Below are positions 1-64,000 of a stretch of DNA of 64,000 nucleotides, piece by piece. How positions within the stretch are numbered: position 1 is the first letter of the stretch; each line of letters opens with the position of its first letter. A program made the translations under genes and the position numbers. Origin of the DNA: a virus (taxonomy: Duplodnaviria; Caudoviricetes); the IMG/VR virus record IMGVR_UViG_3300003320_000853; one strand, given 5' to 3'. The notes beneath the pieces are model-generated. The model did not search any database, was not told where the DNA came from, and saw only the letters and a program-made list of their open reading frames with translations.

Positions 1-1
1 C

Positions 2-802
2 CTGGTGAACTTCATGGGCAGTGACACGGTCGAGGGCATCCGCTTCGCCAACCACTTCTACAACCACGCGATGGCGGCGTTCTCGATCCCCGCGGCCGAG
101 CACAGCACGATCACCTCGTGGGGTCGCGAGAACGAGGAGGCGGCCTACCGCAACATGATCCGGCAGTTCGCCGGCCCGGGCAAGCTGGTCGCGTGCGTCT
201 CGGACTCGTACGACATCTACGCCGCCGTCGAGCACCTCTGGGGCGGCAGCCTCAAGGACGAGGTCAAGGCCAGCGGCGGAACGCTCGTCATCCGCCCGGA
301 CAGCGGCGAGCCGGTCGACGTCATCCTCAAGTGCCTCCAGCTCTTGGAGGCCAAGGTCGGGATGACGACCAACTCGAAGGGCTACAAGGTGCTCCCGAGC
401 TACTTCCGCCTCATCCAGGGGGACGGCGTGAACGAGGAGAGCATCGGGCACATCCTGGCGAGCATGCTTGCGAACGGCTACTCGGCGAGCAACATCGCCT
501 TCGGCTGCGGCGGCGCGCTCCTCCAGAAGCTCGACCGCGACACCCAGAAGTTCGCGTTCAAGTGCTCGTCCGTCACCGTGAACGGCGTCGAGCGCGACGT
601 TGTGAAGAGCCCCGTCACCGACCCCGGCAAGCGGTCGAAGGCGGGGCGGATCGATCTGATTCGTGTGGGGGAAGGCTATTTCACGGTCAGGAGCGCGGGG
701 CCCGGACAGAGCGTCCTCCGGACGGTCTTCGAGAACGGCCGGATCCTCCACACGACGACGCTCGACGAGGTGCGGGCCCGCGTCAACAAGACCCTCTTCT
801 GA
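2..802 (+). CDS. nadV: Nicotinamide phosphoribosyltransferase (NAMPT/NadV family), 5'-truncated by the window edge
   Basis: NAMPT motifs NFxGSDT, SIPAAEHS, VSDSYD, VIRPDSG, IQGDG, FGCGGALLQKLDRDT, KxPVTDPGKRSKAGR. Confidence 0.93.
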   Translation: MVNFMGSDTVEGIRFANHFYNHAMAAFSIPAAEHSTITSWGRENEEAAYRNMIRQFAGPGKLVACVSDSYDIYAAVEHLWGGSLKDEVKASGGTLVIRPDSGEPVDVILKCLQLLEAKVGMTTNSKGYKVLPSYFRLIQGDGVNEESIGHILASMLANGYSASNIAFGCGGALLQKLDRDTQKFAFKCSSVTVNGVERDVVKSPVTDPGKRSKAGRIDLIRVGEGYFTVRSAGPGQSVLRTVFENGRILHTTTLDEVRARVNKTLF

Positions 803-812
803 TCTCCCAACC

Positions 813-848
813 GTTCAGGGGGTCTCTGGTGTAAGCGACCCCCTGAAC
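813..848. repeat. Perfect 12-bp inverted repeat with GGTGTA in its 12-nt loop
   Basis: GTTCAGGGGGTC (813-824) / GACCCCCTGAAC (837-848), loop TCTGGTGTAAGC, between NAMPT and vWA genes. Confidence 0.85.
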
Positions 849-868
849 CACCACCTAGGAAGAATCAC

Positions 869-1846
869 ATGGGATACGAGCACTGGAGTGACGATTTCTA
901 CAAGCACCGCGAAGAGACGCGAAAGGCGAAGGGAGAGACCGCCTTCGTCTACCACGCGGCCGTCGCGGCGAAGCCCGCCTCGGAGCAGAAGGTGCACGAC
1001 GCGATGAGCCCCAAGCGGAAGCGGGTCCGCGAGGCTCGGGACAGCGCGGATCACCCGAACAGCCTGCCGATCGGCGTGCTCTTCGACATCACGGGCAGCA
1101 TGCAGCGGAGCCCGGTGGCGTTCCAGAGGAAGCTCGGGGACCTGATGACCCGGCTCGTCACGCACGAGTACGTCACCGATCCCCAGATTCTGATCGGTTG
1201 CGTCGGCGACACGAACGACCACGGAGGCGGCTTCGATGGAAGCTGCCAGATCGGCGAATTCGAGTCGGACATCAAGATCGACGACTGCCTCGGCCAGTGC
1301 TGGCTCGCGGGTGGCGGCGGCGGATCCATCGAGGAGAGCTACCAGAACGCGGCCTACTTCTTCGCCCGCCACGTCCAGGCCGACCACATCGAGAAGGGTC
1401 GGGGCAAGGGCTGCCTCTTCATGCTCGGCGACGAGAACCCCTACCCGACCGTCAAGAGGCGGGAGGTCGAGGCGCTCTTCGGCGACACCCTCCAGGAGGA
1501 CATCCCGACGCCCAAGCTCTTCGAGGAGCTGCGCCAGTCCTGGGACGTCTACTTCATCATCCCGCGGGAGACGAACCACGGCACCAACCCGAGCATCCGC
1601 CGCCAGTGGGAGGAGCTCGTCGGCAGGGAGAACGTCTTCTCTCTCGATTCCGCGGAGAACGTCTCCGAGCTGATCGCCCTCATCCTGGGCATCCGCCAGG
1701 GCAAGGTCACCGATCTCGACGCCGCCCGCTCGATCCGCATCGCCGAGGGCATGTCGGCAACGACCGTCCAGTCCCTCATCTCCAGCGTCGCCGACTACGC
1801 ATCCGCCAAGGGCGTCACCGACACCAGCCTCACCGCCCGCCTGTAG
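869..1846 (+). CDS. von Willebrand factor A (vWA/MIDAS) domain protein
   Basis: GVLFDITGSM MIDAS motif, GQFES-like IGEFESD, GGGGG..ESY, LFMLGDE, AGGAAG RBS upstream. Confidence 0.85.
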   Translation: MGYEHWSDDFYKHREETRKAKGETAFVYHAAVAAKPASEQKVHDAMSPKRKRVREARDSADHPNSLPIGVLFDITGSMQRSPVAFQRKLGDLMTRLVTHEYVTDPQILIGCVGDTNDHGGGFDGSCQIGEFESDIKIDDCLGQCWLAGGGGGSIEESYQNAAYFFARHVQADHIEKGRGKGCLFMLGDENPYPTVKRREVEALFGDTLQEDIPTPKLFEELRQSWDVYFIIPRETNHGTNPSIRRQWEELVGRENVFSLDSAENVSELIALILGIRQGKVTDLDAARSIRIAEGMSATTVQSLISSVADYASAKGVTDTSLTARL

Positions 1847-1879
1847 ACCCAGCCCCTATCTTTGGGGTAAGAGACCGAC

Positions 1880-2134
1880 ATGTCGGTCTCTTGGGAAACC
1901 AAACGGGTCGTCTTCTCCATCGTCTTCGCCTTCGTCTACATGATCCCCGGAGGGATCGCCGCAGCGCGAAGACACTACCGTCAGACGCCCATCATCGTCA
2001 TGAACACCATCGCAGGATGGACGGGCGTGGGATGGATCGTGGCCCTCGTGTGGAGCCTGACGCCGAGAACGTGGAGTCTCACACCGCGAACCCCCAAGAA
2101 CGGTGTAAGAGATCCCCCATGTGGGTCAAGCTGA
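1880..2134 (+). CDS. Superinfection immunity protein (T4 Imm-like) membrane protein
   Basis: YxIPxxIAxxRxH..IxxxNxxxGWTGVGWIVALVWS pattern, GGGGTA variant 10 nt before ATG. Confidence 0.85.
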   Translation: MSVSWETKRVVFSIVFAFVYMIPGGIAAARRHYRQTPIIVMNTIAGWTGVGWIVALVWSLTPRTWSLTPRTPKNGVRDPPCGSS

Positions 2135-2313
2135 TGAGCAAGGACGAGCACGTGACGCATCTGGCGAAGGATCTCTCCGGTCCTTCGCCAGACGTCATTG
2201 TATACCAGGATCGCACCTTCGTGTTCGTGCGGGTGGGCAAGGACATGGCCTACGGCCACCTCGTCAACGTGCGAATCTACCACGAGGCCACCGTCACCAC
2301 GATCAAGTCATGA
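2119..2313 (+). CDS. Small hypothetical protein (MWVKLMSKDEH...)
   Basis: GGTGTA at 2102-2107, ATGA overlap with next gene. Confidence 0.6.
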   Translation: MWVKLMSKDEHVTHLAKDLSGPSPDVIVYQDRTFVFVRVGKDMAYGHLVNVRIYHEATVTTIKS

Positions 2314-3728
2314 GCACAGCCATCCTCATCGCCGGCCTTGGCTTCGGAGACGAAGGGAAGGGGGCCACGGTCGACTGGCTCACCCGCACCACGGGGGCTC
2401 ACACCGTGGTGCGGTACAACGGAGGGGCGCAAGCTGGCCACAACGTGGTGACCGCCGACGGGCGCCACCACACGTTCTCCCAGTTTGGCGCGGGTACGTT
2501 CGCGGGCGCGAAGACACACCTCAGCCGGCACATGCTGGTCAACCCCATCTTCCTGCTCTCAGAGGGCAAGCACCTTCTGGAGATCGGTGAGAAGGACGTC
2601 TACGACCGGCTCACCGTCGACGAGGGCGCGCTCGTCACGAACCCCTTCCAGGTCTCAGCGAACCGCATCCGCGAGATGGCCCGCAACGAGGGTCGGCACG
2701 GCTCCTGTGGGATGGGGATCGGGGAGACGGTGGCCGACTCCCTCGCTCCTGAGACCCCCAAGCTGTACGTCAACGATCTGTCCAAGCCGGGCACGACCAG
2801 AACGAAGCTCGCAGCCTCCCGCAAGCAGAAGATGATGGAGCTCGTCGAGCTTCATCTGAAGGACTGCCCCGTCTCCAACGCGTCGTGGAACTACATGACG
2901 CTGGCTCAGACCGAGTGCTCCTGTCCCTTCAAGCGCGAGTGGGAGGTGATCGTCGACGAGACGACGGTCGACCTCGCGTTGGAACGCTACGCCGAGTTCG
3001 TCGCCCGCGTTCGGATCGTCCGCTCATACTATCTCTCCGACATCATGCGCGAAGGGACGACCATCTTCGAAGGGGCCCAGGGGATGCTCCTCGACCAGGA
3101 CTATGGGTTCCACCCGTACACGACGTGGACAGACATCACGTTCGGGAACGCCGACGATCTGTTGGCCGTGCAGCGGGGATGGGACACGCGTTCCGAGGGA
3201 GATGTGTTTGTAGCGGAGTTCCTCGAATCCGCTGGGTTCAAGGGGGAGGTGCGCCGGATCGGCGTCCTCCGCAGCTATCACACGCGCCACGGGGCCGGGC
3301 CGTTCCCGACCGAGGACGCATCGCTCGACAACCCCGAGCCTCACAACGCCAACGGGCCCTGGCAGCACGGCTTCAGGCAGGGGCACTTCGACCTCTGCCT
3401 GGCCCGATACGCCGTCGCGGCCATCGGGGGGATCGATGAATTGCACCTGACGCACCTCGACCGCATCCAGAACGAGCAGAAGGTCTGCGTCCAGTACGAC
3501 TCCCAGGGGCACATCATGCACGAGCCATACCACGCGGAGATGTGGGAGTGGAGGAACCAGCTCGATGTCCGTGAGGGAGCAACGAAGAGAATGATGGGGT
3601 ACAAGCCCGTCTACCGCACCCTCCAGTACAGCCCCGAAGGCTTCGCGACCGAGATCGCCAAGCACATGGGTGTAAAGATCGGATCTCTGGCCTATGGGCC
3701 GACGTCTGAGGATCGGAGGACATTGTGA
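2310..3728 (+). CDS. purA: Adenylosuccinate synthetase-like protein (divergent PurA family)
   Basis: GFGDEGKG P-loop, RYNGGAQAGH, HGSCGMGIG, FEGAQGMLLD, TRHGAGPFPTE. Start set at ATG 2310 (MSTAILIAG). Confidence 0.85.
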   Translation: MSTAILIAGLGFGDEGKGATVDWLTRTTGAHTVVRYNGGAQAGHNVVTADGRHHTFSQFGAGTFAGAKTHLSRHMLVNPIFLLSEGKHLLEIGEKDVYDRLTVDEGALVTNPFQVSANRIREMARNEGRHGSCGMGIGETVADSLAPETPKLYVNDLSKPGTTRTKLAASRKQKMMELVELHLKDCPVSNASWNYMTLAQTECSCPFKREWEVIVDETTVDLALERYAEFVARVRIVRSYYLSDIMREGTTIFEGAQGMLLDQDYGFHPYTTWTDITFGNADDLLAVQRGWDTRSEGDVFVAEFLESAGFKGEVRRIGVLRSYHTRHGAGPFPTEDASLDNPEPHNANGPWQHGFRQGHFDLCLARYAVAAIGGIDELHLTHLDRIQNEQKVCVQYDSQGHIMHEPYHAEMWEWRNQLDVREGATKRMMGYKPVYRTLQYSPEGFATEIAKHMGVKIGSLAYGPTSEDRRTL

Positions 3729-3843
3729 GCCCGTCGGTCATTTTCGGAATCGGTTTTCTCGTGGGTCTCCTGGAGTACAGCCTCGGCTTTGCCATGGGGT
3801 GGTGGCTCAAGGAGCCCCTCTTGCGACGTTTCAGGAGGCGCTG

Positions 3844-4743
3844 ATGCCCCGCATCGAGCTTACGGATCTGCCCAAGAATCCCGCCGCGTCCCACGGATCG
3901 GACGGTTGGAGCGCGCTCCTCGACGACTCCCCTTTCGACAGCCCGGAGATCGTCTTCGATACGACGCCGGTCATCTCGGGTGACCTCGCCGACATCTACC
4001 GGGGGTCGCTCAACGGCTCCGAAGTCGCTGTGAAGGTCACGCGCAACGTGGGGGACAACGATCTCGTCGAGCACGAGGCAGGCATCCTCGCAGGGCTCTA
4101 TCCAGATGGAACCGCCGACGAGAAGTTCTACCGCTATCTTCCTCGGCTCATCGCCTCGATCGTGTGGGAGGGCAAGCGGGTCAACATCTTCCCCTGGTAC
4201 GATGGCTTCGTCTCCCTGGAGGACGTCCGGCGGGCTTACCCCGAAGGACTCGACTTCCGGGACATGGTGTGGATGTTCAAGCGCCTCCTCGTGGGCATCG
4301 GCTTCGCCCACACGAAGGACATCGTCCATGGGGCCATCCTCCCGCCCCACGTGATGATCTTCCCGCCCAACCACGGGGCCAAGATCGTCGACTGGTCGTA
4401 TGCCGTGTCGAACGCGAGCCTCAAGAATAGCCGTGTCGGAGCGATGAGCCGGACCTTCCGGCCGTTCTACGCCCCGGAGATCCTCGACCGCCAGCCGCCG
4501 ACGCCGGCCACGGACATCTACATGGCGGCCAAGTGTGCTGTCGCTCTCATCGGCGGGGACGTGACGACCCTCGTCATGCCCGACGCTGTGCCACCTGAAG
4601 TCCAGGGGTTCCTCCGGCGCTGTATACGGGAACAGCCCGGGCTCCGGCCGCAGAACGCCTGGGATCTGCACGATGAGTTCGCCCATCTCCTCCAGTCTCT
4701 CGTCGGACCCCCGACCTTTCGCCCCTTCCGGATGCCGCCTTAG
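3844..4743 (+). CDS. Ser/Thr protein kinase-fold protein with degenerate catalytic loop
   Basis: VAVKV lysine, helix-C E, HGAILPPHV (HRD position), IVDWS (DFG position), YAPE, DIY. AGGAGG RBS before ATG 3844. Confidence 0.8.
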   Translation: MPRIELTDLPKNPAASHGSDGWSALLDDSPFDSPEIVFDTTPVISGDLADIYRGSLNGSEVAVKVTRNVGDNDLVEHEAGILAGLYPDGTADEKFYRYLPRLIASIVWEGKRVNIFPWYDGFVSLEDVRRAYPEGLDFRDMVWMFKRLLVGIGFAHTKDIVHGAILPPHVMIFPPNHGAKIVDWSYAVSNASLKNSRVGAMSRTFRPFYAPEILDRQPPTPATDIYMAAKCAVALIGGDVTTLVMPDAVPPEVQGFLRRCIREQPGLRPQNAWDLHDEFAHLLQSLVGPPTFRPFRMPP

Positions 4744-4804
4744 CGCCGAGAACGTACCCGGGCTGTCAAACGGCCGACGTTTTCTCACGTTTTAATGGGG
4801 CACG

Positions 4805-6508
4805 ATGATCTTCCTGCGATGTGCCCTCGCCATGGCGATCCTTGCGGTGTCGCTTCCGGCAGAAGCGTTCAGCTACCCCGAGCACTTCATCCTCACGCGG
4901 CACGCCTTGAAGGCCGAGCGCGGCTCGAACAGCCGGGTGTGGGCAGACCTTGAGCACTTCTTTTCCGATGTGCCCCTGAGCCTTGCATCGAGGCTCGATC
5001 CCGAGAAGTTCGACCTCGCCGACATACCCGCGCTCGCGGGTGACCATTCGGTGTCGCCTCACCACCTCGTTCAGCGTTGGTTGCGAGGGCCGTCGAATGC
5101 CGGATCGTGCCAGCTCCGCAATCTCGGGGACGCTCTTGGAGACATCACCGCGAATACGGAATCCCCAACCGTATGTGCCTCCCGGGTCGATAATGACCCT
5201 TGCAACCGCAACGTCCTCCTTGCAGTGGTGCGGCAGTACCAGAACGGGGACGAAGTGGTGCAGAGCACGGCGGACATCGACCCCCAGCTCGCCACTGCGG
5301 ATTGTTCCTACGTCTGCCTTGCAGAGCGTGGGTCGACACACTTTCGGCTTCCCAATGTCCCGATCGAGAAGGCTTCGCACACCGACACCCCCAACGCGGC
5401 CCTCTCCTACGCCCGTTGGCACACGGTGGCTCTTCTGATCGCGGGTCGGTCTCATGACCGCGTGGAGGACGCCGGACACTTCCGTGCCGTGGCGATGATC
5501 TACGAGCTCTTCGCCTTGCACTACTTGCAGGATGGTGTTGCGGCCGGGCACATGATCACGCCCTCGGGCTACGGGAACATGACGATCTTGGCGACTCACG
5601 ATCTCTACAACCGCATCGGGGTCTCCATCCGGCTGTCGGAAGCGGTATGCGAGCGGCTCCCGGCGGATCGGTTCCCTCGTCTTCGCCAGCAATGTGCGAG
5701 GCCGGGTCATCTTGCGGTCGTTCGTGGGGATCACGCCATCGCCGATCAGACGGTTGCGCATGACCCCGCCGACGTGACGCAGGAGCTCGCTGAATTCGTG
5801 ACGGAGGTTTCTCTTCACGAGGTCTTGGCCGAGATGTCCGCACCCCGGATCGAGAGCACCTTCCAGGAGGAATCCGATGCCACAGTCGCGGCCTTCGATA
5901 CTTCGGATCCGAGCTGCGCCGCGGACTGGGACTGTCCGGCAAGGGACATGCGCCTCGGTGCGTCGATCCCAGGAGTTTGGGAGCACGACGGCTTCGGGGC
6001 CCTCGCCATGTGGCCCGTGTTGGCGACGCCGGAGAACCCCCCGCCGCTGGTCACGGAGCCCGGAGGCGGGAACTTGTATGTGCGGCTCACGACCGAGCTT
6101 GAGCACCGCATGATGGGCAGCGGGAGCATCGCCGCGGGGTACACGTTCCTTGCGCGGATGAAGGGTCGTCGTCTGGGTCTCACGGCCGGGGCGGTGCTCT
6201 CCTACGAGGCGAGCCATGTTGGGCTTGGCGTGCACGGGGCCGCGATCGTGCACTGGGTGCACATCGGGCCTGTGTCGTTTTTGAACGAGATCGGGATGAC
6301 CGTCGAGGGCATGCAAGGTTCGCATGTCCAGGGGAAGATCGCGGGCTACTTCTGCCCGATCTCGTACGACCTCACGGCCGATCGGGCATCTCTACGCGTT
6401 GGGATCTTGGGGGGGTTGACCGCGGGGCCCGATCCGACGGGTTGGACCGTCGGCCTGGGCATCTCTGCGACGATGCAGCGGCGTGGCGTCGCAGCCGACG
6501 CTCAGTGA
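4805..6508 (+). CDS. Secreted protein, probable Zn-dependent phospholipase C/P1-nuclease-like domain plus beta-rich C-terminus
   Basis: Signal peptide ending AEA, EH near mature N-terminus, ALHYLQDGVAAGH motif, later HDLYN. Confidence 0.55.
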   Translation: MIFLRCALAMAILAVSLPAEAFSYPEHFILTRHALKAERGSNSRVWADLEHFFSDVPLSLASRLDPEKFDLADIPALAGDHSVSPHHLVQRWLRGPSNAGSCQLRNLGDALGDITANTESPTVCASRVDNDPCNRNVLLAVVRQYQNGDEVVQSTADIDPQLATADCSYVCLAERGSTHFRLPNVPIEKASHTDTPNAALSYARWHTVALLIAGRSHDRVEDAGHFRAVAMIYELFALHYLQDGVAAGHMITPSGYGNMTILATHDLYNRIGVSIRLSEAVCERLPADRFPRLRQQCARPGHLAVVRGDHAIADQTVAHDPADVTQELAEFVTEVSLHEVLAEMSAPRIESTFQEESDATVAAFDTSDPSCAADWDCPARDMRLGASIPGVWEHDGFGALAMWPVLATPENPPPLVTEPGGGNLYVRLTTELEHRMMGSGSIAAGYTFLARMKGRRLGLTAGAVLSYEASHVGLGVHGAAIVHWVHIGPVSFLNEIGMTVEGMQGSHVQGKIAGYFCPISYDLTADRASLRVGILGGLTAGPDPTGWTVGLGISATMQRRGVAADAQ

Positions 6509-7266
6509 ATGGCGATGAGCGTCTGAACCTCGGCCAGGCTCGCCTGGAAGACGGCGTTGCCCACGGTGTTCCAAGCCGCATCGGAGGCAGCCTGGACCGC
6601 GGCCTGTGCCGCCATATGGACCGCCTTCGGATCGGAGAGATCGGGGTCTGCCGCCGCGAACGCCTTGTTGCCTGCATCGAGGCCGATGAGGTACGACGCC
6701 TGCGAGCAAGCGGCGAAGATGCTGTCCGAGCCGTACCAGTCCTGGGGCAGGCCAGGGATGTTGTCCATGACCATGCCGTGGTTCCTGGTCGCGGTGGCGT
6801 CCCAGGTGGTCGACCACGGGTTCGTCGGGGTCATGGCCCTCTTCTGGGTGGCGAGCAAGAAGGCCTGCCGAGCGATGCCCGAGACCTCTTCCGGCGTGTA
6901 CTGTCCGGCCGTCGTGTCGCCCGGAGGCGAGAGCCAGTCGGTGTCCTTGATGCCGATTTCCGACATGTACGGCTCCAGGTAGCCCGTGGCCATGAAGTCC
7001 ATCGCGGAGAATTCCCGCATCGTCTCGGTGAGGAGATCGGAGGCGGAATTCTCCGCGCCCATGAACAGGAAGTTCGTCATGAACTGATCGGGGTGGATGC
7101 GGTTGAGGCGCGTGATGAACGCCCCGATCGGAGCGGACACCTTGTTGGGGTAGGGCGGAGCCGGCGGCCCCGGCACGATCTCTTCCGTCGCAGCGGGCGG
7201 CTCCACCGGCTGTCCGTTGCAGGCGGCGAGGAAAAGCGGGAGCAGGCAGAAAAAGCGCATTCGCAT
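6502..7266 (-). CDS. Predicted lipoprotein, unknown function
   Basis: MRMR-hydrophobic-LAAC lipobox, GGAGG RBS. Confidence 0.7.
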   Translation of the reverse strand: MRMRFFCLLPLFLAACNGQPVEPPAATEEIVPGPPAPPYPNKVSAPIGAFITRLNRIHPDQFMTNFLFMGAENSASDLLTETMREFSAMDFMATGYLEPYMSEIGIKDTDWLSPPGDTTAGQYTPEEVSGIARQAFLLATQKRAMTPTNPWSTTWDATATRNHGMVMDNIPGLPQDWYGSDSIFAACSQASYLIGLDAGNKAFAAADPDLSDPKAVHMAAQAAVQAASDAAWNTVGNAVFQASLAEVQTLIAIH

Positions 7267-7373
7267 GGGTATCCTCCAGGCGTTGAGTCGCCTGGCATTC
7301 CTGGAGCAAGAGGCAAGCCTACCTTGTGGGATGTACGTCCGAGACGTCGACTCGGTGTACTAGTTCCAGGTCT

Positions 7374-7577
7374 ATGGACAACGACCTCCGCAACATCATC
7401 CTCGGCTTCCTGGCTTTCGTGGCGATCGTCACCACCGGCATCGTGTTGACCCCTCCTGGGCAAGACTCGATCAAGGCGTGCGGCGACTCGTGTCAGCACA
7501 CGGGACGGGCGATGCTCAAGATGGACCGTGAGGGGTGCACGTGCGACGTTGTCCCCCAGCCTCCTATGCCGAAGTAG
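7374..7577 (+). CDS. Small membrane-anchored Cys-containing protein
   Basis: One N-terminal TM helix, CxxxC...CxC, GGTGTA at 7354. Confidence 0.6.
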   Translation: MDNDLRNIILGFLAFVAIVTTGIVLTPPGQDSIKACGDSCQHTGRAMLKMDREGCTCDVVPQPPMPK

Positions 7578-7586
7578 GAACCGATC

Positions 7587-8069
7587 ATGGTCATTCGGAT
7601 CTCCCGCTGTCTTCACTGCGGCAACCGCTACGGGTATCAAGCGAGCGGGACAGGTTGTGGGCGCGCTGAGAACGACCCCCTCTACTGTCCGATCTGCAAA
7701 AAGGCTCAGAACGACGCGCTCCACGAGATTTCGCGCCGATTCGAGGGCCGATACCAGAACGTGCGGGATCTCCCCGCGTTCAGCGATATCACCTCGGAGA
7801 TGATGCTCGCGTGGGAGCGGGACGAGGAGGACGATCGGGAGCAGCGTCGGAACGACGGGCAACTCGTCGCCGTGCGCGTCTTCCCCGGACTCATCCGGCT
7901 GGAGACGGGAGAGTGTCAGAGGATCCGAGAAGTCGCGGCACAGGACGGACCTCACAAGGGGACGCGCTTCAAGGTCGCGTCGTGGCCCAATGACACGGAG
8001 GTCGAGGTCGCGATCCTTCGGGAGTACGACCTCGCCGAGATGAGGTTTACCGGCCGTCCCTGGCCGTGA
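7587..8069 (+). CDS. Hypothetical protein with Zn-finger-like CxxC pairs
   Basis: CLHC...C...CPIC, AGGA RBS. Confidence 0.65.
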   Translation: MVIRISRCLHCGNRYGYQASGTGCGRAENDPLYCPICKKAQNDALHEISRRFEGRYQNVRDLPAFSDITSEMMLAWERDEEDDREQRRNDGQLVAVRVFPGLIRLETGECQRIREVAAQDGPHKGTRFKVASWPNDTEVEVAILREYDLAEMRFTGRPWP

Positions 8070-8092
8070 TCCTCTTGTGGGAAGGCTCCGGC

Positions 8093-8776
8093 ATGAGCCT
8101 TCCCACACCTCCCGCCGACTGGCTTCTCCTCGTCGATACAAGCGCCGCTCAAGGTCGTCTCGACTGCTCGGTCTTCGTCAAGGCAGGCGTCTCCGGCATC
8201 TGGCACAAGGCCACGGAGGGGCTCCACGATGTGGACACGCAGTGGAAGGCGTCGGCGGCCTCCTCGCTCGCGAACAAGCTCCCCTTCGGCGCCTACGGTG
8301 TCCTCGAACCCTACGGTTCGACCAAGGCCCAAGCGCAAGCCAACCACTTCTGCGACACCATCGAGAACACGGGGTGGACGCTGGCCCCCTGGCTCGACTT
8401 CGAGCTGGCCCATGGTGTGTCGGGTCTCGACGCCCTGACGGCGGCGGCCATCTGGTGCGATGCCGTCGAGCAGCGGCTCGGACGCGGGGTCTGCGTCTAC
8501 ACGGGGCCGAGCTTCATCCAGACCCTGGAGAAGTACGCCGGCCACACGGCAGATGCCGTTCTGGCCAAGCTCGGAGCTCGTCCTCTCGTGGTGGCCCACT
8601 ACAACGGCGGGCCCCCCAAGTCGCCCATGGTTCCTCCCCCGTGGAAGGACTGGACGATCTGGCAGGCGAGCGGCGATCATGCTGCGAAGATCCCCGGGAC
8701 GACCAAGGACATCGACGTCGATTTCTTCCGGGGGACGATCGACGACCTTCTGGGTATCGGGGTTTCCCTGGTGTAG
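8093..8776 (+). CDS. GH25 muramidase (lysozyme/endolysin-like)
   Basis: VDTS, KATEG, LDFE (DxE), VYTG, WTIWQ, DIDVD motifs. Start may be GTG 8066. Confidence 0.88.
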   Translation: MSLPTPPADWLLLVDTSAAQGRLDCSVFVKAGVSGIWHKATEGLHDVDTQWKASAASSLANKLPFGAYGVLEPYGSTKAQAQANHFCDTIENTGWTLAPWLDFELAHGVSGLDALTAAAIWCDAVEQRLGRGVCVYTGPSFIQTLEKYAGHTADAVLAKLGARPLVVAHYNGGPPKSPMVPPPWKDWTIWQASGDHAAKIPGTTKDIDVDFFRGTIDDLLGIGVSLV

Positions 8777-8785
8777 GGATCCGAC

Positions 8786-9097
8786 ATGTCGAAAGCATCG
8801 AAGAGCCTGGCCCGCGCCAAGCGAGCCGCAAACAAGCGGGCCGCGAAGGCGGCGAATCAGAAGCGGTGGTCGGAGTTCGCCGGCACGGAGACGAACCGCA
8901 AGAAGCGGCAGAACTCCCGCCGACTTTCGTACGGCCTGACGAAGCACACGCACCCGAACGGGGCCTGCGGCAACATCGGGTGCCTCAAGTGCTCGACGGT
9001 CGCCAAGACCGCCAAGGTACGGCTCGTCATGAAGACCGGCGGCATGTTCCACGCTCAGCGGGCGGCCGATCGTCTCGGGGTCATCCTCGCTCGATAA
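8786..9097 (+). CDS. Small very basic protein with H-x-C/CxxC motif
   Basis: Lys/Arg-rich, HTH..CGNIGCLKC, GGTGTA 10 nt upstream. Confidence 0.65.
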   Translation: MSKASKSLARAKRAANKRAAKAANQKRWSEFAGTETNRKKRQNSRRLSYGLTKHTHPNGACGNIGCLKCSTVAKTAKVRLVMKTGGMFHAQRAADRLGVILAR

Positions 9098-9512
9098 GGT
9101 CCGTGGGATCGTCGAGAAGTCGCAGGATCTCCTGATTTTCCACACGTACGAGCTGCGCGATCTCCGCGGTCACCCTCTCAGTCTCAGCGGCCTTGAGCCG
9201 CGTAACGATGTCCCGGACCTGTCTGAGAAGCGCGGGCAGGTCCGGTGCGTCCAACTCGGAGATGGTGGCGTCGATGACGCTCACCGGGAGGTGGGTGAAA
9301 TCCTCGCCCTCCAACGTGGCACGGCCGAGAAGCCGAAGACCTCCCTGGAGGAGGTAGTTTCCCTGGCCAAAAGCATCTTTCATCGCGCCATCGGCTGCGA
9401 TGTACTCCTGGCATGGCCTGACCAGCGAGAGCGCCAGCTTGAGCCGATCCTCGGGGCGGCCTTCGATGTAATAGTTGATGACCTGATTGCGAACTTCGTC
9501 GGAGACTTTCAT
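9081..9512 (-). CDS. Hypothetical protein
   Basis: Good ORF, GGTGTA (minus strand, 9524-9529) 11 nt before ATG. Confidence 0.7.
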   Translation of the reverse strand: MKVSDEVRNQVINYYIEGRPEDRLKLALSLVRPCQEYIAADGAMKDAFGQGNYLLQGGLRLLGRATLEGEDFTHLPVSVIDATISELDAPDLPALLRQVRDIVTRLKAAETERVTAEIAQLVRVENQEILRLLDDPTDLIERG

Positions 9513-9523
9513 GGGACGAGGAC

Positions 9524-9537
9524 TACACCGCGGTGTA
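9524..9537. promoter_or_regulatory. Palindromic back-to-back GGTGTA promoter pair (TACACCGCGGTGTA)
   Basis: 11 nt to minus-strand ATG 9512 and 10 nt to plus-strand ATG 9548. Confidence 0.75.
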
Positions 9538-9547
9538 CCTTCGCCGC

Positions 9548-10216
9548 ATGCCTGAACCTTCCATCGAGTGCCCCGTCGAGGGCTGCGGCTACACCCACAA
9601 CATGAACGAGTTGGAGGCTACTCAAGAGCGGCCTCTCATCCTGGAGTCGACCCGATCGCACAGGAACGAGGACGCCTGGCGCGACACGGATCACTTCAAC
9701 CTCGACGAGGAGCTGGCTAGGCTCCGTCGAGCGGTGCACGAAGTCCGCACGAACTTCCTGGCACAGCCCCGACCCAGGCATCTGCCGTGGGTGTTGAACC
9801 GATGCCTCTTCTCCGACGACTTCGTTGATTCGATGCGGGGGCTCCTCGGATTCATCTGCGAAGCCTTCGACAACATCGACGAGAACCTCGTGCGGCTCGG
9901 TCCGCTTCCACGGGCCTGGTTCGGGTCGTCTTCCCTCAACCCGCTCCGGCACATCGCCCGGGCGGCGTCCGTGTCGATCCACATCGACATGCGGGAGGGC
10001 AGGGTGACCGGCGATCTGCACATCCGGCTCATCAACGACCTCCTCATCGTCGCGCCTCTCGAATGGTTCCCCGCACTTCTCGGAGCGACCAACGAGCAGC
10101 TCCACAATTTTCGCGTCATCGGCGACGGGGTCGGGATCCAGTGGCCGGAGCTGGACGTCGACATCTCGATCCGCGGCATCCTCCTGCGGCAAGGCGAGGG
10201 CGAGGAGCCGGTGTAG
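9548..10216 (+). CDS. Protein with C-terminal DUF2442 domain
   Basis: PLEWFPALLGATxEQLxNFxxIGDGxGIxWPELDVDIS is the DUF2442 pattern. Confidence 0.8.
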   Translation: MPEPSIECPVEGCGYTHNMNELEATQERPLILESTRSHRNEDAWRDTDHFNLDEELARLRRAVHEVRTNFLAQPRPRHLPWVLNRCLFSDDFVDSMRGLLGFICEAFDNIDENLVRLGPLPRAWFGSSSLNPLRHIARAASVSIHIDMREGRVTGDLHIRLINDLLIVAPLEWFPALLGATNEQLHNFRVIGDGVGIQWPELDVDISIRGILLRQGEGEEPV

Positions 10217-10226
10217 CCTCGCTCCC

Positions 10227-10782
10227 ATGAGCGATCATTCTCACGACACCAAAACGATCGAGAGCGTCTACTTTCACTGGGGCAACGGCGGCCTGTCTTT
10301 CCGGGTCGGCGAGCACACCCACACCTGGACGACCGACTACACGCAAGAAACGCTCGACTCCTTCCCCAAGGAGACCGGGCCGCACGTCAACAAGACCCAC
10401 GTCTACGTCACCTACCGGATGGAGGTCGATGCCTCTCACCATGGGGGCGTGATGAAGACCTCTTTCGACCTCGGCAGCATGGAGATCGTTGGCTGGCTCC
10501 ACGAGATGACCGGCCGACTCCTCAAGCGCATGGCGAGCAAGCCCGACCAAGGTCGTCTTCGAGTATCATCCCCAGGGCGATGTCTCGATCGAAGATGGAC
10601 AGGAGAAAAAGTACGCCTTCCGCTTCAAGGACGGCAAGGTGACGCCTGTGGTCATGAAGCGGGTGGAGTTCTCAGGCCCCGGAATCGCGGGCGTTACCAC
10701 GGTCGAAGAGGGGGACGAGGAGACGAAGCTCAGTGACTTCGTCTCCCGTATCAACGGCGAGACGAAAGCGAACGATAACTAG
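10227..10782 (+). CDS. Hypothetical protein with an apparent +1 frameshift near 10541-10545
   Basis: Removing one C from AAGCCCGACC gives ...SKPTKVVFEYHPQGDV...KANDN* ending at TAG 10780-10782, with normal codon usage. Confidence 0.55.
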
Positions 10783-11453
10783 AGCAGGGAGACCTTCCCC
10801 GGATCGATGCCCGGCTGGGGGGTCGGGATCTTCGGGAGGATGTCGACGTTCGTGAACGTCGGGGTGTGCGCCCCGAACCAGCGGATCGCCACCGACATGC
10901 GACGGCGGCTCGCATCCGATCCCCCCTCGCACGATCCGCTGGCATAGGCCCGGAGTCCCTCCAGCGCCCCGTACTTCGAGCACGCCCCGATAGAGCCCCG
11001 CATCAGACGGTGGGCCGCGATGAAGCACTTCTTCCGATCCGCGATCAGCTCGGCTGCGGTCCAACCGAGCTCCACGTCCTTCGGGTCATCCTTCGGCGTC
11101 GCCCACTTCTTCGTCACCGTGTTCCACGGCTGCGTTCGACCGGATCCCACGTTGATCTGCATGAGGCAGACCGAGCGACCGCTATCCCCGCGGAGCAGAC
11201 CCTTGTCCACCTTCGCCGAGAAGCCCGACTCGAAGAACGCGGCCGAGAGCATCACGGATGCCGTCCGCGCGAGTCCCTGCTCTCCAGCGAAGAAGGACGG
11301 CTCGCTTGCCACAACCTCGGCGAGGTCTTGCGCGATCGATTCGTACCGGGTCTCCGTCTCCCGCGGTGTCTCCATCAGCCCCCCATATTGGGGTTGTCCC
11401 GGCGGGGCCTTGGCAGCGAGAAACGCGATGATCCAGGCCACGAATTCCTTCAT
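10779..11453 (-). CDS. Lytic transglycosylase (SLT)-like protein
   Basis: FFESGF catalytic Glu motif followed by GDxGRSVCLMQIN (GLMQI-like) and later AYASG. GGAG RBS before MKEF. Confidence 0.65.
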   Translation of the reverse strand: MKEFVAWIIAFLAAKAPPGQPQYGGLMETPRETETRYESIAQDLAEVVASEPSFFAGEQGLARTASVMLSAAFFESGFSAKVDKGLLRGDSGRSVCLMQINVGSGRTQPWNTVTKKWATPKDDPKDVELGWTAAELIADRKKCFIAAHRLMRGSIGACSKYGALEGLRAYASGSCEGGSDASRRRMSVAIRWFGAHTPTFTNVDILPKIPTPQPGIDPGKVSLL

Positions 11454-11581
11454 AGTGTTCTCCAATCCCAGACTCCCCATACCACTATGGGGGAGGGGTT
11501 TCTACACCGGATTCCGTCCAGGGCAAGAAAAAAAGGCTTTTCTGGGGGTTGTAAGGGTCGTTTTGGTGTAGACTGCATGGG

Positions 11582-12061
11582 ATGGCCGACACGCGTAGAC
11601 TTTTCACCCGACATCGGATGTTCACGGGTCGGGAACCGACGGCGCTCCAAGCACGCCTCTATGAGGGCTTCCCGGGTGTCCTCGGCTTCTCCAGCCAGGA
11701 CAAGATCCCGGAGCAACTCGAAGCAGTCGCGATGCTGGGCATCGCGCAGACATGGCAGCAAGAGGGAGAGGAGGCCCCGAACAAGGTCTTTTTCCTCGTG
11801 CCCAATGCGACGTCGATGCTGTGGTGCCTCGAAGTTCTGAAGACGATGGCGAAGGATTTCTTCCAGACGGTCAAGGAGCGCCCGGTACCCAAGGACACCA
11901 AGATCAAGGTCGCCAAGACCGTCGGGGATCTCTTCAACCACCTCCAGATCGGCATCCCTCGGGACGCTGAGGGACCCCCTGAGCGGTGGGTGGCGTTCGG
12001 CTATCTCCACACAGATGCGGCCCAGCCGTCATGGATCCGGTCCCGTCTTCTCGTACCCTAG
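11582..12061 (+). CDS. Hypothetical protein
   Basis: GGTGTA 11565-11570, 11 nt before ATG. Confidence 0.65.
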   Translation: MADTRRLFTRHRMFTGREPTALQARLYEGFPGVLGFSSQDKIPEQLEAVAMLGIAQTWQQEGEEAPNKVFFLVPNATSMLWCLEVLKTMAKDFFQTVKERPVPKDTKIKVAKTVGDLFNHLQIGIPRDAEGPPERWVAFGYLHTDAAQPSWIRSRLLVP

Positions 12062-12173
12062 CCCCTGGTGTAATAATTCATCGTGGTGGATCCCATGGGC
12101 AGGACAGAGGAGAGCCTTGGCGTCTTCGCGAGACAAGCGGCGTTCTTCGTCGTCCTTGGGCAAGGGGGCGGGG

Positions 12174-12959
12174 GTGTCTGATCCGCTCACGTCCTACTGG
12201 ACATTGATCGAGCCCCCAAAGCGGCGCGCCGCAGACGCCATCCTGGATACCCCAGAGAATTGCGCTCCCTTGGCCGTTTGGTTGTTGAACCTCGGACAGC
12301 CCGGAGCGTCGCCGATCTTGACCCTTCCGGGACGAGATCGGCTGGGGGTCTTCGAGCGTCTCAGGGTCCACGATGCCGAGGGGTCGTTCGCCGGCCGGAT
12401 CCGCATCGGCGAGGATCTTCCGCTCCCCTTCGTCACCGGGATCGTCCGGAACCTGATGCAGGCGCCGGAGCTCTCCGTTGAGGGCCCCCTCCGGGACTAC
12501 GCGGACAAGTCCTCCCACATCGCGCACGACGTATACCGGCTCCTCTGGGAGGGGAGGTTCATCCTCCGCGAGAAGCCGGGGGAGTTCGAGGAGTTCGTGA
12601 CGCAGATGGCCAAGTGGATCGGCTGGTGCTCGACGAGCGCCTACGTCGAGCGGGTCGTTTCCGGCCCACAAGAGCAAGCGGCCGTGCTCTGCTTCCTGAC
12701 GGCACTAGCGGCACAGAACGGCATCACGAAGCGCGTCATCCTGTGCCTTGACGGCATCGACCAGATTGAGGATCGCGGCCTCGCCAAGAACGTCATGGCC
12801 GTCCTCACCGAGGTGCGGCGGTGGGCTTTGCTCACCGCCTGTCCGTTCGGTCTCCTCCTTGGCTTCGCTGGTTCTCGGAGCGACGTCGCGAAGCTCCGGA
12901 AGCTCAACCCAACGCTCGGGGCCGAAGTCGACGAGGGCCTCGTCTGGACGAAGAAATAG
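12174..12959 (+). CDS. Hypothetical protein with N-terminal tag (MSDPLTSYWTLIEPP)
   Basis: GTG 12174 in frame with the long ORF, Walker-B-like LCLDGID. Confidence 0.6.
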   Translation: MSDPLTSYWTLIEPPKRRAADAILDTPENCAPLAVWLLNLGQPGASPILTLPGRDRLGVFERLRVHDAEGSFAGRIRIGEDLPLPFVTGIVRNLMQAPELSVEGPLRDYADKSSHIAHDVYRLLWEGRFILREKPGEFEEFVTQMAKWIGWCSTSAYVERVVSGPQEQAAVLCFLTALAAQNGITKRVILCLDGIDQIEDRGLAKNVMAVLTEVRRWALLTACPFGLLLGFAGSRSDVAKLRKLNPTLGAEVDEGLVWTKK

Positions 12960-12971
12960 GAGAAGATCGAC

Positions 12972-13475
12972 ATGATGCACATCGACACGACGATGGAGGT
13001 CGTCACCCTGGAGGCTCTGGAGGTCAATGAAGCCGAGGGTGTGCTGGCCGTCCTTGCAACGGCAGCTACGGCGGATGCCTCCGACGAGGTGTACCGTCGC
13101 GACGAGACTTCCCACGAGGAGCATATCATCTCGTCCGTCGCCGGGGCGAAGGCTCCAGGAGGCGTGGCGCTCCGGGAGCGGCATCTCTACGAGGCAGGGG
13201 AGTATCGCGTGGTTTCGTCGACCCGCGACCGGAAGTTGCGCCGGCAATTCCTCTTCAAGATCGACGAGATGGGTAGGCACTGTGCGAGGATCCAGATCCT
13301 GCCGGGGAGTGCTTCGGCCACGTGGATCATCGGGGACTACGACCCCGTGAGGTTCGATGGGACGCTCATCACCATCCACATCGACAACGGTCGGGTCGCC
13401 TCGATCGAGGCTGGCGAAGGTCATAGCCAGCGGCGCCTCACCGCGTGGGAGCAGCTCGACAACGACGCCCTCTAG
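12972..13475 (+). CDS. Hypothetical protein with C-terminal tag (LTAWEQLDNDAL)
   Basis: AGGAG RBS, tag at the C-terminus. Confidence 0.7.
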   Translation: MMHIDTTMEVVTLEALEVNEAEGVLAVLATAATADASDEVYRRDETSHEEHIISSVAGAKAPGGVALRERHLYEAGEYRVVSSTRDRKLRRQFLFKIDEMGRHCARIQILPGSASATWIIGDYDPVRFDGTLITIHIDNGRVASIEAGEGHSQRRLTAWEQLDNDAL

Positions 13476-13492
13476 GCGGTGTAGTTCTGGGG

Positions 13493-14602
13493 GTGCCGTA
13501 CTGCCCGAATTGCAGGACTGAATCCGTCAACTCAAGGCTGTGCCATCGCTGCATCAGCTCGCTCCGAGGCCAGATCGATGGCGGGCGTGTTTGCTATCGG
13601 TGTGGACTCGCAGAGCGCTCCGTTGGAGGATCTTTCTGTGCCTTCCAGGATCTGGACGGAGAGATTACCTTCGTGGAGCATTCCTTCACCCCTCTCCCGG
13701 ATCTCCCGCGAGATGAGCGCTTCGAGGCACTCGAAAGGGTCGCGGCGAACGTTCGGAGGGACAGGGATCAGGAAGAGCGTTGCATGGGATGCGGGGCGAC
13801 GCGGGAGCGTGCCGCGGAGTACCACTGTTGGGAGAAGAACCACGTGTTCATGGCGGATCTCTTCCGGCCGGCGGAGCCTCCTCCTCCCGAGCCTTACCAG
13901 GAGGAGATCAGCATGGACGAGACGCCGCCCGGTCTTGGGTTGAGCGGCGAGCGCTTCGACCTTCGGTGCGCCGACTGCGGCAAGAACTTCCTCCGGCTCA
14001 AGAAATCCGCCCACGGACACTTCTACGGCTGCACGAGCTGGCCCGAGTGTGCAGGGACGCACGGGGCACATCCGGACGGTCGCCCCAAGGGAATTCCGGG
14101 GGATAAGAAGACCCGGCTCGCCCGCATCGAGGCCCACAACGTCTTCGACCAGCTCTTCAAGGGCCCGAAGAGCCAGATGTCCGTGAGCGAGGCGTACTTC
14201 TGGATGGCCCAGGAGATGAAGCTTTCGGAAGCGGACGCCCACATTGCCCGCTTCACCGTCGAGCAGTGCAACCAGCTCATCCGCCTCGTGAACGTGAAGC
14301 TCGGGCCCACCGGGTGGGACGCCATCCTGGGGGACGAGGATCCGTTCGGCGCATCCGAGGTCGTGGCCGAACAGGAAGGGACAAGACCTCCCGCTCCTCG
14401 GCCGCCGAGCGGGGATCGCTACACGATCACCGAGTTCAGCGATGGGTGTCTGGACGGGAGCTGGACGGACGACGACGGGATCGGATACTTCGGCACCGCG
14501 ACGGCGGAGTTCCACGAGGATCCGGTCTCCTGTGCCGCCTTCGAGGAGGACAACACGTACATCCCCCCGGGATGTACCCACGTCTGGTGGTACAACAAGT
14601 GA
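13493..14602 (+). CDS. Multi-Zn-finger protein with topoisomerase-type Zn ribbon / DUF3268-like domain
   Basis: CxxC repeats, FYGCxxWPEC, GAHPDGRPxG, RLARxxAHxxFD, AYxWMA, AHIARF, internal tag PTGWDAILGDEDPFG, GGTGTA 9 nt upstream. Confidence 0.7.
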   Translation: MPYCPNCRTESVNSRLCHRCISSLRGQIDGGRVCYRCGLAERSVGGSFCAFQDLDGEITFVEHSFTPLPDLPRDERFEALERVAANVRRDRDQEERCMGCGATRERAAEYHCWEKNHVFMADLFRPAEPPPPEPYQEEISMDETPPGLGLSGERFDLRCADCGKNFLRLKKSAHGHFYGCTSWPECAGTHGAHPDGRPKGIPGDKKTRLARIEAHNVFDQLFKGPKSQMSVSEAYFWMAQEMKLSEADAHIARFTVEQCNQLIRLVNVKLGPTGWDAILGDEDPFGASEVVAEQEGTRPPAPRPPSGDRYTITEFSDGCLDGSWTDDDGIGYFGTATAEFHEDPVSCAAFEEDNTYIPPGCTHVWWYNK

Positions 14603-14898
14603 GCCGGCCCGCCCACCGCTACCCGCCCGGCTGGAAGCCGACGCCAACGCTCCCCCACGTGGCGAAGCTCCTCCGGGACATCGCGCCGACGAAGAAGCGG
14701 GACGACATCCGTTGCACGTGCGGTGCCTTCATGAGGCTCATCGACGGGCCGTACAGTCGGTTCTACGGATGCCGCCGGTGGCCCGACTGCAAGGGTCGCG
14801 TCCCCGCGGGATTCGATGGAGCACCCTTCGGCAAGCCCACTCCAAACCCCACGTGGCATGAGCATCTGCTCGCGTCCGATCCATTCGGGGACTCATGA
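14599..14898 (+). CDS. Small Zn-ribbon protein with C-terminal tag (PTWHEHLLASDPFGDS)
   Basis: CTCG...FYGCRRWPDC, GTGA overlap with upstream stop. Confidence 0.7.
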   Translation: MSRPAHRYPPGWKPTPTLPHVAKLLRDIAPTKKRDDIRCTCGAFMRLIDGPYSRFYGCRRWPDCKGRVPAGFDGAPFGKPTPNPTWHEHLLASDPFGDS

Positions 14899-15081
14899 GC
14901 GAGGACGCCGCCCGCGAAGCATTCCTGCGGATGTTGGAGCACGACGAAGAAGAGGGTCGACAGGATCGGACTACCTTCACCCGTGTGCGATTTTCGTGAG
15001 AGGGTTCCGGTGCTCGAACAAGTACCGATGGGCGGGTCGTCTGTATCTCGCCGAGATGTACAAGCGCCGCCAGCGGAAGGT

Positions 15082-15888
15082 CTAGCCGCCCGCCGCCACG
15101 AACGAGCACCCGCCGCCCACCCATGGGGCCCCGCACTGGCAGTGGGGTTCGGAGGTGTACTCGTGGTGCCAAGGAGCCGCTTCGCAGCTCACACAGAAGG
15201 CGTGGGTCGGAGCGGTGGGGTGAACCATGAAGGAGTCCCCGAGGTCGTCAGGAGGGGCCGGTGCGGGCCGAGCGGGCGGGAAGACGCCGGCTTCCCTGGC
15301 GCACCTGTTGTCATCGAGCCAAGGGGCTCCGCAGAGGCAGTACCATGGGGCGCATTCTCCATAATCGGCCCGACGGTGGACGAACGGTTCGCCCCGACGG
15401 TGCCCCGGACGCATGAGCTGTGCGACGGGGGGCGGAGGATCCGGCCGGGCGACAAGTCCGCGGGCGAACTCGATCGTCTGATGCACGACCGCTTCGAGGT
15501 TCCGGTGGCTGATCTCGGCCATGAATCGGTCGTGCTCGGTCGCATCCGGCCGGCGAGATCGAAGCACGGCGGCCTCATACGAGAGATCGGCACTGCCGAG
15601 CCTCTGGAGGAATTGCTCGACGACTCCGAGATGTAGGACGCGCTCCTCGGATTCCAGCCGGCGGACGGCCATCTGCGTCCAGAACTCGACGGCAGCTTCG
15701 TCAGGGGTGTACTCCGGACCGTAGGTCAGGGTTCCGTCCGGATGGATCCGGACGAGGATGCGATCCTTCGAGGTTCCGATGACCAGGTCGCCCGGGTGGG
15801 TGCCGGGCTCGCGGGGTTCGGGTCGAGCTGTACGGCCAGGGGGGTGAAGGTCATCCCAGTATTCCAGGAGATTGTCGTCGGTCGGCAT
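15082..15888 (-). CDS. Hypothetical protein with N-terminal tag and C-terminal CxCGAPW repeats
   Basis: MPTDDNLLEYWDDLHPP, then CLCGAPW / CVSCEAAPW / CQCGAPW. Confidence 0.7.
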   Translation of the reverse strand: MPTDDNLLEYWDDLHPPGRTARPEPREPGTHPGDLVIGTSKDRILVRIHPDGTLTYGPEYTPDEAAVEFWTQMAVRRLESEERVLHLGVVEQFLQRLGSADLSYEAAVLRSRRPDATEHDRFMAEISHRNLEAVVHQTIEFARGLVARPDPPPPVAQLMRPGHRRGEPFVHRRADYGECAPWYCLCGAPWLDDNRCAREAGVFPPARPAPAPPDDLGDSFMVHPTAPTHAFCVSCEAAPWHHEYTSEPHCQCGAPWVGGGCSFVAAGG

Positions 15889-15947
15889 TTTTCGACTCGT
15901 GATCGAGGATTTGCGTTTCAGAAGTGTAACGTGGTGCCTCTAGGATA

Positions 15948-16253
15948 GTGATGGACACCTCTTCCAACGATGATCTGGTCTCCTACTGGGACGACCTCCA
16001 GCCGATCTCGTTCGCCCGCGCCTGTTCCTCTGCCCTGGATGCTGCATGGAAACGCGATGCGACCCTCGTTGCCTCGTTCCTCACCGCTGCCGAGCGTCTC
16101 ATGGGGGAGGAGAACCGCGTGGCCCGGGCCCGGTGTGAGTTCGTCACCGTGGGCATCACCACGCGCGTTTTCGAGAAGGTGAGCGCGAACTGCCGGTCCA
16201 TTCTCCAGGGCAAGCCCCCGCCCTTCATATGGCCTCTGGACGGCCAGCTCTAG
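15948..16253 (+). CDS. Hypothetical protein with N-terminal tag (SNDDLVSYWDDL)
   Basis: ORF, tag, CTAG stop overlap with convergent gene. Confidence 0.6.
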   Translation: MMDTSSNDDLVSYWDDLQPISFARACSSALDAAWKRDATLVASFLTAAERLMGEENRVARARCEFVTVGITTRVFEKVSANCRSILQGKPPPFIWPLDGQL

Positions 16254-16801
16254 CTTGTCTTGACCTCTTCCTGCGCCGGCTTCGGTTCGTCGATGTGGTC
16301 GAAGTCGTCGTCCAAGAGACGTTCCTGCCAGGCCCGAGGCTCCGCCGCCGATGGGACGCCCTCGGCCTTCTTTTTGCGTTTCGGCTTGGCCGCCTGGCGC
16401 GCGTCATGATTGTCGTGGCGCGAGAACGGAACCAGCGGGATCGCGACAGGCGACCGAGGATCCGGGGCCAGCCTCTGGACCTCCTGCTGAAGGTCGGCGT
16501 TCTGGCGCGTCAGCTCGCGTGCAAGCTGCTCCAGGGCGGTCTTCTCGGCGGTCAGGAGGGCCAGCGCTTTGATGGTGCGGTCGACCAGGCGGTTGTTCTT
16601 CACCCATCCAAGGAGGAGACCGAGGCCGAAGGCGACCGTGACGGCGTAGAGGATCGGATGGTGCTCCCCTGCCCAATGCCATCCGTCGATCGCCCACCGG
16701 GCGCCCGTAACGTACTGCGTCTTGAACCAAGGGAACTTGGCCGCGACGAAGGCCCCCACGGACAGAAGGAAGGCCCAGGCGAGCCAATCGAACTTGCGCA
16801 T
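16250..16801 (-). CDS. Membrane protein (2 TM plus coiled coil) with tag PRAWQERLLDDDF
   Basis: Hydrophobic segments, heptad region, GGTGTA 9 nt upstream. Confidence 0.7.
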   Translation of the reverse strand: MRKFDWLAWAFLLSVGAFVAAKFPWFKTQYVTGARWAIDGWHWAGEHHPILYAVTVAFGLGLLLGWVKNNRLVDRTIKALALLTAEKTALEQLARELTRQNADLQQEVQRLAPDPRSPVAIPLVPFSRHDNHDARQAAKPKRKKKAEGVPSAAEPRAWQERLLDDDFDHIDEPKPAQEEVKTS

Positions 16802-16852
16802 GGCCTACTTTACACCCGTTGATCCTCGGGGCGGTGTTCTTGTAGAGCAAGC

Positions 16853-17545
16853 ATGGCGAAGCACACCCTCACGTCCGTGACCCAGCTCCTCGAAGAGGTG
16901 TTCGATCTCGCCTACTTCCATGCGGAGGACGGGGAGGCCGAGCCCGCGATCCCCCACATGTGGGTTCCCGGTTCCTCGAAGCTCGTCGTCGTGGTCGGGG
17001 AGAATGCGTCCGGCAAGAGCTTCCTCCGGCGCATCGTTGCCGGGCTCTCTCGGCGGGCCGAGACCGAGTGCATTCACATCTCGATGGAGGGCCGGGCGGA
17101 CAACGGCATGATGATGATGCCGATCGCCCGGGCCTTGGTCTACGGGGACGAAACCTACAACTCGACCGGGCAGCTCTCGGCGCACACGGTCACCGCGGGC
17201 ATCAATACGTGCCGCGATCGGGAGAAGCCGCACTTCATCTACTGGGACGAGCCCGACTTCGGACTGTCGGATGGATGGGCCGCCGGTCTCGGGGTGAAGG
17301 TCCGCGAGTTCGCCGAGACGATGCCCGAGTTCACGTTGGGCGCCTTCGTGGTGACCCATCGTCGGGCCATGGTGCGCGAGATGGCGCCGGCCAACCCGCA
17401 CTACATCTACCTCGGGTCGATGGCGCCGCCGCCGAGCCTCCAGGCTTGGATCGAGACACCCTCTCCCGTCCGGAGCATCGACGAGCTGGACGAGATCGCC
17501 CACACCCGGTTCAAGAGGATCCAGGCGATCCTCAATCGGAAGTAG
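16853..17545 (+). CDS. Stand-alone ABC-type ATPase
   Basis: Walker A GENASGKS, degenerate signature STGQ, Walker B IYWDEPD, H-loop VVTH. Confidence 0.8.
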   Translation: MAKHTLTSVTQLLEEVFDLAYFHAEDGEAEPAIPHMWVPGSSKLVVVVGENASGKSFLRRIVAGLSRRAETECIHISMEGRADNGMMMMPIARALVYGDETYNSTGQLSAHTVTAGINTCRDREKPHFIYWDEPDFGLSDGWAAGLGVKVREFAETMPEFTLGAFVVTHRRAMVREMAPANPHYIYLGSMAPPPSLQAWIETPSPVRSIDELDEIAHTRFKRIQAILNRK

Positions 17546-18281
17546 CGACGCCAGGAAGCCGGAGGAGCTTGAGCGGGCCATTGTGGCTCGCGAGGGGGGC
17601 GAGCTCCTCGTTCTGGAGGACATCGGAGAGCTTCATGCTCTGCCCATCGACCACGCAGGTTGCCGAGACCAGAACGACGATCTGGCTGTAGTCGACGTGC
17701 TCCTTGTTGTGGCGCCAGCCGCGCCCTTGGATCACCCGGACGAAGCGCCCATCGTCGTCCTTGATGAGCGAGGCGTTCACTTCGCCGACGATCCCCTCGA
17801 AGGCCACACCCTCGAAGTGCCATCCGTAGTTCTCGACGAACCCCGGATGGTCGAGGATGTCGTTGTCGAGAACCCAGTGCTTGCCGACTGTCGAGATCAG
17901 GCCCTTCGCTCCGCCGAGCTTGTTGAGCGCACCATCGATCCGCTCGCTGTGGGCGACCATGGCCGCCGTCGTGTCCGAGATCGTCTGCGGGGATGGAACC
18001 AGGGTCGTCTCACGTTGCGACCAGATGAGGTCGGCGATCTTCGGCGTGAGGAGCATGCAGTCGAGGAGGTCGGCGATCTTCTGTTCTGTGTCCGCGCAGG
18101 CGTTGATGCGAACGCCGTCCATCTTGAGCGCATCCGAGAACACTTCGAAGGTCGCCGTGTGTCCCTCGTGTTGGGAGGTCACGGGGCTCCACGAGATGTC
18201 GTCGTAGTTCCCCTGACGGACACGGTCGAGGATCGCACTTTCGCGATCCGGGCCTGCAACAGTGGGAAGGTCGATGCTCAT
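17532..18281 (-). CDS. Conserved-looking hypothetical protein
   Basis: Globular ORF with LLTPKIADLIW, GKHWVL, NYGWH, HVDYSQ motifs. Confidence 0.7.
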   Translation of the reverse strand: MSIDLPTVAGPDRESAILDRVRQGNYDDISWSPVTSQHEGHTATFEVFSDALKMDGVRINACADTEQKIADLLDCMLLTPKIADLIWSQRETTLVPSPQTISDTTAAMVAHSERIDGALNKLGGAKGLISTVGKHWVLDNDILDHPGFVENYGWHFEGVAFEGIVGEVNASLIKDDDGRFVRVIQGRGWRHNKEHVDYSQIVVLVSATCVVDGQSMKLSDVLQNEELAPLASHNGPLKLLRLPGVATSD

Positions 18282-18328
18282 GCCCTCGCCAGGCGAAAAG
18301 AGAATCTTCTAAAAGGTGAGATAGGGGC

Positions 18329-18931
18329 ATGAGCATGGTTGGTCTCCGAGTTCCGGAAGAGGCTGCTCGGATTTTGTGGGCGTTTTTCGAGTCGAAATAC
18401 GACTGGCCGGATACAGTCCCGATGGAGGACGCGCATGTGACGCTCCTCCACCTCGGAGACTCTCTCCCAAAAGACATGAGCGATCGGGCCGCCGAGGCGC
18501 TCCTGCGAGCCACCGCCGACGTCCGACCCTTCACCGTTTCGACAAGCCGCGTCCGAACGTTCGGGAGCGCCGGAGAGGATGGGACGCCGATCGTCTGCCA
18601 GATCGACTCCGAACCGCTCCACGCGCTCCGACAACGTCTCGCGGAAGCCTTCGATGCGGCAGGGGTGCCCTACTCGAAAAAGTACCCCGAGTACAAGCCG
18701 CACGTCACGCTGGCCTACAGCCCGGATCCCCTCGTGGACGAGTTGTTCGGGAGCTACTCGGGCTTCTCTCCCGTTGAGTGGGGCGTCCACGAGGTGATCT
18801 TGTGGGGTGGGGACAAGGGTCTTGGGGAACCCTCGGAGAGCTTCCCCCTCTCGGTCGTCCCTCGGACGGCTCAGTTCCGGCTCGCGGTCAAGAGGGCGTT
18901 GGGGATGTCGACTCAGCCCGCCCACAGGTGA
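18329..18931 (+). CDS. 2H phosphoesterase (LigT/ThpR/Acb1-like)
   Basis: Two HxT motifs: DAHVTLLHLG and YKPHVTLAY. Confidence 0.88.
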   Translation: MSMVGLRVPEEAARILWAFFESKYDWPDTVPMEDAHVTLLHLGDSLPKDMSDRAAEALLRATADVRPFTVSTSRVRTFGSAGEDGTPIVCQIDSEPLHALRQRLAEAFDAAGVPYSKKYPEYKPHVTLAYSPDPLVDELFGSYSGFSPVEWGVHEVILWGGDKGLGEPSESFPLSVVPRTAQFRLAVKRALGMSTQPAHR

Positions 18932-18971
18932 CGACCGGGGCAGGAGTTTTGATAGCCTTCCTGTAGGTATC

Positions 18972-19976
18972 ATGCCCCAGTTCGTCGAACAGTGCCCCGC
19001 CTGCAACAACCCGATCTACCTGGAGGACAATGTCCAGGGGTCGTGCGAATGCCTGGAGGGTGGTCTCCGCCAGCTCCTCGCCCGCAAGCAGCGGGCTCGG
19101 GGTGGCGTCCAGTATGTCGGCCGTGACACCCGTCCCACGATGGCGCGGGTTGCGAGCCAGGCGACACAGAGACCGCAACTTCAAGCCCGCCAACTGCCCG
19201 AGCTCTCTCCCGAGATGTTCCTCTCGAACGGGGCGCTCAGGGAGGTTCAGGCAGCCTCCCAGGTGCTGGGCCCGAGGCCGCCCGCGCCGGTCGATCCTCG
19301 ACGTGTCACGTCCGAGCAATGGGCGACGGGCAGGCACTCGGGCGAGGGGTTCGACCTCGACCTCAGCATGGACAGCGCGATCGAGCAGGCGATGAACGAG
19401 CGTGCTCAGGAGACAGCAGAGCTGGCGTCGTCGATCGCGAATCTGTGGCGGGGCTCCGTGGCCCGCGACATCGGAGAAGACGCGGCGTCGATCGAGTTCA
19501 CCACCAACGAAGACATCTCGTTCGAGCCGCCGGATCTTCCAGTCCGGGCACCTCTTCCCGACCCTCGCAACCCGCGCTTCCGAGTCGATCGTCCGCCTCC
19601 GGGGCCCCCTCCGTTCCGGCGCGAGACCATGAACGCCGACGGGTACGACGTCATCCCGTACGAGGAGACTCCCCGTCCCATGCGTGAGATCGGGCAGGTT
19701 CGTGGTGCGAGGATCCTGACTGACCGGGGCGCTCGCCCCGCTCCGCCCATGAGAGAGGCGGTGACCAACCTGAACGGAGACACATCCAGTCTCCAGGCCA
19801 TCCGGGATCGCGCTCGCACCCACTACTACCCGGAAGGGGTGCAAGCGCCTATCCGCATTCCGGCCAAGGACGCCAACGGCAGGACGGCAGAACAGCGGAT
19901 GGCGGAGCACATGCGGCGGCCCACGGCCTACGAACACCTCGTCCGGTCGGATCCCTTCGAAGACGTCGACTTCTAG
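18972..19976 (+). CDS. Largely disordered Pro/Arg-rich protein with N-terminal Zn knuckle and C-terminal tag (RPTAYEHLVRSDPFEDVDF)
   Basis: CPAC...CEC at N-terminus, tag at C-terminus. Confidence 0.7.
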   Translation: MPQFVEQCPACNNPIYLEDNVQGSCECLEGGLRQLLARKQRARGGVQYVGRDTRPTMARVASQATQRPQLQARQLPELSPEMFLSNGALREVQAASQVLGPRPPAPVDPRRVTSEQWATGRHSGEGFDLDLSMDSAIEQAMNERAQETAELASSIANLWRGSVARDIGEDAASIEFTTNEDISFEPPDLPVRAPLPDPRNPRFRVDRPPPGPPPFRRETMNADGYDVIPYEETPRPMREIGQVRGARILTDRGARPAPPMREAVTNLNGDTSSLQAIRDRARTHYYPEGVQAPIRIPAKDANGRTAEQRMAEHMRRPTAYEHLVRSDPFEDVDF

Positions 19977-20020
19977 CTTTTGGGAATCGAATACGTCCAA
20001 GGCGGTGTAGCTCGCCCGCC

Positions 20021-20473
20021 ATGAGCGAGCAGACTTTCGGGTTCGAGAACATGTCGGAGCGCGAGTTCCGATCGGTCTTCAAGTTGAACATGCTGGCCCA
20101 ATTCGTGGTCGAGAACAGCACGCGAAAGGGATTCCGAGACAAGTTGATGGAGGGCCTCACCGATGCCCAACGGATCGGGCCCCTCGGGCGTCTCCTCAAG
20201 GCCGCCGTGATGACGATCAACGAGGTCGGCGAGCTGATGGAGTTCTGGGAGTCGTTCCGCGCCGGGACGCTCGATCAGCCGTGCGACAAGGCCGCGAAGA
20301 TGGAGGCGCTCGGTCTCCCCGTGCTCACGAACGCCGAGGAGGAGATCGCGGACACGATTATCCGTGCCCTCGACCGAGCCGAGGCACACGGCGTGGACGT
20401 CTGCCGCGCCGTGTGGGCGAAGATGCGCCTCAATTCGTCCCGACCCCATCTTCATGGGGGAAAGGCCGCCTAG
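20021..20473 (+). CDS. MazG-like NTP pyrophosphohydrolase
   Basis: ExxE...EExAD metal motif (EVGELME, EEEIADTIIR) and KMxxNxxRPxxHGGK tail, GGTGTA 11 nt upstream. Confidence 0.82.
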   Translation: MSEQTFGFENMSEREFRSVFKLNMLAQFVVENSTRKGFRDKLMEGLTDAQRIGPLGRLLKAAVMTINEVGELMEFWESFRAGTLDQPCDKAAKMEALGLPVLTNAEEEIADTIIRALDRAEAHGVDVCRAVWAKMRLNSSRPHLHGGKAA

Positions 20474-20477
20474 GGGG

Positions 20478-20681
20478 ATGCCGACCCGCGACTTCAAGCC
20501 GGACGACCGTGTCATCTACGCTCGCGGCGTGAAGGAACCCCTCATTGGTAAGGCAGGGGTCATCCTGGAGATCGACGCCAGCGACGCGCCCCTCATCTAC
20601 GCCAACGTCCAGTTCGACGGCTTGGGATCCTATCTCTGTTGGGTCGGCAATCTCGATCCGGAGCCCGCGCCCACGGTGTAA
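20478..20681 (+). CDS. Small SH3/KOW-like beta-barrel protein
   Basis: FKPDDRV...GKAGVI...VQFD...NL pattern. Confidence 0.55.
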   Translation: MPTRDFKPDDRVIYARGVKEPLIGKAGVILEIDASDAPLIYANVQFDGLGSYLCWVGNLDPEPAPTV

Positions 20682-20690
20682 GATCGGGGC

Positions 20691-21209
20691 ATGCCCAGGC
20701 TCGACAAGCGGCTCCTCACCGAGGTCGCCGAGACCATCCTCGAAGGACGTTCCGCGCTCTTCCTGACCCCTTCAACGCTCGGGGAAACGACCGTCCGCCA
20801 GGAGGTTGCCGATCGCGTGGCCGATCGCTTCCGCAAGGCGTTCATCGAGGCGGCACAGATGCACCGCAACTGCGCCGAGGTGACGGCCAGGAAGCTCCTC
20901 CGGCCGGAGATGAACAACCCTTCCTTCGTGAAGATGGCCGGGCGGGAGACGGGTTGGGTGTTCTTCCACCCGAACGAGGATGTCGTCCATGCGGACGAGG
21001 ATTTCGCGGCGCCGAACTACGTCTACTGGCCCACCGAGGGCGCCGACTACCAGAAGTTCTCGTACCTCTCGTGGCGTCGTGAGCGCCGGTTGAACGTCTG
21101 GCGTCCCGTCCATCTGGAGGGCGCCCTGGCTTGGGAGGATCCCCCTGGTGAGGTCGCCGCCCGTGGGCCGAAGGACGCATGGGCGGCGCTCCTGGAGGAT
21201 GTCTTCTAG
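20691..21209 (+). CDS. Hypothetical protein with C-terminal tag (PKDAWAALLEDVF)
   Basis: GGTGTA 10 nt upstream, tag. Confidence 0.75.
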   Translation: MPRLDKRLLTEVAETILEGRSALFLTPSTLGETTVRQEVADRVADRFRKAFIEAAQMHRNCAEVTARKLLRPEMNNPSFVKMAGRETGWVFFHPNEDVVHADEDFAAPNYVYWPTEGADYQKFSYLSWRRERRLNVWRPVHLEGALAWEDPPGEVAARGPKDAWAALLEDVF

Positions 21210-22222
21210 GCGGCCTTCTTCCAGCCGGTCTCGTCATCGACGAGGGTGATGCGGTAGGTGCCCTTCGGGTTGTCCTTCCGCTGACCGTTGTCGCTCTCGT
21301 TCAGCCAGAAGCGGATGACGAGGCCCGGCGTGTGGTGGAGGAGCCACACGAAGCAGACCCCACTCTCCAGCTCGCGGGTCGCGCACACAGGGCGACCATC
21401 CACGTGCACGAGGATGCTCTCGTCGGCATCCTTGATCCGTCGGTAGTTCTTCGCCGTGCAGTTCGCCGAACGACCGACGCCCTCTCGCTTCGCCGAACGG
21501 ATCGTGGCCGTGCCGACGACGATGTAACGCTTCCCCTCGCACGTGAGCGACTCGATGAAGGGATGCCGCAGGCTCTTCGAGAACCTCTCCGCGACGTCCT
21601 CCAGAGCCGCCTGGAGGGCACTCCGGGGCGACGGCGGCGCCTCGACATCGACCTCATCGAGCAAGAGGTCGATGTCCGCCGGGTCGAGCTTGAGATCGAC
21701 CCGCGGAGCCACGGAGATGCCCGCTCCCTCCAGCGCCTTGGCGACGTCGAGGTGCCCACTCGTGTCGGTGTCGGTCTTGTGCTTCAGGGCCGCATCGAGG
21801 ATCGGCTGCGGGTTCGGGTAGAAGGCCGGCGAGGTCGGGAGCTGTGTACCCCGCATGTCGTAGCTCTTCTCGAAGAGCTCCCGCGTCCGCTTCAGCTCGG
21901 CCTCGACCGTCTGCTCGGTGAGGGGCGCCTCATCGACGACGAAGGCCGAAAATTTGTCCGCCAGCTTCTGGCCCGGAGAAGACTCCGAAGTCTCCGGCTC
22001 GGACTTCTTCAGCCCGAGCGGGTAGAGCCACCCGAGCACCTCGCCCACATGACGGAGCACCTCCGCCGGGTTCTTCTTCGCGGTGTCCGTCTCGTTCACA
22101 CGCTCCGTGAACCGCTTCGTGAGCGGCTCGATCTTCTCGCCCGGGATCGCGTTCGTGTCGACGATCGCCTGGAGAAGAGCCTTGAGCAGAAACGAGTTCG
22201 CACCGCCACTGATCTTTGCCAT
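21206..22222 (-). CDS. Hypothetical protein
   Basis: GAGGTG RBS, GC3-rich codons. Confidence 0.7.
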   Translation of the reverse strand: MAKISGGANSFLLKALLQAIVDTNAIPGEKIEPLTKRFTERVNETDTAKKNPAEVLRHVGEVLGWLYPLGLKKSEPETSESSPGQKLADKFSAFVVDEAPLTEQTVEAELKRTRELFEKSYDMRGTQLPTSPAFYPNPQPILDAALKHKTDTDTSGHLDVAKALEGAGISVAPRVDLKLDPADIDLLLDEVDVEAPPSPRSALQAALEDVAERFSKSLRHPFIESLTCEGKRYIVVGTATIRSAKREGVGRSANCTAKNYRRIKDADESILVHVDGRPVCATRELESGVCFVWLLHHTPGLVIRFWLNESDNGQRKDNPKGTYRITLVDDETGWKKAA

Positions 22223-22342
22223 GGCACACCTCTCGGTTGTGGTTCCCCCGGCCCTCCTCTGAGCGACCGAAGGTGGCGGGCCCTCCTCTGAGAGCCAACC
22301 TGCCCAAAGTCTACACCGAGAAAGTCTGCGCCCTGGACGAAA

Positions 22343-22552
22343 TCAGAGGTCGTCATCTTCGAGAAGATGCTGCCAGGCGGTCGCCGGACGATCTCGATGC
22401 CAAGTCGGTTGTACGTGCGGTTGGCATGCGAAAAAAGTCCGTGGTGGCTCGTTGCTTCGACGCTGCAACCCACAATCCGCACAGAGAAAATACTCTGTCT
22501 TCGTCCCTTGGTCGTAGACGACCCGCCATTGCTCCCAGCGGTGGGGCTTCAT
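22343..22552 (-). CDS. Small Zn-binding protein with C-terminal tag (PATAWQHLLEDDL)
   Basis: HxW..CADCG..C, ATGA overlap with upstream gene. Confidence 0.65.
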   Translation of the reverse strand: MKPHRWEQWRVVYDQGTKTEYFLCADCGLQRRSNEPPRTFFACQPHVQPTWHRDRPATAWQHLLEDDDL

Positions 22553-23076
22553 CCAAACGGATCTTCGTCGAGGATGACGTCGTGCCAGGTCGGGATGTTC
22601 GGAGGCCGGGTGAGCGGCTCGTAGCCCACGAGAAGGTGCGGGATCGAGATGCTGATCGTCTCCTTGGACTCGACGTGCGTGAGGACAACGAGCGGTGCTG
22701 CGTCCGACCCCTTCACGGCCGTGACCTTGTAGACCGCCGCGTGATGCTTGCGGCGGGCCCACTCGCCGACCTTGAAGCCGTTCGAAAGCACAGGCGGAGG
22801 CGGCCGATGAAGCTCGGCCAGAGGAGAACCCATCGGCCGGGCCGGCGGGTTCGTGGCGGGGTAGCGCAGGTTCAGACCTCGAAGTTCGTGCCGCTCCGGC
22901 TGGTAGTGCCCGAGCCGGAACTCGACGGCCACCTCGATGATGTGCGGGTTGTCCTCGGCCGTCTGCCAGGAGACGTTCTGCACATGAGGGTCCGCTTCCA
23001 GATCGATGAAGATGCGCCGAACCTGGAAGAGATCCGATGCCGGAAAGGCGAGGTTCCACACGAGAGTCTCGGGCAT
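22549..23076 (-). CDS. Hypothetical protein with C-terminal tag (PTWHDVILDEDPFG)
   Basis: GGTGTA 10 nt before ATG 23076. Confidence 0.75.
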   Translation of the reverse strand: MPETLVWNLAFPASDLFQVRRIFIDLEADPHVQNVSWQTAEDNPHIIEVAVEFRLGHYQPERHELRGLNLRYPATNPPARPMGSPLAELHRPPPPVLSNGFKVGEWARRKHHAAVYKVTAVKGSDAAPLVVLTHVESKETISISIPHLLVGYEPLTRPPNIPTWHDVILDEDPFG

Positions 23077-23102
23077 CACCAAAGACTACACCGTGGGGAT
23101 CC

Positions 23103-23483
23103 CTAGAGCACGTCCTCGTCCAACCTCTGCCAGGACGTCGGACGGCCTTCGGCTTCGAGTTGGCTGGCCTTGGTCTCCAGCTTGTGGCGGACTGCCGCCA
23201 CATCGGCGGTCAACTTGTCGATGGCCGTCGTGACGAGGGCGTTCAGATTCTCCTGTTGGGCACGGATCAGCTCATGCTGTTGCTGCATGGTGTGGAGCGC
23301 CGCCTCGCGCTCCCGAATGAGCCGGGAGAGCGTGTCGTACGGGTTGCGATCCTCGGGACTCTGATGAGGGACGATCTGTTCGAGAAGGCGGCCGTACGGC
23401 GTCCTCAAGACGTCAGGTCCGATGATCCAAAGGAAGATCGTGTCGAAGATCCAGAGGGAGATCCTAGATCGGATCCTTTGCAT
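23103..23483 (-). CDS. Coiled-coil protein with C-terminal tag (RPTSWQRLDEDVL)
   Basis: Start uncertain (23483 or upstream), heptad repeats, tag. Confidence 0.6.
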   Translation of the reverse strand: MQRIRSRISLWIFDTIFLWIIGPDVLRTPYGRLLEQIVPHQSPEDRNPYDTLSRLIREREAALHTMQQQHELIRAQQENLNALVTTAIDKLTADVAAVRHKLETKASQLEAEGRPTSWQRLDEDVL

Positions 23484-23745
23484 CCGGTACAGGAGCCATC
23501 GGCTGAATTCCTTCTGTCGGAGAGCTCTCCGAAGGGTTCTCCCAGGCATGGTCATTCCTCGCGTAGGGATCGTGTCGCCGCGACCCAGGTTCAGGGCAGG
23601 GACCGTTCTGGCACTCGGGGCGCTCGCACACGGTGCCGAGCGCCGGGTTGTTCTCGGAGTGAATCGCGCAGCAATACTCGCGCTTGTCTTCGGCCCCACA
23701 GTCGAGGCACCATGCCCCGGGCCATCCGCTCCATCGGTGCGTCAT
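23464..23745 (-). CDS. Small Cys-rich protein
   Basis: HRWSGWPGAWCLDCG..CC..C..C..C, ATGA overlap. Confidence 0.55.
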   Translation of the reverse strand: MTHRWSGWPGAWCLDCGAEDKREYCCAIHSENNPALGTVCERPECQNGPCPEPGSRRHDPYARNDHAWENPSESSPTEGIQPMAPVPDAKDPI

Positions 23746-24131
23746 CCGAAGGGTTCCTCTCTGAGAAGAGGGGACACGACAACATCATCGGGCACGACTC
23801 TCTTCCCAGCATCTGCCGGAACGACCCCGATGTTCCATGCGGAATCGTGTGGGCTTTCCCCTACCACGATCGAGAGCAGGGTCGCGTTCAGAGTCTTGAA
23901 AGCAGCCATGATGTCGTCGACGACCACGGAGGCCGCCCGCTTTTCCCCCACGGGCTCCACAGCCTTTTCAAGCTTGAGCGCAATGATGGAGCAGAGGGAG
24001 TTGTCCCAGTGCGTCGTCTTGTTGTCACAGGATAGGGTTGAGACGACATACCCTTGATGGATGAGCTGCGTGATGAGTCCCGGCTCGCTGGCTGGCGTAG
24101 GCACCGTGACCCACAGATAGAAGGTCTTCAT
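23742..24131 (-). CDS. Hypothetical protein, paralog of 24128-24511, ends SPLLREEPFG
   Basis: Shared L(I/L)xxGYxVS, LEK/VEK, SI(V/I)V and C-terminus. Confidence 0.65.
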   Translation of the reverse strand: MKTFYLWVTVPTPASEPGLITQLIHQGYVVSTLSCDNKTTHWDNSLCSIIALKLEKAVEPVGEKRAASVVVDDIMAAFKTLNATLLSIVVGESPHDSAWNIGVVPADAGKRVVPDDVVVSPLLREEPFG

Positions 24132-24511
24132 CCGAACGGTTCCTCGGTGAGGATGGGCGAAATCGGATCCGCTGGCAGGGACTCGATGTTGGTGTTCTCC
24201 CAGATGGTGTGTTCCCCAACCTGGACGATGATCGAGTGCCACCGGGCGCGCATATCCTTGAGAGCGCGGATCACGTCCGCGAGAACGACGTCACGCTCGT
24301 CAGGCTCTTCCTCTTCGATCCCGTCGTAGTCTTCGTCATCGAACTCCTTCTCGACGTCGAAAACGGCCAATGCCGATGCGGGGCCGGAGGATACGATCGT
24401 GTTGCTGGTTGGAGAGACAGCGTACCCACGGCGAAGGAGCCTGGACAGGAGGCCGTCGACATAGGCATCCGTGACGAGGGTTGCATAGACGGTGGCGGAG
24501 GTCTTGGCCAT
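24128..24511 (-). CDS. Hypothetical protein, paralog of 23742-24131, ends SPILTEEPFG
   Basis: CGTGTA variant 9 nt upstream. Confidence 0.7.
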   Translation of the reverse strand: MAKTSATVYATLVTDAYVDGLLSRLLRRGYAVSPTSNTIVSSGPASALAVFDVEKEFDDEDYDGIEEEEPDERDVVLADVIRALKDMRARWHSIIVQVGEHTIWENTNIESLPADPISPILTEEPFG

Positions 24512-24580
24512 GGGCTTCTCTACACGGCGACGGCGAAGATGTGGACGGCCGCGGGACCGTCCACATCTCGCGGGGAGGGA

Positions 24581-25756
24581 TCAGAAGGAGTCGGAACCGC
24601 CGCCGGAATCGAAGGAACCGCCGGAGTCGGAGGAGCTGCCGAAGTCCGAGGAACCTCCCGAGCTACCGGAGTCGTAGGAGGTGCTGCTCCCCGAATCGTA
24701 GGACGGGCTCGGGTCATACGACGGCGCCGGGGAAGGCGTCGTGTCGTAGCTGGAGGAACCGCCGCCCGCGTCATTGGAGCCCGAGCCGCCCCACGTGGAG
24801 GCGCTGCCGCCGGAATCGTAGGACGGGGCCGGAGCCGAGTAGGGGCGGTCGCGCTCCACGTAGACCTCGCGCTCGCGGACGACCGTGTCGTGGTGGTGAT
24901 CGTGGAGCATCTCGCCCACGAGCATGCCCTCGACGAACCCGTTGCCACTGTTTCCTCCACCGTTCACGACGACGGTCGAGGGGGCAGGGGAGACCACGAC
25001 GGGCGCCGGGGCGGCCACGTAGCCGGAGCGTACCGGGGCGGCATAGGAACCGCTGGCCACGGGGATCGGAACCGCGACCCGAGACGGACTTGTTCTCACG
25101 GCATCGTCACCGCTCCAGCGATCCTCGCGGATGTTGCGGCTCGCGAGCGCACCCATCTCGTTGGTGTTGTCGTCGAGGGCCCGCTGGAAGCGGGCGGCGT
25201 CACGCTGCGACTTGCGGTACACGCGGACGGCGACCCAGACGAGGAAGCCGGCGCTGAGGAGGATGAGCGTCCACCCCCAGAAGCCGAGCCCCTCGTGCAC
25301 GACGATGGGGGCCTGCGGTGCGACCGCGCCGGTTCCGATGGTGGTCCGGGCCGAAGCATCCGCCCGGGCGCCGATCATCTCGATGCCGGTCTCCCAGCGG
25401 CTCGCACGGAAGGCGTCGTTGCCGGAGGCGGAGATCGCGTCGAAATCCCCCGACCGCACGTTCGTGCCGTTGCCGAAGCGGGTGATGATGCTGTGGTGCT
25501 GGGGGTCGAGGGCGATGACCACGACGTTCGGGGCGTCGACCCAGGCATGCGCCCGGCTCTCCAGGGACGCCTTGGAAGGCGCCACGGTGACCAGGACGTG
25601 GGTGTCGAACGACCAGCGGGACGCCGTGGCCTGGAGGGCGGAGACGTCCGAGGAAGACAGGAGGTGCGCCTCGTCGGTCACCTGGAGGCGTCCGGCGAAG
25701 GCCATGGTTGTCCAAAGGACGACTGCGAGGGCGAACGGAATTGCCTTGAGTCTCAT
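24581..25756 (-). CDS. TPM(DUF477)-like membrane protein with Gly/Ser/Asp low-complexity tail
   Basis: Signal peptide, VTDEAHLLS start of a TPM-like domain, one TM helix, SGGSFDSGGGSDSF tail, GGTGTA 10 nt upstream. Confidence 0.7.
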   Translation of the reverse strand: MRLKAIPFALAVVLWTTMAFAGRLQVTDEAHLLSSSDVSALQATASRWSFDTHVLVTVAPSKASLESRAHAWVDAPNVVVIALDPQHHSIITRFGNGTNVRSGDFDAISASGNDAFRASRWETGIEMIGARADASARTTIGTGAVAPQAPIVVHEGLGFWGWTLILLSAGFLVWVAVRVYRKSQRDAARFQRALDDNTNEMGALASRNIREDRWSGDDAVRTSPSRVAVPIPVASGSYAAPVRSGYVAAPAPVVVSPAPSTVVVNGGGNSGNGFVEGMLVGEMLHDHHHDTVVREREVYVERDRPYSAPAPSYDSGGSASTWGGSGSNDAGGGSSSYDTTPSPAPSYDPSPSYDSGSSTSYDSGSSGGSSDFGSSSDSGGSFDSGGGSDSF

Positions 25757-25765
25757 GCCCCCATC

Positions 25766-26920
25766 TTACACCGGCATTCCGTGGATCTCCCGGTCGAGCG
25801 CGTCAAGACTCTTCTCCACATCCCCGATACCTCCACGATAGCCGAGCGTGTAAGGGACCTTGGCTGCCAGGCAGGCTTCCATGATCTTGCGGCTTGTCGG
25901 GTGTCCCACGAGACCTTCCAGGATGATGATCGCGCTGATCCCCCCGGTCTTGATCCTCTGGACGATGCTGGCCGTCGAGCGCGGTCCCCCGTTGTTGATC
26001 GCGAGCCATTCGGCCTGGATGTTGAACCGTTCCTTGATCGTGCGGAGCTTCTCAGGCTTCTCGATCCCCCCGGCGATCACCAGGGGTTTGTTCTGAAGCT
26101 GCCGGCGGAGGTCGGGCCACTCGGTTGGAGCAGGCGGGGCATCGTCGATCGCCTCGTCGTCTACGCTCTCGTACCCGGCCATCTTCTCGCGGGACTCCCG
26201 AGCGATCCGCTCCCAGTCGTCGATGTGATCCTTCGCAAGACCGCGGACGTAGTTGTGGGGGCAGCTCTCGGCCCGGATCTTGGTGAGCATGGGGATGGTT
26301 TTTTCGAGCTGCCAAAAGAGAGGGTGCGTCCCGGGAATCTTGACGAGGAGCTGTCGCACCTCGGCTGTAAGCGCCTGGATGTGGGCGGCGATCTGGATCG
26401 GGGGTCTCGGCTTGAGATCCGACGTCGCCAAGTCCTCGATTTCTTCGATGATCCGCTGTGCCCAGGATGCCAGGATCCGGTCCTCGGCGGACGGCTCGGG
26501 ATCTTCATCTGTGGGGGCGTCGGCGACTTTGGAGGGGATCGATCTCGGAGGCGATGGGGGCGGCGGAGGCGGAGGTGTCTTGGAGGCAGGCTCAGGTTCG
26601 TGGACGATGCGGAGGACAGCAGGTTCACCGCCGATCAACTCCAGGAGGTCGAGGAGCGCCCCTCGAAGCTTGGGGCGCTCCTCTTCGAGCGCCCGTGTAG
26701 GTGTTGGAGCTTCCTGGTTGACCGCCGATAGCATGGCGGCGAGCACTCGTTGTTGGGCATCTTCTCGAAAGACCGTCTCGAAGGATGTCAAGCGCGAGCG
26801 GAGGGTCGCCACTCGCTCGGTAACCGGCCTCACTTCGGCTTGAACCCTCGCATCGCAGGCATTCTGTAGAACCACCGCAAGTTCCATGGGAAATCCTCCT
26901 CCCGTCGATGACGGATCCAT
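25766..26920 (-). CDS. Protein with C-terminal DUF2325-like domain
   Basis: LVIAGG...IIILEGLVGHP..KVPY pattern, GGTGTA 10 nt upstream. Confidence 0.6.
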   Translation of the reverse strand: MDPSSTGGGFPMELAVVLQNACDARVQAEVRPVTERVATLRSRLTSFETVFREDAQQRVLAAMLSAVNQEAPTPTRALEEERPKLRGALLDLLELIGGEPAVLRIVHEPEPASKTPPPPPPPSPPRSIPSKVADAPTDEDPEPSAEDRILASWAQRIIEEIEDLATSDLKPRPPIQIAAHIQALTAEVRQLLVKIPGTHPLFWQLEKTIPMLTKIRAESCPHNYVRGLAKDHIDDWERIARESREKMAGYESVDDEAIDDAPPAPTEWPDLRRQLQNKPLVIAGGIEKPEKLRTIKERFNIQAEWLAINNGGPRSTASIVQRIKTGGISAIIILEGLVGHPTSRKIMEACLAAKVPYTLGYRGGIGDVEKSLDALDREIHGMPV

Positions 26921-26930
26921 CTTGCTCCAT

Positions 26931-26947
26931 TACACCAGCCCGGTGTA
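26931..26947. promoter_or_regulatory. Divergent GGTGTA promoter pair
   Basis: TACACC 26931-26936 (10 nt to ATG 26920) and GGTGTA 26942-26947 (12 nt to ATG 26960). Confidence 0.7.
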
Positions 26948-26959
26948 GGACATGCGCCG

Positions 26960-27379
26960 ATGACCCTGATGGAAGATAACGATCTCGTTAGCTATTGGGA
27001 GGATCTCCCTCGACCTCCCCCACCCCCTCCACTCCCTCAAGAACCTGTGACCGTTGGCGTGCTGTGGCTCGGCCTGGCCAACGGAGACATCGAGATCGCT
27101 ACCGACTGGTATTCCAGGATCCCCGTACATATTCAGCCCTCAGAAGACCGGCTCCTGTTCCGGGGGACATGGCAGAAACCTGTGGGTGCGCCCGCGACCA
27201 TGAACCGGCTCGGCCTCTGGTCGACACGCACGAATGGAGAGCTGGTCTACTGGAAGGACGTAGACCCCGTTATCCTCACAGCGACGGATGGGATGGAAAT
27301 TACACTGACTATACAGGACAACCCCATGGGGCAGCCGGTCTCCTTCCGGCGGATGCTCAAGAAGATGGGGCTTCTGTGA
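26960..27379 (+). CDS. Hypothetical protein with N-terminal tag (EDNDLVSYWEDLPRPPPP)
   Basis: Tag and promoter motif. Confidence 0.7.
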   Translation: MTLMEDNDLVSYWEDLPRPPPPPPLPQEPVTVGVLWLGLANGDIEIATDWYSRIPVHIQPSEDRLLFRGTWQKPVGAPATMNRLGLWSTRTNGELVYWKDVDPVILTATDGMEITLTIQDNPMGQPVSFRRMLKKMGLL

Positions 27380-27654
27380 GCACCGATCGCCAGGTTCTCG
27401 TCGCGCTTCTCTCGCTCCCGCCGGGCAAGCTGACGTCTGGGGAGAAGCTCGCCTTCCAACAGTGGGTCGACGACCTTGACAGCGGTGTGGTCTCGCTGTC
27501 GAGAAAGCAGAGGGCGTGGGCTCACATGGTCTTCGTCAAGCACGGGCTGGACAAGGGCGAGCGCCCGCCGCCGAAGCCCATCAAGGGACGCGTGAAAGAT
27601 GAGCATCCTCTCGATCGGATGCCGAAGCCTCTCAAACCCCCAGGAAGGAAATGA
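27376..27654 (+). CDS. Small hypothetical protein
   Basis: GTGA overlap upstream, ATGA overlap downstream. Confidence 0.6.
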   Translation: MSTDRQVLVALLSLPPGKLTSGEKLAFQQWVDDLDSGVVSLSRKQRAWAHMVFVKHGLDKGERPPPKPIKGRVKDEHPLDRMPKPLKPPGRK

Positions 27655-28040
27655 GCATGAAACTCGTCAGAGTCACCGATCAGGAGGAGCTTGCCGAGAA
27701 CATCCCTCTCGAAAGCATCCTCTTCGTCTCGTACCTCAACAAGATCCTCGCCGCCGACCGTACGGCGGTCACACAGCTCATCGACCATGCCGTGCCCGTG
27801 GACATCGAGGGGATCGAGGCGGCGTTCCCCAACCTCGTGGTCAGGGAGACTCTGACCACGAACGGCGAGAACAAGGTCGCCCGAGAGCAGGACAGACACT
27901 TCGCCGCCCACCTGAGCGGTCTCGGGCTCATCTCGGGCTTCGTGAACACGAACAAGTACCGCGTCTACGCCGAGTTCCCGAACGACGAGCCCCCCTACGG
28001 GGACATCACCCACTTCGGGTGGTTCCGCGTCGAGGACTAG
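27651..28040 (+). CDS. Hypothetical protein
   Basis: Coupled ORF, GC3-rich. Confidence 0.7.
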   Translation: MSMKLVRVTDQEELAENIPLESILFVSYLNKILAADRTAVTQLIDHAVPVDIEGIEAAFPNLVVRETLTTNGENKVAREQDRHFAAHLSGLGLISGFVNTNKYRVYAEFPNDEPPYGDITHFGWFRVED

Positions 28041-28042
28041 CC

Positions 28043-28270
28043 GTGAGCGCCTTCGAGGTCATCGGCCACCGGACATCCGAGACTTGCCCCTACTGCAAGA
28101 GGCCGACGTTCTGTGACGACTGTGGCATCTGCGCGGACTGCGGATTCAGTGCTCCCTTCGTGCTGCCCCAGCCCGATCCGCCGGCTCCCCGAAACGCTTG
28201 CCCGGAGTGCGAGGGCACGATGCTCCACAGTCGCACATGCTCCGTGACGGCCCGCTCCCTCGCGAACTAG
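28043..28270 (+). CDS. Small Cys-rich Zn-finger protein
   Basis: CPYC, CDDC, CADC, CPEC..H..C. Confidence 0.6.
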   Translation: MSAFEVIGHRTSETCPYCKRPTFCDDCGICADCGFSAPFVLPQPDPPAPRNACPECEGTMLHSRTCSVTARSLAN

Positions 28271-29037
28271 CGTCCCCTGCCCCTGCGGAGCAACTCGGCC
28301 TTCTCCTTGGCATAGCTCCTCCCCCGCTTTGCCGTCTCCCGCCGCTGATCCCGCTGCCCTGAGTCTCCAGGCAGGAGGAGGGTCGGCTTGACCGGCTCTG
28401 GCTTCGGTGCTGGGGGCGGGAGATCGGGCTCATCCCCGAAGACGTCGCGAAGCAGATGATCGTATGATGTAGGATAGCGCTCCCGGCGGCGAGCTTTCGA
28501 GCGGAGCTTTCCCTCCAGCTTCTCGACGGCCTTGGGGTGCGTGTAGGGCTCGATCGTGTAGGGGAACCACGCACTCGTCACCTGACGACACGCGGGGCAC
28601 GTGGTGACCCCTGGTCCCACGGGGAAACGATCGGTCCGAATTCCACACACGTATCTCCGGCACAGGGTAACGACGTCGGCCGTGGGAGCCATGTACCGCC
28701 AGTCGTTGATCCTCAACCATGAGATGGTATGGGTCTCCCCGTCCAAGGTCGCGACGCACGGCGTGATGTCCGCGATGTTCCGCTCAACAAGGACGTGAGC
28801 ACCTACGGGAAAGTGTTCGAGCCTTGTTGCGGTGACGAACCGCAGCACCATCGAACTGTAGGTCTCCACCTCGACCATGTACGGGCCCTTCTTCCCCACC
28901 GACCCGACCCGGACTGCCTGGAGAATTGGCGAGGGATCGCGATCAAGCGGCAGTGCAAGCACATCCGCCCGGGCTTCCTCAAATTGCTCCGTTCCGAGCC
29001 AGCGGAGGGGGATCTTGAAGCGCCGGGGGTTCTTCAT
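28267..29037 (-). CDS. Hypothetical protein with CxxC motifs and internal tag (PTSYDHLLRDVFG)
   Basis: Start at ATG 29037, 13 nt from GGTGTA. Confidence 0.65.
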   Translation of the reverse strand: MKNPRRFKIPLRWLGTEQFEEARADVLALPLDRDPSPILQAVRVGSVGKKGPYMVEVETYSSMVLRFVTATRLEHFPVGAHVLVERNIADITPCVATLDGETHTISWLRINDWRYMAPTADVVTLCRRYVCGIRTDRFPVGPGVTTCPACRQVTSAWFPYTIEPYTHPKAVEKLEGKLRSKARRRERYPTSYDHLLRDVFGDEPDLPPPAPKPEPVKPTLLLPGDSGQRDQRRETAKRGRSYAKEKAELLRRGRGR

Positions 29038-29050
29038 GGCGATCCAAGGG

Positions 29051-29067
29051 TACACCAAGCCGGTGTA
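29051..29067. promoter_or_regulatory. Divergent GGTGTA promoter pair
   Basis: TACACCAAGCCGGTGTA between ATG 29037(-) and ATG 29077(+). Confidence 0.7.
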
Positions 29068-29076
29068 CGATCCAGC

Positions 29077-29598
29077 ATGGCTCCCGCCGATGAACCTGAC
29101 CCGCTGGATGTCGACCTCTGCGACATGATCGAGCGGGAGGTGAGCCGGGAGAAGGCGGAGTGGGCCCGGAGGTTGCTCCGCGTTCGGCCGACCCCGGGCC
29201 TCGTTCTGACGCCGGGTCTATGGCTTCGGGGCCCCAAGGATCCTCCGAACAGGATCCGCATCGAGGTTGTGGCCGTCGGGAGAACGCTGTGCCGGGTCTT
29301 GAGGATGGGCGACGACGAGGAGGTGAACATGGATACCTCGACGCTTCTCCGGTTCCGTGAGACCATCGTCCCGAAGAGCGTGCCGCCATCATGGTTGCAT
29401 CCTGGGGTTCACGTCATCGACCATTGCTCGGCGACGCGGTTCACGGACCGCTGGATCGTTCGCACCGTCAAGGAAAGCTTTTTTACGGCACGCCACCATA
29501 TTTCCGGGGTTGCCACCTCATGGGACACGGAAGACGATTACTACCGGGTCGCGCCGTTGCGTACCGCATGGGAGCGCCTCGACGACGACATGGTGTAG
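29077..29598 (+). CDS. Hypothetical protein with C-terminal tag (RTAWERLDDDMV)
   Basis: GGTGTA 9 nt upstream, tag. Confidence 0.7.
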   Translation: MAPADEPDPLDVDLCDMIEREVSREKAEWARRLLRVRPTPGLVLTPGLWLRGPKDPPNRIRIEVVAVGRTLCRVLRMGDDEEVNMDTSTLLRFRETIVPKSVPPSWLHPGVHVIDHCSATRFTDRWIVRTVKESFFTARHHISGVATSWDTEDDYYRVAPLRTAWERLDDDMV

Positions 29599-29607
29599 TA
29601 ACACGAG

Positions 29608-29808
29608 ATGGAAGCGTATATGACCAGCGAGGGAAAGGTCTTCCTCGTCGTCGGGGAGACGGATGGTGGGGTTCTGACCGTGGAGCTGACGCAGAAACCT
29701 GTGGAGGTTTCTACATGGGCGCTCCGCAACGCTGGGATCAAGGAATTGCGCCAAGATTCCGCGATCTTTCAGGCAAGGGTCGCGACCCGCATCGGGAAGA
29801 CGAGATGA
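29608..29808 (+). CDS. Small hypothetical protein
   Basis: GGTGTA 10 nt upstream. Confidence 0.6.
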   Translation: MEAYMTSEGKVFLVVGETDGGVLTVELTQKPVEVSTWALRNAGIKELRQDSAIFQARVATRIGKTR

Positions 29809-30443
29809 TCACGAAGCAAGACGAAATCGACGCGAAGAAATACCTCCGGGAGACGCCCGAGGAAGATCAAGCCTTCGGGTGGGTCTCCGACGGGAAGCTC
29901 ATGCGCGGCGGGGCCTTTCGGTTCATGCCCCTTCTCGCTTGGATCGTCGATCCTCCGAAGGTCGAATCCGCAGAATCGAGGATCGCGGATCCTGAGCTGG
30001 CGAAGATCGATGCTGTCGTGAACCCTCACCAGACACGGATCATCACGCGGAAGCTCGCCGTCTCAGGTGCTCTTCTCAAGATGGCCGAGGATGTCTCGGT
30101 GGGGATGCTCGATTGGGCGCTCCCGATCACGGAGAACATGGTGCCGAGGATCGCCGACGTTCTCGCGACCTTCGGGTGGGATCAGCGCGTGTGGCCGGAT
30201 GACGCGGGCTGGCCGGACGAGACGCCCGACAGGGAAGGCTTCATCGGCCTCATGATGAAGCGGCGGCTGAACGCGACGTTGACCTTTCCTCCGGGGCCGA
30301 ACGGCAACCGGGTGATGACGGTCAACGTGCTCAAGGTCTCGTCGCCGTTCCCGCTGCCCCCCGTTCTCGTCGAGGAGGACCGCGTGATCGCCTCGCCCGA
30401 GCTGGTCGAGAAGTTTCGATCCCTGACGGCAGGTCTCTTCTAG
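29805..30443 (+). CDS. Hypothetical protein (MITKQDEIDAK...)
   Basis: ATGA overlap, GC3-rich. Confidence 0.65.
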   Translation: MITKQDEIDAKKYLRETPEEDQAFGWVSDGKLMRGGAFRFMPLLAWIVDPPKVESAESRIADPELAKIDAVVNPHQTRIITRKLAVSGALLKMAEDVSVGMLDWALPITENMVPRIADVLATFGWDQRVWPDDAGWPDETPDREGFIGLMMKRRLNATLTFPPGPNGNRVMTVNVLKVSSPFPLPPVLVEEDRVIASPELVEKFRSLTAGLF

Positions 30444-30445
30444 GC

Positions 30446-30955
30446 CTACTCGTCGTCGGCCAGGAGATGCTCCCAGGCGTTCTGGGGCTTGCCCACCACG
30501 GCCTTCGTGAGCCGTAGAAGCGGGAAGTCCTCCTTGAGGCGCGGGCCCGTGTCGAGATCCCGCACCCCCACCGAGCAGAGATCCACCATTGTATCGTTCG
30601 AGATGTCCCGGACCGTCACCAGCCAGAGTTCTTTGCGCCTCTGGATGAAGATCGCGGCCCTCCAGAGGAAGAGCTGGCCGGTGACCGCATCTTTGGCCCC
30701 CGTCGCAACCTCGAAGGGTTCGGCGCTGAGATCGACTTTGGGTCTCTCCCACCGGAAGTGCGTCGTCGAATGGTATACCCCGCCCACATCGGTGATGGGC
30801 GTAGAATCCCACCGGATCTGGCCGGCGTTCGCGGCCTCGTAGGCCCGCAAGGCATCGTAGACGTCGATCCTGGTCTCGTGGCACGTGACGTCGCCCCGCT
30901 TGAGAGAAGCTCCCGGGCTGAGGAACTGCGTCCTCTCCTTGGGCGGGTCGAGCAT
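30446..30955 (-). CDS. Hypothetical protein with C-terminal tag (PQNAWEHLLADDE)
   Basis: Start assigned to MLDPPKE (uncertain), tag. Confidence 0.6.
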   Translation of the reverse strand: MLDPPKERTQFLSPGASLKRGDVTCHETRIDVYDALRAYEAANAGQIRWDSTPITDVGGVYHSTTHFRWERPKVDLSAEPFEVATGAKDAVTGQLFLWRAAIFIQRRKELWLVTVRDISNDTMVDLCSVGVRDLDTGPRLKEDFPLLRLTKAVVGKPQNAWEHLLADDE

Positions 30956-31058
30956 GCTCCGGCGACCGCCCTGATCCCGCTTGACAGAAATCCGGCCGGT
31001 TGCGTCTCCGACTTCGAAGGTCCGCACCACGATGGACTGCGGGCACTGTTCGTGGAGA

Positions 31059-31409
31059 ATGAGCACTGGACGTCGGCTCAGATCGAGGATCATGGGGAAG
31101 AATACACCGGAGCGGTGTATCTGGGGGTTGATGTGGTGGAAGGTCGAGCACGAGTTCGTGATCTCTCGGGTCGCGATCCGCACCAATTTCGTCGTCGAGC
31201 AGACCAACGGCGAGTGGATCTTCTGGCGCCCCTTCAAGAACGGCAGGAAGCCTGAGAAACGGTTCCGCGTGATCGGCGACAACAGTACGATCCGGGCCGC
31301 GATCGTCGGCGATTGGTTGGTCCGTATGGAGGAGCCGGCATGGGCGAAGACCCTCTACCGGCCCACGGCGTGGGAACATCTCGAAGGAGATCCGTTCGAG
31401 GCGGTGTAG
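31059..31409 (+). CDS. Hypothetical protein with C-terminal tag (RPTAWEHLEGDPFEAV)
   Basis: Tag, start uncertain. Confidence 0.65.
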   Translation: MSTGRRLRSRIMGKNTPERCIWGLMWWKVEHEFVISRVAIRTNFVVEQTNGEWIFWRPFKNGRKPEKRFRVIGDNSTIRAAIVGDWLVRMEEPAWAKTLYRPTAWEHLEGDPFEAV

Positions 31410-31418
31410 AGCCGACCC

Positions 31419-31985
31419 ATGAACTGGGTCGAGAACATGGTCGAGCAGGCATGTCGCGGGCTATCGAAGATGGCCCCGGCGCACAGGGTGATCACCCGAG
31501 GGGACAACGAGCCGTACCTGGAGCGGTTCTACTTCGTCCGGCGAGAGTGGATCCGTGACTGGTACAAGCGACGCAACAAGGAGACCCCATGGTTCGTCGC
31601 GTGGATCCCTTCCGTGTACCTCCACCACTTCCTCAAGGGGGATGACGAGGAGGAGCTGCACAACCATCCTTGGCTGCGCAGCTACGCCCTCATCCTGACC
31701 GTTGGCTATCGGGAGGACCGACGCATGGGCAACGTGGTGGTGAGCCGCATCCTCCGGCCCGGGATGATCAACGTCATCCGGGCCGAGGACTTCCACAAGG
31801 TCGAGCTGCTCGACAAGGAACGCGGCGTGTGGACGATCTTCATCGCCGGCAAGCGGAACGAGGACGAGTCATGGGGCTTCTGGCACCCGGTCACGAAGCT
31901 CTACCAGGACTGGAGGCTCCATGTGTCGAACCGGGAGCTGAAGAACAACGTCGTCTGGCGCGGCTCGAAGGTCGGGGAGGCGTAA
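31419..31985 (+). CDS. Cupin-fold (His-triad) phage protein
   Basis: YLHHF..D....LHNHPW..GY.E..FHKVEL..WTIF, GGTGTA 10 nt upstream. Confidence 0.7.
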   Translation: MNWVENMVEQACRGLSKMAPAHRVITRGDNEPYLERFYFVRREWIRDWYKRRNKETPWFVAWIPSVYLHHFLKGDDEEELHNHPWLRSYALILTVGYREDRRMGNVVVSRILRPGMINVIRAEDFHKVELLDKERGVWTIFIAGKRNEDESWGFWHPVTKLYQDWRLHVSNRELKNNVVWRGSKVGEA

Positions 31986-31986
31986 C

Positions 31987-32211
31987 ATGCCGGAGAAGGA
32001 GACAGCCTCGGAAGAGCCGAACCTCACCGACTACTGGAACGACGTCGACAAGAGCGGAAAGAGCGCGCCACCGGAACCGAAGATTCTCTCGGCTGGCGAG
32101 ATGCTCGACCGAATCTACCGGAGCATCTCTGCGTTCTGGGCGATCGACCCGCCATGGTCGGGGGATAAGTTGGAGCGCTACCAGAGCGTTCTCAACCTGC
32201 ACACGACCTAG
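31987..32211 (+). CDS. Small protein with N-terminal tag (EPNLTDYWNDV)
   Basis: GGAGG RBS, tag. Confidence 0.65.
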   Translation: MPEKETASEEPNLTDYWNDVDKSGKSAPPEPKILSAGEMLDRIYRSISAFWAIDPPWSGDKLERYQSVLNLHTT

Positions 32212-32960
32212 AAGGGATCCTCATTGAGGAGACGCTCCCAGGCCGTGGGGTAGAAGATGTGTGCCTTCTTCGGGGGCGGTCCTTGCCCCTGCGCATACTT
32301 CGCGAGACCGGCCAGGATCTCACGATTCTCTTGCTCCTGAATCTGCCGCGCTGCTTGAGCTGGAGAAATCCCCAGAGACGGCCGGCGGGTCCGGATGTCA
32401 TCCATCCGGACCATGGGGTTCGCCTCCAGGGGGAGTTCGGGGGCGTGCACGTAAGAGGGCTCGAACTGGAGCGCCTGCTCCCCACATGGATTTCGCGGGG
32501 GATTGAACCCTTCGATGGAGACCCGATCCATCTCCTGGAAGAGTTGCTCTTCTTGCTGCCGTTGGAATCTGCGGACAGCGTTCTCGTTGAAGTGCCACTG
32601 CCCCGGGAGCTCCTGCATCTGCCATCCGTGCCCCTGCACGTTGGGTCCCACCTGTGCCCCCATAGAGGTCTCCGACGGGTACGAGAGGCCAATCCCCATA
32701 TAGGTTTGGCGGATCATGTGCTCGGTATCTTCCTGAGCATTGAGGATGCCATCCACAACGGAACGACCGACCGTTCCGGGTCGGAGATCGAGTTCGAGGC
32801 CCGCAGCCCTGGCGTGTTGCTGGAGAAGTCGGAGCGTTTCTGCGTTCGGGGAAGGGAGCGGTACGACGTCTCGCCACCAGGGGTGTTCCCTGATGGGTCG
32901 ACCGTGGGGGTCGACGAGATGATCGTGGCGCGGGCCGTGAACGGTTCGGACAGGGGGCAT
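32208..32960 (-). CDS. Hypothetical Q/P-rich protein with C-terminal tag (YPTAWERLLNEDPF)
   Basis: GGTGTA 9 nt upstream, tag. Confidence 0.7.
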   Translation of the reverse strand: MPPVRTVHGPRHDHLVDPHGRPIREHPWWRDVVPLPSPNAETLRLLQQHARAAGLELDLRPGTVGRSVVDGILNAQEDTEHMIRQTYMGIGLSYPSETSMGAQVGPNVQGHGWQMQELPGQWHFNENAVRRFQRQQEEQLFQEMDRVSIEGFNPPRNPCGEQALQFEPSYVHAPELPLEANPMVRMDDIRTRRPSLGISPAQAARQIQEQENREILAGLAKYAQGQGPPPKKAHIFYPTAWERLLNEDPF

Positions 32961-33038
32961 GGGGGGTTCTACACCATGGGCGGAGAATAGGCTTCCGCAA
33001 CCCTCAAAATTGTCCTCGCCCGGTGTAGATGCCGGGCC

Positions 33039-35327
33039 ATGAACCCTTTCACGAATCCTGCGCCTCGCGATGGAGTGGCCATCGAGATGGACCCCGGGAA
33101 GTTCTACGCCCTCGTCGACATGATCGAGAAGGTCAGTACGACAGGGCGCCCCGTGGCTCTCGACGCTTTCGCCTCAAGGCTCGACGCCGCCGCGAAGGAG
33201 ATCGACGACGAGGTCGAATCTCTCGCCAAGGCCAACAGAGCCATGCTCGCGGAGATCCGGCAGACGACTCGTCGCCGCAATCCTCTGCTCCCACCCGACG
33301 AAGGTGACGACCCCTTCGAGGATCTCCGCCATACGTCTGGGGGGCAGAACTTCCTCCGCGTCATCTTCGACGTGATGCGGGGCATCCAGCACGGCTTCCG
33401 CCAGATGAAGCTCCTGACTCGGGAGTGCCGTCCTGGCGCCCTCGTTCTCATCGGCCAGAGGGTCAGGACGATCCGCTCAATGGAAGACCTCCAGGTGCTC
33501 AACACGGAGGTCTCTCTGAACAAGGCGACCGTCACACGCTTCGTGAACGGACTCCTGACGGTCGACCGCGCCCGCGAGGAGGTCGTGATGCTGGGTCGTC
33601 TGCTCGCCGAGCGGCTCGACGACTACTACCAGGTGCTGCTCAACCGGCACAGCGTGCAGGGCATCGAGATCCACAACGATCCCGTCGTGACCGACATCGC
33701 GATGTCGATCTTCGAGAACGTCGACGCTCACGGCGAGGTCGCCGAAGACGGCAAGAATCCGGACGAGCTGAGCGCATACTCGATGCGCAAGGCGAAGATC
33801 ATGGCCGAGGCCGTCCGCCACGGCATGATCGACGATTTCGTGAAGAACCCAGACAAGCTCATCTCGTACCTGACGAGGCACCTCCAGGCGATCTGGGATC
33901 TCACGGAGTTGCTCGACGATATGTACCGCGAGCAGATCAGGGATCTCCGTGCCATCCTCGGCATCACCGACGAGACCCGGGGCCTGTCGATGTCGAAGGC
34001 GTCCTTTTTCGAGGCGATCGAGATGCTTCGTGACCTCGACCCGAGAACGATCGTCTTCAAGGAGAAGACGGGTCTCCTGACGCCGGAAGAGCGCTACGAG
34101 TTGCGCTTCCGGAACGCCACGCTCGCGACCATCGTCTCCATGCTCCGGGGTGAGAACACTTCGGACGAGCTGATCCAGTTCATCCTCGACCGCAAGGCGG
34201 AGTGGCGCCGCTACCTCACCGAGGAGAACTCGTTCTACGTCTGCAAGGTCTCCGCGGGCAACCCCTTCCTCGGCGAGGCGCCGGGCGAGCTGAAGGTCGT
34301 CCCGGGGACGAGGCCCAACGTCCGCCTGGACGAGATCCTCGGTTCCGGGTTCGACCAGGTGCGGGCGCACTTCGCGACCATCGAAGCGTCCGCCACGTTC
34401 CACGATCTCTTCGTGGCGACCTCCCCTTCGAAGTCCGGGGACAAGAACCATGTGCTCCTCGTCGGACCGCAGGGGTGCGGCAAGAGCGAGGTCTTCCGCG
34501 CCGTGGGCGGAGACAAGAAATCGGCCGGCATCTTCGCCGTGGGTTCGGACTTCCTGACGTGCTGGAAGGGGGAAGCCGAGAAGAACCCGAAGAGGCTTTT
34601 CGAGGCTGCCATCAAGATCCAGCGGGAAGGTGGCAAGCACGTCCACATCATGATCGACGAGATCGACACGATCCTGAACAAGGACACGGGTCGGGACTCG
34701 TTCGGCGCGACCAACCTGACGACCGAGTTCCAGAACCTCATGGACGGCGTCGTCCACTACCCGCACATCTCCGTGTGGGGTGCGACCAACCATCCGGACC
34801 GGATGCCGATGCCCTGCATCCGGCGCTTCTCCAAGGTGCTCATCGTCGGCGAGCTGACGCAGGCCGATCGCGTGCTGCTCCTCAAGAACTTCGCCAGCCA
34901 CATGACCATGGATCCCATCGGCGATCATCTGTGGGATGCACTCGCGAAGAAGCTCGTCGGGGCGACGGGCGACGTCATCCGCAAGGTCGTCGACCACGTG
35001 TGGCGCACCAAGATGACCACCTTCACCGAAGTCAAGCCGGCCGAGGCGAAGAAGCTGATCGAGGAGCTCTCCAACGGTACGAAGTTCTCGATCGCCGAGT
35101 TCACGGCCGAGAAGCGCGCCGCCCTCCACGAGAAGCTCCGGGAGCACAAGGAGGCCGTTCTCACGGGTGAGGATCTCGCCCACTCGATCGACGAACACCT
35201 CGACAACGTCGCGATCCACAACGAGATCAAGACCGCCGTCGAGACCTACGACCGGGCTCGGGCCTTCCTCTCCGCGATCCAGGCCAAGCGCCTCCAGAAT
35301 GGGGCCTCGCTCACCGCCGAAGCGTAG
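33039..35327 (+). CDS. AAA+ ATPase (classical clade) with long helical N-terminal region
   Basis: Walker A GPQGCGKS, pore loop TCWKGEAEK, Walker B IMIDEID, sensor GATN, Arg finger RRF, GGTGTA 11 nt upstream. Confidence 0.9.
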   Translation: MNPFTNPAPRDGVAIEMDPGKFYALVDMIEKVSTTGRPVALDAFASRLDAAAKEIDDEVESLAKANRAMLAEIRQTTRRRNPLLPPDEGDDPFEDLRHTSGGQNFLRVIFDVMRGIQHGFRQMKLLTRECRPGALVLIGQRVRTIRSMEDLQVLNTEVSLNKATVTRFVNGLLTVDRAREEVVMLGRLLAERLDDYYQVLLNRHSVQGIEIHNDPVVTDIAMSIFENVDAHGEVAEDGKNPDELSAYSMRKAKIMAEAVRHGMIDDFVKNPDKLISYLTRHLQAIWDLTELLDDMYREQIRDLRAILGITDETRGLSMSKASFFEAIEMLRDLDPRTIVFKEKTGLLTPEERYELRFRNATLATIVSMLRGENTSDELIQFILDRKAEWRRYLTEENSFYVCKVSAGNPFLGEAPGELKVVPGTRPNVRLDEILGSGFDQVRAHFATIEASATFHDLFVATSPSKSGDKNHVLLVGPQGCGKSEVFRAVGGDKKSAGIFAVGSDFLTCWKGEAEKNPKRLFEAAIKIQREGGKHVHIMIDEIDTILNKDTGRDSFGATNLTTEFQNLMDGVVHYPHISVWGATNHPDRMPMPCIRRFSKVLIVGELTQADRVLLLKNFASHMTMDPIGDHLWDALAKKLVGATGDVIRKVVDHVWRTKMTTFTEVKPAEAKKLIEELSNGTKFSIAEFTAEKRAALHEKLREHKEAVLTGEDLAHSIDEHLDNVAIHNEIKTAVETYDRARAFLSAIQAKRLQNGASLTAEA

Positions 35328-35350
35328 TCCTCTTGTCCCAAGGCGGGATC

Positions 35351-35668
35351 ATGGAAGAACTCGATCCCGCCATCCTCACCCCCGGCATCCGCAAGACCGT
35401 CCTCTGGCTCCGCGAGCACGGCTTCGACACGACCGACTCCGGTGACGGGGTCACGAATGTCGAGGCGGGCATGGAGGACGCGCTCGACATCCCCCACGTG
35501 CACATGGTGATCTCAACGCGTAGGATGGTGAGCGCAGCCAGGGACCTCTACGACCTCTTGTTGAGCCGCAAGATCGCGGTCGACCATGGAACGATCCAGT
35601 CGACATACGACCCCGTGAGCGGAGTGGCTACCCTCTCGCTCTACGGGGTCGACGATTCGATGCTCTGA
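35351..35668 (+). CDS. Hypothetical protein
   Basis: PGIRxTVxWLRxxGFxTTDSGDG motif. Confidence 0.7.
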   Translation: MEELDPAILTPGIRKTVLWLREHGFDTTDSGDGVTNVEAGMEDALDIPHVHMVISTRRMVSAARDLYDLLLSRKIAVDHGTIQSTYDPVSGVATLSLYGVDDSML

Positions 35669-36898
35669 TCAGCCCTCTTTCGCGCACGCTGCCGCCATGG
35701 CGGTCAGCTCGGCGGAATCGAGCTTGATGCTCTTGGTCTCGCCGTTCTTGGCGCGGATCTCCGAGGAGGAGAGGTCGAGCCGGAAGTCGACGGGGATGAA
35801 AAGGCTCGTCCGGCCGAGCACATCGGCCATGTGGTTGCTCATCACCCGCCCGCAGACCAAGAACTCGGTCCCGACGAGGCGACCGGGCACGAGGAAACGG
35901 GTGCCGATGCTGGCGAACTCGTCGAGCATCGGCCGGATCTCGAAGCCCCACTTCGGGTCGAGCATCCGGTCCATCGCGTCGGCGCCCATCACGAAGTGAG
36001 CGCCGGGGAACTTGCGCGCCTTCTCCAAGAAGCGGGGGTCGCCCTCGGTCACGATGAAGTTGTGGCCCTTCATGAGCTTCGCCCGCTGGAGGCACTCGGC
36101 CGTCGAGAGAGCCGGTTTGTGGGGCGGGTTCACCGTCGTCGAGAAAACCAGCGTCCGGTGCTCCTTCTCGACGGCCAGCGTCTCCAACGAGGCCGCGCCG
36201 CTCTGGAAGTGCCCCTCGTGCGGCGGGTTGTACGCGCCGGGGTAGAAGAGGGTCTTCTTCGGGTCGATGGCCGTGAGCGGGCCGCGGGTGCCGTCCGCCT
36301 TGAAGAACGGATGGGCCATGAGCCGATCGTGCGCGAGGCTGTCGACGCAGCGAAGCTCGACTTTGCATCCCTCGAAGGTGGGAGCTTCGCTCTCGACGCG
36401 GGCGCTGAGGTACCAGGCGATGAGCTCGGACGCGATCTTGTCGGACAGCATGCCGTCGAGCTTGCGCTGGATCTCTCCTTCGCCCTTGGGGATCACAGTG
36501 GAGATCACCCAGCACCCTTCATCGGAGAAGATGGACGCGATCACCCGGTGATCGCCGTGCTTGTGGGCGACCTTGCTCGCGACGGAGCACGTCATCCCGA
36601 AGCCGATGGCCCGGCGGCCAGGCTTCCAGGCGCGCATGTAGGCTGTCATGGCGAGGTCGACCGCCGTGTTGACGCTCACGTACTCCGGCCGCCCGCGGGG
36701 AGAGAGGTCGGGCGTGAAGCCGAGCAGGTTGCTCGTCTCCTCCATCGCGTAGGGCATGGCTGCCCCTACGAAGAAGTTGCTCACGCCGGGGACCTCCCAG
36801 ATGAGCTTCTGGAGGCCGGCGCCGGCCCCTGTGCAGATGGCGAAGAAGAGGGGCGCGGTGTCGCCCTGGTCACGGAGATGCTCGAAAGGGTTGGTCAT
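35669..36898 (-). CDS. CinA/PncC-like domain fused to HxGH nucleotidyltransferase (NadD/NMNAT-like)
   Basis: CTGAG..PGVSNFF..PYA (CinA_C-like), PGAYNPPHEGH, FVMGAD, DLSSSEIR. Confidence 0.78.
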   Translation of the reverse strand: MTNPFEHLRDQGDTAPLFFAICTGAGAGLQKLIWEVPGVSNFFVGAAMPYAMEETSNLLGFTPDLSPRGRPEYVSVNTAVDLAMTAYMRAWKPGRRAIGFGMTCSVASKVAHKHGDHRVIASIFSDEGCWVISTVIPKGEGEIQRKLDGMLSDKIASELIAWYLSARVESEAPTFEGCKVELRCVDSLAHDRLMAHPFFKADGTRGPLTAIDPKKTLFYPGAYNPPHEGHFQSGAASLETLAVEKEHRTLVFSTTVNPPHKPALSTAECLQRAKLMKGHNFIVTEGDPRFLEKARKFPGAHFVMGADAMDRMLDPKWGFEIRPMLDEFASIGTRFLVPGRLVGTEFLVCGRVMSNHMADVLGRTSLFIPVDFRLDLSSSEIRAKNGETKSIKLDSAELTAMAAACAKEG

Positions 36899-36901
36899 GT
36901 G

Positions 36902-37189
36902 TCAGTCCTTGAGGTTGATGTCGCGGGTTGTACCGTCGGGCAGCTTGAAGGTGATGACGTCCCCCTCCTGGACGTCGATCTCATCCTTGAACCACTCGAT
37001 CGCGTCCTTCACCGCCTCGTCCAGGGTCGGGTAGGGGTCCGAGTACGGGCAGAGACGGCTGGGGTCGCTGTTGTAGCTATCCGACCAGCCCTCGGGCTCG
37101 TACCGGAACTGCCCCTTCGTGGAGTCGATCTGGTCCCAGTCGTACTGGCCCTCGTCCACGAAGAAACGGATGGGGAGGATGTCGCTCAT
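36902..37189 (-). CDS. Small acidic hypothetical protein
   Basis: ORF, TTGTAG variant motif upstream. Confidence 0.65.
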   Translation of the reverse strand: MSDILPIRFFVDEGQYDWDQIDSTKGQFRYEPEGWSDSYNSDPSRLCPYSDPYPTLDEAVKDAIEWFKDEIDVQEGDVITFKLPDGTTRDINLKD

Positions 37190-37273
37190 GGCCGGTCTAC
37201 AAGCTCGGCCCGGCCAGGATCAATACACCGACCCCCAGGTTGATCCATGTACGGCCCCCGCTGTAGGAACGGC

Positions 37274-37561
37274 ATGCCCTCCAAGTTCCCCTACGGCCAG
37301 CTCGTCATGACCACGAACGCGATGGAAACCTTCTCCGCTGCGGAGAGGCTTGCCTCCCTGAACCGTCACCTGTCAGGAGACTGGGGCGCGGTCGCGACGA
37401 CCCCGGATGGGGCGGCGAACGATCAGGCCCTCAAGACGGGCGATCGGATTTTCAGTGTGTACAAGTTTCCCACCGCGAAGACGAGCGTATCCCGCACCCT
37501 CTGGATCGTCACCGAGGCGGATCGCTCGGTGACGACGCTGCTCTGTCCCGAGGACTACTAG
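37274..37561 (+). CDS. Conserved plasmid/phage GDWG-motif protein
   Basis: RHxxGDWG...NxxALxxGxRIFSVY...WIVTEADRSVTTLLxPEDY. Confidence 0.8.
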   Translation: MPSKFPYGQLVMTTNAMETFSAAERLASLNRHLSGDWGAVATTPDGAANDQALKTGDRIFSVYKFPTAKTSVSRTLWIVTEADRSVTTLLCPEDY

Positions 37562-38070
37562 AGCCACCGGAGCGCGGCAGCGTTGCAGACCAAATGGGCG
37601 GTGTTGTCCACGATGATCAAGAGCCACACGGTGAGCCAGAGGTCCCGTCCCTTGAAGTAGCCGGTGCCCGAGCACTCCGACCATGGGTGGTTGTGGATCT
37701 TCTGCGGCGCATGGTAGACCATCACCCCCTTCCCACAGCTCCAACAGAGAACCTCACGCTCCTTGTCTTCGGCCTTGCCACACGCGGAACAGACCCATGC
37801 CTTCGGCACGTCGATCCATCGGGGGGCGAGGAAGTTCTTCGCCCACACGAGGTAGCGAGCGAGCCGGAATCGGTCGATGAGGAAGTGCGTCCCCGCGATG
37901 AAGAGGAGCGCCTTCCAGCTCGTCGTGAGGAACAGGAAGGGGATCGTGTAGGTGAGCGCGTGAGCGAGCGCCGGGACGCTGCTCTTCGTCTTGTTGACGG
38001 CCATGTAGTCCGATTGGATCGCGTAGTCGCCCACGAGGTGACAGAGAAGAATGTCTGCGGTCAGGAACAT
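37558..38070 (-). CDS. DUF3307-family membrane protein with inserted Zn ribbon
   Basis: HLVGDYxxQ, H..Y, THFLID, DNTAH motifs, CSAC..CWSC insert, GGTGTA 10 nt upstream. Confidence 0.8.
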   Translation of the reverse strand: MFLTADILLCHLVGDYAIQSDYMAVNKTKSSVPALAHALTYTIPFLFLTTSWKALLFIAGTHFLIDRFRLARYLVWAKNFLAPRWIDVPKAWVCSACGKAEDKEREVLCWSCGKGVMVYHAPQKIHNHPWSECSGTGYFKGRDLWLTVWLLIIVDNTAHLVCNAAALRWL

Positions 38071-38288
38071 CCCGGCCCGCTACACCGGCGACCGCTGCAT
38101 GAGTACGCCTTGCAGTAGCAGCGGGGTGGGCAGGGGCAGATGTTCGGGCATTCGTTGGCGTGTTCGCAGAACAAGGGACTGCCGAACATGCCAACTTCGG
38201 GAGGATCCTCGGGAGGTTCTTGCGGGGTCTCCCTTGGAGGGTGAACCAGGTCCCAGAACTCGGTGAGGTCGTCGCCCGGGTCGCTCAT
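38061..38288 (-). CDS. Small Cys-rich protein with N-terminal tag (GDDLTEFWDLVHPP)
   Basis: GGTGTA 10 nt upstream, CEHANECPxxCPCxxxCYC. Confidence 0.65.
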   Translation of the reverse strand: MSDPGDDLTEFWDLVHPPRETPQEPPEDPPEVGMFGSPLFCEHANECPNICPCPPRCYCKAYSCSGRRCSGPGCS

Positions 38289-38308
38289 CCCCGCAGTCTA
38301 CACCCGGA

Positions 38309-38680
38309 CTAGGCGGCCGGCTTCACGTCGGACGCGGGCTTGTCGGTAGGCGTCGGAGGAGTGACCGGGGCGGGCGGGGGCGGAGCGGCAGGCGCCGGAG
38401 CCGCAGGCTGAGACGGGAGAACCTGGGAGATCCCGTGGCCGAGAAGACCCGTCGTGGCCAGGCCAGCGACGCCGGCCATGGCCGCATCCGCCCAGCTCTG
38501 CCCCGAGGCCTGAGCTGTGAGCGTTGTCCCAACGAAGGACGTCAGGGCCGCGATGATCTGCGGCCACCGGCCGGGCAGGGACATCCAGAGAGGTGTGATC
38601 GCCGGGGAGAGCACGAGATGCACGCCCACGGAGAGGATGGGGATGAGAGACGTGAGGACGTGGAGGGTGTTCTGTGTCAT
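38309..38680 (-). CDS. Small multi-TM protein, holin-like topology
   Basis: 2-3 hydrophobic helices plus Pro-rich tail. Confidence 0.5.
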   Translation of the reverse strand: MTQNTLHVLTSLIPILSVGVHLVLSPAITPLWMSLPGRWPQIIAALTSFVGTTLTAQASGQSWADAAMAGVAGLATTGLLGHGISQVLPSQPAAPAPAAPPPPAPVTPPTPTDKPASDVKPAA

Positions 38681-38703
38681 ATCCCTTCACGACCACAAGA
38701 AGA

Positions 38704-39678
38704 TCAGCCCCATCCCTTGGTCGAGGGACCGGGCCGGTAGGCTTCGTGGAAGAGACGCTGGTCGAGTGTGTGGAGGTAGTCTCCACGGTGTACGCCGGCC
38801 CGCCACCGTTCGGGGATGCCCTCCCGGCCGTAGAACGTGCCTGCCAGCGCCCCGGTGATGGCCGCCGTGGTGTCCGCGTCCCCAGCGCCCCGAACGGCCG
38901 CCATCACGGCCTCCTCGAAGCTCTTGGTGAAGAGGAAGCAGGCGAACGCGGCGGGCACCGTCTGGAGGACATGGCCCTTCGTGCCGATGCGCTTGAGGGT
39001 GGCCTGGAGATCGGTCGTGGGAGATTCGAGCAAGCTCTTGAGAAGATCCTTGATCTTGCTCTCCCGGAGATGATCGGCGATGGAGAGCATCATGGCGCTC
39101 GGCAACGCATCGAGGACACAGTCCTTCCCGTACGTCATCCGCATGTAGACCAGGAACGCGCTGGCACCCGCGACCGCTGCCGAGCCCTCTTCGGCTTCGA
39201 GCGAACGGTGCGTGAGAGTCGCCTCCTCCCGAGCGATGTCCATGGCCGCCTCGATGTCGCGCCAGAAGAAGACCCCGATCGGAGCACACCGCATGGCGGC
39301 TCCGTTCCCCTCAGAGCCGAGGATCCCGCAGTTTGCGGCGAGGCTGCCCTCGCCGTAGTTCGCCATCGCCTTCTTGATGGTGCCCCCCACGAGACCCTTC
39401 GGCACCGTCTCGTACCAGTTGAAGTAGTGCCGCATGACGTTGTCGGCGGTGAACGCACGCCTCTCCAGGAGGGCCCTGGAGAGGGCCACGCCCATCCCCG
39501 TGTCGTCCGTCCACTCGCCGGCCTGGAACGCGCCGTAGGCCCCGTGCGTGTCGCGGAATTCGCCCGTCCAGTCGGCAAGTCCCGGCGGGGGCTCCGTCGC
39601 CGAGCTGGGCTGCTCGAAGGGTGCCCCGAGCGCGTCTCCGATCCCCATCCCGAGCATCGTCGCAGGTTCGTAGCTCAT
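38704..39678 (-). CDS. ADP-ribosylglycohydrolase (DraG/ARH family)
   Basis: GDALGAP, WTDDT, GNGAAMR, TH, GDADTTAAITGALAG. Confidence 0.93.
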   Translation of the reverse strand: MSYEPATMLGMGIGDALGAPFEQPSSATEPPPGLADWTGEFRDTHGAYGAFQAGEWTDDTGMGVALSRALLERRAFTADNVMRHYFNWYETVPKGLVGGTIKKAMANYGEGSLAANCGILGSEGNGAAMRCAPIGVFFWRDIEAAMDIAREEATLTHRSLEAEEGSAAVAGASAFLVYMRMTYGKDCVLDALPSAMMLSIADHLRESKIKDLLKSLLESPTTDLQATLKRIGTKGHVLQTVPAAFACFLFTKSFEEAVMAAVRGAGDADTTAAITGALAGTFYGREGIPERWRAGVHRGDYLHTLDQRLFHEAYRPGPSTKGWG

Positions 39679-40058
39679 ATCTCATCCTCCCGAAGGATCA
39701 CATCCCATGCCGTTGGCTGGCGAAGCTTCGCGGTCTCCTTTCTCCGCCGAGCCTTCTCGTGCTTGCGGAGGTTGGCCACGCGTTCGTTGTCGAGAGCGAC
39801 CTTGAGGGCCTCCCGCTGAACCTCAAGGTTCGCGACCAGCTCTTCGGGCGCGACCTCTTGGGGATCGACGAAGACCAAGGGGCTCGGCGGCGTCCAGCCG
39901 TGCGGCTTGCGGATCACGCGGGTCAAGACCCGATAGTGCTCGGCGACCTCGATGCTCTTGCGAATCGCGTACGACTCGTGGTGCGAGACGTAGCCTGCAT
40001 GGTCGATCCAACCCCGGCGGCGATCCCAGGATTGTGGACAGTAGTACCTAGCGGCCAC
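39675..40058 (-). CDS. Hypothetical protein with C-terminal tag (QPTAWDVILREDEI)
   Basis: GGTGTA 10 nt before GTG, tag. Confidence 0.7.
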   Translation of the reverse strand: MAARYYCPQSWDRRRGWIDHAGYVSHHESYAIRKSIEVAEHYRVLTRVIRKPHGWTPPSPLVFVDPQEVAPEELVANLEVQREALKVALDNERVANLRKHEKARRRKETAKLRQPTAWDVILREDEI

Positions 40059-40067
40059 GCAGAACCC

Positions 40068-40241
40068 TTACACCGACCGTCGCTTCTTCTTGGGGTTGCC
40101 GGTCATCTTGACCCCCCGAGGGGCGCTGCGGAGCTTGTTGCAGCCCGCGCACAGGGGAACGGTCGTACCGTTGTTGGTGGTGACGGCTGGAGCCTGGTTA
40201 CATGCCAGGCATACTGTTCCTGGAGGGGTCGTCTGGGTCAT
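40068..40241 (-). CDS. Small Zn-finger basic protein
   Basis: CLAC...LCAGC, ends GTG-TAA inside the next promoter motif. Confidence 0.55.
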   Translation of the reverse strand: MTQTTPPGTVCLACNQAPAVTTNNGTTVPLCAGCNKLRSAPRGVKMTGNPKKKRRSV

Positions 40242-40458
40242 ACGGCACCCTACCATGGGTCGCCCTCTTCGTGTACATCCCGAGGATGTCGCCGGGACCG
40301 AAAAGAACGAACACCCCGAAAGCAAGATCGAGTGCACCGACGAGCGCGAAGATCACGCGGAAGGCAGGGGACTCGGTCTCCAAGACAACCCAGAAAGCCG
40401 CGAACGAGCAGAGAGACGACACACAGCCGACCAGGCGGATCAGCTTGAGCAGCTTCAT
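40198..40458 (-). CDS. Small 2-TM membrane protein
   Basis: Two hydrophobic helices, GGTGTA 10 nt upstream. Confidence 0.6.
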   Translation of the reverse strand: MKLLKLIRLVGCVSSLCSFAAFWVVLETESPAFRVIFALVGALDLAFGVFVLFGPGDILGMYTKRATHGRVPYDPDDPSRNSMPGM

Positions 40459-40467
40459 GAAGGCGCC

Positions 40468-41295
40468 TTACACCGCGTCGAGGTTTACCCCCGCATTGGC
40501 CGCGCACCGCTCGATGATCTCCCGAGCATCTTCAGCGTACCGGGTGTCGAAATCCCCAGCCTTGAAGGAGCGCCAAACAATTTCAATGTGAATGGTCGAG
40601 AGGCCAAGGACGCTATCGGCCCGCCAGTCCTCGACCCCGGCGTTGACGAGCGTGTTGTACTCGGGGCTGATCTCGTAGACGGGCTTGAACTCCGGGTGCG
40701 TGCGCTCGAACTCCTGGAGGCGCTCTTCGATCGTTGGGGCTGGGTCGAGCACAGCGATCTGTCCCGTGGGCGGGAGGACGAGGAGCATCTTCTTCCTCCC
40801 CTCGGGAGGACTCTCGCCCTCCCACGCGTACCAGCCGCGCTTGCCTCCCCAGCGTTTCCAGATCGCCACGGTATCCCACCGGACGAGCCATCCGTAGCGG
40901 CACTGCCGAAGGCCGCCGATGATGCGGTAGGGACCGCCACCCATCAGCTTGAGGTAGCGTTCGGCGAGCGCGTAGGCTGTGCGACCACCGAAGACGTCGA
41001 CTTCGCGCAGACTTTCGAGGTCGTAGGGCTTGCTATTCGACGTCGTCTCGCCGCGGTCTTCCTTGATGACTCGCGCGAGCATGTGCGAGAAGCACAGGGC
41101 GAAATCCTTGGCCGCCTCGAAGGTCGCGAACGGCTTGTGGACGTTCAAATCCATCATGCCGAACCCGACGTCGTAGCCGCCCGGCTCGAAGTCCGGGTGG
41201 CACCTGAAGTCGTTGCCGGAGGCGAGGTTGCCGAGGCAGCGATGGATGTGGATGTGACGGGCGGCGGATGCCTTGGGATCGAGCTGGTCGGTCAT
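40468..41295 (-). CDS. Hypothetical protein
   Basis: Good ORF, ends GTG-TAA. Confidence 0.65.
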   Translation of the reverse strand: MTDQLDPKASAARHIHIHRCLGNLASGNDFRCHPDFEPGGYDVGFGMMDLNVHKPFATFEAAKDFALCFSHMLARVIKEDRGETTSNSKPYDLESLREVDVFGGRTAYALAERYLKLMGGGPYRIIGGLRQCRYGWLVRWDTVAIWKRWGGKRGWYAWEGESPPEGRKKMLLVLPPTGQIAVLDPAPTIEERLQEFERTHPEFKPVYEISPEYNTLVNAGVEDWRADSVLGLSTIHIEIVWRSFKAGDFDTRYAEDAREIIERCAANAGVNLDAV

Positions 41296-41298
41296 GGC

Positions 41299-41631
41299 TC
41301 AAGCGTACCGGAGGAAGGCCAGAAGGGCATCCGTATGCGTCCGAATCGCAGAAGCTCTTGCCCATGCGTCGGATCCTGGATTCCCGGAGGAGGAAGGGAT
41401 GCGATCCAGCATGACTTCCATGGCTCTCAACCTTTCGGGGTCGTGCTGAATCCGGAAGAGGCCCTGCCGGATTGTTTCCCTGATTCCATCTCCGGCAGGG
41501 CCGTAGACCCTCGCGATCTTGGAGAGCCAAGAGGGCAAGGAAGCCATGCTCGTCCGCTCTGCCTCGATCGTCGAGGCGTCGTAGGAGTAGCCGAGATCCC
41601 TACAGAGGCGCGGGAACGTGGTCGAGGCCAT
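41299..41631 (-). CDS. Hypothetical protein (MASTTFPRLC...)
   Basis: Starts right after upstream stop. Confidence 0.6.
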   Translation of the reverse strand: MASTTFPRLCRDLGYSYDASTIEAERTSMASLPSWLSKIARVYGPAGDGIRETIRQGLFRIQHDPERLRAMEVMLDRIPSSSGNPGSDAWARASAIRTHTDALLAFLRYA

Positions 41632-41633
41632 GA

Positions 41634-42479
41634 TCAGGCGGCGAGCGGAGCGACGCGCTGAAAGAGCGCCCTGTTGGCGTTGGGGTCGGTGGTCTTGAGG
41701 AAGGCCGACTTGGGGAACTTCCAGTCGCCGTTGTCGGCGGAGCCCGTGAACTTCGCTCCGACGACGGACTCGGCGATGAAGGGCTTCAGGGCCGGCGCCA
41801 TGTCCCGATCGCGGAAGTAGACGGTTGCTGCATTCGTCGGGGTCCCGAGGTTCGACCCCACTACCAGGCTGTGATCGACCTTCACCTGGGTACCGAGACG
41901 GGGCGGGCGGCCATCGTGGGCGTCGAGTCCGGGGAGGAAGAAGGAGAACGGGTCGTTCGGCTCGTACCACCACATCATCGGCTCCGCATCGACGGAGCCG
42001 TTCCAGCAACACAGGGCGAACTGCCAGGCGGTGCCGGGATAGAACTTCGCGTAGGCGTCGAAGATCGCCTGGTTCACCTTCGGGCGCTGCGCTGAGGGGA
42101 CGAACCGGATCGCGGACGGGATGTCCGCGGCGTTCTCCGCCAAGACGATGTGGTAGGATCCGGCGGCGAAGACCTGGATGCCGCCCCGAGCGGTATAGCT
42201 GGGGGAGTCGAGCCCCTTCGAAAGGCTGCGGGTCCGCCTCACGAGGGTCTCGGCGTAGTCCTTGAGGAGCCGCTTGGCGCTTGTCGTGTCGACGACGTTG
42301 GCGGGACCCATCGGCACCGAACTCGGGAACGGGAGCAGCATGGCGTTGGGACCGGCGAGCGACTGCGCCTTGTTCTGGTAGCCGGCGACGTGGATCAGCT
42401 TGCCGGTCTCGGGATGGTTTGTCTCGATGCACGATACGATCGTGTCGGACAACACGGCGGGTTCGAGCGAGCAGCACAT
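41634..42479 (-). CDS. Conserved-looking hypothetical protein
   Basis: MCC start, YQNxA..NAMLLPFP, GSYHIVLA, DAHDG..DH, AAGGAG RBS. Confidence 0.75.
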   Translation of the reverse strand: MCCSLEPAVLSDTIVSCIETNHPETGKLIHVAGYQNKAQSLAGPNAMLLPFPSSVPMGPANVVDTTSAKRLLKDYAETLVRRTRSLSKGLDSPSYTARGGIQVFAAGSYHIVLAENAADIPSAIRFVPSAQRPKVNQAIFDAYAKFYPGTAWQFALCCWNGSVDAEPMMWWYEPNDPFSFFLPGLDAHDGRPPRLGTQVKVDHSLVVGSNLGTPTNAATVYFRDRDMAPALKPFIAESVVGAKFTGSADNGDWKFPKSAFLKTTDPNANRALFQRVAPLAA

Positions 42480-42506
42480 GGGTTGGGGATCTCCTTCTGG
42501 GGGTCC

Positions 42507-43457
42507 TTACACCGCCCGGTGAGCTTCCGGGAGCGCGTCCTCGGGCACTGCGGCCGGGATCTCGTCGAAATCCGCGATCCTGGTCGAGGAGTCGACGTTG
42601 GCCACGAGGAGCCGCTGCGTGACCTTCTCGCGGGTGCGCTCGATGTCCGTGCCTTCGGGGGCAAACCGGCCGTCGACGTTCCGACGAGACATCTGGAATC
42701 CGTCCGTGATGTCCCGGAGGTCGAACCGAGTCTTCGACGTGCGGCCGGAGAGCATGTTGCGCTTGGCCTGGCCCGCGAGCATCCGGTACTCGGCCGCGAT
42801 CCCGTTGAGGGCGTCGTAGTCCCTCTGGAGGCGCTCGAAGAGGTCGCTGTTCGTGATGGCGAGCGTAATGATCGCCACGGCTGCACCGATGCCAGTCGCG
42901 ACGAAGCGGAACGAGTCCGGAGCCCACCCGTAGTGGTGAAGCGTCGCCAGAAGGGGGATGATCCCCACCATCAGGATGAAGAGGGCCGGCTGGCGGATCG
43001 CCCGCAACAGGGTTCTCTGATCCCACACGGACCGCGCCTTCTGGGCGGCGATGTCCGCGTACGTGGCGCACTCGATCTCCATGTCTTGGAAGTAGGACAG
43101 GAAGTGCGCCCGATCGGTTGCAGATGGGGCCTCGGCGAGGGCAGCTTCCCGCGCCTCCTTCAGGCACGAGACCTTCAGCTCGGCGATGGTCGCCTGGCGT
43201 ACCTCTTCCTTGACCGAGGCGAGCAGGGTCGGGCGCATCTCGTTCTCGACGCTCTTGCGGAGGTCGGGGAGAAGCTCCTCGCGCACCTCCTTCTTGACCT
43301 CGGCACGGATCTGCGCCCGCTCCTGCGTCCGTGTCGCCTCCTGGATCTCCGGCTCGATCCGCTTGCGGATGATGGCCCGAAGAGTGTCATACATGGCGGG
43401 GTCGAGGCCGAAGCGCTTTGCCTCGTCAGTCAGGTCTTTCAGGGAAAATTCGGTCAT
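42507..43457 (-). CDS. Coiled-coil plus 2-TM membrane protein
   Basis: E/K-rich repeats then two TM helices, GGTGTA 10 nt upstream. Confidence 0.7.
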   Translation of the reverse strand: MTEFSLKDLTDEAKRFGLDPAMYDTLRAIIRKRIEPEIQEATRTQERAQIRAEVKKEVREELLPDLRKSVENEMRPTLLASVKEEVRQATIAELKVSCLKEAREAALAEAPSATDRAHFLSYFQDMEIECATYADIAAQKARSVWDQRTLLRAIRQPALFILMVGIIPLLATLHHYGWAPDSFRFVATGIGAAVAIITLAITNSDLFERLQRDYDALNGIAAEYRMLAGQAKRNMLSGRTSKTRFDLRDITDGFQMSRRNVDGRFAPEGTDIERTREKVTQRLLVANVDSSTRIADFDEIPAAVPEDALPEAHRAV

Positions 43458-43475
43458 GTCCCCCAGGTACACCAA

Positions 43476-44132
43476 CTAACCCTTGAGCTTCCGTAGGTAC
43501 TCGGCGTATGGGGCGTCCTCAGCAGCCTTGTAGGCCCGCGCCTCGGCATCCTCCTTGCGAGCATGCTCCCTGGCGAGGCGCGCGGTCATCTCCTCCAACT
43601 CCGGGGCCAGGGTCTCCAACTTCTCCCACCAAGGTCCATCGCGCCAACCCTCATTCGAGCGGCATCCGTTGCCCCTCCAGATGAGGATCCGGGTGTTTGG
43701 CACAGGATCCCAACCATAGGAGATACGGCTGGTATAGTAGGTGTCGAACCCCAGGAAGGAATCCTGCCTCACAGGGAAGCCCGGGATCCCGATGTCGATC
43801 TGGGTGATGCCGTCGTATTTCCTGACCCCAAGGTGGAATTCTCCCCACTCCCAGAAAGCCTCGTCGCAGCCCTTGCGGTTCTCGACCCGGTTCATGAGCG
43901 CATGCCATCCCCGGGAGTACCACGTGTTGCGCTCATCCCCTCCCTGAATAATCAGGCGACCGACGAGCTTCTTGTATTTGTCAGGAAAAGGTACGTGTGC
44001 AGGGCGTCCACCTTCGTGCCATGCCTTCCCCATATCATGCCAGAGAGGCAGAGATCCTTCGGTCGGAGGCGGGGGTAGGCTATCGTCGAAGGGGTCGTCG
44101 GCGAGGAGGTGGTCGTAAGATGTCGGCCGCAT
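43476..44132 (-). CDS. Hypothetical protein with the DPF-type tag at its N-terminus (MRPTSYDHLLADDPF)
   Basis: ATG 44132 right after upstream stop, tag. Confidence 0.7.
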   Translation of the reverse strand: MRPTSYDHLLADDPFDDSLPPPPTEGSLPLWHDMGKAWHEGGRPAHVPFPDKYKKLVGRLIIQGGDERNTWYSRGWHALMNRVENRKGCDEAFWEWGEFHLGVRKYDGITQIDIGIPGFPVRQDSFLGFDTYYTSRISYGWDPVPNTRILIWRGNGCRSNEGWRDGPWWEKLETLAPELEEMTARLAREHARKEDAEARAYKAAEDAPYAEYLRKLKG

Positions 44133-44134
44133 GA

Positions 44135-44635
44135 TCACTCGACGTAAGGGTTGTCTTCGAGGTCGGCCAGAGCTCGTTCGAGCGTCAGGTTGCCGACCTC
44201 TTGCACGGCTTTCTTGGCTGCATCGGAGACCGCCCCGAGAGCGCAGTAATGGTCGATGGAAACGATCCCGTGTCCCCCGGCATCCGGGCTCATCCGATTG
44301 AGTCTCTTGCCGAGCGCTTGCCGGCAGAGGAGCGCCACATGATCGGCGATCTTCTGGAACTCCATGTGCTGCCGGTAGATGTTGCCGCGGGCGTCGAGGC
44401 ACATCACAGGGTTACCCCCCGCGACCTTGGTGACGATCATCGCCAGCGAAGGGCTGGCCTCGCACACGATGGTCACGATCCCATCGCCGAAGCCGAGAGC
44501 CCCGTTCGGGCTGATTCCATGACCGATAGCTGCGACGCCGATCTCGTGGCGAGCCTCCGTGCTCCCCCTGTTCTCGATGACGCGGCGGCAGTCCCAGATG
44601 AAGTCGTCGATGCGATGGTCGAGGCGGTCGGGCAT
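44135..44635 (-). CDS. Hypothetical protein
   Basis: GAGG RBS. Confidence 0.65.
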   Translation of the reverse strand: MPDRLDHRIDDFIWDCRRVIENRGSTEARHEIGVAAIGHGISPNGALGFGDGIVTIVCEASPSLAMIVTKVAGGNPVMCLDARGNIYRQHMEFQKIADHVALLCRQALGKRLNRMSPDAGGHGIVSIDHYCALGAVSDAAKKAVQEVGNLTLERALADLEDNPYVE

Positions 44636-44643
44636 GGTGTTCC

Positions 44644-44871
44644 TCAGAGGTCGATAGGGCCGATGTCCGGATCGCCCTCTCCACTGAGAATGACACCGAC
44701 TTCATGGCGCCGGAAGAGGCCGCACGACGACTCGATGCCCACGATCTTCCAGGCGCGCTTCCCCTGATGGAGAAAGGTTCCGACGAGCACCGGGGACTTC
44801 GGGAGGTCGGTGACCATGGCGATCGTTCCCCGGCCCTTCACATGAAATACAGCCGTGATTTTCATGGTCAT
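44644..44871 (-). CDS. Small beta-barrel protein (EF-Tu domain II-like pattern)
   Basis: ITAVFHVKGRGTI...IVGIE...VGVIL. Confidence 0.5.
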   Translation of the reverse strand: MTMKITAVFHVKGRGTIAMVTDLPKSPVLVGTFLHQGKRAWKIVGIESSCGLFRRHEVGVILSGEGDPDIGPIDL

Positions 44872-45221
44872 GCCGTCCAGAAGTCGTCGGTGGCGGGAGG
44901 AGTCACGACCCGAGGGAAGTTGCCGGAGCGGAGATCGGCAACGGTGAGGTGAATGACCGCCAGATTATCCTTCTCAATCATCCGTTCCAGTCCAGACGCG
45001 TCCCCCCACCAGCATTCGCACCCCCACACGATCTCCCCGCTGTCCAGGACGATCTTGGGGTTCTTCCTGCCGAGGCGGTGCAAGAAGGGGGTCATCGAAC
45101 CCCCACCTTCATCCGGAGGGACTTCGTCCCCAACGTAGGTGCCATAGCCGAGGAGATAGATCACTCCCTGACCCTCGCAGGCCACTGCCCCTACCCTCAA
45201 CCCAACCTCCGGCTTGCCCAT
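44868..45221 (-). CDS. Hypothetical phage protein (NPKIxLDxGxxVWGCECWWG)
   Basis: Distinctive motif, GGTGTA 11 nt upstream. Confidence 0.7.
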   Translation of the reverse strand: MGKPEVGLRVGAVACEGQGVIYLLGYGTYVGDEVPPDEGGGSMTPFLHRLGRKNPKIVLDSGEIVWGCECWWGDASGLERMIEKDNLAVIHLTVADLRSGNFPRVVTPPATDDFWTA

Positions 45222-45231
45222 GGTGTTTCCC

Positions 45232-45537
45232 CTACACCGGATCGTCGTCGAGGACAACGTCGTGCCACGTGCGCTCGTTGATTGGCCTTGCAGGGGGATT
45301 GCATGTGGGATGCCACGTCGCGATTGTCTCGAAAGTCTCCCGGCGGGCGGGGGCCTCTTCGAGGAGCTGGAGGTCGAAGAGGTCGAAGAGAGGCTGGACG
45401 AGCACCAGGCGGCGCCCGACGTGGATCGCGGTCACCATGTAGGTGACGCCGGAGTTGCGCAGGCAGAGGCCCTTGGACAGGACGACGATCCTATCCTCCG
45501 ACCAGGGCCAAGCGGGAAGGCCATGCCGTTCCATCAC
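45232..45537 (-). CDS. Hypothetical protein with C-terminal tag (RTWHDVVLDDDPV)
   Basis: Tag, GTGA overlap. Confidence 0.65.
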   Translation of the reverse strand: MMERHGLPAWPWSEDRIVVLSKGLCLRNSGVTYMVTAIHVGRRLVLVQPLFDLFDLQLLEEAPARRETFETIATWHPTCNPPARPINERTWHDVVLDDDPV

Positions 45538-45878
45538 GTTGCTGGATACCCGAGGGCAACACGTTCGGCCGGGTCGAGTTTGCAGAGCGCGAGCCGTCGG
45601 ATCTCGTCGATGTTGGTGACCCGGGGAAGGATAACAATCGGATCCCCGAGCGTTATGACGTTCCCTGAGCGACCATCCTCGGTCAGGATCTTGATCTCGC
45701 GGACGAATCCAGCCTTGCCGGCCGGTCCCGGTTGTGCCGCGAGGTCACGCGCAACCCGTTCGTCCTCGCACGCGCAGACGAGCTGCGTGTTGTCCTTGTC
45801 CCGGTACGTGAAGACGGCGAACGCGTCGAGGAGACGGTAGAGCGTTGGTGCCGGAGGGAGAATTGTCTCGTTGCTCAT
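45534..45878 (-). CDS. Hypothetical protein
   Basis: GGTGTA 10 nt upstream, ALxKLxxxERxALG tail. Confidence 0.7.
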   Translation of the reverse strand: MSNETILPPAPTLYRLLDAFAVFTYRDKDNTQLVCACEDERVARDLAAQPGPAGKAGFVREIKILTEDGRSGNVITLGDPIVILPRVTNIDEIRRLALCKLDPAERVALGYPAT

Positions 45879-45888
45879 GTTCTACCCA

Positions 45889-45914
45889 TACACCCCCGGG
45901 TCCCCATTGGTGTA
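45889..45914. promoter_or_regulatory. Divergent GGTGTA promoter pair
   Basis: TACACC 45889-45894 and GGTGTA 45909-45914, each 10 nt from an ATG. Confidence 0.75.
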
Positions 45915-45924
45915 TGAAAGACGG

Positions 45925-46656
45925 ATGGACAACTCATTCAATTTGGGGTACGACGCGGGGTTGAGTCGCGAGACGGTCTACCTGCGTAGGGTCTACGCTT
46001 GGTTGACGGTCGGCCTCGGCATCACCCTCGCCACATCGTGGGCATCTCTGACGCAGTTCGGCACCCGGGAAGTGAGCCTCAAGGGCTCGATCCTCCACGT
46101 GCCGAACCTCGTGGCCGACATGATGGAGCACCCGATCCTGTCGGCCGTGCTCTTCTTCGCGCTCGGGCTCGGCTCGCGGTTCCTGAGCCAGGCGCGGGGG
46201 GCAGGCGGTCTCTTCCTCCTCTTCTCCGCCTTCAACGGGGTCTTCCTCGGTCCGGCGCTTTTCGTGGCACAGTACAAGGCGAGCGCTGGGGCCACGCTCT
46301 CACCAAACCCGATCCTCCACGCGCTCATCCTGACGATCTGCGCCATGGTCGGGCTCACGACCTACGTGCTCACCACGAGGAGGGACTTCACCGCGTTGGG
46401 GGGTTTCCTGAGCAGTGGCCTGCTCGTCCTCATTGGCGCGAGTGTCCTCGGAATCTGGATCCACGCCGAGTCGTTCCACCTGGCGGTCGCGAGCGTGGGC
46501 GTGCTGGTCTTCATGGGGTTCATCCTGTTCGACACCTCGCGCATGCTCCACAAGTCGAGCTACGACGACGCGATCGGAGACGCGTGGGAGCTGTACATGG
46601 ACTTCGTGAACCTCTTCCTGGAGTTGCTGCGCATCCTCGCGTCCAAGAAGGACTAG
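45925..46656 (+). CDS. Bax inhibitor-1/YccA family membrane protein
   Basis: YLRRVYxWL, TRRDF, FMGFILFDT, LYMDFVNLFxxLLRIL, 7 TM helices. Confidence 0.92.
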   Translation: MDNSFNLGYDAGLSRETVYLRRVYAWLTVGLGITLATSWASLTQFGTREVSLKGSILHVPNLVADMMEHPILSAVLFFALGLGSRFLSQARGAGGLFLLFSAFNGVFLGPALFVAQYKASAGATLSPNPILHALILTICAMVGLTTYVLTTRRDFTALGGFLSSGLLVLIGASVLGIWIHAESFHLAVASVGVLVFMGFILFDTSRMLHKSSYDDAIGDAWELYMDFVNLFLELLRILASKKD

Positions 46657-46672
46657 AGCCCGGGGTCGCACC

Positions 46673-47167
46673 ATGGAAGAGGACGAGTTCCGGGGCGTCG
46701 GCAATGTCGTTAGAACCCCTGACGAGGATCTCTTCTCCGATGCCTGGGAGACTCTTCTAGGGCTCCCGGAGGCCGTATACGTCGTCTACCCTGGCTACTC
46801 TTGCGATGACATGGAGTTGTGGAAGCTCCGTGTCATCGGCCAAAAACGTGTCAGAGGCGAAGACCATTGGGTCTTCAAGCATGACCGGCCTCTCTGGCAG
46901 GGACCGGCTGCGTCGAGCCGGCGCGAAATCGGCAAGACCTACATCACTACGAAGCGGCGCTCCTTCCTCACCCTGGCCGGAGCCAAGGCGCAGTTCGAGA
47001 TCGAGTGGAAGAAGCACGTCGAACGGTACCGCTCCGAAGTTGTGCGCCTCACCGAATCCATTTCGACCTATCAGCGGGATCGGGATATTTACCTCGGTCG
47101 GATCCAGGCGACCGAATCCGGCCCGATCGATGTCCTCACCCTTATCGAGGCCGAGGACTCGAAGTAG
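46673..47167 (+). CDS. Hypothetical protein
   Basis: ORF, acidic N-terminus DEDLFSDAWETLL. Confidence 0.65.
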   Translation: MEEDEFRGVGNVVRTPDEDLFSDAWETLLGLPEAVYVVYPGYSCDDMELWKLRVIGQKRVRGEDHWVFKHDRPLWQGPAASSRREIGKTYITTKRRSFLTLAGAKAQFEIEWKKHVERYRSEVVRLTESISTYQRDRDIYLGRIQATESGPIDVLTLIEAEDSK

Positions 47168-47296
47168 AAAAATACCCTCAATTCGAGGGCTTGGCGAAAT
47201 ATTCGTCCCTGACAAATCCTCAATTTCACCACAGACTGCCCACAGGATCAGGATGATCTTCTGTTGCGGGGTCGAGCGGTGTAGGGTGACAGAGGC

Positions 47297-47875
47297 ATGT
47301 CATACAGAGCAATCAGAACTGTCACACGCGGCCTCCTGCGCGAAGTTGAAGGTGAATACAAGGATCGCATCCTTGTCGATGAGCACCCTTGGGGTGCGGA
47401 GGACATGTTCACTGTTTCGGTCCTCAAGGAGGGTCAGGTCGCCGCCGCGCTCATCCTCCGTGCTGTTCTGTTCTCTGCGGAGGAAGCCGCAGGGCTCGAC
47501 ATCGAATCTATCAACATGTCAAGCCTGGCCCGTCGGATCCTTCGCCGCTTTGGCGCTGCAACGACGCAGGGGGCATTCGTGGGCATCCAGGAGTCCGAAG
47601 TCAGCCGCTTCCTCTTCGAGAGGCTGGGGTCCCATCTGGGTCCCACAGCGACCGAGAGGGCTCGCCAACGGGAAGCGTCGGATCTCGTGGCTCGGACGCG
47701 GGCGACCCGGCCGAGGGTAATACCCCAGGTGATCCCGGCGGAGAGCGGATTCGATCTCGTACTGCATGGGCTCACCGCGAACGACGTGCTGAGGGCCGTC
47801 GAAGCGCTGCCCGAGGCGAAGCCGCCCAGCTCGTCGCGAACGGCATACGAGCATCTCCTCGCCGACGAGCTGTAA
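47297..47875 (+). CDS. Hypothetical protein with C-terminal tag (SRTAYEHLLADEL)
   Basis: GGTGTA 47278-47283, tag. Confidence 0.7.
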   Translation: MSYRAIRTVTRGLLREVEGEYKDRILVDEHPWGAEDMFTVSVLKEGQVAAALILRAVLFSAEEAAGLDIESINMSSLARRILRRFGAATTQGAFVGIQESEVSRFLFERLGSHLGPTATERARQREASDLVARTRATRPRVIPQVIPAESGFDLVLHGLTANDVLRAVEALPEAKPPSSSRTAYEHLLADEL

Positions 47876-48490
47876 TCAATCGTAATCCTTCGGGGGCTTC
47901 ATCCGTATCGTCGCCTCCCATCCAAGATGGATCGCGATCACGAGAATGTTGAGCCCGAGCAGGCACGACCACGCGTACCGCCAGTTGGGGAAGTAGTCCC
48001 CCAGGATGATGGTCGTGTAGGCGGCCAGATAGGCTCCCAGGGTCATCTCGGTGACCCCCAGCCAGCACTTCCCACGCCAGAAGGCGCGGCCGAAGAAGTA
48101 CCACCCACCCCCGACGCACAGGGCTTGCACGACGGCGTAGACCCAGTAGGCGGCCGAGCGGGGGTAGAAGATCGTGATGGCCGTGGCGCCGATGATCGCT
48201 GCCCGGGGGACGACCTTGCTTGGACAACGATCCGTGATCCAGATCGTCGTCCAGAGGAGGGCAACGGGCTCCGAGAGAAAAGACAGCTCGTCGATCGTGA
48301 AGAGCGATCGGTGGTGCGGCCGAGTGATTTCGAGGAAATGTCGCGCGAAGTCCACGACCGCGACCCACAACGTATAGTGGGCCATCGGCCAGTGGAAGGT
48401 AGACTTGCGGGCGTGGTTCCGTGCGAGTGCTGCAACAACGCCCTGGAGGCCGTAGCCTACCCAGGCTAGCCACCAGGGCGGTGTGTGCAT
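47876..48490 (-). CDS. Multi-pass membrane protein
   Basis: About 7 hydrophobic segments. Confidence 0.65.
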   Translation of the reverse strand: MHTPPWWLAWVGYGLQGVVAALARNHARKSTFHWPMAHYTLWVAVVDFARHFLEITRPHHRSLFTIDELSFLSEPVALLWTTIWITDRCPSKVVPRAAIIGATAITIFYPRSAAYWVYAVVQALCVGGGWYFFGRAFWRGKCWLGVTEMTLGAYLAAYTTIILGDYFPNWRYAWSCLLGLNILVIAIHLGWEATIRMKPPKDYD

Positions 48491-48495
48491 CTACG

Positions 48496-48741
48496 TCACG
48501 TGGTGGCCGGCGGCGTGGTCGGCGGGGGCGTGGCCGGCGGCGTGGGGGTCGGAGGCATGAGATCGGGGTGGATCATGCTGATCGCGACGACCGCAAGCGT
48601 CCTCCAGTGGAGCTGCTCATCGGCGGGGATCGTGCTGAACGCGGTGAGGTCGGGGGTCTGGCCGGTCTTCAGCGTGACGCTGAGCTGCCAAAGAATCGAG
48701 GCGACGCGGTCGGGCGGCGGCGGCGGTGATGTGAAACCCAT
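48496..48741 (-). CDS. Small Pro/Thr-rich protein
   Basis: AGGAGG RBS before MGFTSPPPP. Confidence 0.6.
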   Translation of the reverse strand: MGFTSPPPPPDRVASILWQLSVTLKTGQTPDLTAFSTIPADEQLHWRTLAVVAISMIHPDLMPPTPTPPATPPPTTPPATT

Positions 48742-48979
48742 GGGTCGATTACCTCCTGATCGACTATGGCACCCGATAAGGCGATCGTGGCGGGCCCCAT
48801 TTGTCAGACAACTGAACACCGCCCCCGCTACCCTACCTACACCAGGGGGATCACCGCCCTCGAAAATCTCACTAGGGCGGTTGATCGGGAGTGGGGGTCC
48901 GCTGTAGAGGGCAGCACAAGGGATGCGGAAGACGGGCCCGAAAGGGCGTTGACCGAAACCTCGAAAAGAGAGACATCCC

Positions 48980-49075
48980 ATGTACGACATCTTCTACAGC
49001 ATCACGTACCGCATCATGTTCCGCGTCTTGACGATTTTCGTGATCGTCCGCCGCTACATCATGAAGGGCTTCTGA
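48980..49075 (+). CDS. 31-aa hydrophobic/basic peptide (MYDIFYSITYRIMFRVLTIFVIVRRYIMKGF), not in the ORF track
   Basis: AAAAGAGAGA upstream, strong hairpin directly downstream. Confidence 0.5.
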   Translation: MYDIFYSITYRIMFRVLTIFVIVRRYIMKGF

Positions 49076-49082
49076 GCCCTGA

Positions 49083-49110
49083 ACGAAGGGGGCCTCCGGG
49101 CCCCCTTCGT
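49083..49110 (+). terminator. GC-rich 12-bp hairpin, probable terminator
   Basis: ACGAAGGGGGCC-TCCG-GGCCCCCTTCGT, weak U tract. Confidence 0.65.
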
Positions 49111-49137
49111 CGTTCCATGCGGTGTACTCCGACGAGC

Positions 49138-49362
49138 ATGGGTTCCAACTACTACATCGTGAAGGTGCGCCTCCAGAAGGGCCGTCAGTGGCGCTCCGTG
49201 GGGCTGAAGTACGGTCCGGGAGAGGACGTCCCCCAGATGGTCGGGCACTTCGAGACGCTGCTGTCTGCCAAGCGGACAGCCAGGACGGTAGGGAGAGAGC
49301 GCCCTGACATCCACAGCATCGCCGTCTTCCTGAAAGGTAGGATTGTGGTCCGAATCCGTTGA
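49138..49362 (+). CDS. Small basic protein
   Basis: GGTGTA 11 nt upstream. Confidence 0.6.
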   Translation: MGSNYYIVKVRLQKGRQWRSVGLKYGPGEDVPQMVGHFETLLSAKRTARTVGRERPDIHSIAVFLKGRIVVRIR

Positions 49363-49392
49363 TCGGCGGATGTGCCCCCTTGTAGGTGGGGC

Positions 49393-49575
49393 ATGGAAAT
49401 CATCTTCGGCCGGGGGTTCGGGAAAGTCTCGTTCAAGGGGTCGCTAGTCACCTACTGGAGTGACTTGAGTCTCAAGCGCGTCACGCGGCCGGCGGACGAG
49501 ATCCCGGAGGAAGAGCTACCGCTCTTCGACAAGGTTGTCTTGGACCAGATCCGGTGGCTCCGGCAGATGAACTAG
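49393..49575 (+). CDS. Small hypothetical protein
   Basis: TTGTAG variant upstream, CTAG overlap. Confidence 0.5.
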   Translation: MEIIFGRGFGKVSFKGSLVTYWSDLSLKRVTRPADEIPEEELPLFDKVVLDQIRWLRQMN

Positions 49576-50039
49576 GGCTCGCGCCGGAAGAATGGCCGGG
49601 GACCCAGACGCTCCCCAAGCGTTGCCCCGAGCGTGCTCCGAGACGAGGCCCTGAGCGGCTTGGTCTTCTCCCGCCTCGGGTCGTAGCCGGGCATGAGCTT
49701 GGCCCGCTCCTGGCGGAGCAGAGCGAGGAGCTTCATGCGCACGTACTCCTCCGAGTCTTCCGGGTGGATCACGAGGACGGGGATGTCTGGGTGATCGCGC
49801 TGGAAGACCTTCGCCCGCTTCCAGCCGGACTTCACCTGAATTTTGACGGTATCGTAATACCCGTCAGGATCCCCTGCGTCCACTTCGACGACGAGATCCA
49901 CACCCTGATGATCTTCATCGTGGGTCGCACGGCGGATCGACTTCACCCAAGGGGGCACCCTGTACGGGCACACCTCGAAGCAGAGCGAAGCCAGGAGCTC
50001 CGCGGTCGCGCCCATGACTTGCGCCTCACGTCCTCTCAT
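49572..50039 (-). CDS. PD-(D/E)xK nuclease-fold protein
   Basis: GxxAE...D..GVDLVV...KIQVKS. Confidence 0.6.
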   Translation of the reverse strand: MRGREAQVMGATAELLASLCFEVCPYRVPPWVKSIRRATHDEDHQGVDLVVEVDAGDPDGYYDTVKIQVKSGWKRAKVFQRDHPDIPVLVIHPEDSEEYVRMKLLALLRQERAKLMPGYDPRREKTKPLRASSRSTLGATLGERLGPRPFFRREP

Positions 50040-50069
50040 CGTCCTCAGTCCTCGGTGTACACCGATTGA

Positions 50070-50744
50070 TTGAGACTCTTTTCGCCCGGTAGAAGTAGCA
50101 TGCCTCCCGACTATACGCTTGACGAGTGGATGCGAGGCGTTCCGCCGCCTTCGTCGGCCCCTCCTGGCACGAAGGGGTACGTCTATGGGGTGGGTCTCAG
50201 CATTCGGAACAAGCTCATCCCCTACATGGCCCGGACAGGTGCAACCCCGCCCTTCGAAGTCGTGCATGTTCTGGAGGAGCACGAGGTCTTCGCGAAGGAC
50301 TTCTCGGAAGTGAGCCGCCTCCGGAACGAGCTGTTCAAGAAGCACGAGGCAGCTCGTGCAAAGGCCGCTGCCCGTGCCGCCGAGAAGGCCAGGAAGGCCG
50401 CAGAGGAGGCTGAACAACGTGCTCGGGCGGAGGAGCTTCGTCGGGCAGAGACGGGGAGGGTCGCAGCCCATTCGGATGGGCTGGCGATTCACTGGGCCAT
50501 CGTGCTCGACCCCGGGCCAGAGACTTTCGCCCTCTTCCTCACGACGCGTCCCGGCTGGGCTCGCTTCTACCGCCCCATCACCCGTGATGAGGAAGCGCTC
50601 GTTGGGATCCGACGGAATGAGAAGGGGACCTTCCTCGCTCCCGTCGTGCGCCCTCGGACCGAGTTCTCGTTCACCCCTCGGCAGTTCCCGGAGATCCGGG
50701 TCGCCGAGCTCCTCCTGGAGTTCCCTCGGGCATACGCTTCTTGA
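50070..50744 (+). CDS. Hypothetical protein with coiled coil
   Basis: TTG 10 nt after GGTGTA, alternative ATG 50100. Confidence 0.6.
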   Translation: MRLFSPGRSSMPPDYTLDEWMRGVPPPSSAPPGTKGYVYGVGLSIRNKLIPYMARTGATPPFEVVHVLEEHEVFAKDFSEVSRLRNELFKKHEAARAKAAARAAEKARKAAEEAEQRARAEELRRAETGRVAAHSDGLAIHWAIVLDPGPETFALFLTTRPGWARFYRPITRDEEALVGIRRNEKGTFLAPVVRPRTEFSFTPRQFPEIRVAELLLEFPRAYAS

Positions 50745-50760
50745 GGGGGTATAGATCGCC

Positions 50761-51030
50761 ATGACGCGCGAAGAAGCGATCGATCTCCTCCGGAACGCGA
50801 AGCACGCCCTTGCGGACATGGGGGCAATCGTCCAGGCGGGTCAGGCGGAGGATGCCGAGATCAACCTCGAAGCGTTCGACATGAGCCGGGAGGACGCCTT
50901 GAAGCTCTCCTACATGCTCCTCCCAAACGGCCGGCGGGGGCACGTCCGGCTTGTCCTTCTTCCTCCACGGTGTGCCCGGGGGCTCGCCTTCATCGTGGGG
51001 GTGCTCCGGGCCTTCGCGAACGACGAGTAG
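50761..51030 (+). CDS. Small hypothetical protein
   Basis: GGGGTA variant upstream. Confidence 0.55.
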   Translation: MTREEAIDLLRNAKHALADMGAIVQAGQAEDAEINLEAFDMSREDALKLSYMLLPNGRRGHVRLVLLPPRCARGLAFIVGVLRAFANDE

Positions 51031-51306
51031 CTACGTCTTCAGACGTGCCTCCAGCGCCTCGATCTTCTTCTCGGCCTCGGCCAGCTTCCTCTGAGCTTCC
51101 GGAAGCTGATGGAGGGCGCGCAGCATGGGGAGGTACGTTCTGTCGTCCTCCTCGATCATCTTGCCATGGTTCGGCACGGAGATGGATCTGGAGTCGGCGG
51201 ACCCCTTGTAGAAGCACCGAGGGGTGTGTTGCTCCAACGGGCGACCGTAGAGACCGTTGCGAGCGCCGCAAAAGGGGCACTTCGACCAGTCTTCCTGATA
51301 GTTCAC
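51031..51306 (-). CDS. Small Zn-finger plus coiled-coil protein
   Basis: CPFCG..H..C. Confidence 0.6.
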   Translation of the reverse strand: MNYQEDWSKCPFCGARNGLYGRPLEQHTPRCFYKGSADSRSISVPNHGKMIEEDDRTYLPMLRALHQLPEAQRKLAEAEKKIEALEARLKT

Positions 51307-51746
51307 GCCGACCCCCGGACGCCATCCGCATCCATATCGTTGAGGCTGCGGAGAGCCTCCCTGGCGCGCAGGCGTTCTTCTGGTGAGAGGCTATCGTCCG
51401 TAGCCCTCTGAACGAAGGCCCTCCGAAGGAGATGCCGGCCCTTGCGGGTCGCAAGGATCTCGTAGATGACTCTCAGGATCTTGTCTTCGCGGCCGATCAT
51501 GTCGCACTCTTGGGCAGTCTTGGGCGGGCCAGGACACCCCGTCGGAGGAGGCACAATGGGCTTCCATTCGGGCGGCCGAAGAATGCCCTGGACAGCCACG
51601 CCGCGCTGACGGCAGACGAAGCAGCGGTACGCTTGCCATTCCTGACCGAAACGGTTGACTCCCTCGCGCAGGAGCTCCCACACATGTCCTGCCTGGAAGA
51701 GATAGCGGTAGTCCTCTTCGAGATCGAGCGGTTCAGACGATGCCAT
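51303..51746 (-). CDS. Hypothetical protein with H..CxxC..C motif
   Basis: Coupled ORF. Confidence 0.6.
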   Translation of the reverse strand: MASSEPLDLEEDYRYLFQAGHVWELLREGVNRFGQEWQAYRCFVCRQRGVAVQGILRPPEWKPIVPPPTGCPGPPKTAQECDMIGREDKILRVIYEILATRKGRHLLRRAFVQRATDDSLSPEERLRAREALRSLNDMDADGVRGSA

Positions 51747-52278
51747 CGGGAGAGGGCACCTTGTAGAGGGGGGGATCCTTGGGATCCTTGCGACGGACGA
51801 AGCGTGTCCGGTATACGCTGTCCGGCCAGAGGACAATCTCGTTCCACGAGGTGACGTGCCGAGCATGGGTCGTGCCGTGGAGCAACGACGTGTAGACGAC
51901 GACCTCTCCGCCCTCGTCGCCCGTCCAGCTCGCGAGGAAGTGTACCTTGTAGACGCCGCCCTTGAAGTGATCCCAGACGCCTTCCTGGATGGGCATGGGG
52001 ATCGACCAGCCCTCCCGGAGGCAATTCAAGATCCGACGGATCTCGTCCTTGTTGATGAAGTCGCTCGACATCCGGGGACGGTCCCCCCACATGCCGAAGA
52101 GCGGCTCCACGAGATCCTCGTGGCTTCGCCCATGGAGGAAGACGACATCGGAGGCGATCTCGATGAGGGTGTTGAGCAGCTTTTGATCCCCGGGCAGGAT
52201 CAGCTCGTCCGTGAAGTCATCGGGACGGAGCCAGTTCTTCGCGAGATGCTTCCAGATGTCGATCGCAGGGGTCGTCAT
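51733..52278 (-). CDS. Protein with C-terminal DUF1653-like (SH3-fold) domain
   Basis: GxWxHFKGGxYxV...VVVYxSL..G..xAR...RF, GGTGTA 10 nt upstream. Confidence 0.72.
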   Translation of the reverse strand: MTTPAIDIWKHLAKNWLRPDDFTDELILPGDQKLLNTLIEIASDVVFLHGRSHEDLVEPLFGMWGDRPRMSSDFINKDEIRRILNCLREGWSIPMPIQEGVWDHFKGGVYKVHFLASWTGDEGGEVVVYTSLLHGTTHARHVTSWNEIVLWPDSVYRTRFVRRKDPKDPPLYKVPSPDGIV

Positions 52279-52475
52279 AGGGTTCCTTTACACCGAGAGT
52301 TTCCTCGATCTTCCCACTGTACGACCCCCAGGCGAGAGCCCGAATGTCCCCCGTCCTCTGTGTGATCGGCCCATTGTCCGAGATGCCCGTTTCCATGCAG
52401 GCAATCTCGCGCCGTGTGAGACGCCCCACAACCTGAACGGCGGGTCAGAGGTGAGATGGAGGGGCACATACCCCC

Positions 52476-52739
52476 TCAATATCGGGCCAGATCCCACTTC
52501 GATACGTCGACACCCAGCAGATTGACGAGCTTCTCGAAGTCCTCCTTGGGGAGGCGGATGGAGGCGCCTCGGGAGCACACGGACTGGAGCACGTGCTCCT
52601 TGACGCCCATCCCTTGAGCGGCCTTCTCTCGGGAGGGGTAGTGGACCATGAGAGGGTCGAGCTTGTCCGCAAGGATGCGCGTCTGCGTCCTCGAAAGGGT
52701 GAGCGCCTCAGTTCGTCGGCCTGTCGTTCGTCTGCCCAT
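52476..52739 (-). CDS. Small HTH-like protein
   Basis: SREKAAQGMGVKEHVLQSV helix-turn-helix-like pattern. Confidence 0.5.
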   Translation of the reverse strand: MGRRTTGRRTEALTLSRTQTRILADKLDPLMVHYPSREKAAQGMGVKEHVLQSVCSRGASIRLPKEDFEKLVNLLGVDVSKWDLARY

Positions 52740-52792
52740 GCTGGATCGTACCTACACCGGGGCCTTCGGGGCCTTTGGTGTATGCTTCATCT

Positions 52793-53350
52793 GTGAAAAC
52801 CGTGAAGGCGATCTGTGCCGAAGCCGAGTCCCATTTCGACCCCCAGAAGTCGTGGGCGGAGAACCTCGTGGGCATCGAGTTCCGCCACCGGGCTGCGGTA
52901 GCGCTCTGGCACTTCGTCCAGGACATGGACGAAGGTGGCTTCGCCCTGTGGTTCGAACGCGGCCATGGGGGGCACGGCCGGCGGACGCTCGGACCCTACG
53001 TGGCTCGGATGAACTGTCGGGTCACGCAACGGATCATCCAGATGATCAAGATCGTCTTTGCCAGGCGGGACATGGCGAAGATGATCGCCGGCCCGGTCGA
53101 ATACGCCGACCTCGATGCCGAGTGGCCCTCACTCCGGGAAGAATTCGTGGCGGCGGCCGAGCGCTTCGTCAACAAGTGCCCGGGCTGCGACTCGAAGAGC
53201 ATCGACGGAGGGCACCGCTTTAGCTGCTCCTACGTGAGAGGGACGGGACAGATCACCCTCCCCGTGGTCTTGGTCGGGGACAAGTTCGTGATCGACCGGG
53301 GGAATCCGCTTGCTTCGGCGGCCCTCGAAGCCATCAAGCGCCAGGGTTGA
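52793..53350 (+). CDS. DMP19/DUF4375-like domain protein
   Basis: FVQDMDEGGFALWFExG resembles the (N/E)GGFxQ(F/Y)F motif, GTG 10 nt after GGTGTA. Confidence 0.5.
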   Translation: MKTVKAICAEAESHFDPQKSWAENLVGIEFRHRAAVALWHFVQDMDEGGFALWFERGHGGHGRRTLGPYVARMNCRVTQRIIQMIKIVFARRDMAKMIAGPVEYADLDAEWPSLREEFVAAAERFVNKCPGCDSKSIDGGHRFSCSYVRGTGQITLPVVLVGDKFVIDRGNPLASAALEAIKRQG

Positions 53351-53380
53351 TCGGCGTCGCTCGGGAGCGGTATAGACCCC

Positions 53381-53815
53381 ATGGCGGCGAGACGCGGACG
53401 AGTTCCCGAGTGGGAGGAACGCTTCTGCTACGTGGTCGAGTTTGACCAGATGCACGGGACGTTCGAATCCTGGTACGGATCCCCATGCCCGAAATGCACG
53501 GAGTACGTGGATCCGTCCTGGTCCCGCGATCCTCGGGACGACTCGTACCGTCGCCGTTTGGTTGAGGCTGGGTACAGCTTTCATCCGGCGGTCGACGACT
53601 GGAACCCGTGCTTCTACGGGGGTCTCGTCGGAGTCAGGATCGTCGAGAACACCGACGGTACCGCGAGGATCCGCATCACGGGCGCAGACGACACCGCCAT
53701 GTCCCTCGGTTGTCCCTCGGTTGCGGATGCACAGGAAGCGCTCAAGCGGCTCCTGGCCATGTCCTTCATCCCCATGAAGGGCGACCTCTTCATGATGGGG
53801 TACTACTGGGACTAG
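53381..53815 (+). CDS. Hypothetical protein
   Basis: DDWxPxF...IxGADD motif, CTAG overlap. Confidence 0.65.
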   Translation: MAARRGRVPEWEERFCYVVEFDQMHGTFESWYGSPCPKCTEYVDPSWSRDPRDDSYRRRLVEAGYSFHPAVDDWNPCFYGGLVGVRIVENTDGTARIRITGADDTAMSLGCPSVADAQEALKRLLAMSFIPMKGDLFMMGYYWD

Positions 53816-54186
53816 AGGCGGAGCCAGCGGATGACGTGGCCTTTCTGCCAGGGTTCGAGAGGCTTCCCCGCATCGAGCCAGCCCTGAGCACGGCCCGCTT
53901 CCCACTGGCTCATCCCACCATTCCGGATGGCCTTGGCGAGCTTGGTGAGGTCGATGCTGGCCAAGAGCTCCCGATCGGCCGCCATCTGCCGAGATGCCTC
54001 TTCGCAGTCATCGGAGAGGGGAATGATGCCCCGACCATCTCCCGGAATGGTCGGAGCGCCAGGCAGCTCCTGAAGGGGCCAACGGATGCCTCCAGAGGCA
54101 CCGCAGCGTCGGCACCGCCAGTAAGAGTTGACTCCGAGCATCCCGTCGTCGGACTCGTAGCTCTCCCAATCGTGCGAGATCGGCAT
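53812..54186 (-). CDS. Hypothetical Zn-finger protein (HxW..CRRCG..C)
   Basis: GGTGTA 9 nt upstream. Confidence 0.65.
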   Translation of the reverse strand: MPISHDWESYESDDGMLGVNSYWRCRRCGASGGIRWPLQELPGAPTIPGDGRGIIPLSDDCEEASRQMAADRELLASIDLTKLAKAIRNGGMSQWEAGRAQGWLDAGKPLEPWQKGHVIRWLRL

Positions 54187-54195
54187 GGGGATCTG

Positions 54196-54212
54196 TACAC
54201 CGGCGTGGTGTA
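54196..54212. promoter_or_regulatory. Divergent GGTGTA promoter pair
   Basis: TACACCGGCGTGGTGTA, 9 nt to ATG 54186(-) and 10 nt to ATG 54223(+). Confidence 0.75.
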
Positions 54213-54222
54213 GGGCGCCCGA

Positions 54223-55494
54223 ATGCGTGAATACTGGGATCGAGCCAAGCCTATTCTTCGGCGCGGCCTCAACAAGGCCCTCCCCATCCTCAAGCTTGGA
54301 ACAAAATTCGTCCCTCTGATCCCGACCGGCGAGGATACCTGGCCGCAGCGGGTCGCCAAGTGCATCGCGCTCCTCGACGCCACGAAGGAAGTTCTCGACG
54401 GCCAAGCGATGACCAAGCTCCGAGCCATCAAGGAGAAGTACAGCCTCGTGGAGACGGAGTCGGAGACCTTCGTCCGCTTGTTCTTCTCGACGACGCTCCG
54501 AGACATGTTCACGCTGCACCGGGAAGCTCTAGACGAGTACGAGGATCTCATCGAGGCGGTTGGAACAGACGGAGAGCGTCTGTTCTTCCGCGAGAGCAAC
54601 AACTTTGGGCTCAAGGAAGGATTCTACGCAACGCCTGAGACCGACTTCGAGAGGATCGTCGACCGTCTCTGGACGGACTATCCCGACGGCATCTTCCTGA
54701 GCATCACCCAAGCCCAAGGCTGGAAGAAGGAGACGACGCTCTGCGAAGTCCCTCCGGTTCCGATCGAGCGCCTCTGCCGGGTCGCCAAGGAGAGGCTCAA
54801 GAGGGCCGTGGAGGTTCATCGTGGCTTCATGCTCGACGGGACGCATCGTTGCTACCTGGCCTATGGTCCGCCTGGCACGGGGAAGTCTTCCTTCGCCGTG
54901 CTCTTCGCCCGAGAGTTCGGTGGGAGAGCCCTCAAGATCGACGCGACGTCCCTCCCGATCGTCAACGTCAAGGAGTTCGGATTCCTGATCGATACGCTCC
55001 GCCCGAGCTTTCTCATCCTCGACGACATCGATCGTGCGGATGTCGCCCAAGTGGAGGCTCGGATCCTCTTCCTCCTGGAGAGGCTCAAGACCCACTACCC
55101 GAAGATGACCGTGATCCTCACGGCGAACGAGCCGAGCAAGCTCGGCTCCGCCCTTCTCCGGTGCGGCCGGATCGACGTCCCGTGGAAGTTCACGGCGCCC
55201 GAGCCGGACGAGATGGACATGATGCTTCTCGGCCTGATGCAGGCTCACAGCGTGCCGGCGGGGCGGGCGACGGCCGAGGCCCGGACGAAGATCCGGGAGA
55301 TCGGCAGCGAGCTCACACACGCCTACCTGGACGATCTCTGCCGGCGGCTCCGCCACGAAGAGATCGACGACGTGCTGGAGAGCGTCCTGCTCCTCAAGAG
55401 CCTGGCCGATTCTGCGGGCTCTGGGGGTCCGAGCACCCCCAACGGGACCAAGGCCAACGGACCCCCTGTCGGGTCGCTACCAACCAAGGGATGA
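54223..55494 (+). CDS. AAA+ ATPase (BCS1-like/classical clade)
   Basis: YGPPGTGKSS, LILDDID, LTAN, ALLRCGRID. Confidence 0.9.
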   Translation: MREYWDRAKPILRRGLNKALPILKLGTKFVPLIPTGEDTWPQRVAKCIALLDATKEVLDGQAMTKLRAIKEKYSLVETESETFVRLFFSTTLRDMFTLHREALDEYEDLIEAVGTDGERLFFRESNNFGLKEGFYATPETDFERIVDRLWTDYPDGIFLSITQAQGWKKETTLCEVPPVPIERLCRVAKERLKRAVEVHRGFMLDGTHRCYLAYGPPGTGKSSFAVLFAREFGGRALKIDATSLPIVNVKEFGFLIDTLRPSFLILDDIDRADVAQVEARILFLLERLKTHYPKMTVILTANEPSKLGSALLRCGRIDVPWKFTAPEPDEMDMMLLGLMQAHSVPAGRATAEARTKIREIGSELTHAYLDDLCRRLRHEEIDDVLESVLLLKSLADSAGSGGPSTPNGTKANGPPVGSLPTKG

Positions 55495-55520
55495 CCCCCA
55501 GGTTGGTGTAGGATCTGGGG

Positions 55521-55904
55521 GTGAGCACATACATCACCGACGTCGACCCCATCACCCTGGACGCACGGATGCGGGCCAGGGACATCATCACGCTCGACTA
55601 TTTCGAGGCTCTCCCCGAGTGCTGCTTCATCCGCGAGCACCTGGACGCCGCGATGAAGGCTCTGGCCGCGGGAGAACCCGACAAGCACATCCAGCTCTTG
55701 AGCTTCGAGTGGACGCAGACGGGTTCCGCGATGCACTACGAGAGCCTCTTGATCAAGAAGATCGGGCCGAAGATCATGGGCAAGGTCGAGGCCATCTTCA
55801 CCTGGGAGGAGGGGGAGTGGCAGACCGGCCTCATCATCGAGGACGGCAAGGTGACCGAGTGCGAGGTCGAGCGGAAACTCCTCCGGCCCAAGAAGCGCCG
55901 TTGA
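55521..55904 (+). CDS. Hypothetical protein
   Basis: GGTGTA 10 nt before GTG. Confidence 0.7.
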   Translation: MSTYITDVDPITLDARMRARDIITLDYFEALPECCFIREHLDAAMKALAAGEPDKHIQLLSFEWTQTGSAMHYESLLIKKIGPKIMGKVEAIFTWEEGEWQTGLIIEDGKVTECEVERKLLRPKKRR

Positions 55905-55944
55905 TCGGCAAACCTGGGCGCCTGTAGAAAAGATCGGAGGAAGC

Positions 55945-58155
55945 ATGTTCAAGCCGGGTGAAATCGCCGTAGTACGGGGGTCTGAGCGTCGGGTCACCAT
56001 CGTGGCCGGTCCTCTTGCCAGGGCAGGCCACGAATGGCCCGTCGCGACCAACGAGGGGGTCTTCGACGAGACCGAGCTGTTCCCGGCTCATCCCTCGGTG
56101 CTCGCCACTGCCGAAGGGCGGGATCTGGGCGCGGAAGCCTTCCACGCGGACATGGAGGCCCGCCAGGTCGTCGAGGACGCCGCCGAGGATACGGGCGCGA
56201 TCTTGACCTACAACTTGCGGGAGAAGGTCGGGAAGGCGCTGTCGAAGGCCACGGTCGATCTCAACGGCCACTGGAGGAACGGCGAGAACATCCACCCGGA
56301 ATTCAAGATCCTGGATCATGTGATGCTCAGCCGCACGGCCATGAGCAAGGCCGAGGCCGAGGCTATCCTCCGCGCTGTCAAGAACAAGACGCCCCTGGAG
56401 TGGTGGATCCCCGTCGATCTCTATCTGTCGTCACTCAGGAAGTGCCCTCTCTGCGGCGAGGAGGACTTCGGGACGGAGACGAACGGGCTCGTGGTGCGCC
56501 TCTCCGGCGATCGGTGCAAGTACGAGAATGGCCTCCCGCTGACCGAGTGGGAACTGAACGTTCCGTCGGGCAAGATCGTGGTCGCCAACGACCTTCGCGA
56601 GTTGTTCCCTCTTCCCGAGGCCGAGGACTTCGACATCAACACCACCCTGGGGTGCGCCCAGACGGCCTTGGCCTACGCCGCCGCCGGCATGTCGCACGCC
56701 TTCGTGGGAAACACCTGCCCCGGCGTCTACAAGTGCAGCGACGGCTCGTTCAAGATCGCGAACGAGCCACAGGAAGAGGAGTGGAACGGCGAGAAGTACG
56801 TGCCCATCGATCCCCCGCCCGTGTTCGACGGAGAGCACATGGCTGGGATCTGCACCGATCTCTGGTGGTACAGCATCGCCGACAACGACGAGTTCGAGCG
56901 CCGGGTCAAGCACTTCAAGATCAAGCGCAAGAATTTCAACATCAAGGTCATCGCCGTTCGGCCGGGCGTCTACCGCTTCCGGCACGACGAGGAAGCCCGT
57001 GGGCACGAGGGACCGGGGGAGACTGTCTACACGCGGTTCGAATGGGTGCGCGAGCCCGATCCGGTCAAGGACTTCCTCGGCACCTACGAATCCGTGGACG
57101 TCAACCCGCATGCCTTCGTTCAGGCACAGGTGAAGCGTTGGCCGACCCTCTACGGAAAGCGGGTCGAGCTGCGCGGTGGGAAAGAAGCGACCGTGCCCTG
57201 GTCGGACATGGCGGAAGAGGATCGGATCTCCTCCTGGCAGCGGGTCGCCGACCACATTTTCTGCACGATCGGCGGGGGAACCTCCTGGCACGAGAAGGGC
57301 TTCCCGCGGGCCAAGGTCGACCCGACCGTGCCCGATGTGGAACCGCCCTCCTTTAGGGAGCAGCATCACTGGTACCCGTTCTCGAAACCCTACGGCGGCA
57401 TGTTCGAACCCCATGCGCTGGCTCCCGGCTTCGCGAAGCTCCTCTTCCGCGTCCTGGAGTCGGTCATCTCCTTCGGGATGCACGTGCGGGACGACAACAA
57501 GGGGCGCGAGATCCACAGCACACGGAAGCGGATGCTGGAAGCCGTGAAGAGGTACCGGGAGCTGGCCCTGCGGTATCCGGATCAGGCCGATCCCGAGTAC
57601 GTCGCGTGGCTGGGCCAGAAGGGCCGCGCCGAGGCGTGGGTCAAGAACTTCGACCTCGGCCCCGAGGTCATGGAGAAGCACCGGGAGCACGTCCGCAAGC
57701 AGCGGTGGGTGCCCGAGAACGCCTACGCGATCGAGTTCGACGCCCGCAAGTTGAAGAGCGGCCACTTCGCATGGCACCCCAAGGAGCCGAGTGTGGGTGG
57801 GTGCTGGGCCCGCAAGGAGAACGCGCAGCGGTACGCCATCCTCGCGTTCGAGGACAACGGCCAGCCCGCCGAGCACAACTGCTTCTGGACGTGTCACGCC
57901 ACGAACACGTCGGTACCCCTCTACTCCGTGGCCCGGGTGGTGAAGGTGGGGGAGGTCTCGCACATGGGGGAGACCCTGGTCGAGCTCGCCTTCGACTACG
58001 GCACCCCGTGGATGCAGGACGTGACGAAGCGGAAGGCGGTGGTCGAGTCGGGGGAAAAGGCAGCGATCAAGATCCTGTCGCGGGAGGAGTACGAGAACCT
58101 GCTCCCGAAGGCGAAAGAGTTCTTCGAGATGGCCGAGGCCGCGATGGCGAAGTAG
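55945..58155 (+). CDS. Large hypothetical protein (736 aa)
   Basis: GGAGG RBS, motifs PSGKIVVANDLR, FVGNTCP, ICTDLWWYS. Confidence 0.8.
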   Translation: MFKPGEIAVVRGSERRVTIVAGPLARAGHEWPVATNEGVFDETELFPAHPSVLATAEGRDLGAEAFHADMEARQVVEDAAEDTGAILTYNLREKVGKALSKATVDLNGHWRNGENIHPEFKILDHVMLSRTAMSKAEAEAILRAVKNKTPLEWWIPVDLYLSSLRKCPLCGEEDFGTETNGLVVRLSGDRCKYENGLPLTEWELNVPSGKIVVANDLRELFPLPEAEDFDINTTLGCAQTALAYAAAGMSHAFVGNTCPGVYKCSDGSFKIANEPQEEEWNGEKYVPIDPPPVFDGEHMAGICTDLWWYSIADNDEFERRVKHFKIKRKNFNIKVIAVRPGVYRFRHDEEARGHEGPGETVYTRFEWVREPDPVKDFLGTYESVDVNPHAFVQAQVKRWPTLYGKRVELRGGKEATVPWSDMAEEDRISSWQRVADHIFCTIGGGTSWHEKGFPRAKVDPTVPDVEPPSFREQHHWYPFSKPYGGMFEPHALAPGFAKLLFRVLESVISFGMHVRDDNKGREIHSTRKRMLEAVKRYRELALRYPDQADPEYVAWLGQKGRAEAWVKNFDLGPEVMEKHREHVRKQRWVPENAYAIEFDARKLKSGHFAWHPKEPSVGGCWARKENAQRYAILAFEDNGQPAEHNCFWTCHATNTSVPLYSVARVVKVGEVSHMGETLVELAFDYGTPWMQDVTKRKAVVESGEKAAIKILSREEYENLLPKAKEFFEMAEAAMAK

Positions 58156-58345
58156 GGGTTGCGCTCGGTGGGCTGTCGTGATAGCACAGGCCCACCATGA
58201 GCCACTGATCGCGCCGCTGCTTCTCCACCCCGTGTTCGAGACCGGGATGGCGATGTTCTGCGTCGAGGTCGGAGCCTGAACGAGTAGCCCTGCATGGGCG
58301 CGTGCTCCCTTCGCAGCGCCATCCCCATGCCAGAGGAGCTACGTC

Positions 58346-58495
58346 ATGAAATCGTTCCAGAAGCCGAATCGAACCCCGCCGCCGAAGACTCCGAGGATTG
58401 GGCAGACGCCCGGCCAGGCCCCGCCTTGGAGCCAGGACTTCATCCCCAACAACCGCAAGGGTCGGCGGGCCCGAGCCAAGCAGCGTCGCCGGTAG
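58346..58495 (+). CDS. 49-aa Pro-rich/Arg-tailed peptide, not in the ORF track
   Basis: GAGGAG RBS, MKSFQKP...NRKGRRARAKQRRR*, followed by a long hairpin. Confidence 0.55.
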   Translation: MKSFQKPNRTPPPKTPRIGQTPGQAPPWSQDFIPNNRKGRRARAKQRRR

Positions 58496-58502
58496 TCCAG
58501 CC

Positions 58503-58548
58503 GTCGTTACATGGCTCGGACGAATTTTCATCCGAGCCATGTAACGAC
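58503..58548. repeat. Perfect 18-bp inverted repeat
   Basis: GTCGTTACATGGCTCGGA (58503-58520) / TCCGAGCCATGTAACGAC (58531-58548). Confidence 0.9.
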
Positions 58549-58574
58549 CACCCCCTCTGGGGGACATAATAGGT

Positions 58575-58865
58575 ATGGACTGCAAGCACGAATGGGAGCC
58601 TCGTCCCGAGGCCAACACGAACGGTGCCACCCGGTATCAGTGCGCCCTCTGCAAGGGTTGGGGATACCGCAACTGGACGACCCCTCACAACACGGCCATC
58701 CAGGTATACAAGGAGGCTGGTAAGCTCCGGATGAAGCCGAAACCCGAATGGTTTCGGGAGCTTATTGGCCAGAAGCACGACGAGCCTCGGCGTCCCGTGA
58801 TCCGCGATGTGGGGATCGTCGAGAGCCTCACCCCCTCCAACTGGAAGTGGCACAACCCGAAATAG
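58575..58865 (+). CDS. Small Zn-finger protein (CxHxW..CxxC)
   Basis: ORF, CATAAT just upstream. Confidence 0.6.
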   Translation: MDCKHEWEPRPEANTNGATRYQCALCKGWGYRNWTTPHNTAIQVYKEAGKLRMKPKPEWFRELIGQKHDEPRRPVIRDVGIVESLTPSNWKWHNPK

Positions 58866-58925
58866 TGTGATTTCCCTCTCGGGGAGTCCCTGACGGTGTC
58901 AGACAGAGGCCGGAGGTCTTGACAC

Positions 58926-59645
58926 ATGAGGCATCTCACCATTTCGGCCATCAGCACCGTGGGTATCCTGACGCTTCTCGCTCCGGCGTGCGCCTCGAAG
59001 CCAGGTATCACGGGCGACTATTCGTGCAGCTACTCGTTCTGGAAGCAGACGACGTGTGGCGGCCCCTGGAAGCGGGACGCATCGAGCGCCGTGGTGCATG
59101 CCATCGGCCAGGTCGACGCCTGTCTCCAGACAGCGGACTACGTGCACGACAACCGGCGTTGGCAGGAGCCGATCCTTTGCTACCCGGAGAACTGCAAGCT
59201 CCTGGAGCCCGACGCGAAGCCGCTGGGCATCGGAGGGAACGGGGTCGGCGGTGGAGAAGCGGGCACGGGGGGAGACGGCACGGGTGGGGCTCTCAACTGC
59301 CCGACGCCTGGCAACGCCTGCGGCGGTGACCCGGACGACATGAACAACGACTGCCCCTCCTGCGCGGCGTTCAATTGCTGCGACCAGAAGCAGGCATGCG
59401 ATTCGGACGCGAACTGCCAGTGCTTCGTCAACTGTGAGCTGACGGGTCAGACGCTCGACCAGTGCGAGGAGGATCCCGCGGACAACCCCGACGCCTGCGG
59501 ACCCCGGGGGCCGGTGGCGGGCGCCTACGATGGGTGTCTCCTGACGAGCTGCCTCGCTCTCTGCGGTGAGAACGGCGCGCATCGGGGCCCGGGCCATGGC
59601 CTCAACCCGGACGACGTGTCGTTCCTCGGCCGGGCCTCGCGGTAG
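58926..59645 (+). CDS. Cys-rich lipoprotein with Gly-rich linker
   Basis: LLAPAC lipobox, GGNGVGGGEAGTGGDGTGG linker, CxxCxxxxCC..C..C repeats, GGAGG RBS. Confidence 0.75.
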   Translation: MRHLTISAISTVGILTLLAPACASKPGITGDYSCSYSFWKQTTCGGPWKRDASSAVVHAIGQVDACLQTADYVHDNRRWQEPILCYPENCKLLEPDAKPLGIGGNGVGGGEAGTGGDGTGGALNCPTPGNACGGDPDDMNNDCPSCAAFNCCDQKQACDSDANCQCFVNCELTGQTLDQCEEDPADNPDACGPRGPVAGAYDGCLLTSCLALCGENGAHRGPGHGLNPDDVSFLGRASR

Positions 59646-59682
59646 GATTGATCCGTGCCCACGACCGGCTGTATGAGCCGGC

Positions 59683-59901
59683 ATGGGAACGATCAAGCGG
59701 TCGAAAGAGGAGAAGCGCCTCCGTCGCAAGAGGCTCAAGCAGCTCGAAAAGGCAGTCGGTCGCTTCATCGGCACGCTGGGGCTGACCGGCAAGCTGGACG
59801 AGATCGCTCGGCTCAGCCCAGAGTTGCGGCGCATGATCCGGGCGCACGACCAGTGCCACTGGAACAACATCCTCGAAGACCTCGACGACGAGACGCTGTA
59901 A
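59683..59901 (+). CDS. Small basic protein with tag-like C-terminus (HWNNILEDLDDETL)
   Basis: GCTGTA variant upstream. Confidence 0.6.
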   Translation: MGTIKRSKEEKRLRRKRLKQLEKAVGRFIGTLGLTGKLDEIARLSPELRRMIRAHDQCHWNNILEDLDDETL

Positions 59902-59902
59902 C

Positions 59903-60202
59903 ATGGCTACCCTGAAAAAGCGTCTGGAGACCACCTGGAGCGATCTCGCTCGGTTGGCTGGAGAGCTGGACTCCCCGCATTTCGAACGCGCCTTGGGCAA
60001 TCTGTGCCCGATCGGCGCAGATGGCTGGGGGGAGCAGTACCTCAACGCCCTCCTCGTGGCGGACGAGACCCTCGAAGATCGCTTGCGCAAGATCACCAAG
60101 AAGGCTCCCGAGGAGTACGTTCGGCTCAGGAAGGCCAAGATGATCCTCTTCCGTGAGCTGGTCATCGTCCTGGGTGCTTGCATGCAGACTCCCAAGGAGT
60201 GA
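59903..60202 (+). CDS. Hypothetical protein
   Basis: Coupled ORF. Confidence 0.6.
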   Translation: MATLKKRLETTWSDLARLAGELDSPHFERALGNLCPIGADGWGEQYLNALLVADETLEDRLRKITKKAPEEYVRLRKAKMILFRELVIVLGACMQTPKE

Positions 60203-60277
60203 CGCCATGCCCTCGCGCTCCTCGGGGATGACGACCCGTTCGATTGATCGCTGGCGGCGCTCGCCTGTAGGACTGCC

Positions 60278-60508
60278 ATGGACATCATCCTCGGCGTCGA
60301 CCAAGGCAAGATCACCGTTCACCTTCCAGGCGAAGTGCTCACCTTCGACCTCGACAACGATCTGGAGGTCGCGGACTGCCTGTTGCAGCATCCCCATGCG
60401 ATCATCCTCTGCTCGTCGTCTTGCGACCATCCCCAGGATCACGGCGCTCCCGCCGGCTGGAAATGGGATGAGTTTTGGGCGAACGTCTGTGCCTACGGGG
60501 ACTTCTGA
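60278..60508 (+). CDS. Small hypothetical protein (CSSSCDHP)
   Basis: CCTGTA variant upstream. Confidence 0.6.
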   Translation: MDIILGVDQGKITVHLPGEVLTFDLDNDLEVADCLLQHPHAIILCSSSCDHPQDHGAPAGWKWDEFWANVCAYGDF

Positions 60509-60510
60509 TC

Positions 60511-60852
60511 ATGAGCAGCGTGATCCTTCTCGAAGACGCGTCTGGCATCCCCCTGGTGGAGCCCAACCGGGATGGGGACATCCTCAACATCCACCGTTCG
60601 ATCGCCGACGTGATCGAAGTCGACAACCCGCCCCGGCCCGGCGACGTCCTCATGTTCACCTCGGGCCCCGCCTACCGCCACTGGTTGGGCATCTGGAGCG
60701 GTAGGATGGAAGTCCTGGAAGTGCTCGGCCGGAGCAGCCGGTCCGAGGGGTGGGAGGTCACCGTCGTCAGCCTGGAAGCAACTGCTCCCATCGCCCATGG
60801 GCGGAGAGTCGAAGACGGCGACTGGATCCGCGTCGCCTGTGCCCGCCCATGA
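60511..60852 (+). CDS. Hypothetical protein
   Basis: Coupled ORF. Confidence 0.6.
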   Translation: MSSVILLEDASGIPLVEPNRDGDILNIHRSIADVIEVDNPPRPGDVLMFTSGPAYRHWLGIWSGRMEVLEVLGRSSRSEGWEVTVVSLEATAPIAHGRRVEDGDWIRVACARP

Positions 60853-61241
60853 GGACTTCTGACATGGATCATCAGTGGGAAGAGTTCGGGGACGAGCACG
60901 AGTGCTCCTACGTCGACTGCTACTGCGATCACCCGACTTGTCTCAAGTGCGGCGTGGAGCAGGACTCCGAGGAAGCAAACTTCCCCTGCGTGGGATGGAA
61001 GCGGTGCGAGCGCACGAAGGCCCTGATCCTGGAGTGCTGGGAGCACGCGCAAACCCTCGAAGGGCCCGAGAAGGGGGACTTCTTCTTCCTCCTGTCGAAG
61101 CTTGGCTCCGGTGCCCCTTGCTTCGAGAACAGGGGGTGCGAGCCCATCCTCAACCGTTACCGTGACCCCCACAAGAGATGCTTCCTGCCCGGGAAGTGCC
61201 GCTGTCGCTGCATCACTTGCACACAGGGCGAGCTGGTGTAG
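60849..61241 (+). CDS. Cys-rich multi-Zn-finger protein
   Basis: More than 12 Cys, ends GTG-TAG in the next promoter motif. Confidence 0.6.
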   Translation: MRTSDMDHQWEEFGDEHECSYVDCYCDHPTCLKCGVEQDSEEANFPCVGWKRCERTKALILECWEHAQTLEGPEKGDFFFLLSKLGSGAPCFENRGCEPILNRYRDPHKRCFLPGKCRCRCITCTQGELV

Positions 61242-61250
61242 CTCCGCCGC

Positions 61251-61586
61251 GTGAGCACCCACGCCCTGCCTCTCGATCCTCCTCCGGAGTTCCCGGCAAA
61301 GCCCGACCCTCCGGTCACGTTTCCCCTGCGCTTCAACCTTTCCAGGGAAGCGATGTCGCGGGCGATCCGATCGGCGACGGGTCTCGATGTGCCTCCGGAG
61401 ACCTTGAACGTCGACCCTGGTCGCGAGATGCCGGAGGGCCAGGGCGTTTCCATCGAGATCCCCGTCTCGTGGGTGGACGGTAACGAGGTCGACCGGACGA
61501 ACCGCATCCGCTTCCTCATCGGGAAAGAGAACGGCCTTCTCTTCCTTCAGATCGAAGGCGTGGCCGGCAACTTCCCCCGAGGCTAG
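61251..61586 (+). CDS. Hypothetical protein
   Basis: GGTGTA 10 nt before GTG. Confidence 0.65.
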   Translation: MSTHALPLDPPPEFPAKPDPPVTFPLRFNLSREAMSRAIRSATGLDVPPETLNVDPGREMPEGQGVSIEIPVSWVDGNEVDRTNRIRFLIGKENGLLFLQIEGVAGNFPRG

Positions 61587-61588
61587 CC

Positions 61589-61981
61589 GTGGCTGTAGGG
61601 GAAGGTGTTCTCCATTACAGCCTCGACGCGGGCGTGTACCGGCTCGTCGTGGACATCGACCCGGGAATCACGGACTTCTACCGCGCCCTCGTCCCGAAGA
61701 CCGTCCGGCTCAACCGGCAGAAGTTCGCGCCCCACATCACCGTCGTCAGGGAGACTTCGCTCCCTTCCCCGGCCCGCTGGGGCGCCCATGAAGGGGAGCG
61801 CATACTTTTCGAGTACAACCCCGAGATTCAGGAGGGCCACGTATACTACTGGCTCGAAGTCTATTCGGAGCGCATGGGAGACATTCGCGTCGAGCTGGGT
61901 CTCCCACGAAGCGGACCGAATACCCGACCGCCTGATGGCGCCGAGTGCTTTCACACAACGCTCGACAATTTGAAGGGGTGA
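61589..61981 (+). CDS. Minimal 2H phosphoesterase
   Basis: PHITVV and FHTTL HxT motifs, IRxELGL. Confidence 0.75.
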   Translation: MAVGEGVLHYSLDAGVYRLVVDIDPGITDFYRALVPKTVRLNRQKFAPHITVVRETSLPSPARWGAHEGERILFEYNPEIQEGHVYYWLEVYSERMGDIRVELGLPRSGPNTRPPDGAECFHTTLDNLKG

Positions 61982-61986
61982 ACGAA

Positions 61987-62610
61987 ATGCTCAAAGAGCT
62001 TCAAGACAAGATCATCGCTGCCTGCCCGAACGTCGTCTTCTCCCTGCCCCAATGGTGGGGGTTCGAGTGCGGGAACGGCTGGTTCGATCTGGTCCACGAT
62101 CTCTTCGCGGAGCTGAACGACCTCCCCTACATCGGCGATGTTCGATTCACCTGTGTGAAGACGAAGTTCGCCGAGTTGCGGGTCTACTTCTACTTCACCG
62201 AGGGATCCCGCTGTGAAGGGGTGTCCGAGCTCATCCAGAAGGCGACGGATCGGGCACGGAATACATGCGAGGCGTGCGGCAAGCCAGGCTGTGCCGTGGT
62301 GGACAGTCGCGGCTGGCTTCGGGTGACGTGCCTGATCCATCGCAAGCCCGACGATCGCAATCGCTATGAGGGCGACATGGGGGTCTCCACCCTGTGGTTC
62401 GGTCCATCGTGGGGAGCACCGATCTGTCTTCCGGCCAACGAGTGCGAGACCCCGAACCGTCCCTGCTACCTGTGCAGCAAGGAGTTCGTGTCGGAGGATC
62501 GGGGTCTCGTGATGCCCTTCCACGGGGGACCTGGAGATCCCGCATCGCTCCCTGCCCATTTGGAGTGTCTGAGCGTCGCGCTCGGCTTTCCAATCCCCAA
62601 GACGGTGTAA
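61987..62610 (+). CDS. Conserved phage protein (GWxxL..KxKFxxLRxY..CExCG..GW..C..H) with extra C-terminal Zn finger
   Basis: Motif pattern as listed. Confidence 0.7.
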   Translation: MLKELQDKIIAACPNVVFSLPQWWGFECGNGWFDLVHDLFAELNDLPYIGDVRFTCVKTKFAELRVYFYFTEGSRCEGVSELIQKATDRARNTCEACGKPGCAVVDSRGWLRVTCLIHRKPDDRNRYEGDMGVSTLWFGPSWGAPICLPANECETPNRPCYLCSKEFVSEDRGLVMPFHGGPGDPASLPAHLECLSVALGFPIPKTV

Positions 62611-62619
62611 AGATAGGGC

Positions 62620-63214
62620 ATGCGCTACAGCCCGTATCTGACCCGTTCTGCCGCAGAAAGAATCGACGCCAAGATCGGTCTCCATCCGGACTTCCCCAAG
62701 CCCGGGATCCTGTTCCGCGACGTCTCCCCGCTCCTCGCCGACCCGGATGCGTTCGCGGCGACGATCGCGACCATGTGCGCGCCCTACCCGACGAACAGGG
62801 GACGCACCCACGGCTTCCCCTTCAATCCGCTCGGCGAGTGCCCGACATACATCGCGGGCATCGAGTCGCGGGGGTTCATCTTCGGTGCGGCCATGGCGTC
62901 GACCCTCGGCGCGAGCTTCGTCCCGATCCGGAAGAAGGGCGCCAAGCTCCCCGGCGTCCTCCACGAGGAGAGCTACGCCCTGGAGTATGGCGAGGCAACG
63001 CTCGTCCTCCAGGAAGGGGCGATTCCTCCCCATGCGAAGGTCGTCATCGTCGAACGACCTCATCGCCACTGGGGGCTCGGCGGGGGCTGCCTCCAAGCTC
63101 GTTCGCCGTCAGGGGGCCCAGGTGCTCGGCTTCTCCTTCGTGATCGAGCTGGCGGGCCTCAAGGGTGCGGACAAGCTCGACGCCCTGACCCACTCCGTGC
63201 TTCTCTTCGACTGA
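62620..63214 (+). CDS. apt: Adenine phosphoribosyltransferase with a 1-nt insertion at about 63053 (assembly error or pseudogene)
   Basis: DFPKPGILFRDVSPLL, GIESRGF, IRKKG.KLPG, YALEYG. GTCGAACGAC minus one A restores the PRPP motif VDDLIATGGS and continues FVIELxxLxG. Confidence 0.88.
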
Positions 63215-63217
63215 CCT

Positions 63218-63583
63218 GTGGCGAAGACCTTCAACTCCCGGCGCGAGGTGCTCCGGTACGCGAAGAAGCACCCCGAGAAAGTCGAGGGTATGCTTCGCGC
63301 TGCGGTCAAGAGGGCCTTCTGGTTCGACGCGGCCGTAGATCGGTTCCTCAATTCGACTCCGGAGACTCAACAACGATTTCTGGGCGAGTATGCCCGGGCC
63401 GAGTACAGGATCATCACAGAGAGCCAGATCGACATGATCCACTGGTGGCTCGCAGCCCAAGCGGCGGCGCCCACCGTGGCCGCGAACCGTGCGCGGAGGG
63501 CTCAGGAAAAGGCCCTTGATGAACATTCGAGAATGCCCACAGCCTGGGCGCATCTACTCCGGAGAGACCCGTGGAGCTCTTGA
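63218..63583 (+). CDS. Hypothetical protein with C-terminal tag (PTAWAHLLRRDPWSS)
   Basis: Tag. Confidence 0.65.
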   Translation: MAKTFNSRREVLRYAKKHPEKVEGMLRAAVKRAFWFDAAVDRFLNSTPETQQRFLGEYARAEYRIITESQIDMIHWWLAAQAAAPTVAANRARRAQEKALDEHSRMPTAWAHLLRRDPWSS

Positions 63584-63861
63584 CCGACATCCCGAAGAAC
63601 GAGGCTGACACGCAGAGGGGCTGGGGTCCCACGCGTCGCGACTGGTACTCCATCTGCTCGACGCACAGGCACTTCGAGCCGAAGTGCTCCCGGTGCCAGC
63701 GTGGGCAGTGGCTCAACTACTGGCGCTGGTGCGCGAACAGTGCCGTGTTCACGGTGGCTCCCGGCGTCTGGCGCTGGTGGGCGAACCTCCCGTGGAAAAA
63801 GCGGGCGTTCGTGCGGAAAATGCAGAGCTGGGGGTTCGAGAACTTCGGGAAGAAGCCATGA
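63580..63861 (+). CDS. Small Trp-rich Zn-binding protein
   Basis: WYSICSxH...CxxC..G.W, TTGA overlap (alternative GTG 63571). Confidence 0.55.
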   Translation: MTDIPKNEADTQRGWGPTRRDWYSICSTHRHFEPKCSRCQRGQWLNYWRWCANSAVFTVAPGVWRWWANLPWKKRAFVRKMQSWGFENFGKKP

Positions 63862-64000
63862 CTGACGAGGAATGGGCTGCCGCCTACGAGGAGAAGAAGG
63901 CCCGGGCGCGGGGCTTCGAGTGGTGCCAGAGGTTCGCCGAGGCGCTCGGAAAGAAGGGTCTCAAGGCGTTCGCCGGCCAGCAGTGGGACGGCTACTGCGA
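63858..64000 (+). CDS. Hypothetical protein, 3'-truncated
   Basis: ATGA overlap, open to the window end. Confidence 0.5.
   Translation, partial: MTDEEWAAAYEEKKARARGFEWCQRFAEALGKKGLKAFAGQQWDGYC

Follow-up and report, generated by a model that had tools for sequence, protein, structure and literature searches.

A short peptide tag is shared by about 20 otherwise unrelated small proteins encoded in one stretch of an uncultured 377-kb phage, and dozens of further carriers are found in the closest relatives of that genome, nearly always with the tag at the C-terminal end. We refer to the whole stretch analysed, 64,000 nucleotides in length, as the window; the capsid gene of this genome is located outside it. 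The consensus of the tag is [PR]-[TSND]-x-W-[ED]-x-[LI]-[LD] followed by acidic residues, and we found no published description of it. We consider it somewhat more probable than the contrary that the tag serves as a portable short linear motif for docking on one shared putative reader, acting in recruitment or tethering.

A preliminary description of the window had listed 15 full C-terminal copies, two half copies and five internal or N-terminal copies, all of which we confirmed in frame and position, although several of its ORF starts were shortened. The copy is C-terminal, full or half, in 17 of the 22 carriers, and the enrichment at protein ends is borne out by comparison with shuffled sequences. 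A loose regular expression gave 25 six-frame matches, 16 of which lie 18 or fewer residues from a stop, whereas mono- and triplet-shuffled DNA gave 5.1–5.5 matches, with 1.3–1.6 (maximum 6) near a stop. Among GC3-validated genes there were 11 C-terminal matches against 0.084 expected (500 residue shuffles, maximum 2), and an iterated PSSM found 16 matches at most 10 residues from the stop against 0.28 expected from the internal match rate. An extra PSSM match at 59300 sits in an off-frame shadow ORF and was dismissed as chance.

Full C-terminal copies (strands are given as + and −) end proteins of very different length. The 167-residue protein encoded at 12972–13475 (+; tag 13437–13472) has an RBS-supported start, and its orthologs in the relatives G003 and G004 (37–39% identity) keep the tag, as do those of the 173-residue protein at 29077–29598 (+; tag 29560–29595), in which the GGTGTAG element of the following gene supplies the final Val-stop. 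The tag nearest to the consensus (32211–32249) belongs to a protein of 151–250 residues (32208–32960, −) with a G003 ortholog sharing nine of 12 tag residues; this protein also has a protein-database entry on a 376,986-bp contig. The 215-residue protein at 30446–31093 (−; tag 30449–30484) has N as the N-cap residue and orthologs sharing 8–9 of the 12 tag residues, and the G004 ortholog of a 127-residue protein (39675–40058, −; tag 39678–39716) keeps the core. Further copies end proteins of 172 residues (20691–21209, +; tag 21171–21206), 92 residues (31131–31409, +; tag 31362–31406), 150–198 residues with a coiled-coil-like character (23103–23699, −; tag 23106–23141), 69 residues (22343–22552, −; tag 22346–22384), where the gene start and the stop of the tagged gene upstream share an ATGA, and 97–121 residues (63218–63583, +; tag 63536–63580), where the tag ends D-P-W-S-S. 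Tyrosine replaces W in a protein of 334–389 residues (18807–19976, +; tag 19920–19973), the tag core of which is kept in the G002, G003 and G004 orthologs, and in a 192-residue protein (47297–47875, +; tag 47837–47872). A T-W-H variant is found in a 175-residue protein (22549–23076, −; tag 22552–22593), whose G002 and G003 orthologs keep a T-W-H/Q variant, in a 100-residue protein (45232–45534, −; tag 45235–45273) and, with W shifted, in a zinc-ribbon protein of ~99 residues (14599–14898, +; tag 14848–14895), the G003 ortholog of which keeps the acidic-hydrophobic tail. The two half copies comprise only the end of the tag and belong to weak paralogs, a 129-residue protein (23742–24131, −) ending L-L-x-E-E-P-F-G (23745–23768) and a 127-residue protein (24128–24511, −) ending I-L-x-E-E-P-F-G (24131–24154).

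One of the non-terminal copies (16301–16336) lies 16 residues before the C-terminus of a 183-residue membrane-anchored protein (16250–16801, −), the only tagged product with predicted TM segments; the tagged proteins are otherwise soluble, with pI values from 4.2 to 10.9. Two copies are internal. In a 369-residue DUF3268/zinc-ribbon protein (13493–14602, +) the tag (14306–14350) comes right after the domain and is followed by 83 residues, and in the G003 and G004 orthologs the protein ends three residues after the tag. In a 256-residue protein (28267–29037, −) an S-Y variant (28435–28473) precedes a Pro-rich stretch, and this segment with its extension has 47% identity over 40 amino acids with the N-terminus of a 218-residue protein (43476–44132, −), which bears the tag at residues 3–15 (44088–44126) and whose start codon shares bases with the stop of the gene upstream. 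The other N-terminal copy, at residues 20–31 (3901–3936) of a 299-residue Ser/Thr-kinase-like protein (3844–4743, +; Pfam Pkinase match under the family cut-off), is weak in the window, but it is conserved and closer to the consensus in the G003 and G004 orthologs. These N-terminal and internal copies argue against a need for a stop codon or a free carboxylate.

The tag is a selected peptide and not a DNA element. Over the eight core codons, pairwise identity was 0.66 at the first codon position, 0.64 at the second and 0.38 at the third, and P, T, A and L in the core are each written with several synonymous codons; this synonymous variation indicates that selection acts on the peptide, and the preliminary description was right to place the conservation at peptide level. 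Its view that the carriers are otherwise dissimilar also holds, since an all-against-all BLASTP of the bodies gave only three weak pairs, two of them adjacent paralogs and one matching through the tag region itself, and an alignment of the tagged proteins showed no similarity upstream of the tag. The bodies are ORFans, with almost no Pfam domains among the window carriers and 42 carriers in relatives.

In its distribution, the tag is restricted to a single subclade of contractile-tailed huge phages. Its bearers are the window genome and three IMG/VR contigs (529, 275 and 128 kb), with 16 terminal matches in the window, 18 in G002 (a complete genome), 17 in G003 and 24 in G004, against one in G001. 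In both G002 and G004, the tag also ranked first among C-terminal patterns in an unbiased word-enrichment analysis. An HMM search for the tag gave 0–1 matches each in G001, G006, G007, G008, LR745208 and LR756511, so the more distant relatives and two published huge-phage genomes are without it.

Orthologs at 30–56% identity keep the tag. Tag residues are 50% identical, against 40% for the linker and 34% for the body, a modest lead of the tag over the linker. In addition, all nine database homologs of the 20691–21209 protein (54–79% identity) end in the tag, and in this family W and one acidic position are invariant and the linker is variable. The G001 homolog of the 13493–14602 protein is without the tag.

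From its sequence pattern and from modelling, the tag is predicted to be an acidic, amphipathic helix with an N-cap, attached through a variable tether rich in Pro and Lys. The cap position is only ever T, S, N or D and is followed by x-x-E/D, a classic helix N-cap or capping-box pattern, and in an AF2 model of the 20691–21209 protein the tag forms a separate helix after ~20 unstructured, low-confidence linker residues. Between 0 and 10 residues separate the eight-residue core from the stop, and the end of the protein is not fixed either, with G, S, E and D among the last residues. The N-capped amphipathic helix of the preliminary description is therefore retained, but not the acidic DPF that it had included as a general part: an acidic-P-[FWV] ending, found in 7/16 window tags, occurs in only 1/56 tags of the other genomes (p=5e-5), with no P-F ending among the G003 and G004 tags, and is a dialect of the window genome instead of a core motif. 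Leucine at core position 3 similarly marks G002 (7/16 tags, against 2/56 elsewhere; p=2e-4). As G003 and G004 are closely related, this comparison covers about three independent lineages. Such genome-specific dialects across unrelated genes argue for one co-evolving reader.

The tag has the general features of a short linear motif, namely a short conserved peptide in a variable disordered context, on non-homologous carriers and kept in orthologs, and several known systems resemble it in part. The suggested analogy with the SSB C-terminal tip breaks down on its defining feature. About half of the window tags end in acidic residues and P-F on a disordered tail, but the SSB acidic run leads to I-P-F with a required terminal Phe carboxylate and has no W helix, whereas Phe is the final residue in only three window tags, further residues follow P-F in at least two, and the carriers are not OB-fold proteins. 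PDZ-type ligands likewise need a free C-terminus and a hydrophobic last residue, unlike the tag with its polar endings and conserved non-terminal copies. The tails of T4 gp43, gp33 and gp55, which dock on gp45, and the acidic tails of T7 gp2.5 and gp4 resemble the tag as acidic-hydrophobic ends through which several different phage proteins reach a single hub, but there the carriers are a few replication and transcription proteins, whereas here they are dozens of ORFans, and the tag has a distinct N-capped W helix; the almost entirely domain-free carriers of the window and the 42 in relatives were not recognizable as replication or transcription proteins. The sliding-clamp families PF02916 and PF00712 gave no match in G001–G004, although PF02916 was also silent in every control genome. 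The chemoreceptor C-terminal pentapeptide (N-W-E-T-F type), which tethers CheR and CheB, has a similar core, W-[ED]-x-hydrophobic, at the end of a tether that is long and flexible, but is the extreme C-terminus of chemoreceptors only, whereas the phage tag is longer, probably helical, with an acidic run and unrelated carriers. Finally, the ParR helix that inserts into ParM and the FtsZ peptide on FtsA are short amphipathic C-terminal helices docking into an actin-fold protein, and the relatives encode a conserved actin-like (Volactin-family) protein, directly followed in G004 by a small tagged zinc-ribbon gene. This gene order is not conserved in G002 or G006, and docking of this kind may be taken only as a lead.

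The common receptor of the preliminary description is favoured by the dialects, but none was identified among the candidates examined. Of those backed by a structural rationale, the actin-like gene does not track the tag, being present in tag-less G006; sigma factors are found in every genome and do not track it either. The 762-residue AAA protein of the window is present in tag-less G001 and absent from tag-bearing G002, and the 423-residue AAA protein of the window has no counterpart in any relative examined and so does not co-occur with the tag. Differential genomics did not narrow the candidates because the tag-less relatives are too distant, with G001 homologs found for only 29/542 G002 genes.

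Virion loading, one of the options offered previously, would have the helix act in the manner of encapsulin cargo peptides or of a T4 capsid-targeting sequence of reversed polarity: it would dock carriers inside the procapsid, on scaffold, portal or HK97-fold shell, and these proteins, once packaged, would be injected together with the DNA and serve as early effectors. We regard this as unlikely. Encapsulin shells and phage capsids have a common HK97 fold, the architecture (a short C-terminal peptide and flexible linker on unrelated proteins, here with a putative single partner) is that of encapsulin cargo, huge capsids such as those of phiKZ-like phages have space for many internal proteins, and the carriers, which are small ORFans that evolve fast and include a zinc-ribbon protein and a kinase, are plausible as injected effectors. 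However, known encapsulin cargo peptides are rich in Gly, Ser and Leu and quite unlike an acidic W-x-x-L-L helix, there are a great many carriers, and tagged genes do not lie beside capsid genes: the structural blocks are nearly tag-free, with no tags at 220–280 kb of G002 and 2/23 at 0–140 kb of G004. Tagged genes in the window have their own start-proximal elements, and those recognizable are GGTGTA, shared with metabolic genes and depleted in structural blocks; gene position and promoter class together weigh mildly against loading. Moreover, the T4 sequence is an N-terminal leader cut by the prohead protease, whereas no protease-type cleavage motif accompanies the mostly C-terminal tag. It is equally doubtful that the helix is a degron or protease-tethering tail, read by a host or phage AAA+ unfoldase or protease, by which accessory proteins would be removed on schedule or body-bound targets delivered as by SspB. 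A variable binding body, flexible tether and constant terminal docking peptide recall SspB adaptors, degrons, as well as the SspB XB peptide and ssrA, typically sit at a terminus on such a tether, and the carriers look like early or accessory proteins. Against this, XB is basic-hydrophobic and ssrA ends L-A-A, with no sequence likeness of the acidic W-x-x-L-L tag to these or other known bacterial degrons, and to our knowledge acidic tails are unusual for ClpX, ClpA or FtsH tags. Non-terminal copies are conserved, and no protease or unfoldase was found to co-occur with the tag among the two window AAA proteins and the Clp family in relatives, where the sole match was one ClpP-like G002 gene, probably a prohead protease.

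An absence of any common reader is less probable still. The helix would then act in cis or by self-association (solubility, autoinhibition or oligomerization) and be shared through recombination or an ancient common C-terminal exon, and indeed adjacent paralog pairs exist and the two non-terminal copies with a Pro-rich extension indicate that the segment can move as a cassette. Yet unrelated folds of very different charge make a common cis role unlikely, DNA-level identity is low, and without a common partner one would hardly expect the dialect to change in step in genes that are otherwise unrelated. A signal in translation or nucleic acid, whether the ribosome responds to the nascent peptide by arrest or termination or an element in mRNA or DNA marks the ends of genes, is largely refuted and has very little probability left. 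Tags lie close to stop codons, and acidic-Pro tail contexts, which some tags have, slow termination, but the spacing to the stop and the last residues are variable, copies far from the stop are conserved, third codon positions are free, stop-codon usage is the same in tagged and untagged genes, and overlap of the gene end with downstream start signals accounts for the residues after the tag.

Docking on a shared reader, suggested by the common sequence and the dialects, would serve to recruit or tether the carriers in the cytoplasm and not to package them. The tag would be a helix of ~10 residues with a T/S/N/D cap, W, L/I-L at W+3/W+4 and an acidic run often with a hydrophobic end, and many unrelated small accessory proteins would carry it at their ends on a tether that is flexible and evolves fast. 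The reader would be lineage-specific, as the wording of the tag shifts in step across unrelated genes of a genome, and the phage itself most likely encodes it, the alternative being a host surface that evolves fast. In the infected cell, every carrier would offer its helix to the same groove on this one putative reader, and each variable body may thereby be brought to a common place or machine.

Since the G+C content of the window is 64%, shadow ORFs are abundant in it, and genes were called by codon-position G+C, in which real genes show GC1 of approx. 0.6–0.7, GC2 of approx. 0.45 and GC3 of approx. 0.8, with starts refined for every tagged ORF. All the copies of the tag listed in the preliminary description lie in coding frames. 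At C-termini the window holds 15 full tags and two half-tags, the latter in a paralog pair with only the L-L-x-E-E-P-F-G end left; one further copy lies 16 residues from a C-terminus, two are internal and two N-terminal. An extra position-specific scoring matrix (PSSM) match at 59300 was in an off-frame ORF within a real gene and is attributed to chance. The enrichment of the tag at protein ends held against shuffled controls: a loose regular expression gave 16 matches within 18 residues of a stop, as against 1.3–1.6 (maximum 6) in shuffled DNA, called genes gave 11 C-terminal matches as against 0.084 (500 residue shuffles), and an iterated 8-column PSSM gave 16 matches within 10 residues of a stop, where its own internal rate predicted 0.28. 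The tag-bearing proteins (carriers) satisfy the GC1>GC2<GC3 coding test and have orthologs, which rules out a shadow-ORF artefact. Conservation at the peptide level, as originally proposed, was also evident, with codon identity in the core of 18 copies being 66, 64 and 38% at codon positions 1, 2 and 3 respectively, and three or four synonymous codons in use for each of P, T, A and L. As third codon positions are free, a DNA-level repeat or mobile cassette can be rejected. These data clearly show that the tag is real and robust.

The tag has the consensus [PR]-[T/S/N/D]-[A/S/L/W]-W(Y/H)-[E/D/Q]-x-[L/I/V]-[L/D]-x-[D/E]-[D/E]-hydrophobic, followed by 0–10 further residues. Position 2 admits exactly the four classic helix N-cap residues and E/D stands three residues on (a capping box), so we take the conserved Thr for a cap rather than a phosphorylation site; indeed, an FHA/phospho-Thr reading is ruled out, as S, N and D replace Thr freely, just as a helix N-cap would allow. 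In a helix, W, L and L line up along the same side. Pro and Lys are over-represented in the 15 residues preceding the tag, which are not conserved, and in an AF2 model of the protein encoded at 20691–21209, of low overall confidence, a compact body is followed by approx. 20 unstructured residues (pLDDT ~30) and then by the tag as a separate helix. The same protein has, internally at residue 42, the single occurrence of an R-V-x-x-R-[FY] motif in the window. Overlapping signals of the following gene partly determine the residues behind the tag, with Val-stop deriving from GGTGTAG and Gly-stop from GGATGA start-stop overlaps. Such overlaps with next-gene signals are found at 29592–29598, 31403–31409, 45232–45238, 22549–22552, 24128–24131 and 39675–39678, the Gly-stop or Ile-stop endings arising from ATGA start-stop overlaps. 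By fixing the ends of tagged genes, GGTGTAG and similar overlaps partly explain why TAG is used more often than any other stop codon in the window.

The window sits on a contig of 376,986 bp and shares synteny with the IMG/VR contigs G004 (275 kb) and G003 (128 kb); G002 (529 kb) is a more distant relative. Genes for baseplate wedge and hub proteins and for a DnaB-like helicase in G002 indicate a contractile-tailed huge phage. Farther relatives, sharing a 736-aa protein, are G001 (392 kb), G006 (380 kb), G007 and G008. No member of the clade was found among 185,579 species genomes, and matches to cultured relatives were merely remote, to Xanthomonas and Vibrio jumbo phages. The auxiliary gene cluster, given as 1–12000 and 35669–46656 of the window, is listed with a NAMPT-like gene (5–802), adenylosuccinate synthetase (2121–3728), a GH25 lysozyme (8066–8776), a lytic-transglycosylase-like gene (10779–11480), a MazG-like pyrophosphatase (20021–20473), a cupin (31419–31985), an ADP-ribosylglycohydrolase (38704–39678) and a Bax-inhibitor-1 membrane protein (45871–46656). 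From the GH25 and lytic-transglycosylase-like genes we infer a host that possesses peptidoglycan. A 310-aa protein without a Pfam family is 95% identical between G002 (343027–343959) and G004 (at approx. 45664), where typical orthologs are 40–65% identical, reflecting either extreme constraint or recent exchange.

Apart from the tag, the carriers are dissimilar, as first described: BLASTP among their bodies returned two adjacent paralog pairs and one pair aligning via the tag region itself. Pfam recognized zinc ribbons/DUF3268 and a kinase-like domain in the window carriers and nothing else, and any domain at all in just one or two of the 42 carriers of the related genomes. The carriers are soluble, except for one membrane-anchored protein, with pI values from 4.2 to 10.9. 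The tag of the DUF3268 zinc-ribbon protein (13493–14602) is internal because 83 extra residues follow it; the G003 and G004 orthologs end directly after the tag, and the tail was either added recently, by C-terminal extension or fusion, or results from a sequencing frameshift. The N-terminal copy of the kinase is kept in G003 and G004, where it is closer to the consensus. Two non-C-terminal S-Y copies (28435–28473 and 44088–44126) have both the tag and a downstream Pro-rich stretch in common (47% identity over 40 aa), and the segment seems to have travelled as a small cassette.

We then compared terminal PSSM matches in other genomes with the expectation from each internal match rate, and obtained 18 as against 1.8 in G002, 17 as against 0.85 in G003 and 24 as against 1.4 in G004, compared with one as against 0.78 in G001. 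An independent HMM built from the window tails found 13 copies in G004, 14 in G003 and five in G002, one marginal match in G006, and none in G001, G007, G008 or the published genomes of the uncultured huge phages LR745208.1 and LR756511.1. In unbiased gapped-word enrichment over the last 16 residues, the tag was the top signal in both G002 (W.RL, nine as against 0.52) and G004 (T.W..L, seven as against 0.10). Across 596 Gb of bacterial and archaeal genomes there were 47 occurrences of the exact core pattern, approximately the chance expectation, and none in a tag-like form; the tag region alone, searched against 5.8 billion proteins with a word index that requires several shared words, returned solely the window's own protein. 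The tag-less G001 has an enriched C-terminal word of its own, P-Y-x-P (five as against 0.05 expected in called genes), ten of its 33 copies lying no more than 14 residues from a stop (e.g. 88050, 142818, 253077, 357122 and 383820), which may be a different terminal tag.

As to whether homologs elsewhere lack the tag, a point raised in the preliminary description, orthologs in G002, G003 and G004 (30–56% identity) keep it, and the G001 homolog of the DUF3268 protein has none. Over 21 ortholog pairs taken together, 50% of residues are identical in the tag, as against 40% in the linker of 20 residues and 34% in the body. In a large protein database, all nine members of the 20691–21209 family (54–79% identity, from several independent sources) end in the tag, with W and one acidic position invariant and the linker variable. 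The tag also differs between genomes. An acidic-P-[F/W/V] ending is found in 7/16 window tags as against 1/56 in relatives (p=5e-5), orthologous pairs included, and Leu at core position 3 in 7/16 G002 tags as against 2/56 (p=2e-4), in a comparison that amounts to about three independent lineages because G003 and G004 are closely related. Within one genome, unrelated genes shift their tags in step, as expected if all must fit one partner (the reader) drifting with the lineage.

Tagged genes are clustered in accessory regions and avoid structural blocks. Many window genes, tagged and untagged, carry a GGTGTA element 8–12 nt 5′ of the start codon, usually without a Shine–Dalgarno sequence; between 828 and 62604 there are 56 copies, 38 of them start-proximal (e.g. 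20675, 23092, 29056/29062, 31108/31114 and 54201/54207), frequently in divergent palindromic pairs (TACACC...GGTGTA) between back-to-back genes. Start-proximal copies number 172 in G002, 82 in G004 and 47 in G003, as against 16 in G001, and the element is a trait of the tag-bearing subclade. It has the look of a promoter peculiar to the clade, serving mRNAs with no leader or a very short one. Its use, and its depletion in structural blocks, indicate that tagged genes belong to the individually promoted, non-structural class.

Differential genomics did not single out a phage-encoded reader and left 121 subclade-specific candidate genes, since the tag-less G001 is too distant; among them are genes for an actin-like Volactin-family protein, a sigma factor, an NAD ligase, SNF2 helicases, Topo IB and Dam methylases. 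Annotating the untagged but conserved neighbours in the window, such as a widespread phage protein of unknown function (17532–18281), the lytic-transglycosylase-like gene and a small P-loop ATPase (16853–17545), revealed no convincing reader or hub. The last is an orphan 230-aa NTPase without a Pfam family (Walker A G-E-N-A-S-G-K-S, Walker B W-D-E-P-D), kept in G002 and G003. The best-conserved unknown in the tag-rich block (15082–15888, 70% identity to G003) consists of an N-domain of 145 aa and a disordered Pro-rich tail. The N-domain shows weak, repeatable similarity (E ~0.1) to the OB domain of proteasomal AAA-ATPase subunits, and AF2 modelled the protein poorly (pLDDT 52). Among hub families in the relatives we detected no clamp and one ClpP-like gene, with sigma factors in all genomes; co-inheritance of AAA+ proteins with the tag was not seen, the window's two AAA proteins not co-occurring with it. 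Actin folds dock short C-terminal helices, as with ParR on ParM and FtsZ on FtsA, which makes the actin-like protein (Pfam Volactin, E ~1e-76) attractive as a reader. It is approx. 70% identical between genomes (G002, 362464–363474; G004, 63802–64818; G006, 237530–238546), and is also found in LR745208.1 and LR756511.1. A small tagged zinc-ribbon gene lies directly 3′ of it in G004, like parR after parM. This candidate is weakened by the presence of the gene in the tag-less G006 and because the adjacency is not conserved in G002 or G006. A single joint complex prediction of the actin-like protein, two copies of the 15082–15888 N-domain and the 11582–12061 protein with tag tails scored 0.01 and bears neither way.

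As a kind of feature, terminal docking peptides are already known; the present motif, with its scale and dialects, seems not to have been described, and a full-text literature search found no description of such a tag. In architecture it is like encapsulin cargo peptides, T4 clamp-binding tails, SspB-type tethering peptides and the chemoreceptor pentapeptide, but where the defining features of these could be tested, the tag did not show them. The best reading, and one we hold to be probable by a modest degree, is that of a tethered docking helix read in the cytoplasm by one lineage-specific partner. A degron is to our mind a much less likely alternative, and we say the same of a cargo-loading signal, the individually promoted, non-structural class of the tagged genes being mildly against a packaging role. 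A tag acting in cis is unlikely, set beside dialects that move together in unrelated genes. Least credible is a translational signal; the trailing residues are partly accounted for by overlapping next-gene signals, and tagged and untagged genes do not differ in the stop codons they use.

Beyond a docking helix, we tentatively entertain a bolder possibility, that the subclade runs genome-wide protein addressing, in which one helical tag, present on as many as a fifth or a quarter of a region's accessory proteins, would route them to a single phage-built structure or machine, tag and reader co-evolving as a private code per lineage. The destination could be a scaffold associated with a cytoskeleton or factory, a machine for import or unfolding, or the procapsid. 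Huge-phage genes are mostly unannotatable ORFans, and a selected tag shared by many of them is a homology-independent handle that delimits a functional protein class. The tag also leads us to expect one central partner, recoverable with a 12-residue peptide, and offers a portable label for directing reporters or cargo to the carriers' site of action, and the genome-specific dialects provide a natural system for studying motif–reader co-evolution. If the reader is phage-encoded, the tag would represent an undescribed layer of spatial or temporal organization in phage infection; if it is a host hub, one host surface would be hijacked en masse by dozens of effectors. Were the addressing proposal true, the tag would stand as the equivalent, in a prokaryotic virus, of eukaryotic sorting signals.
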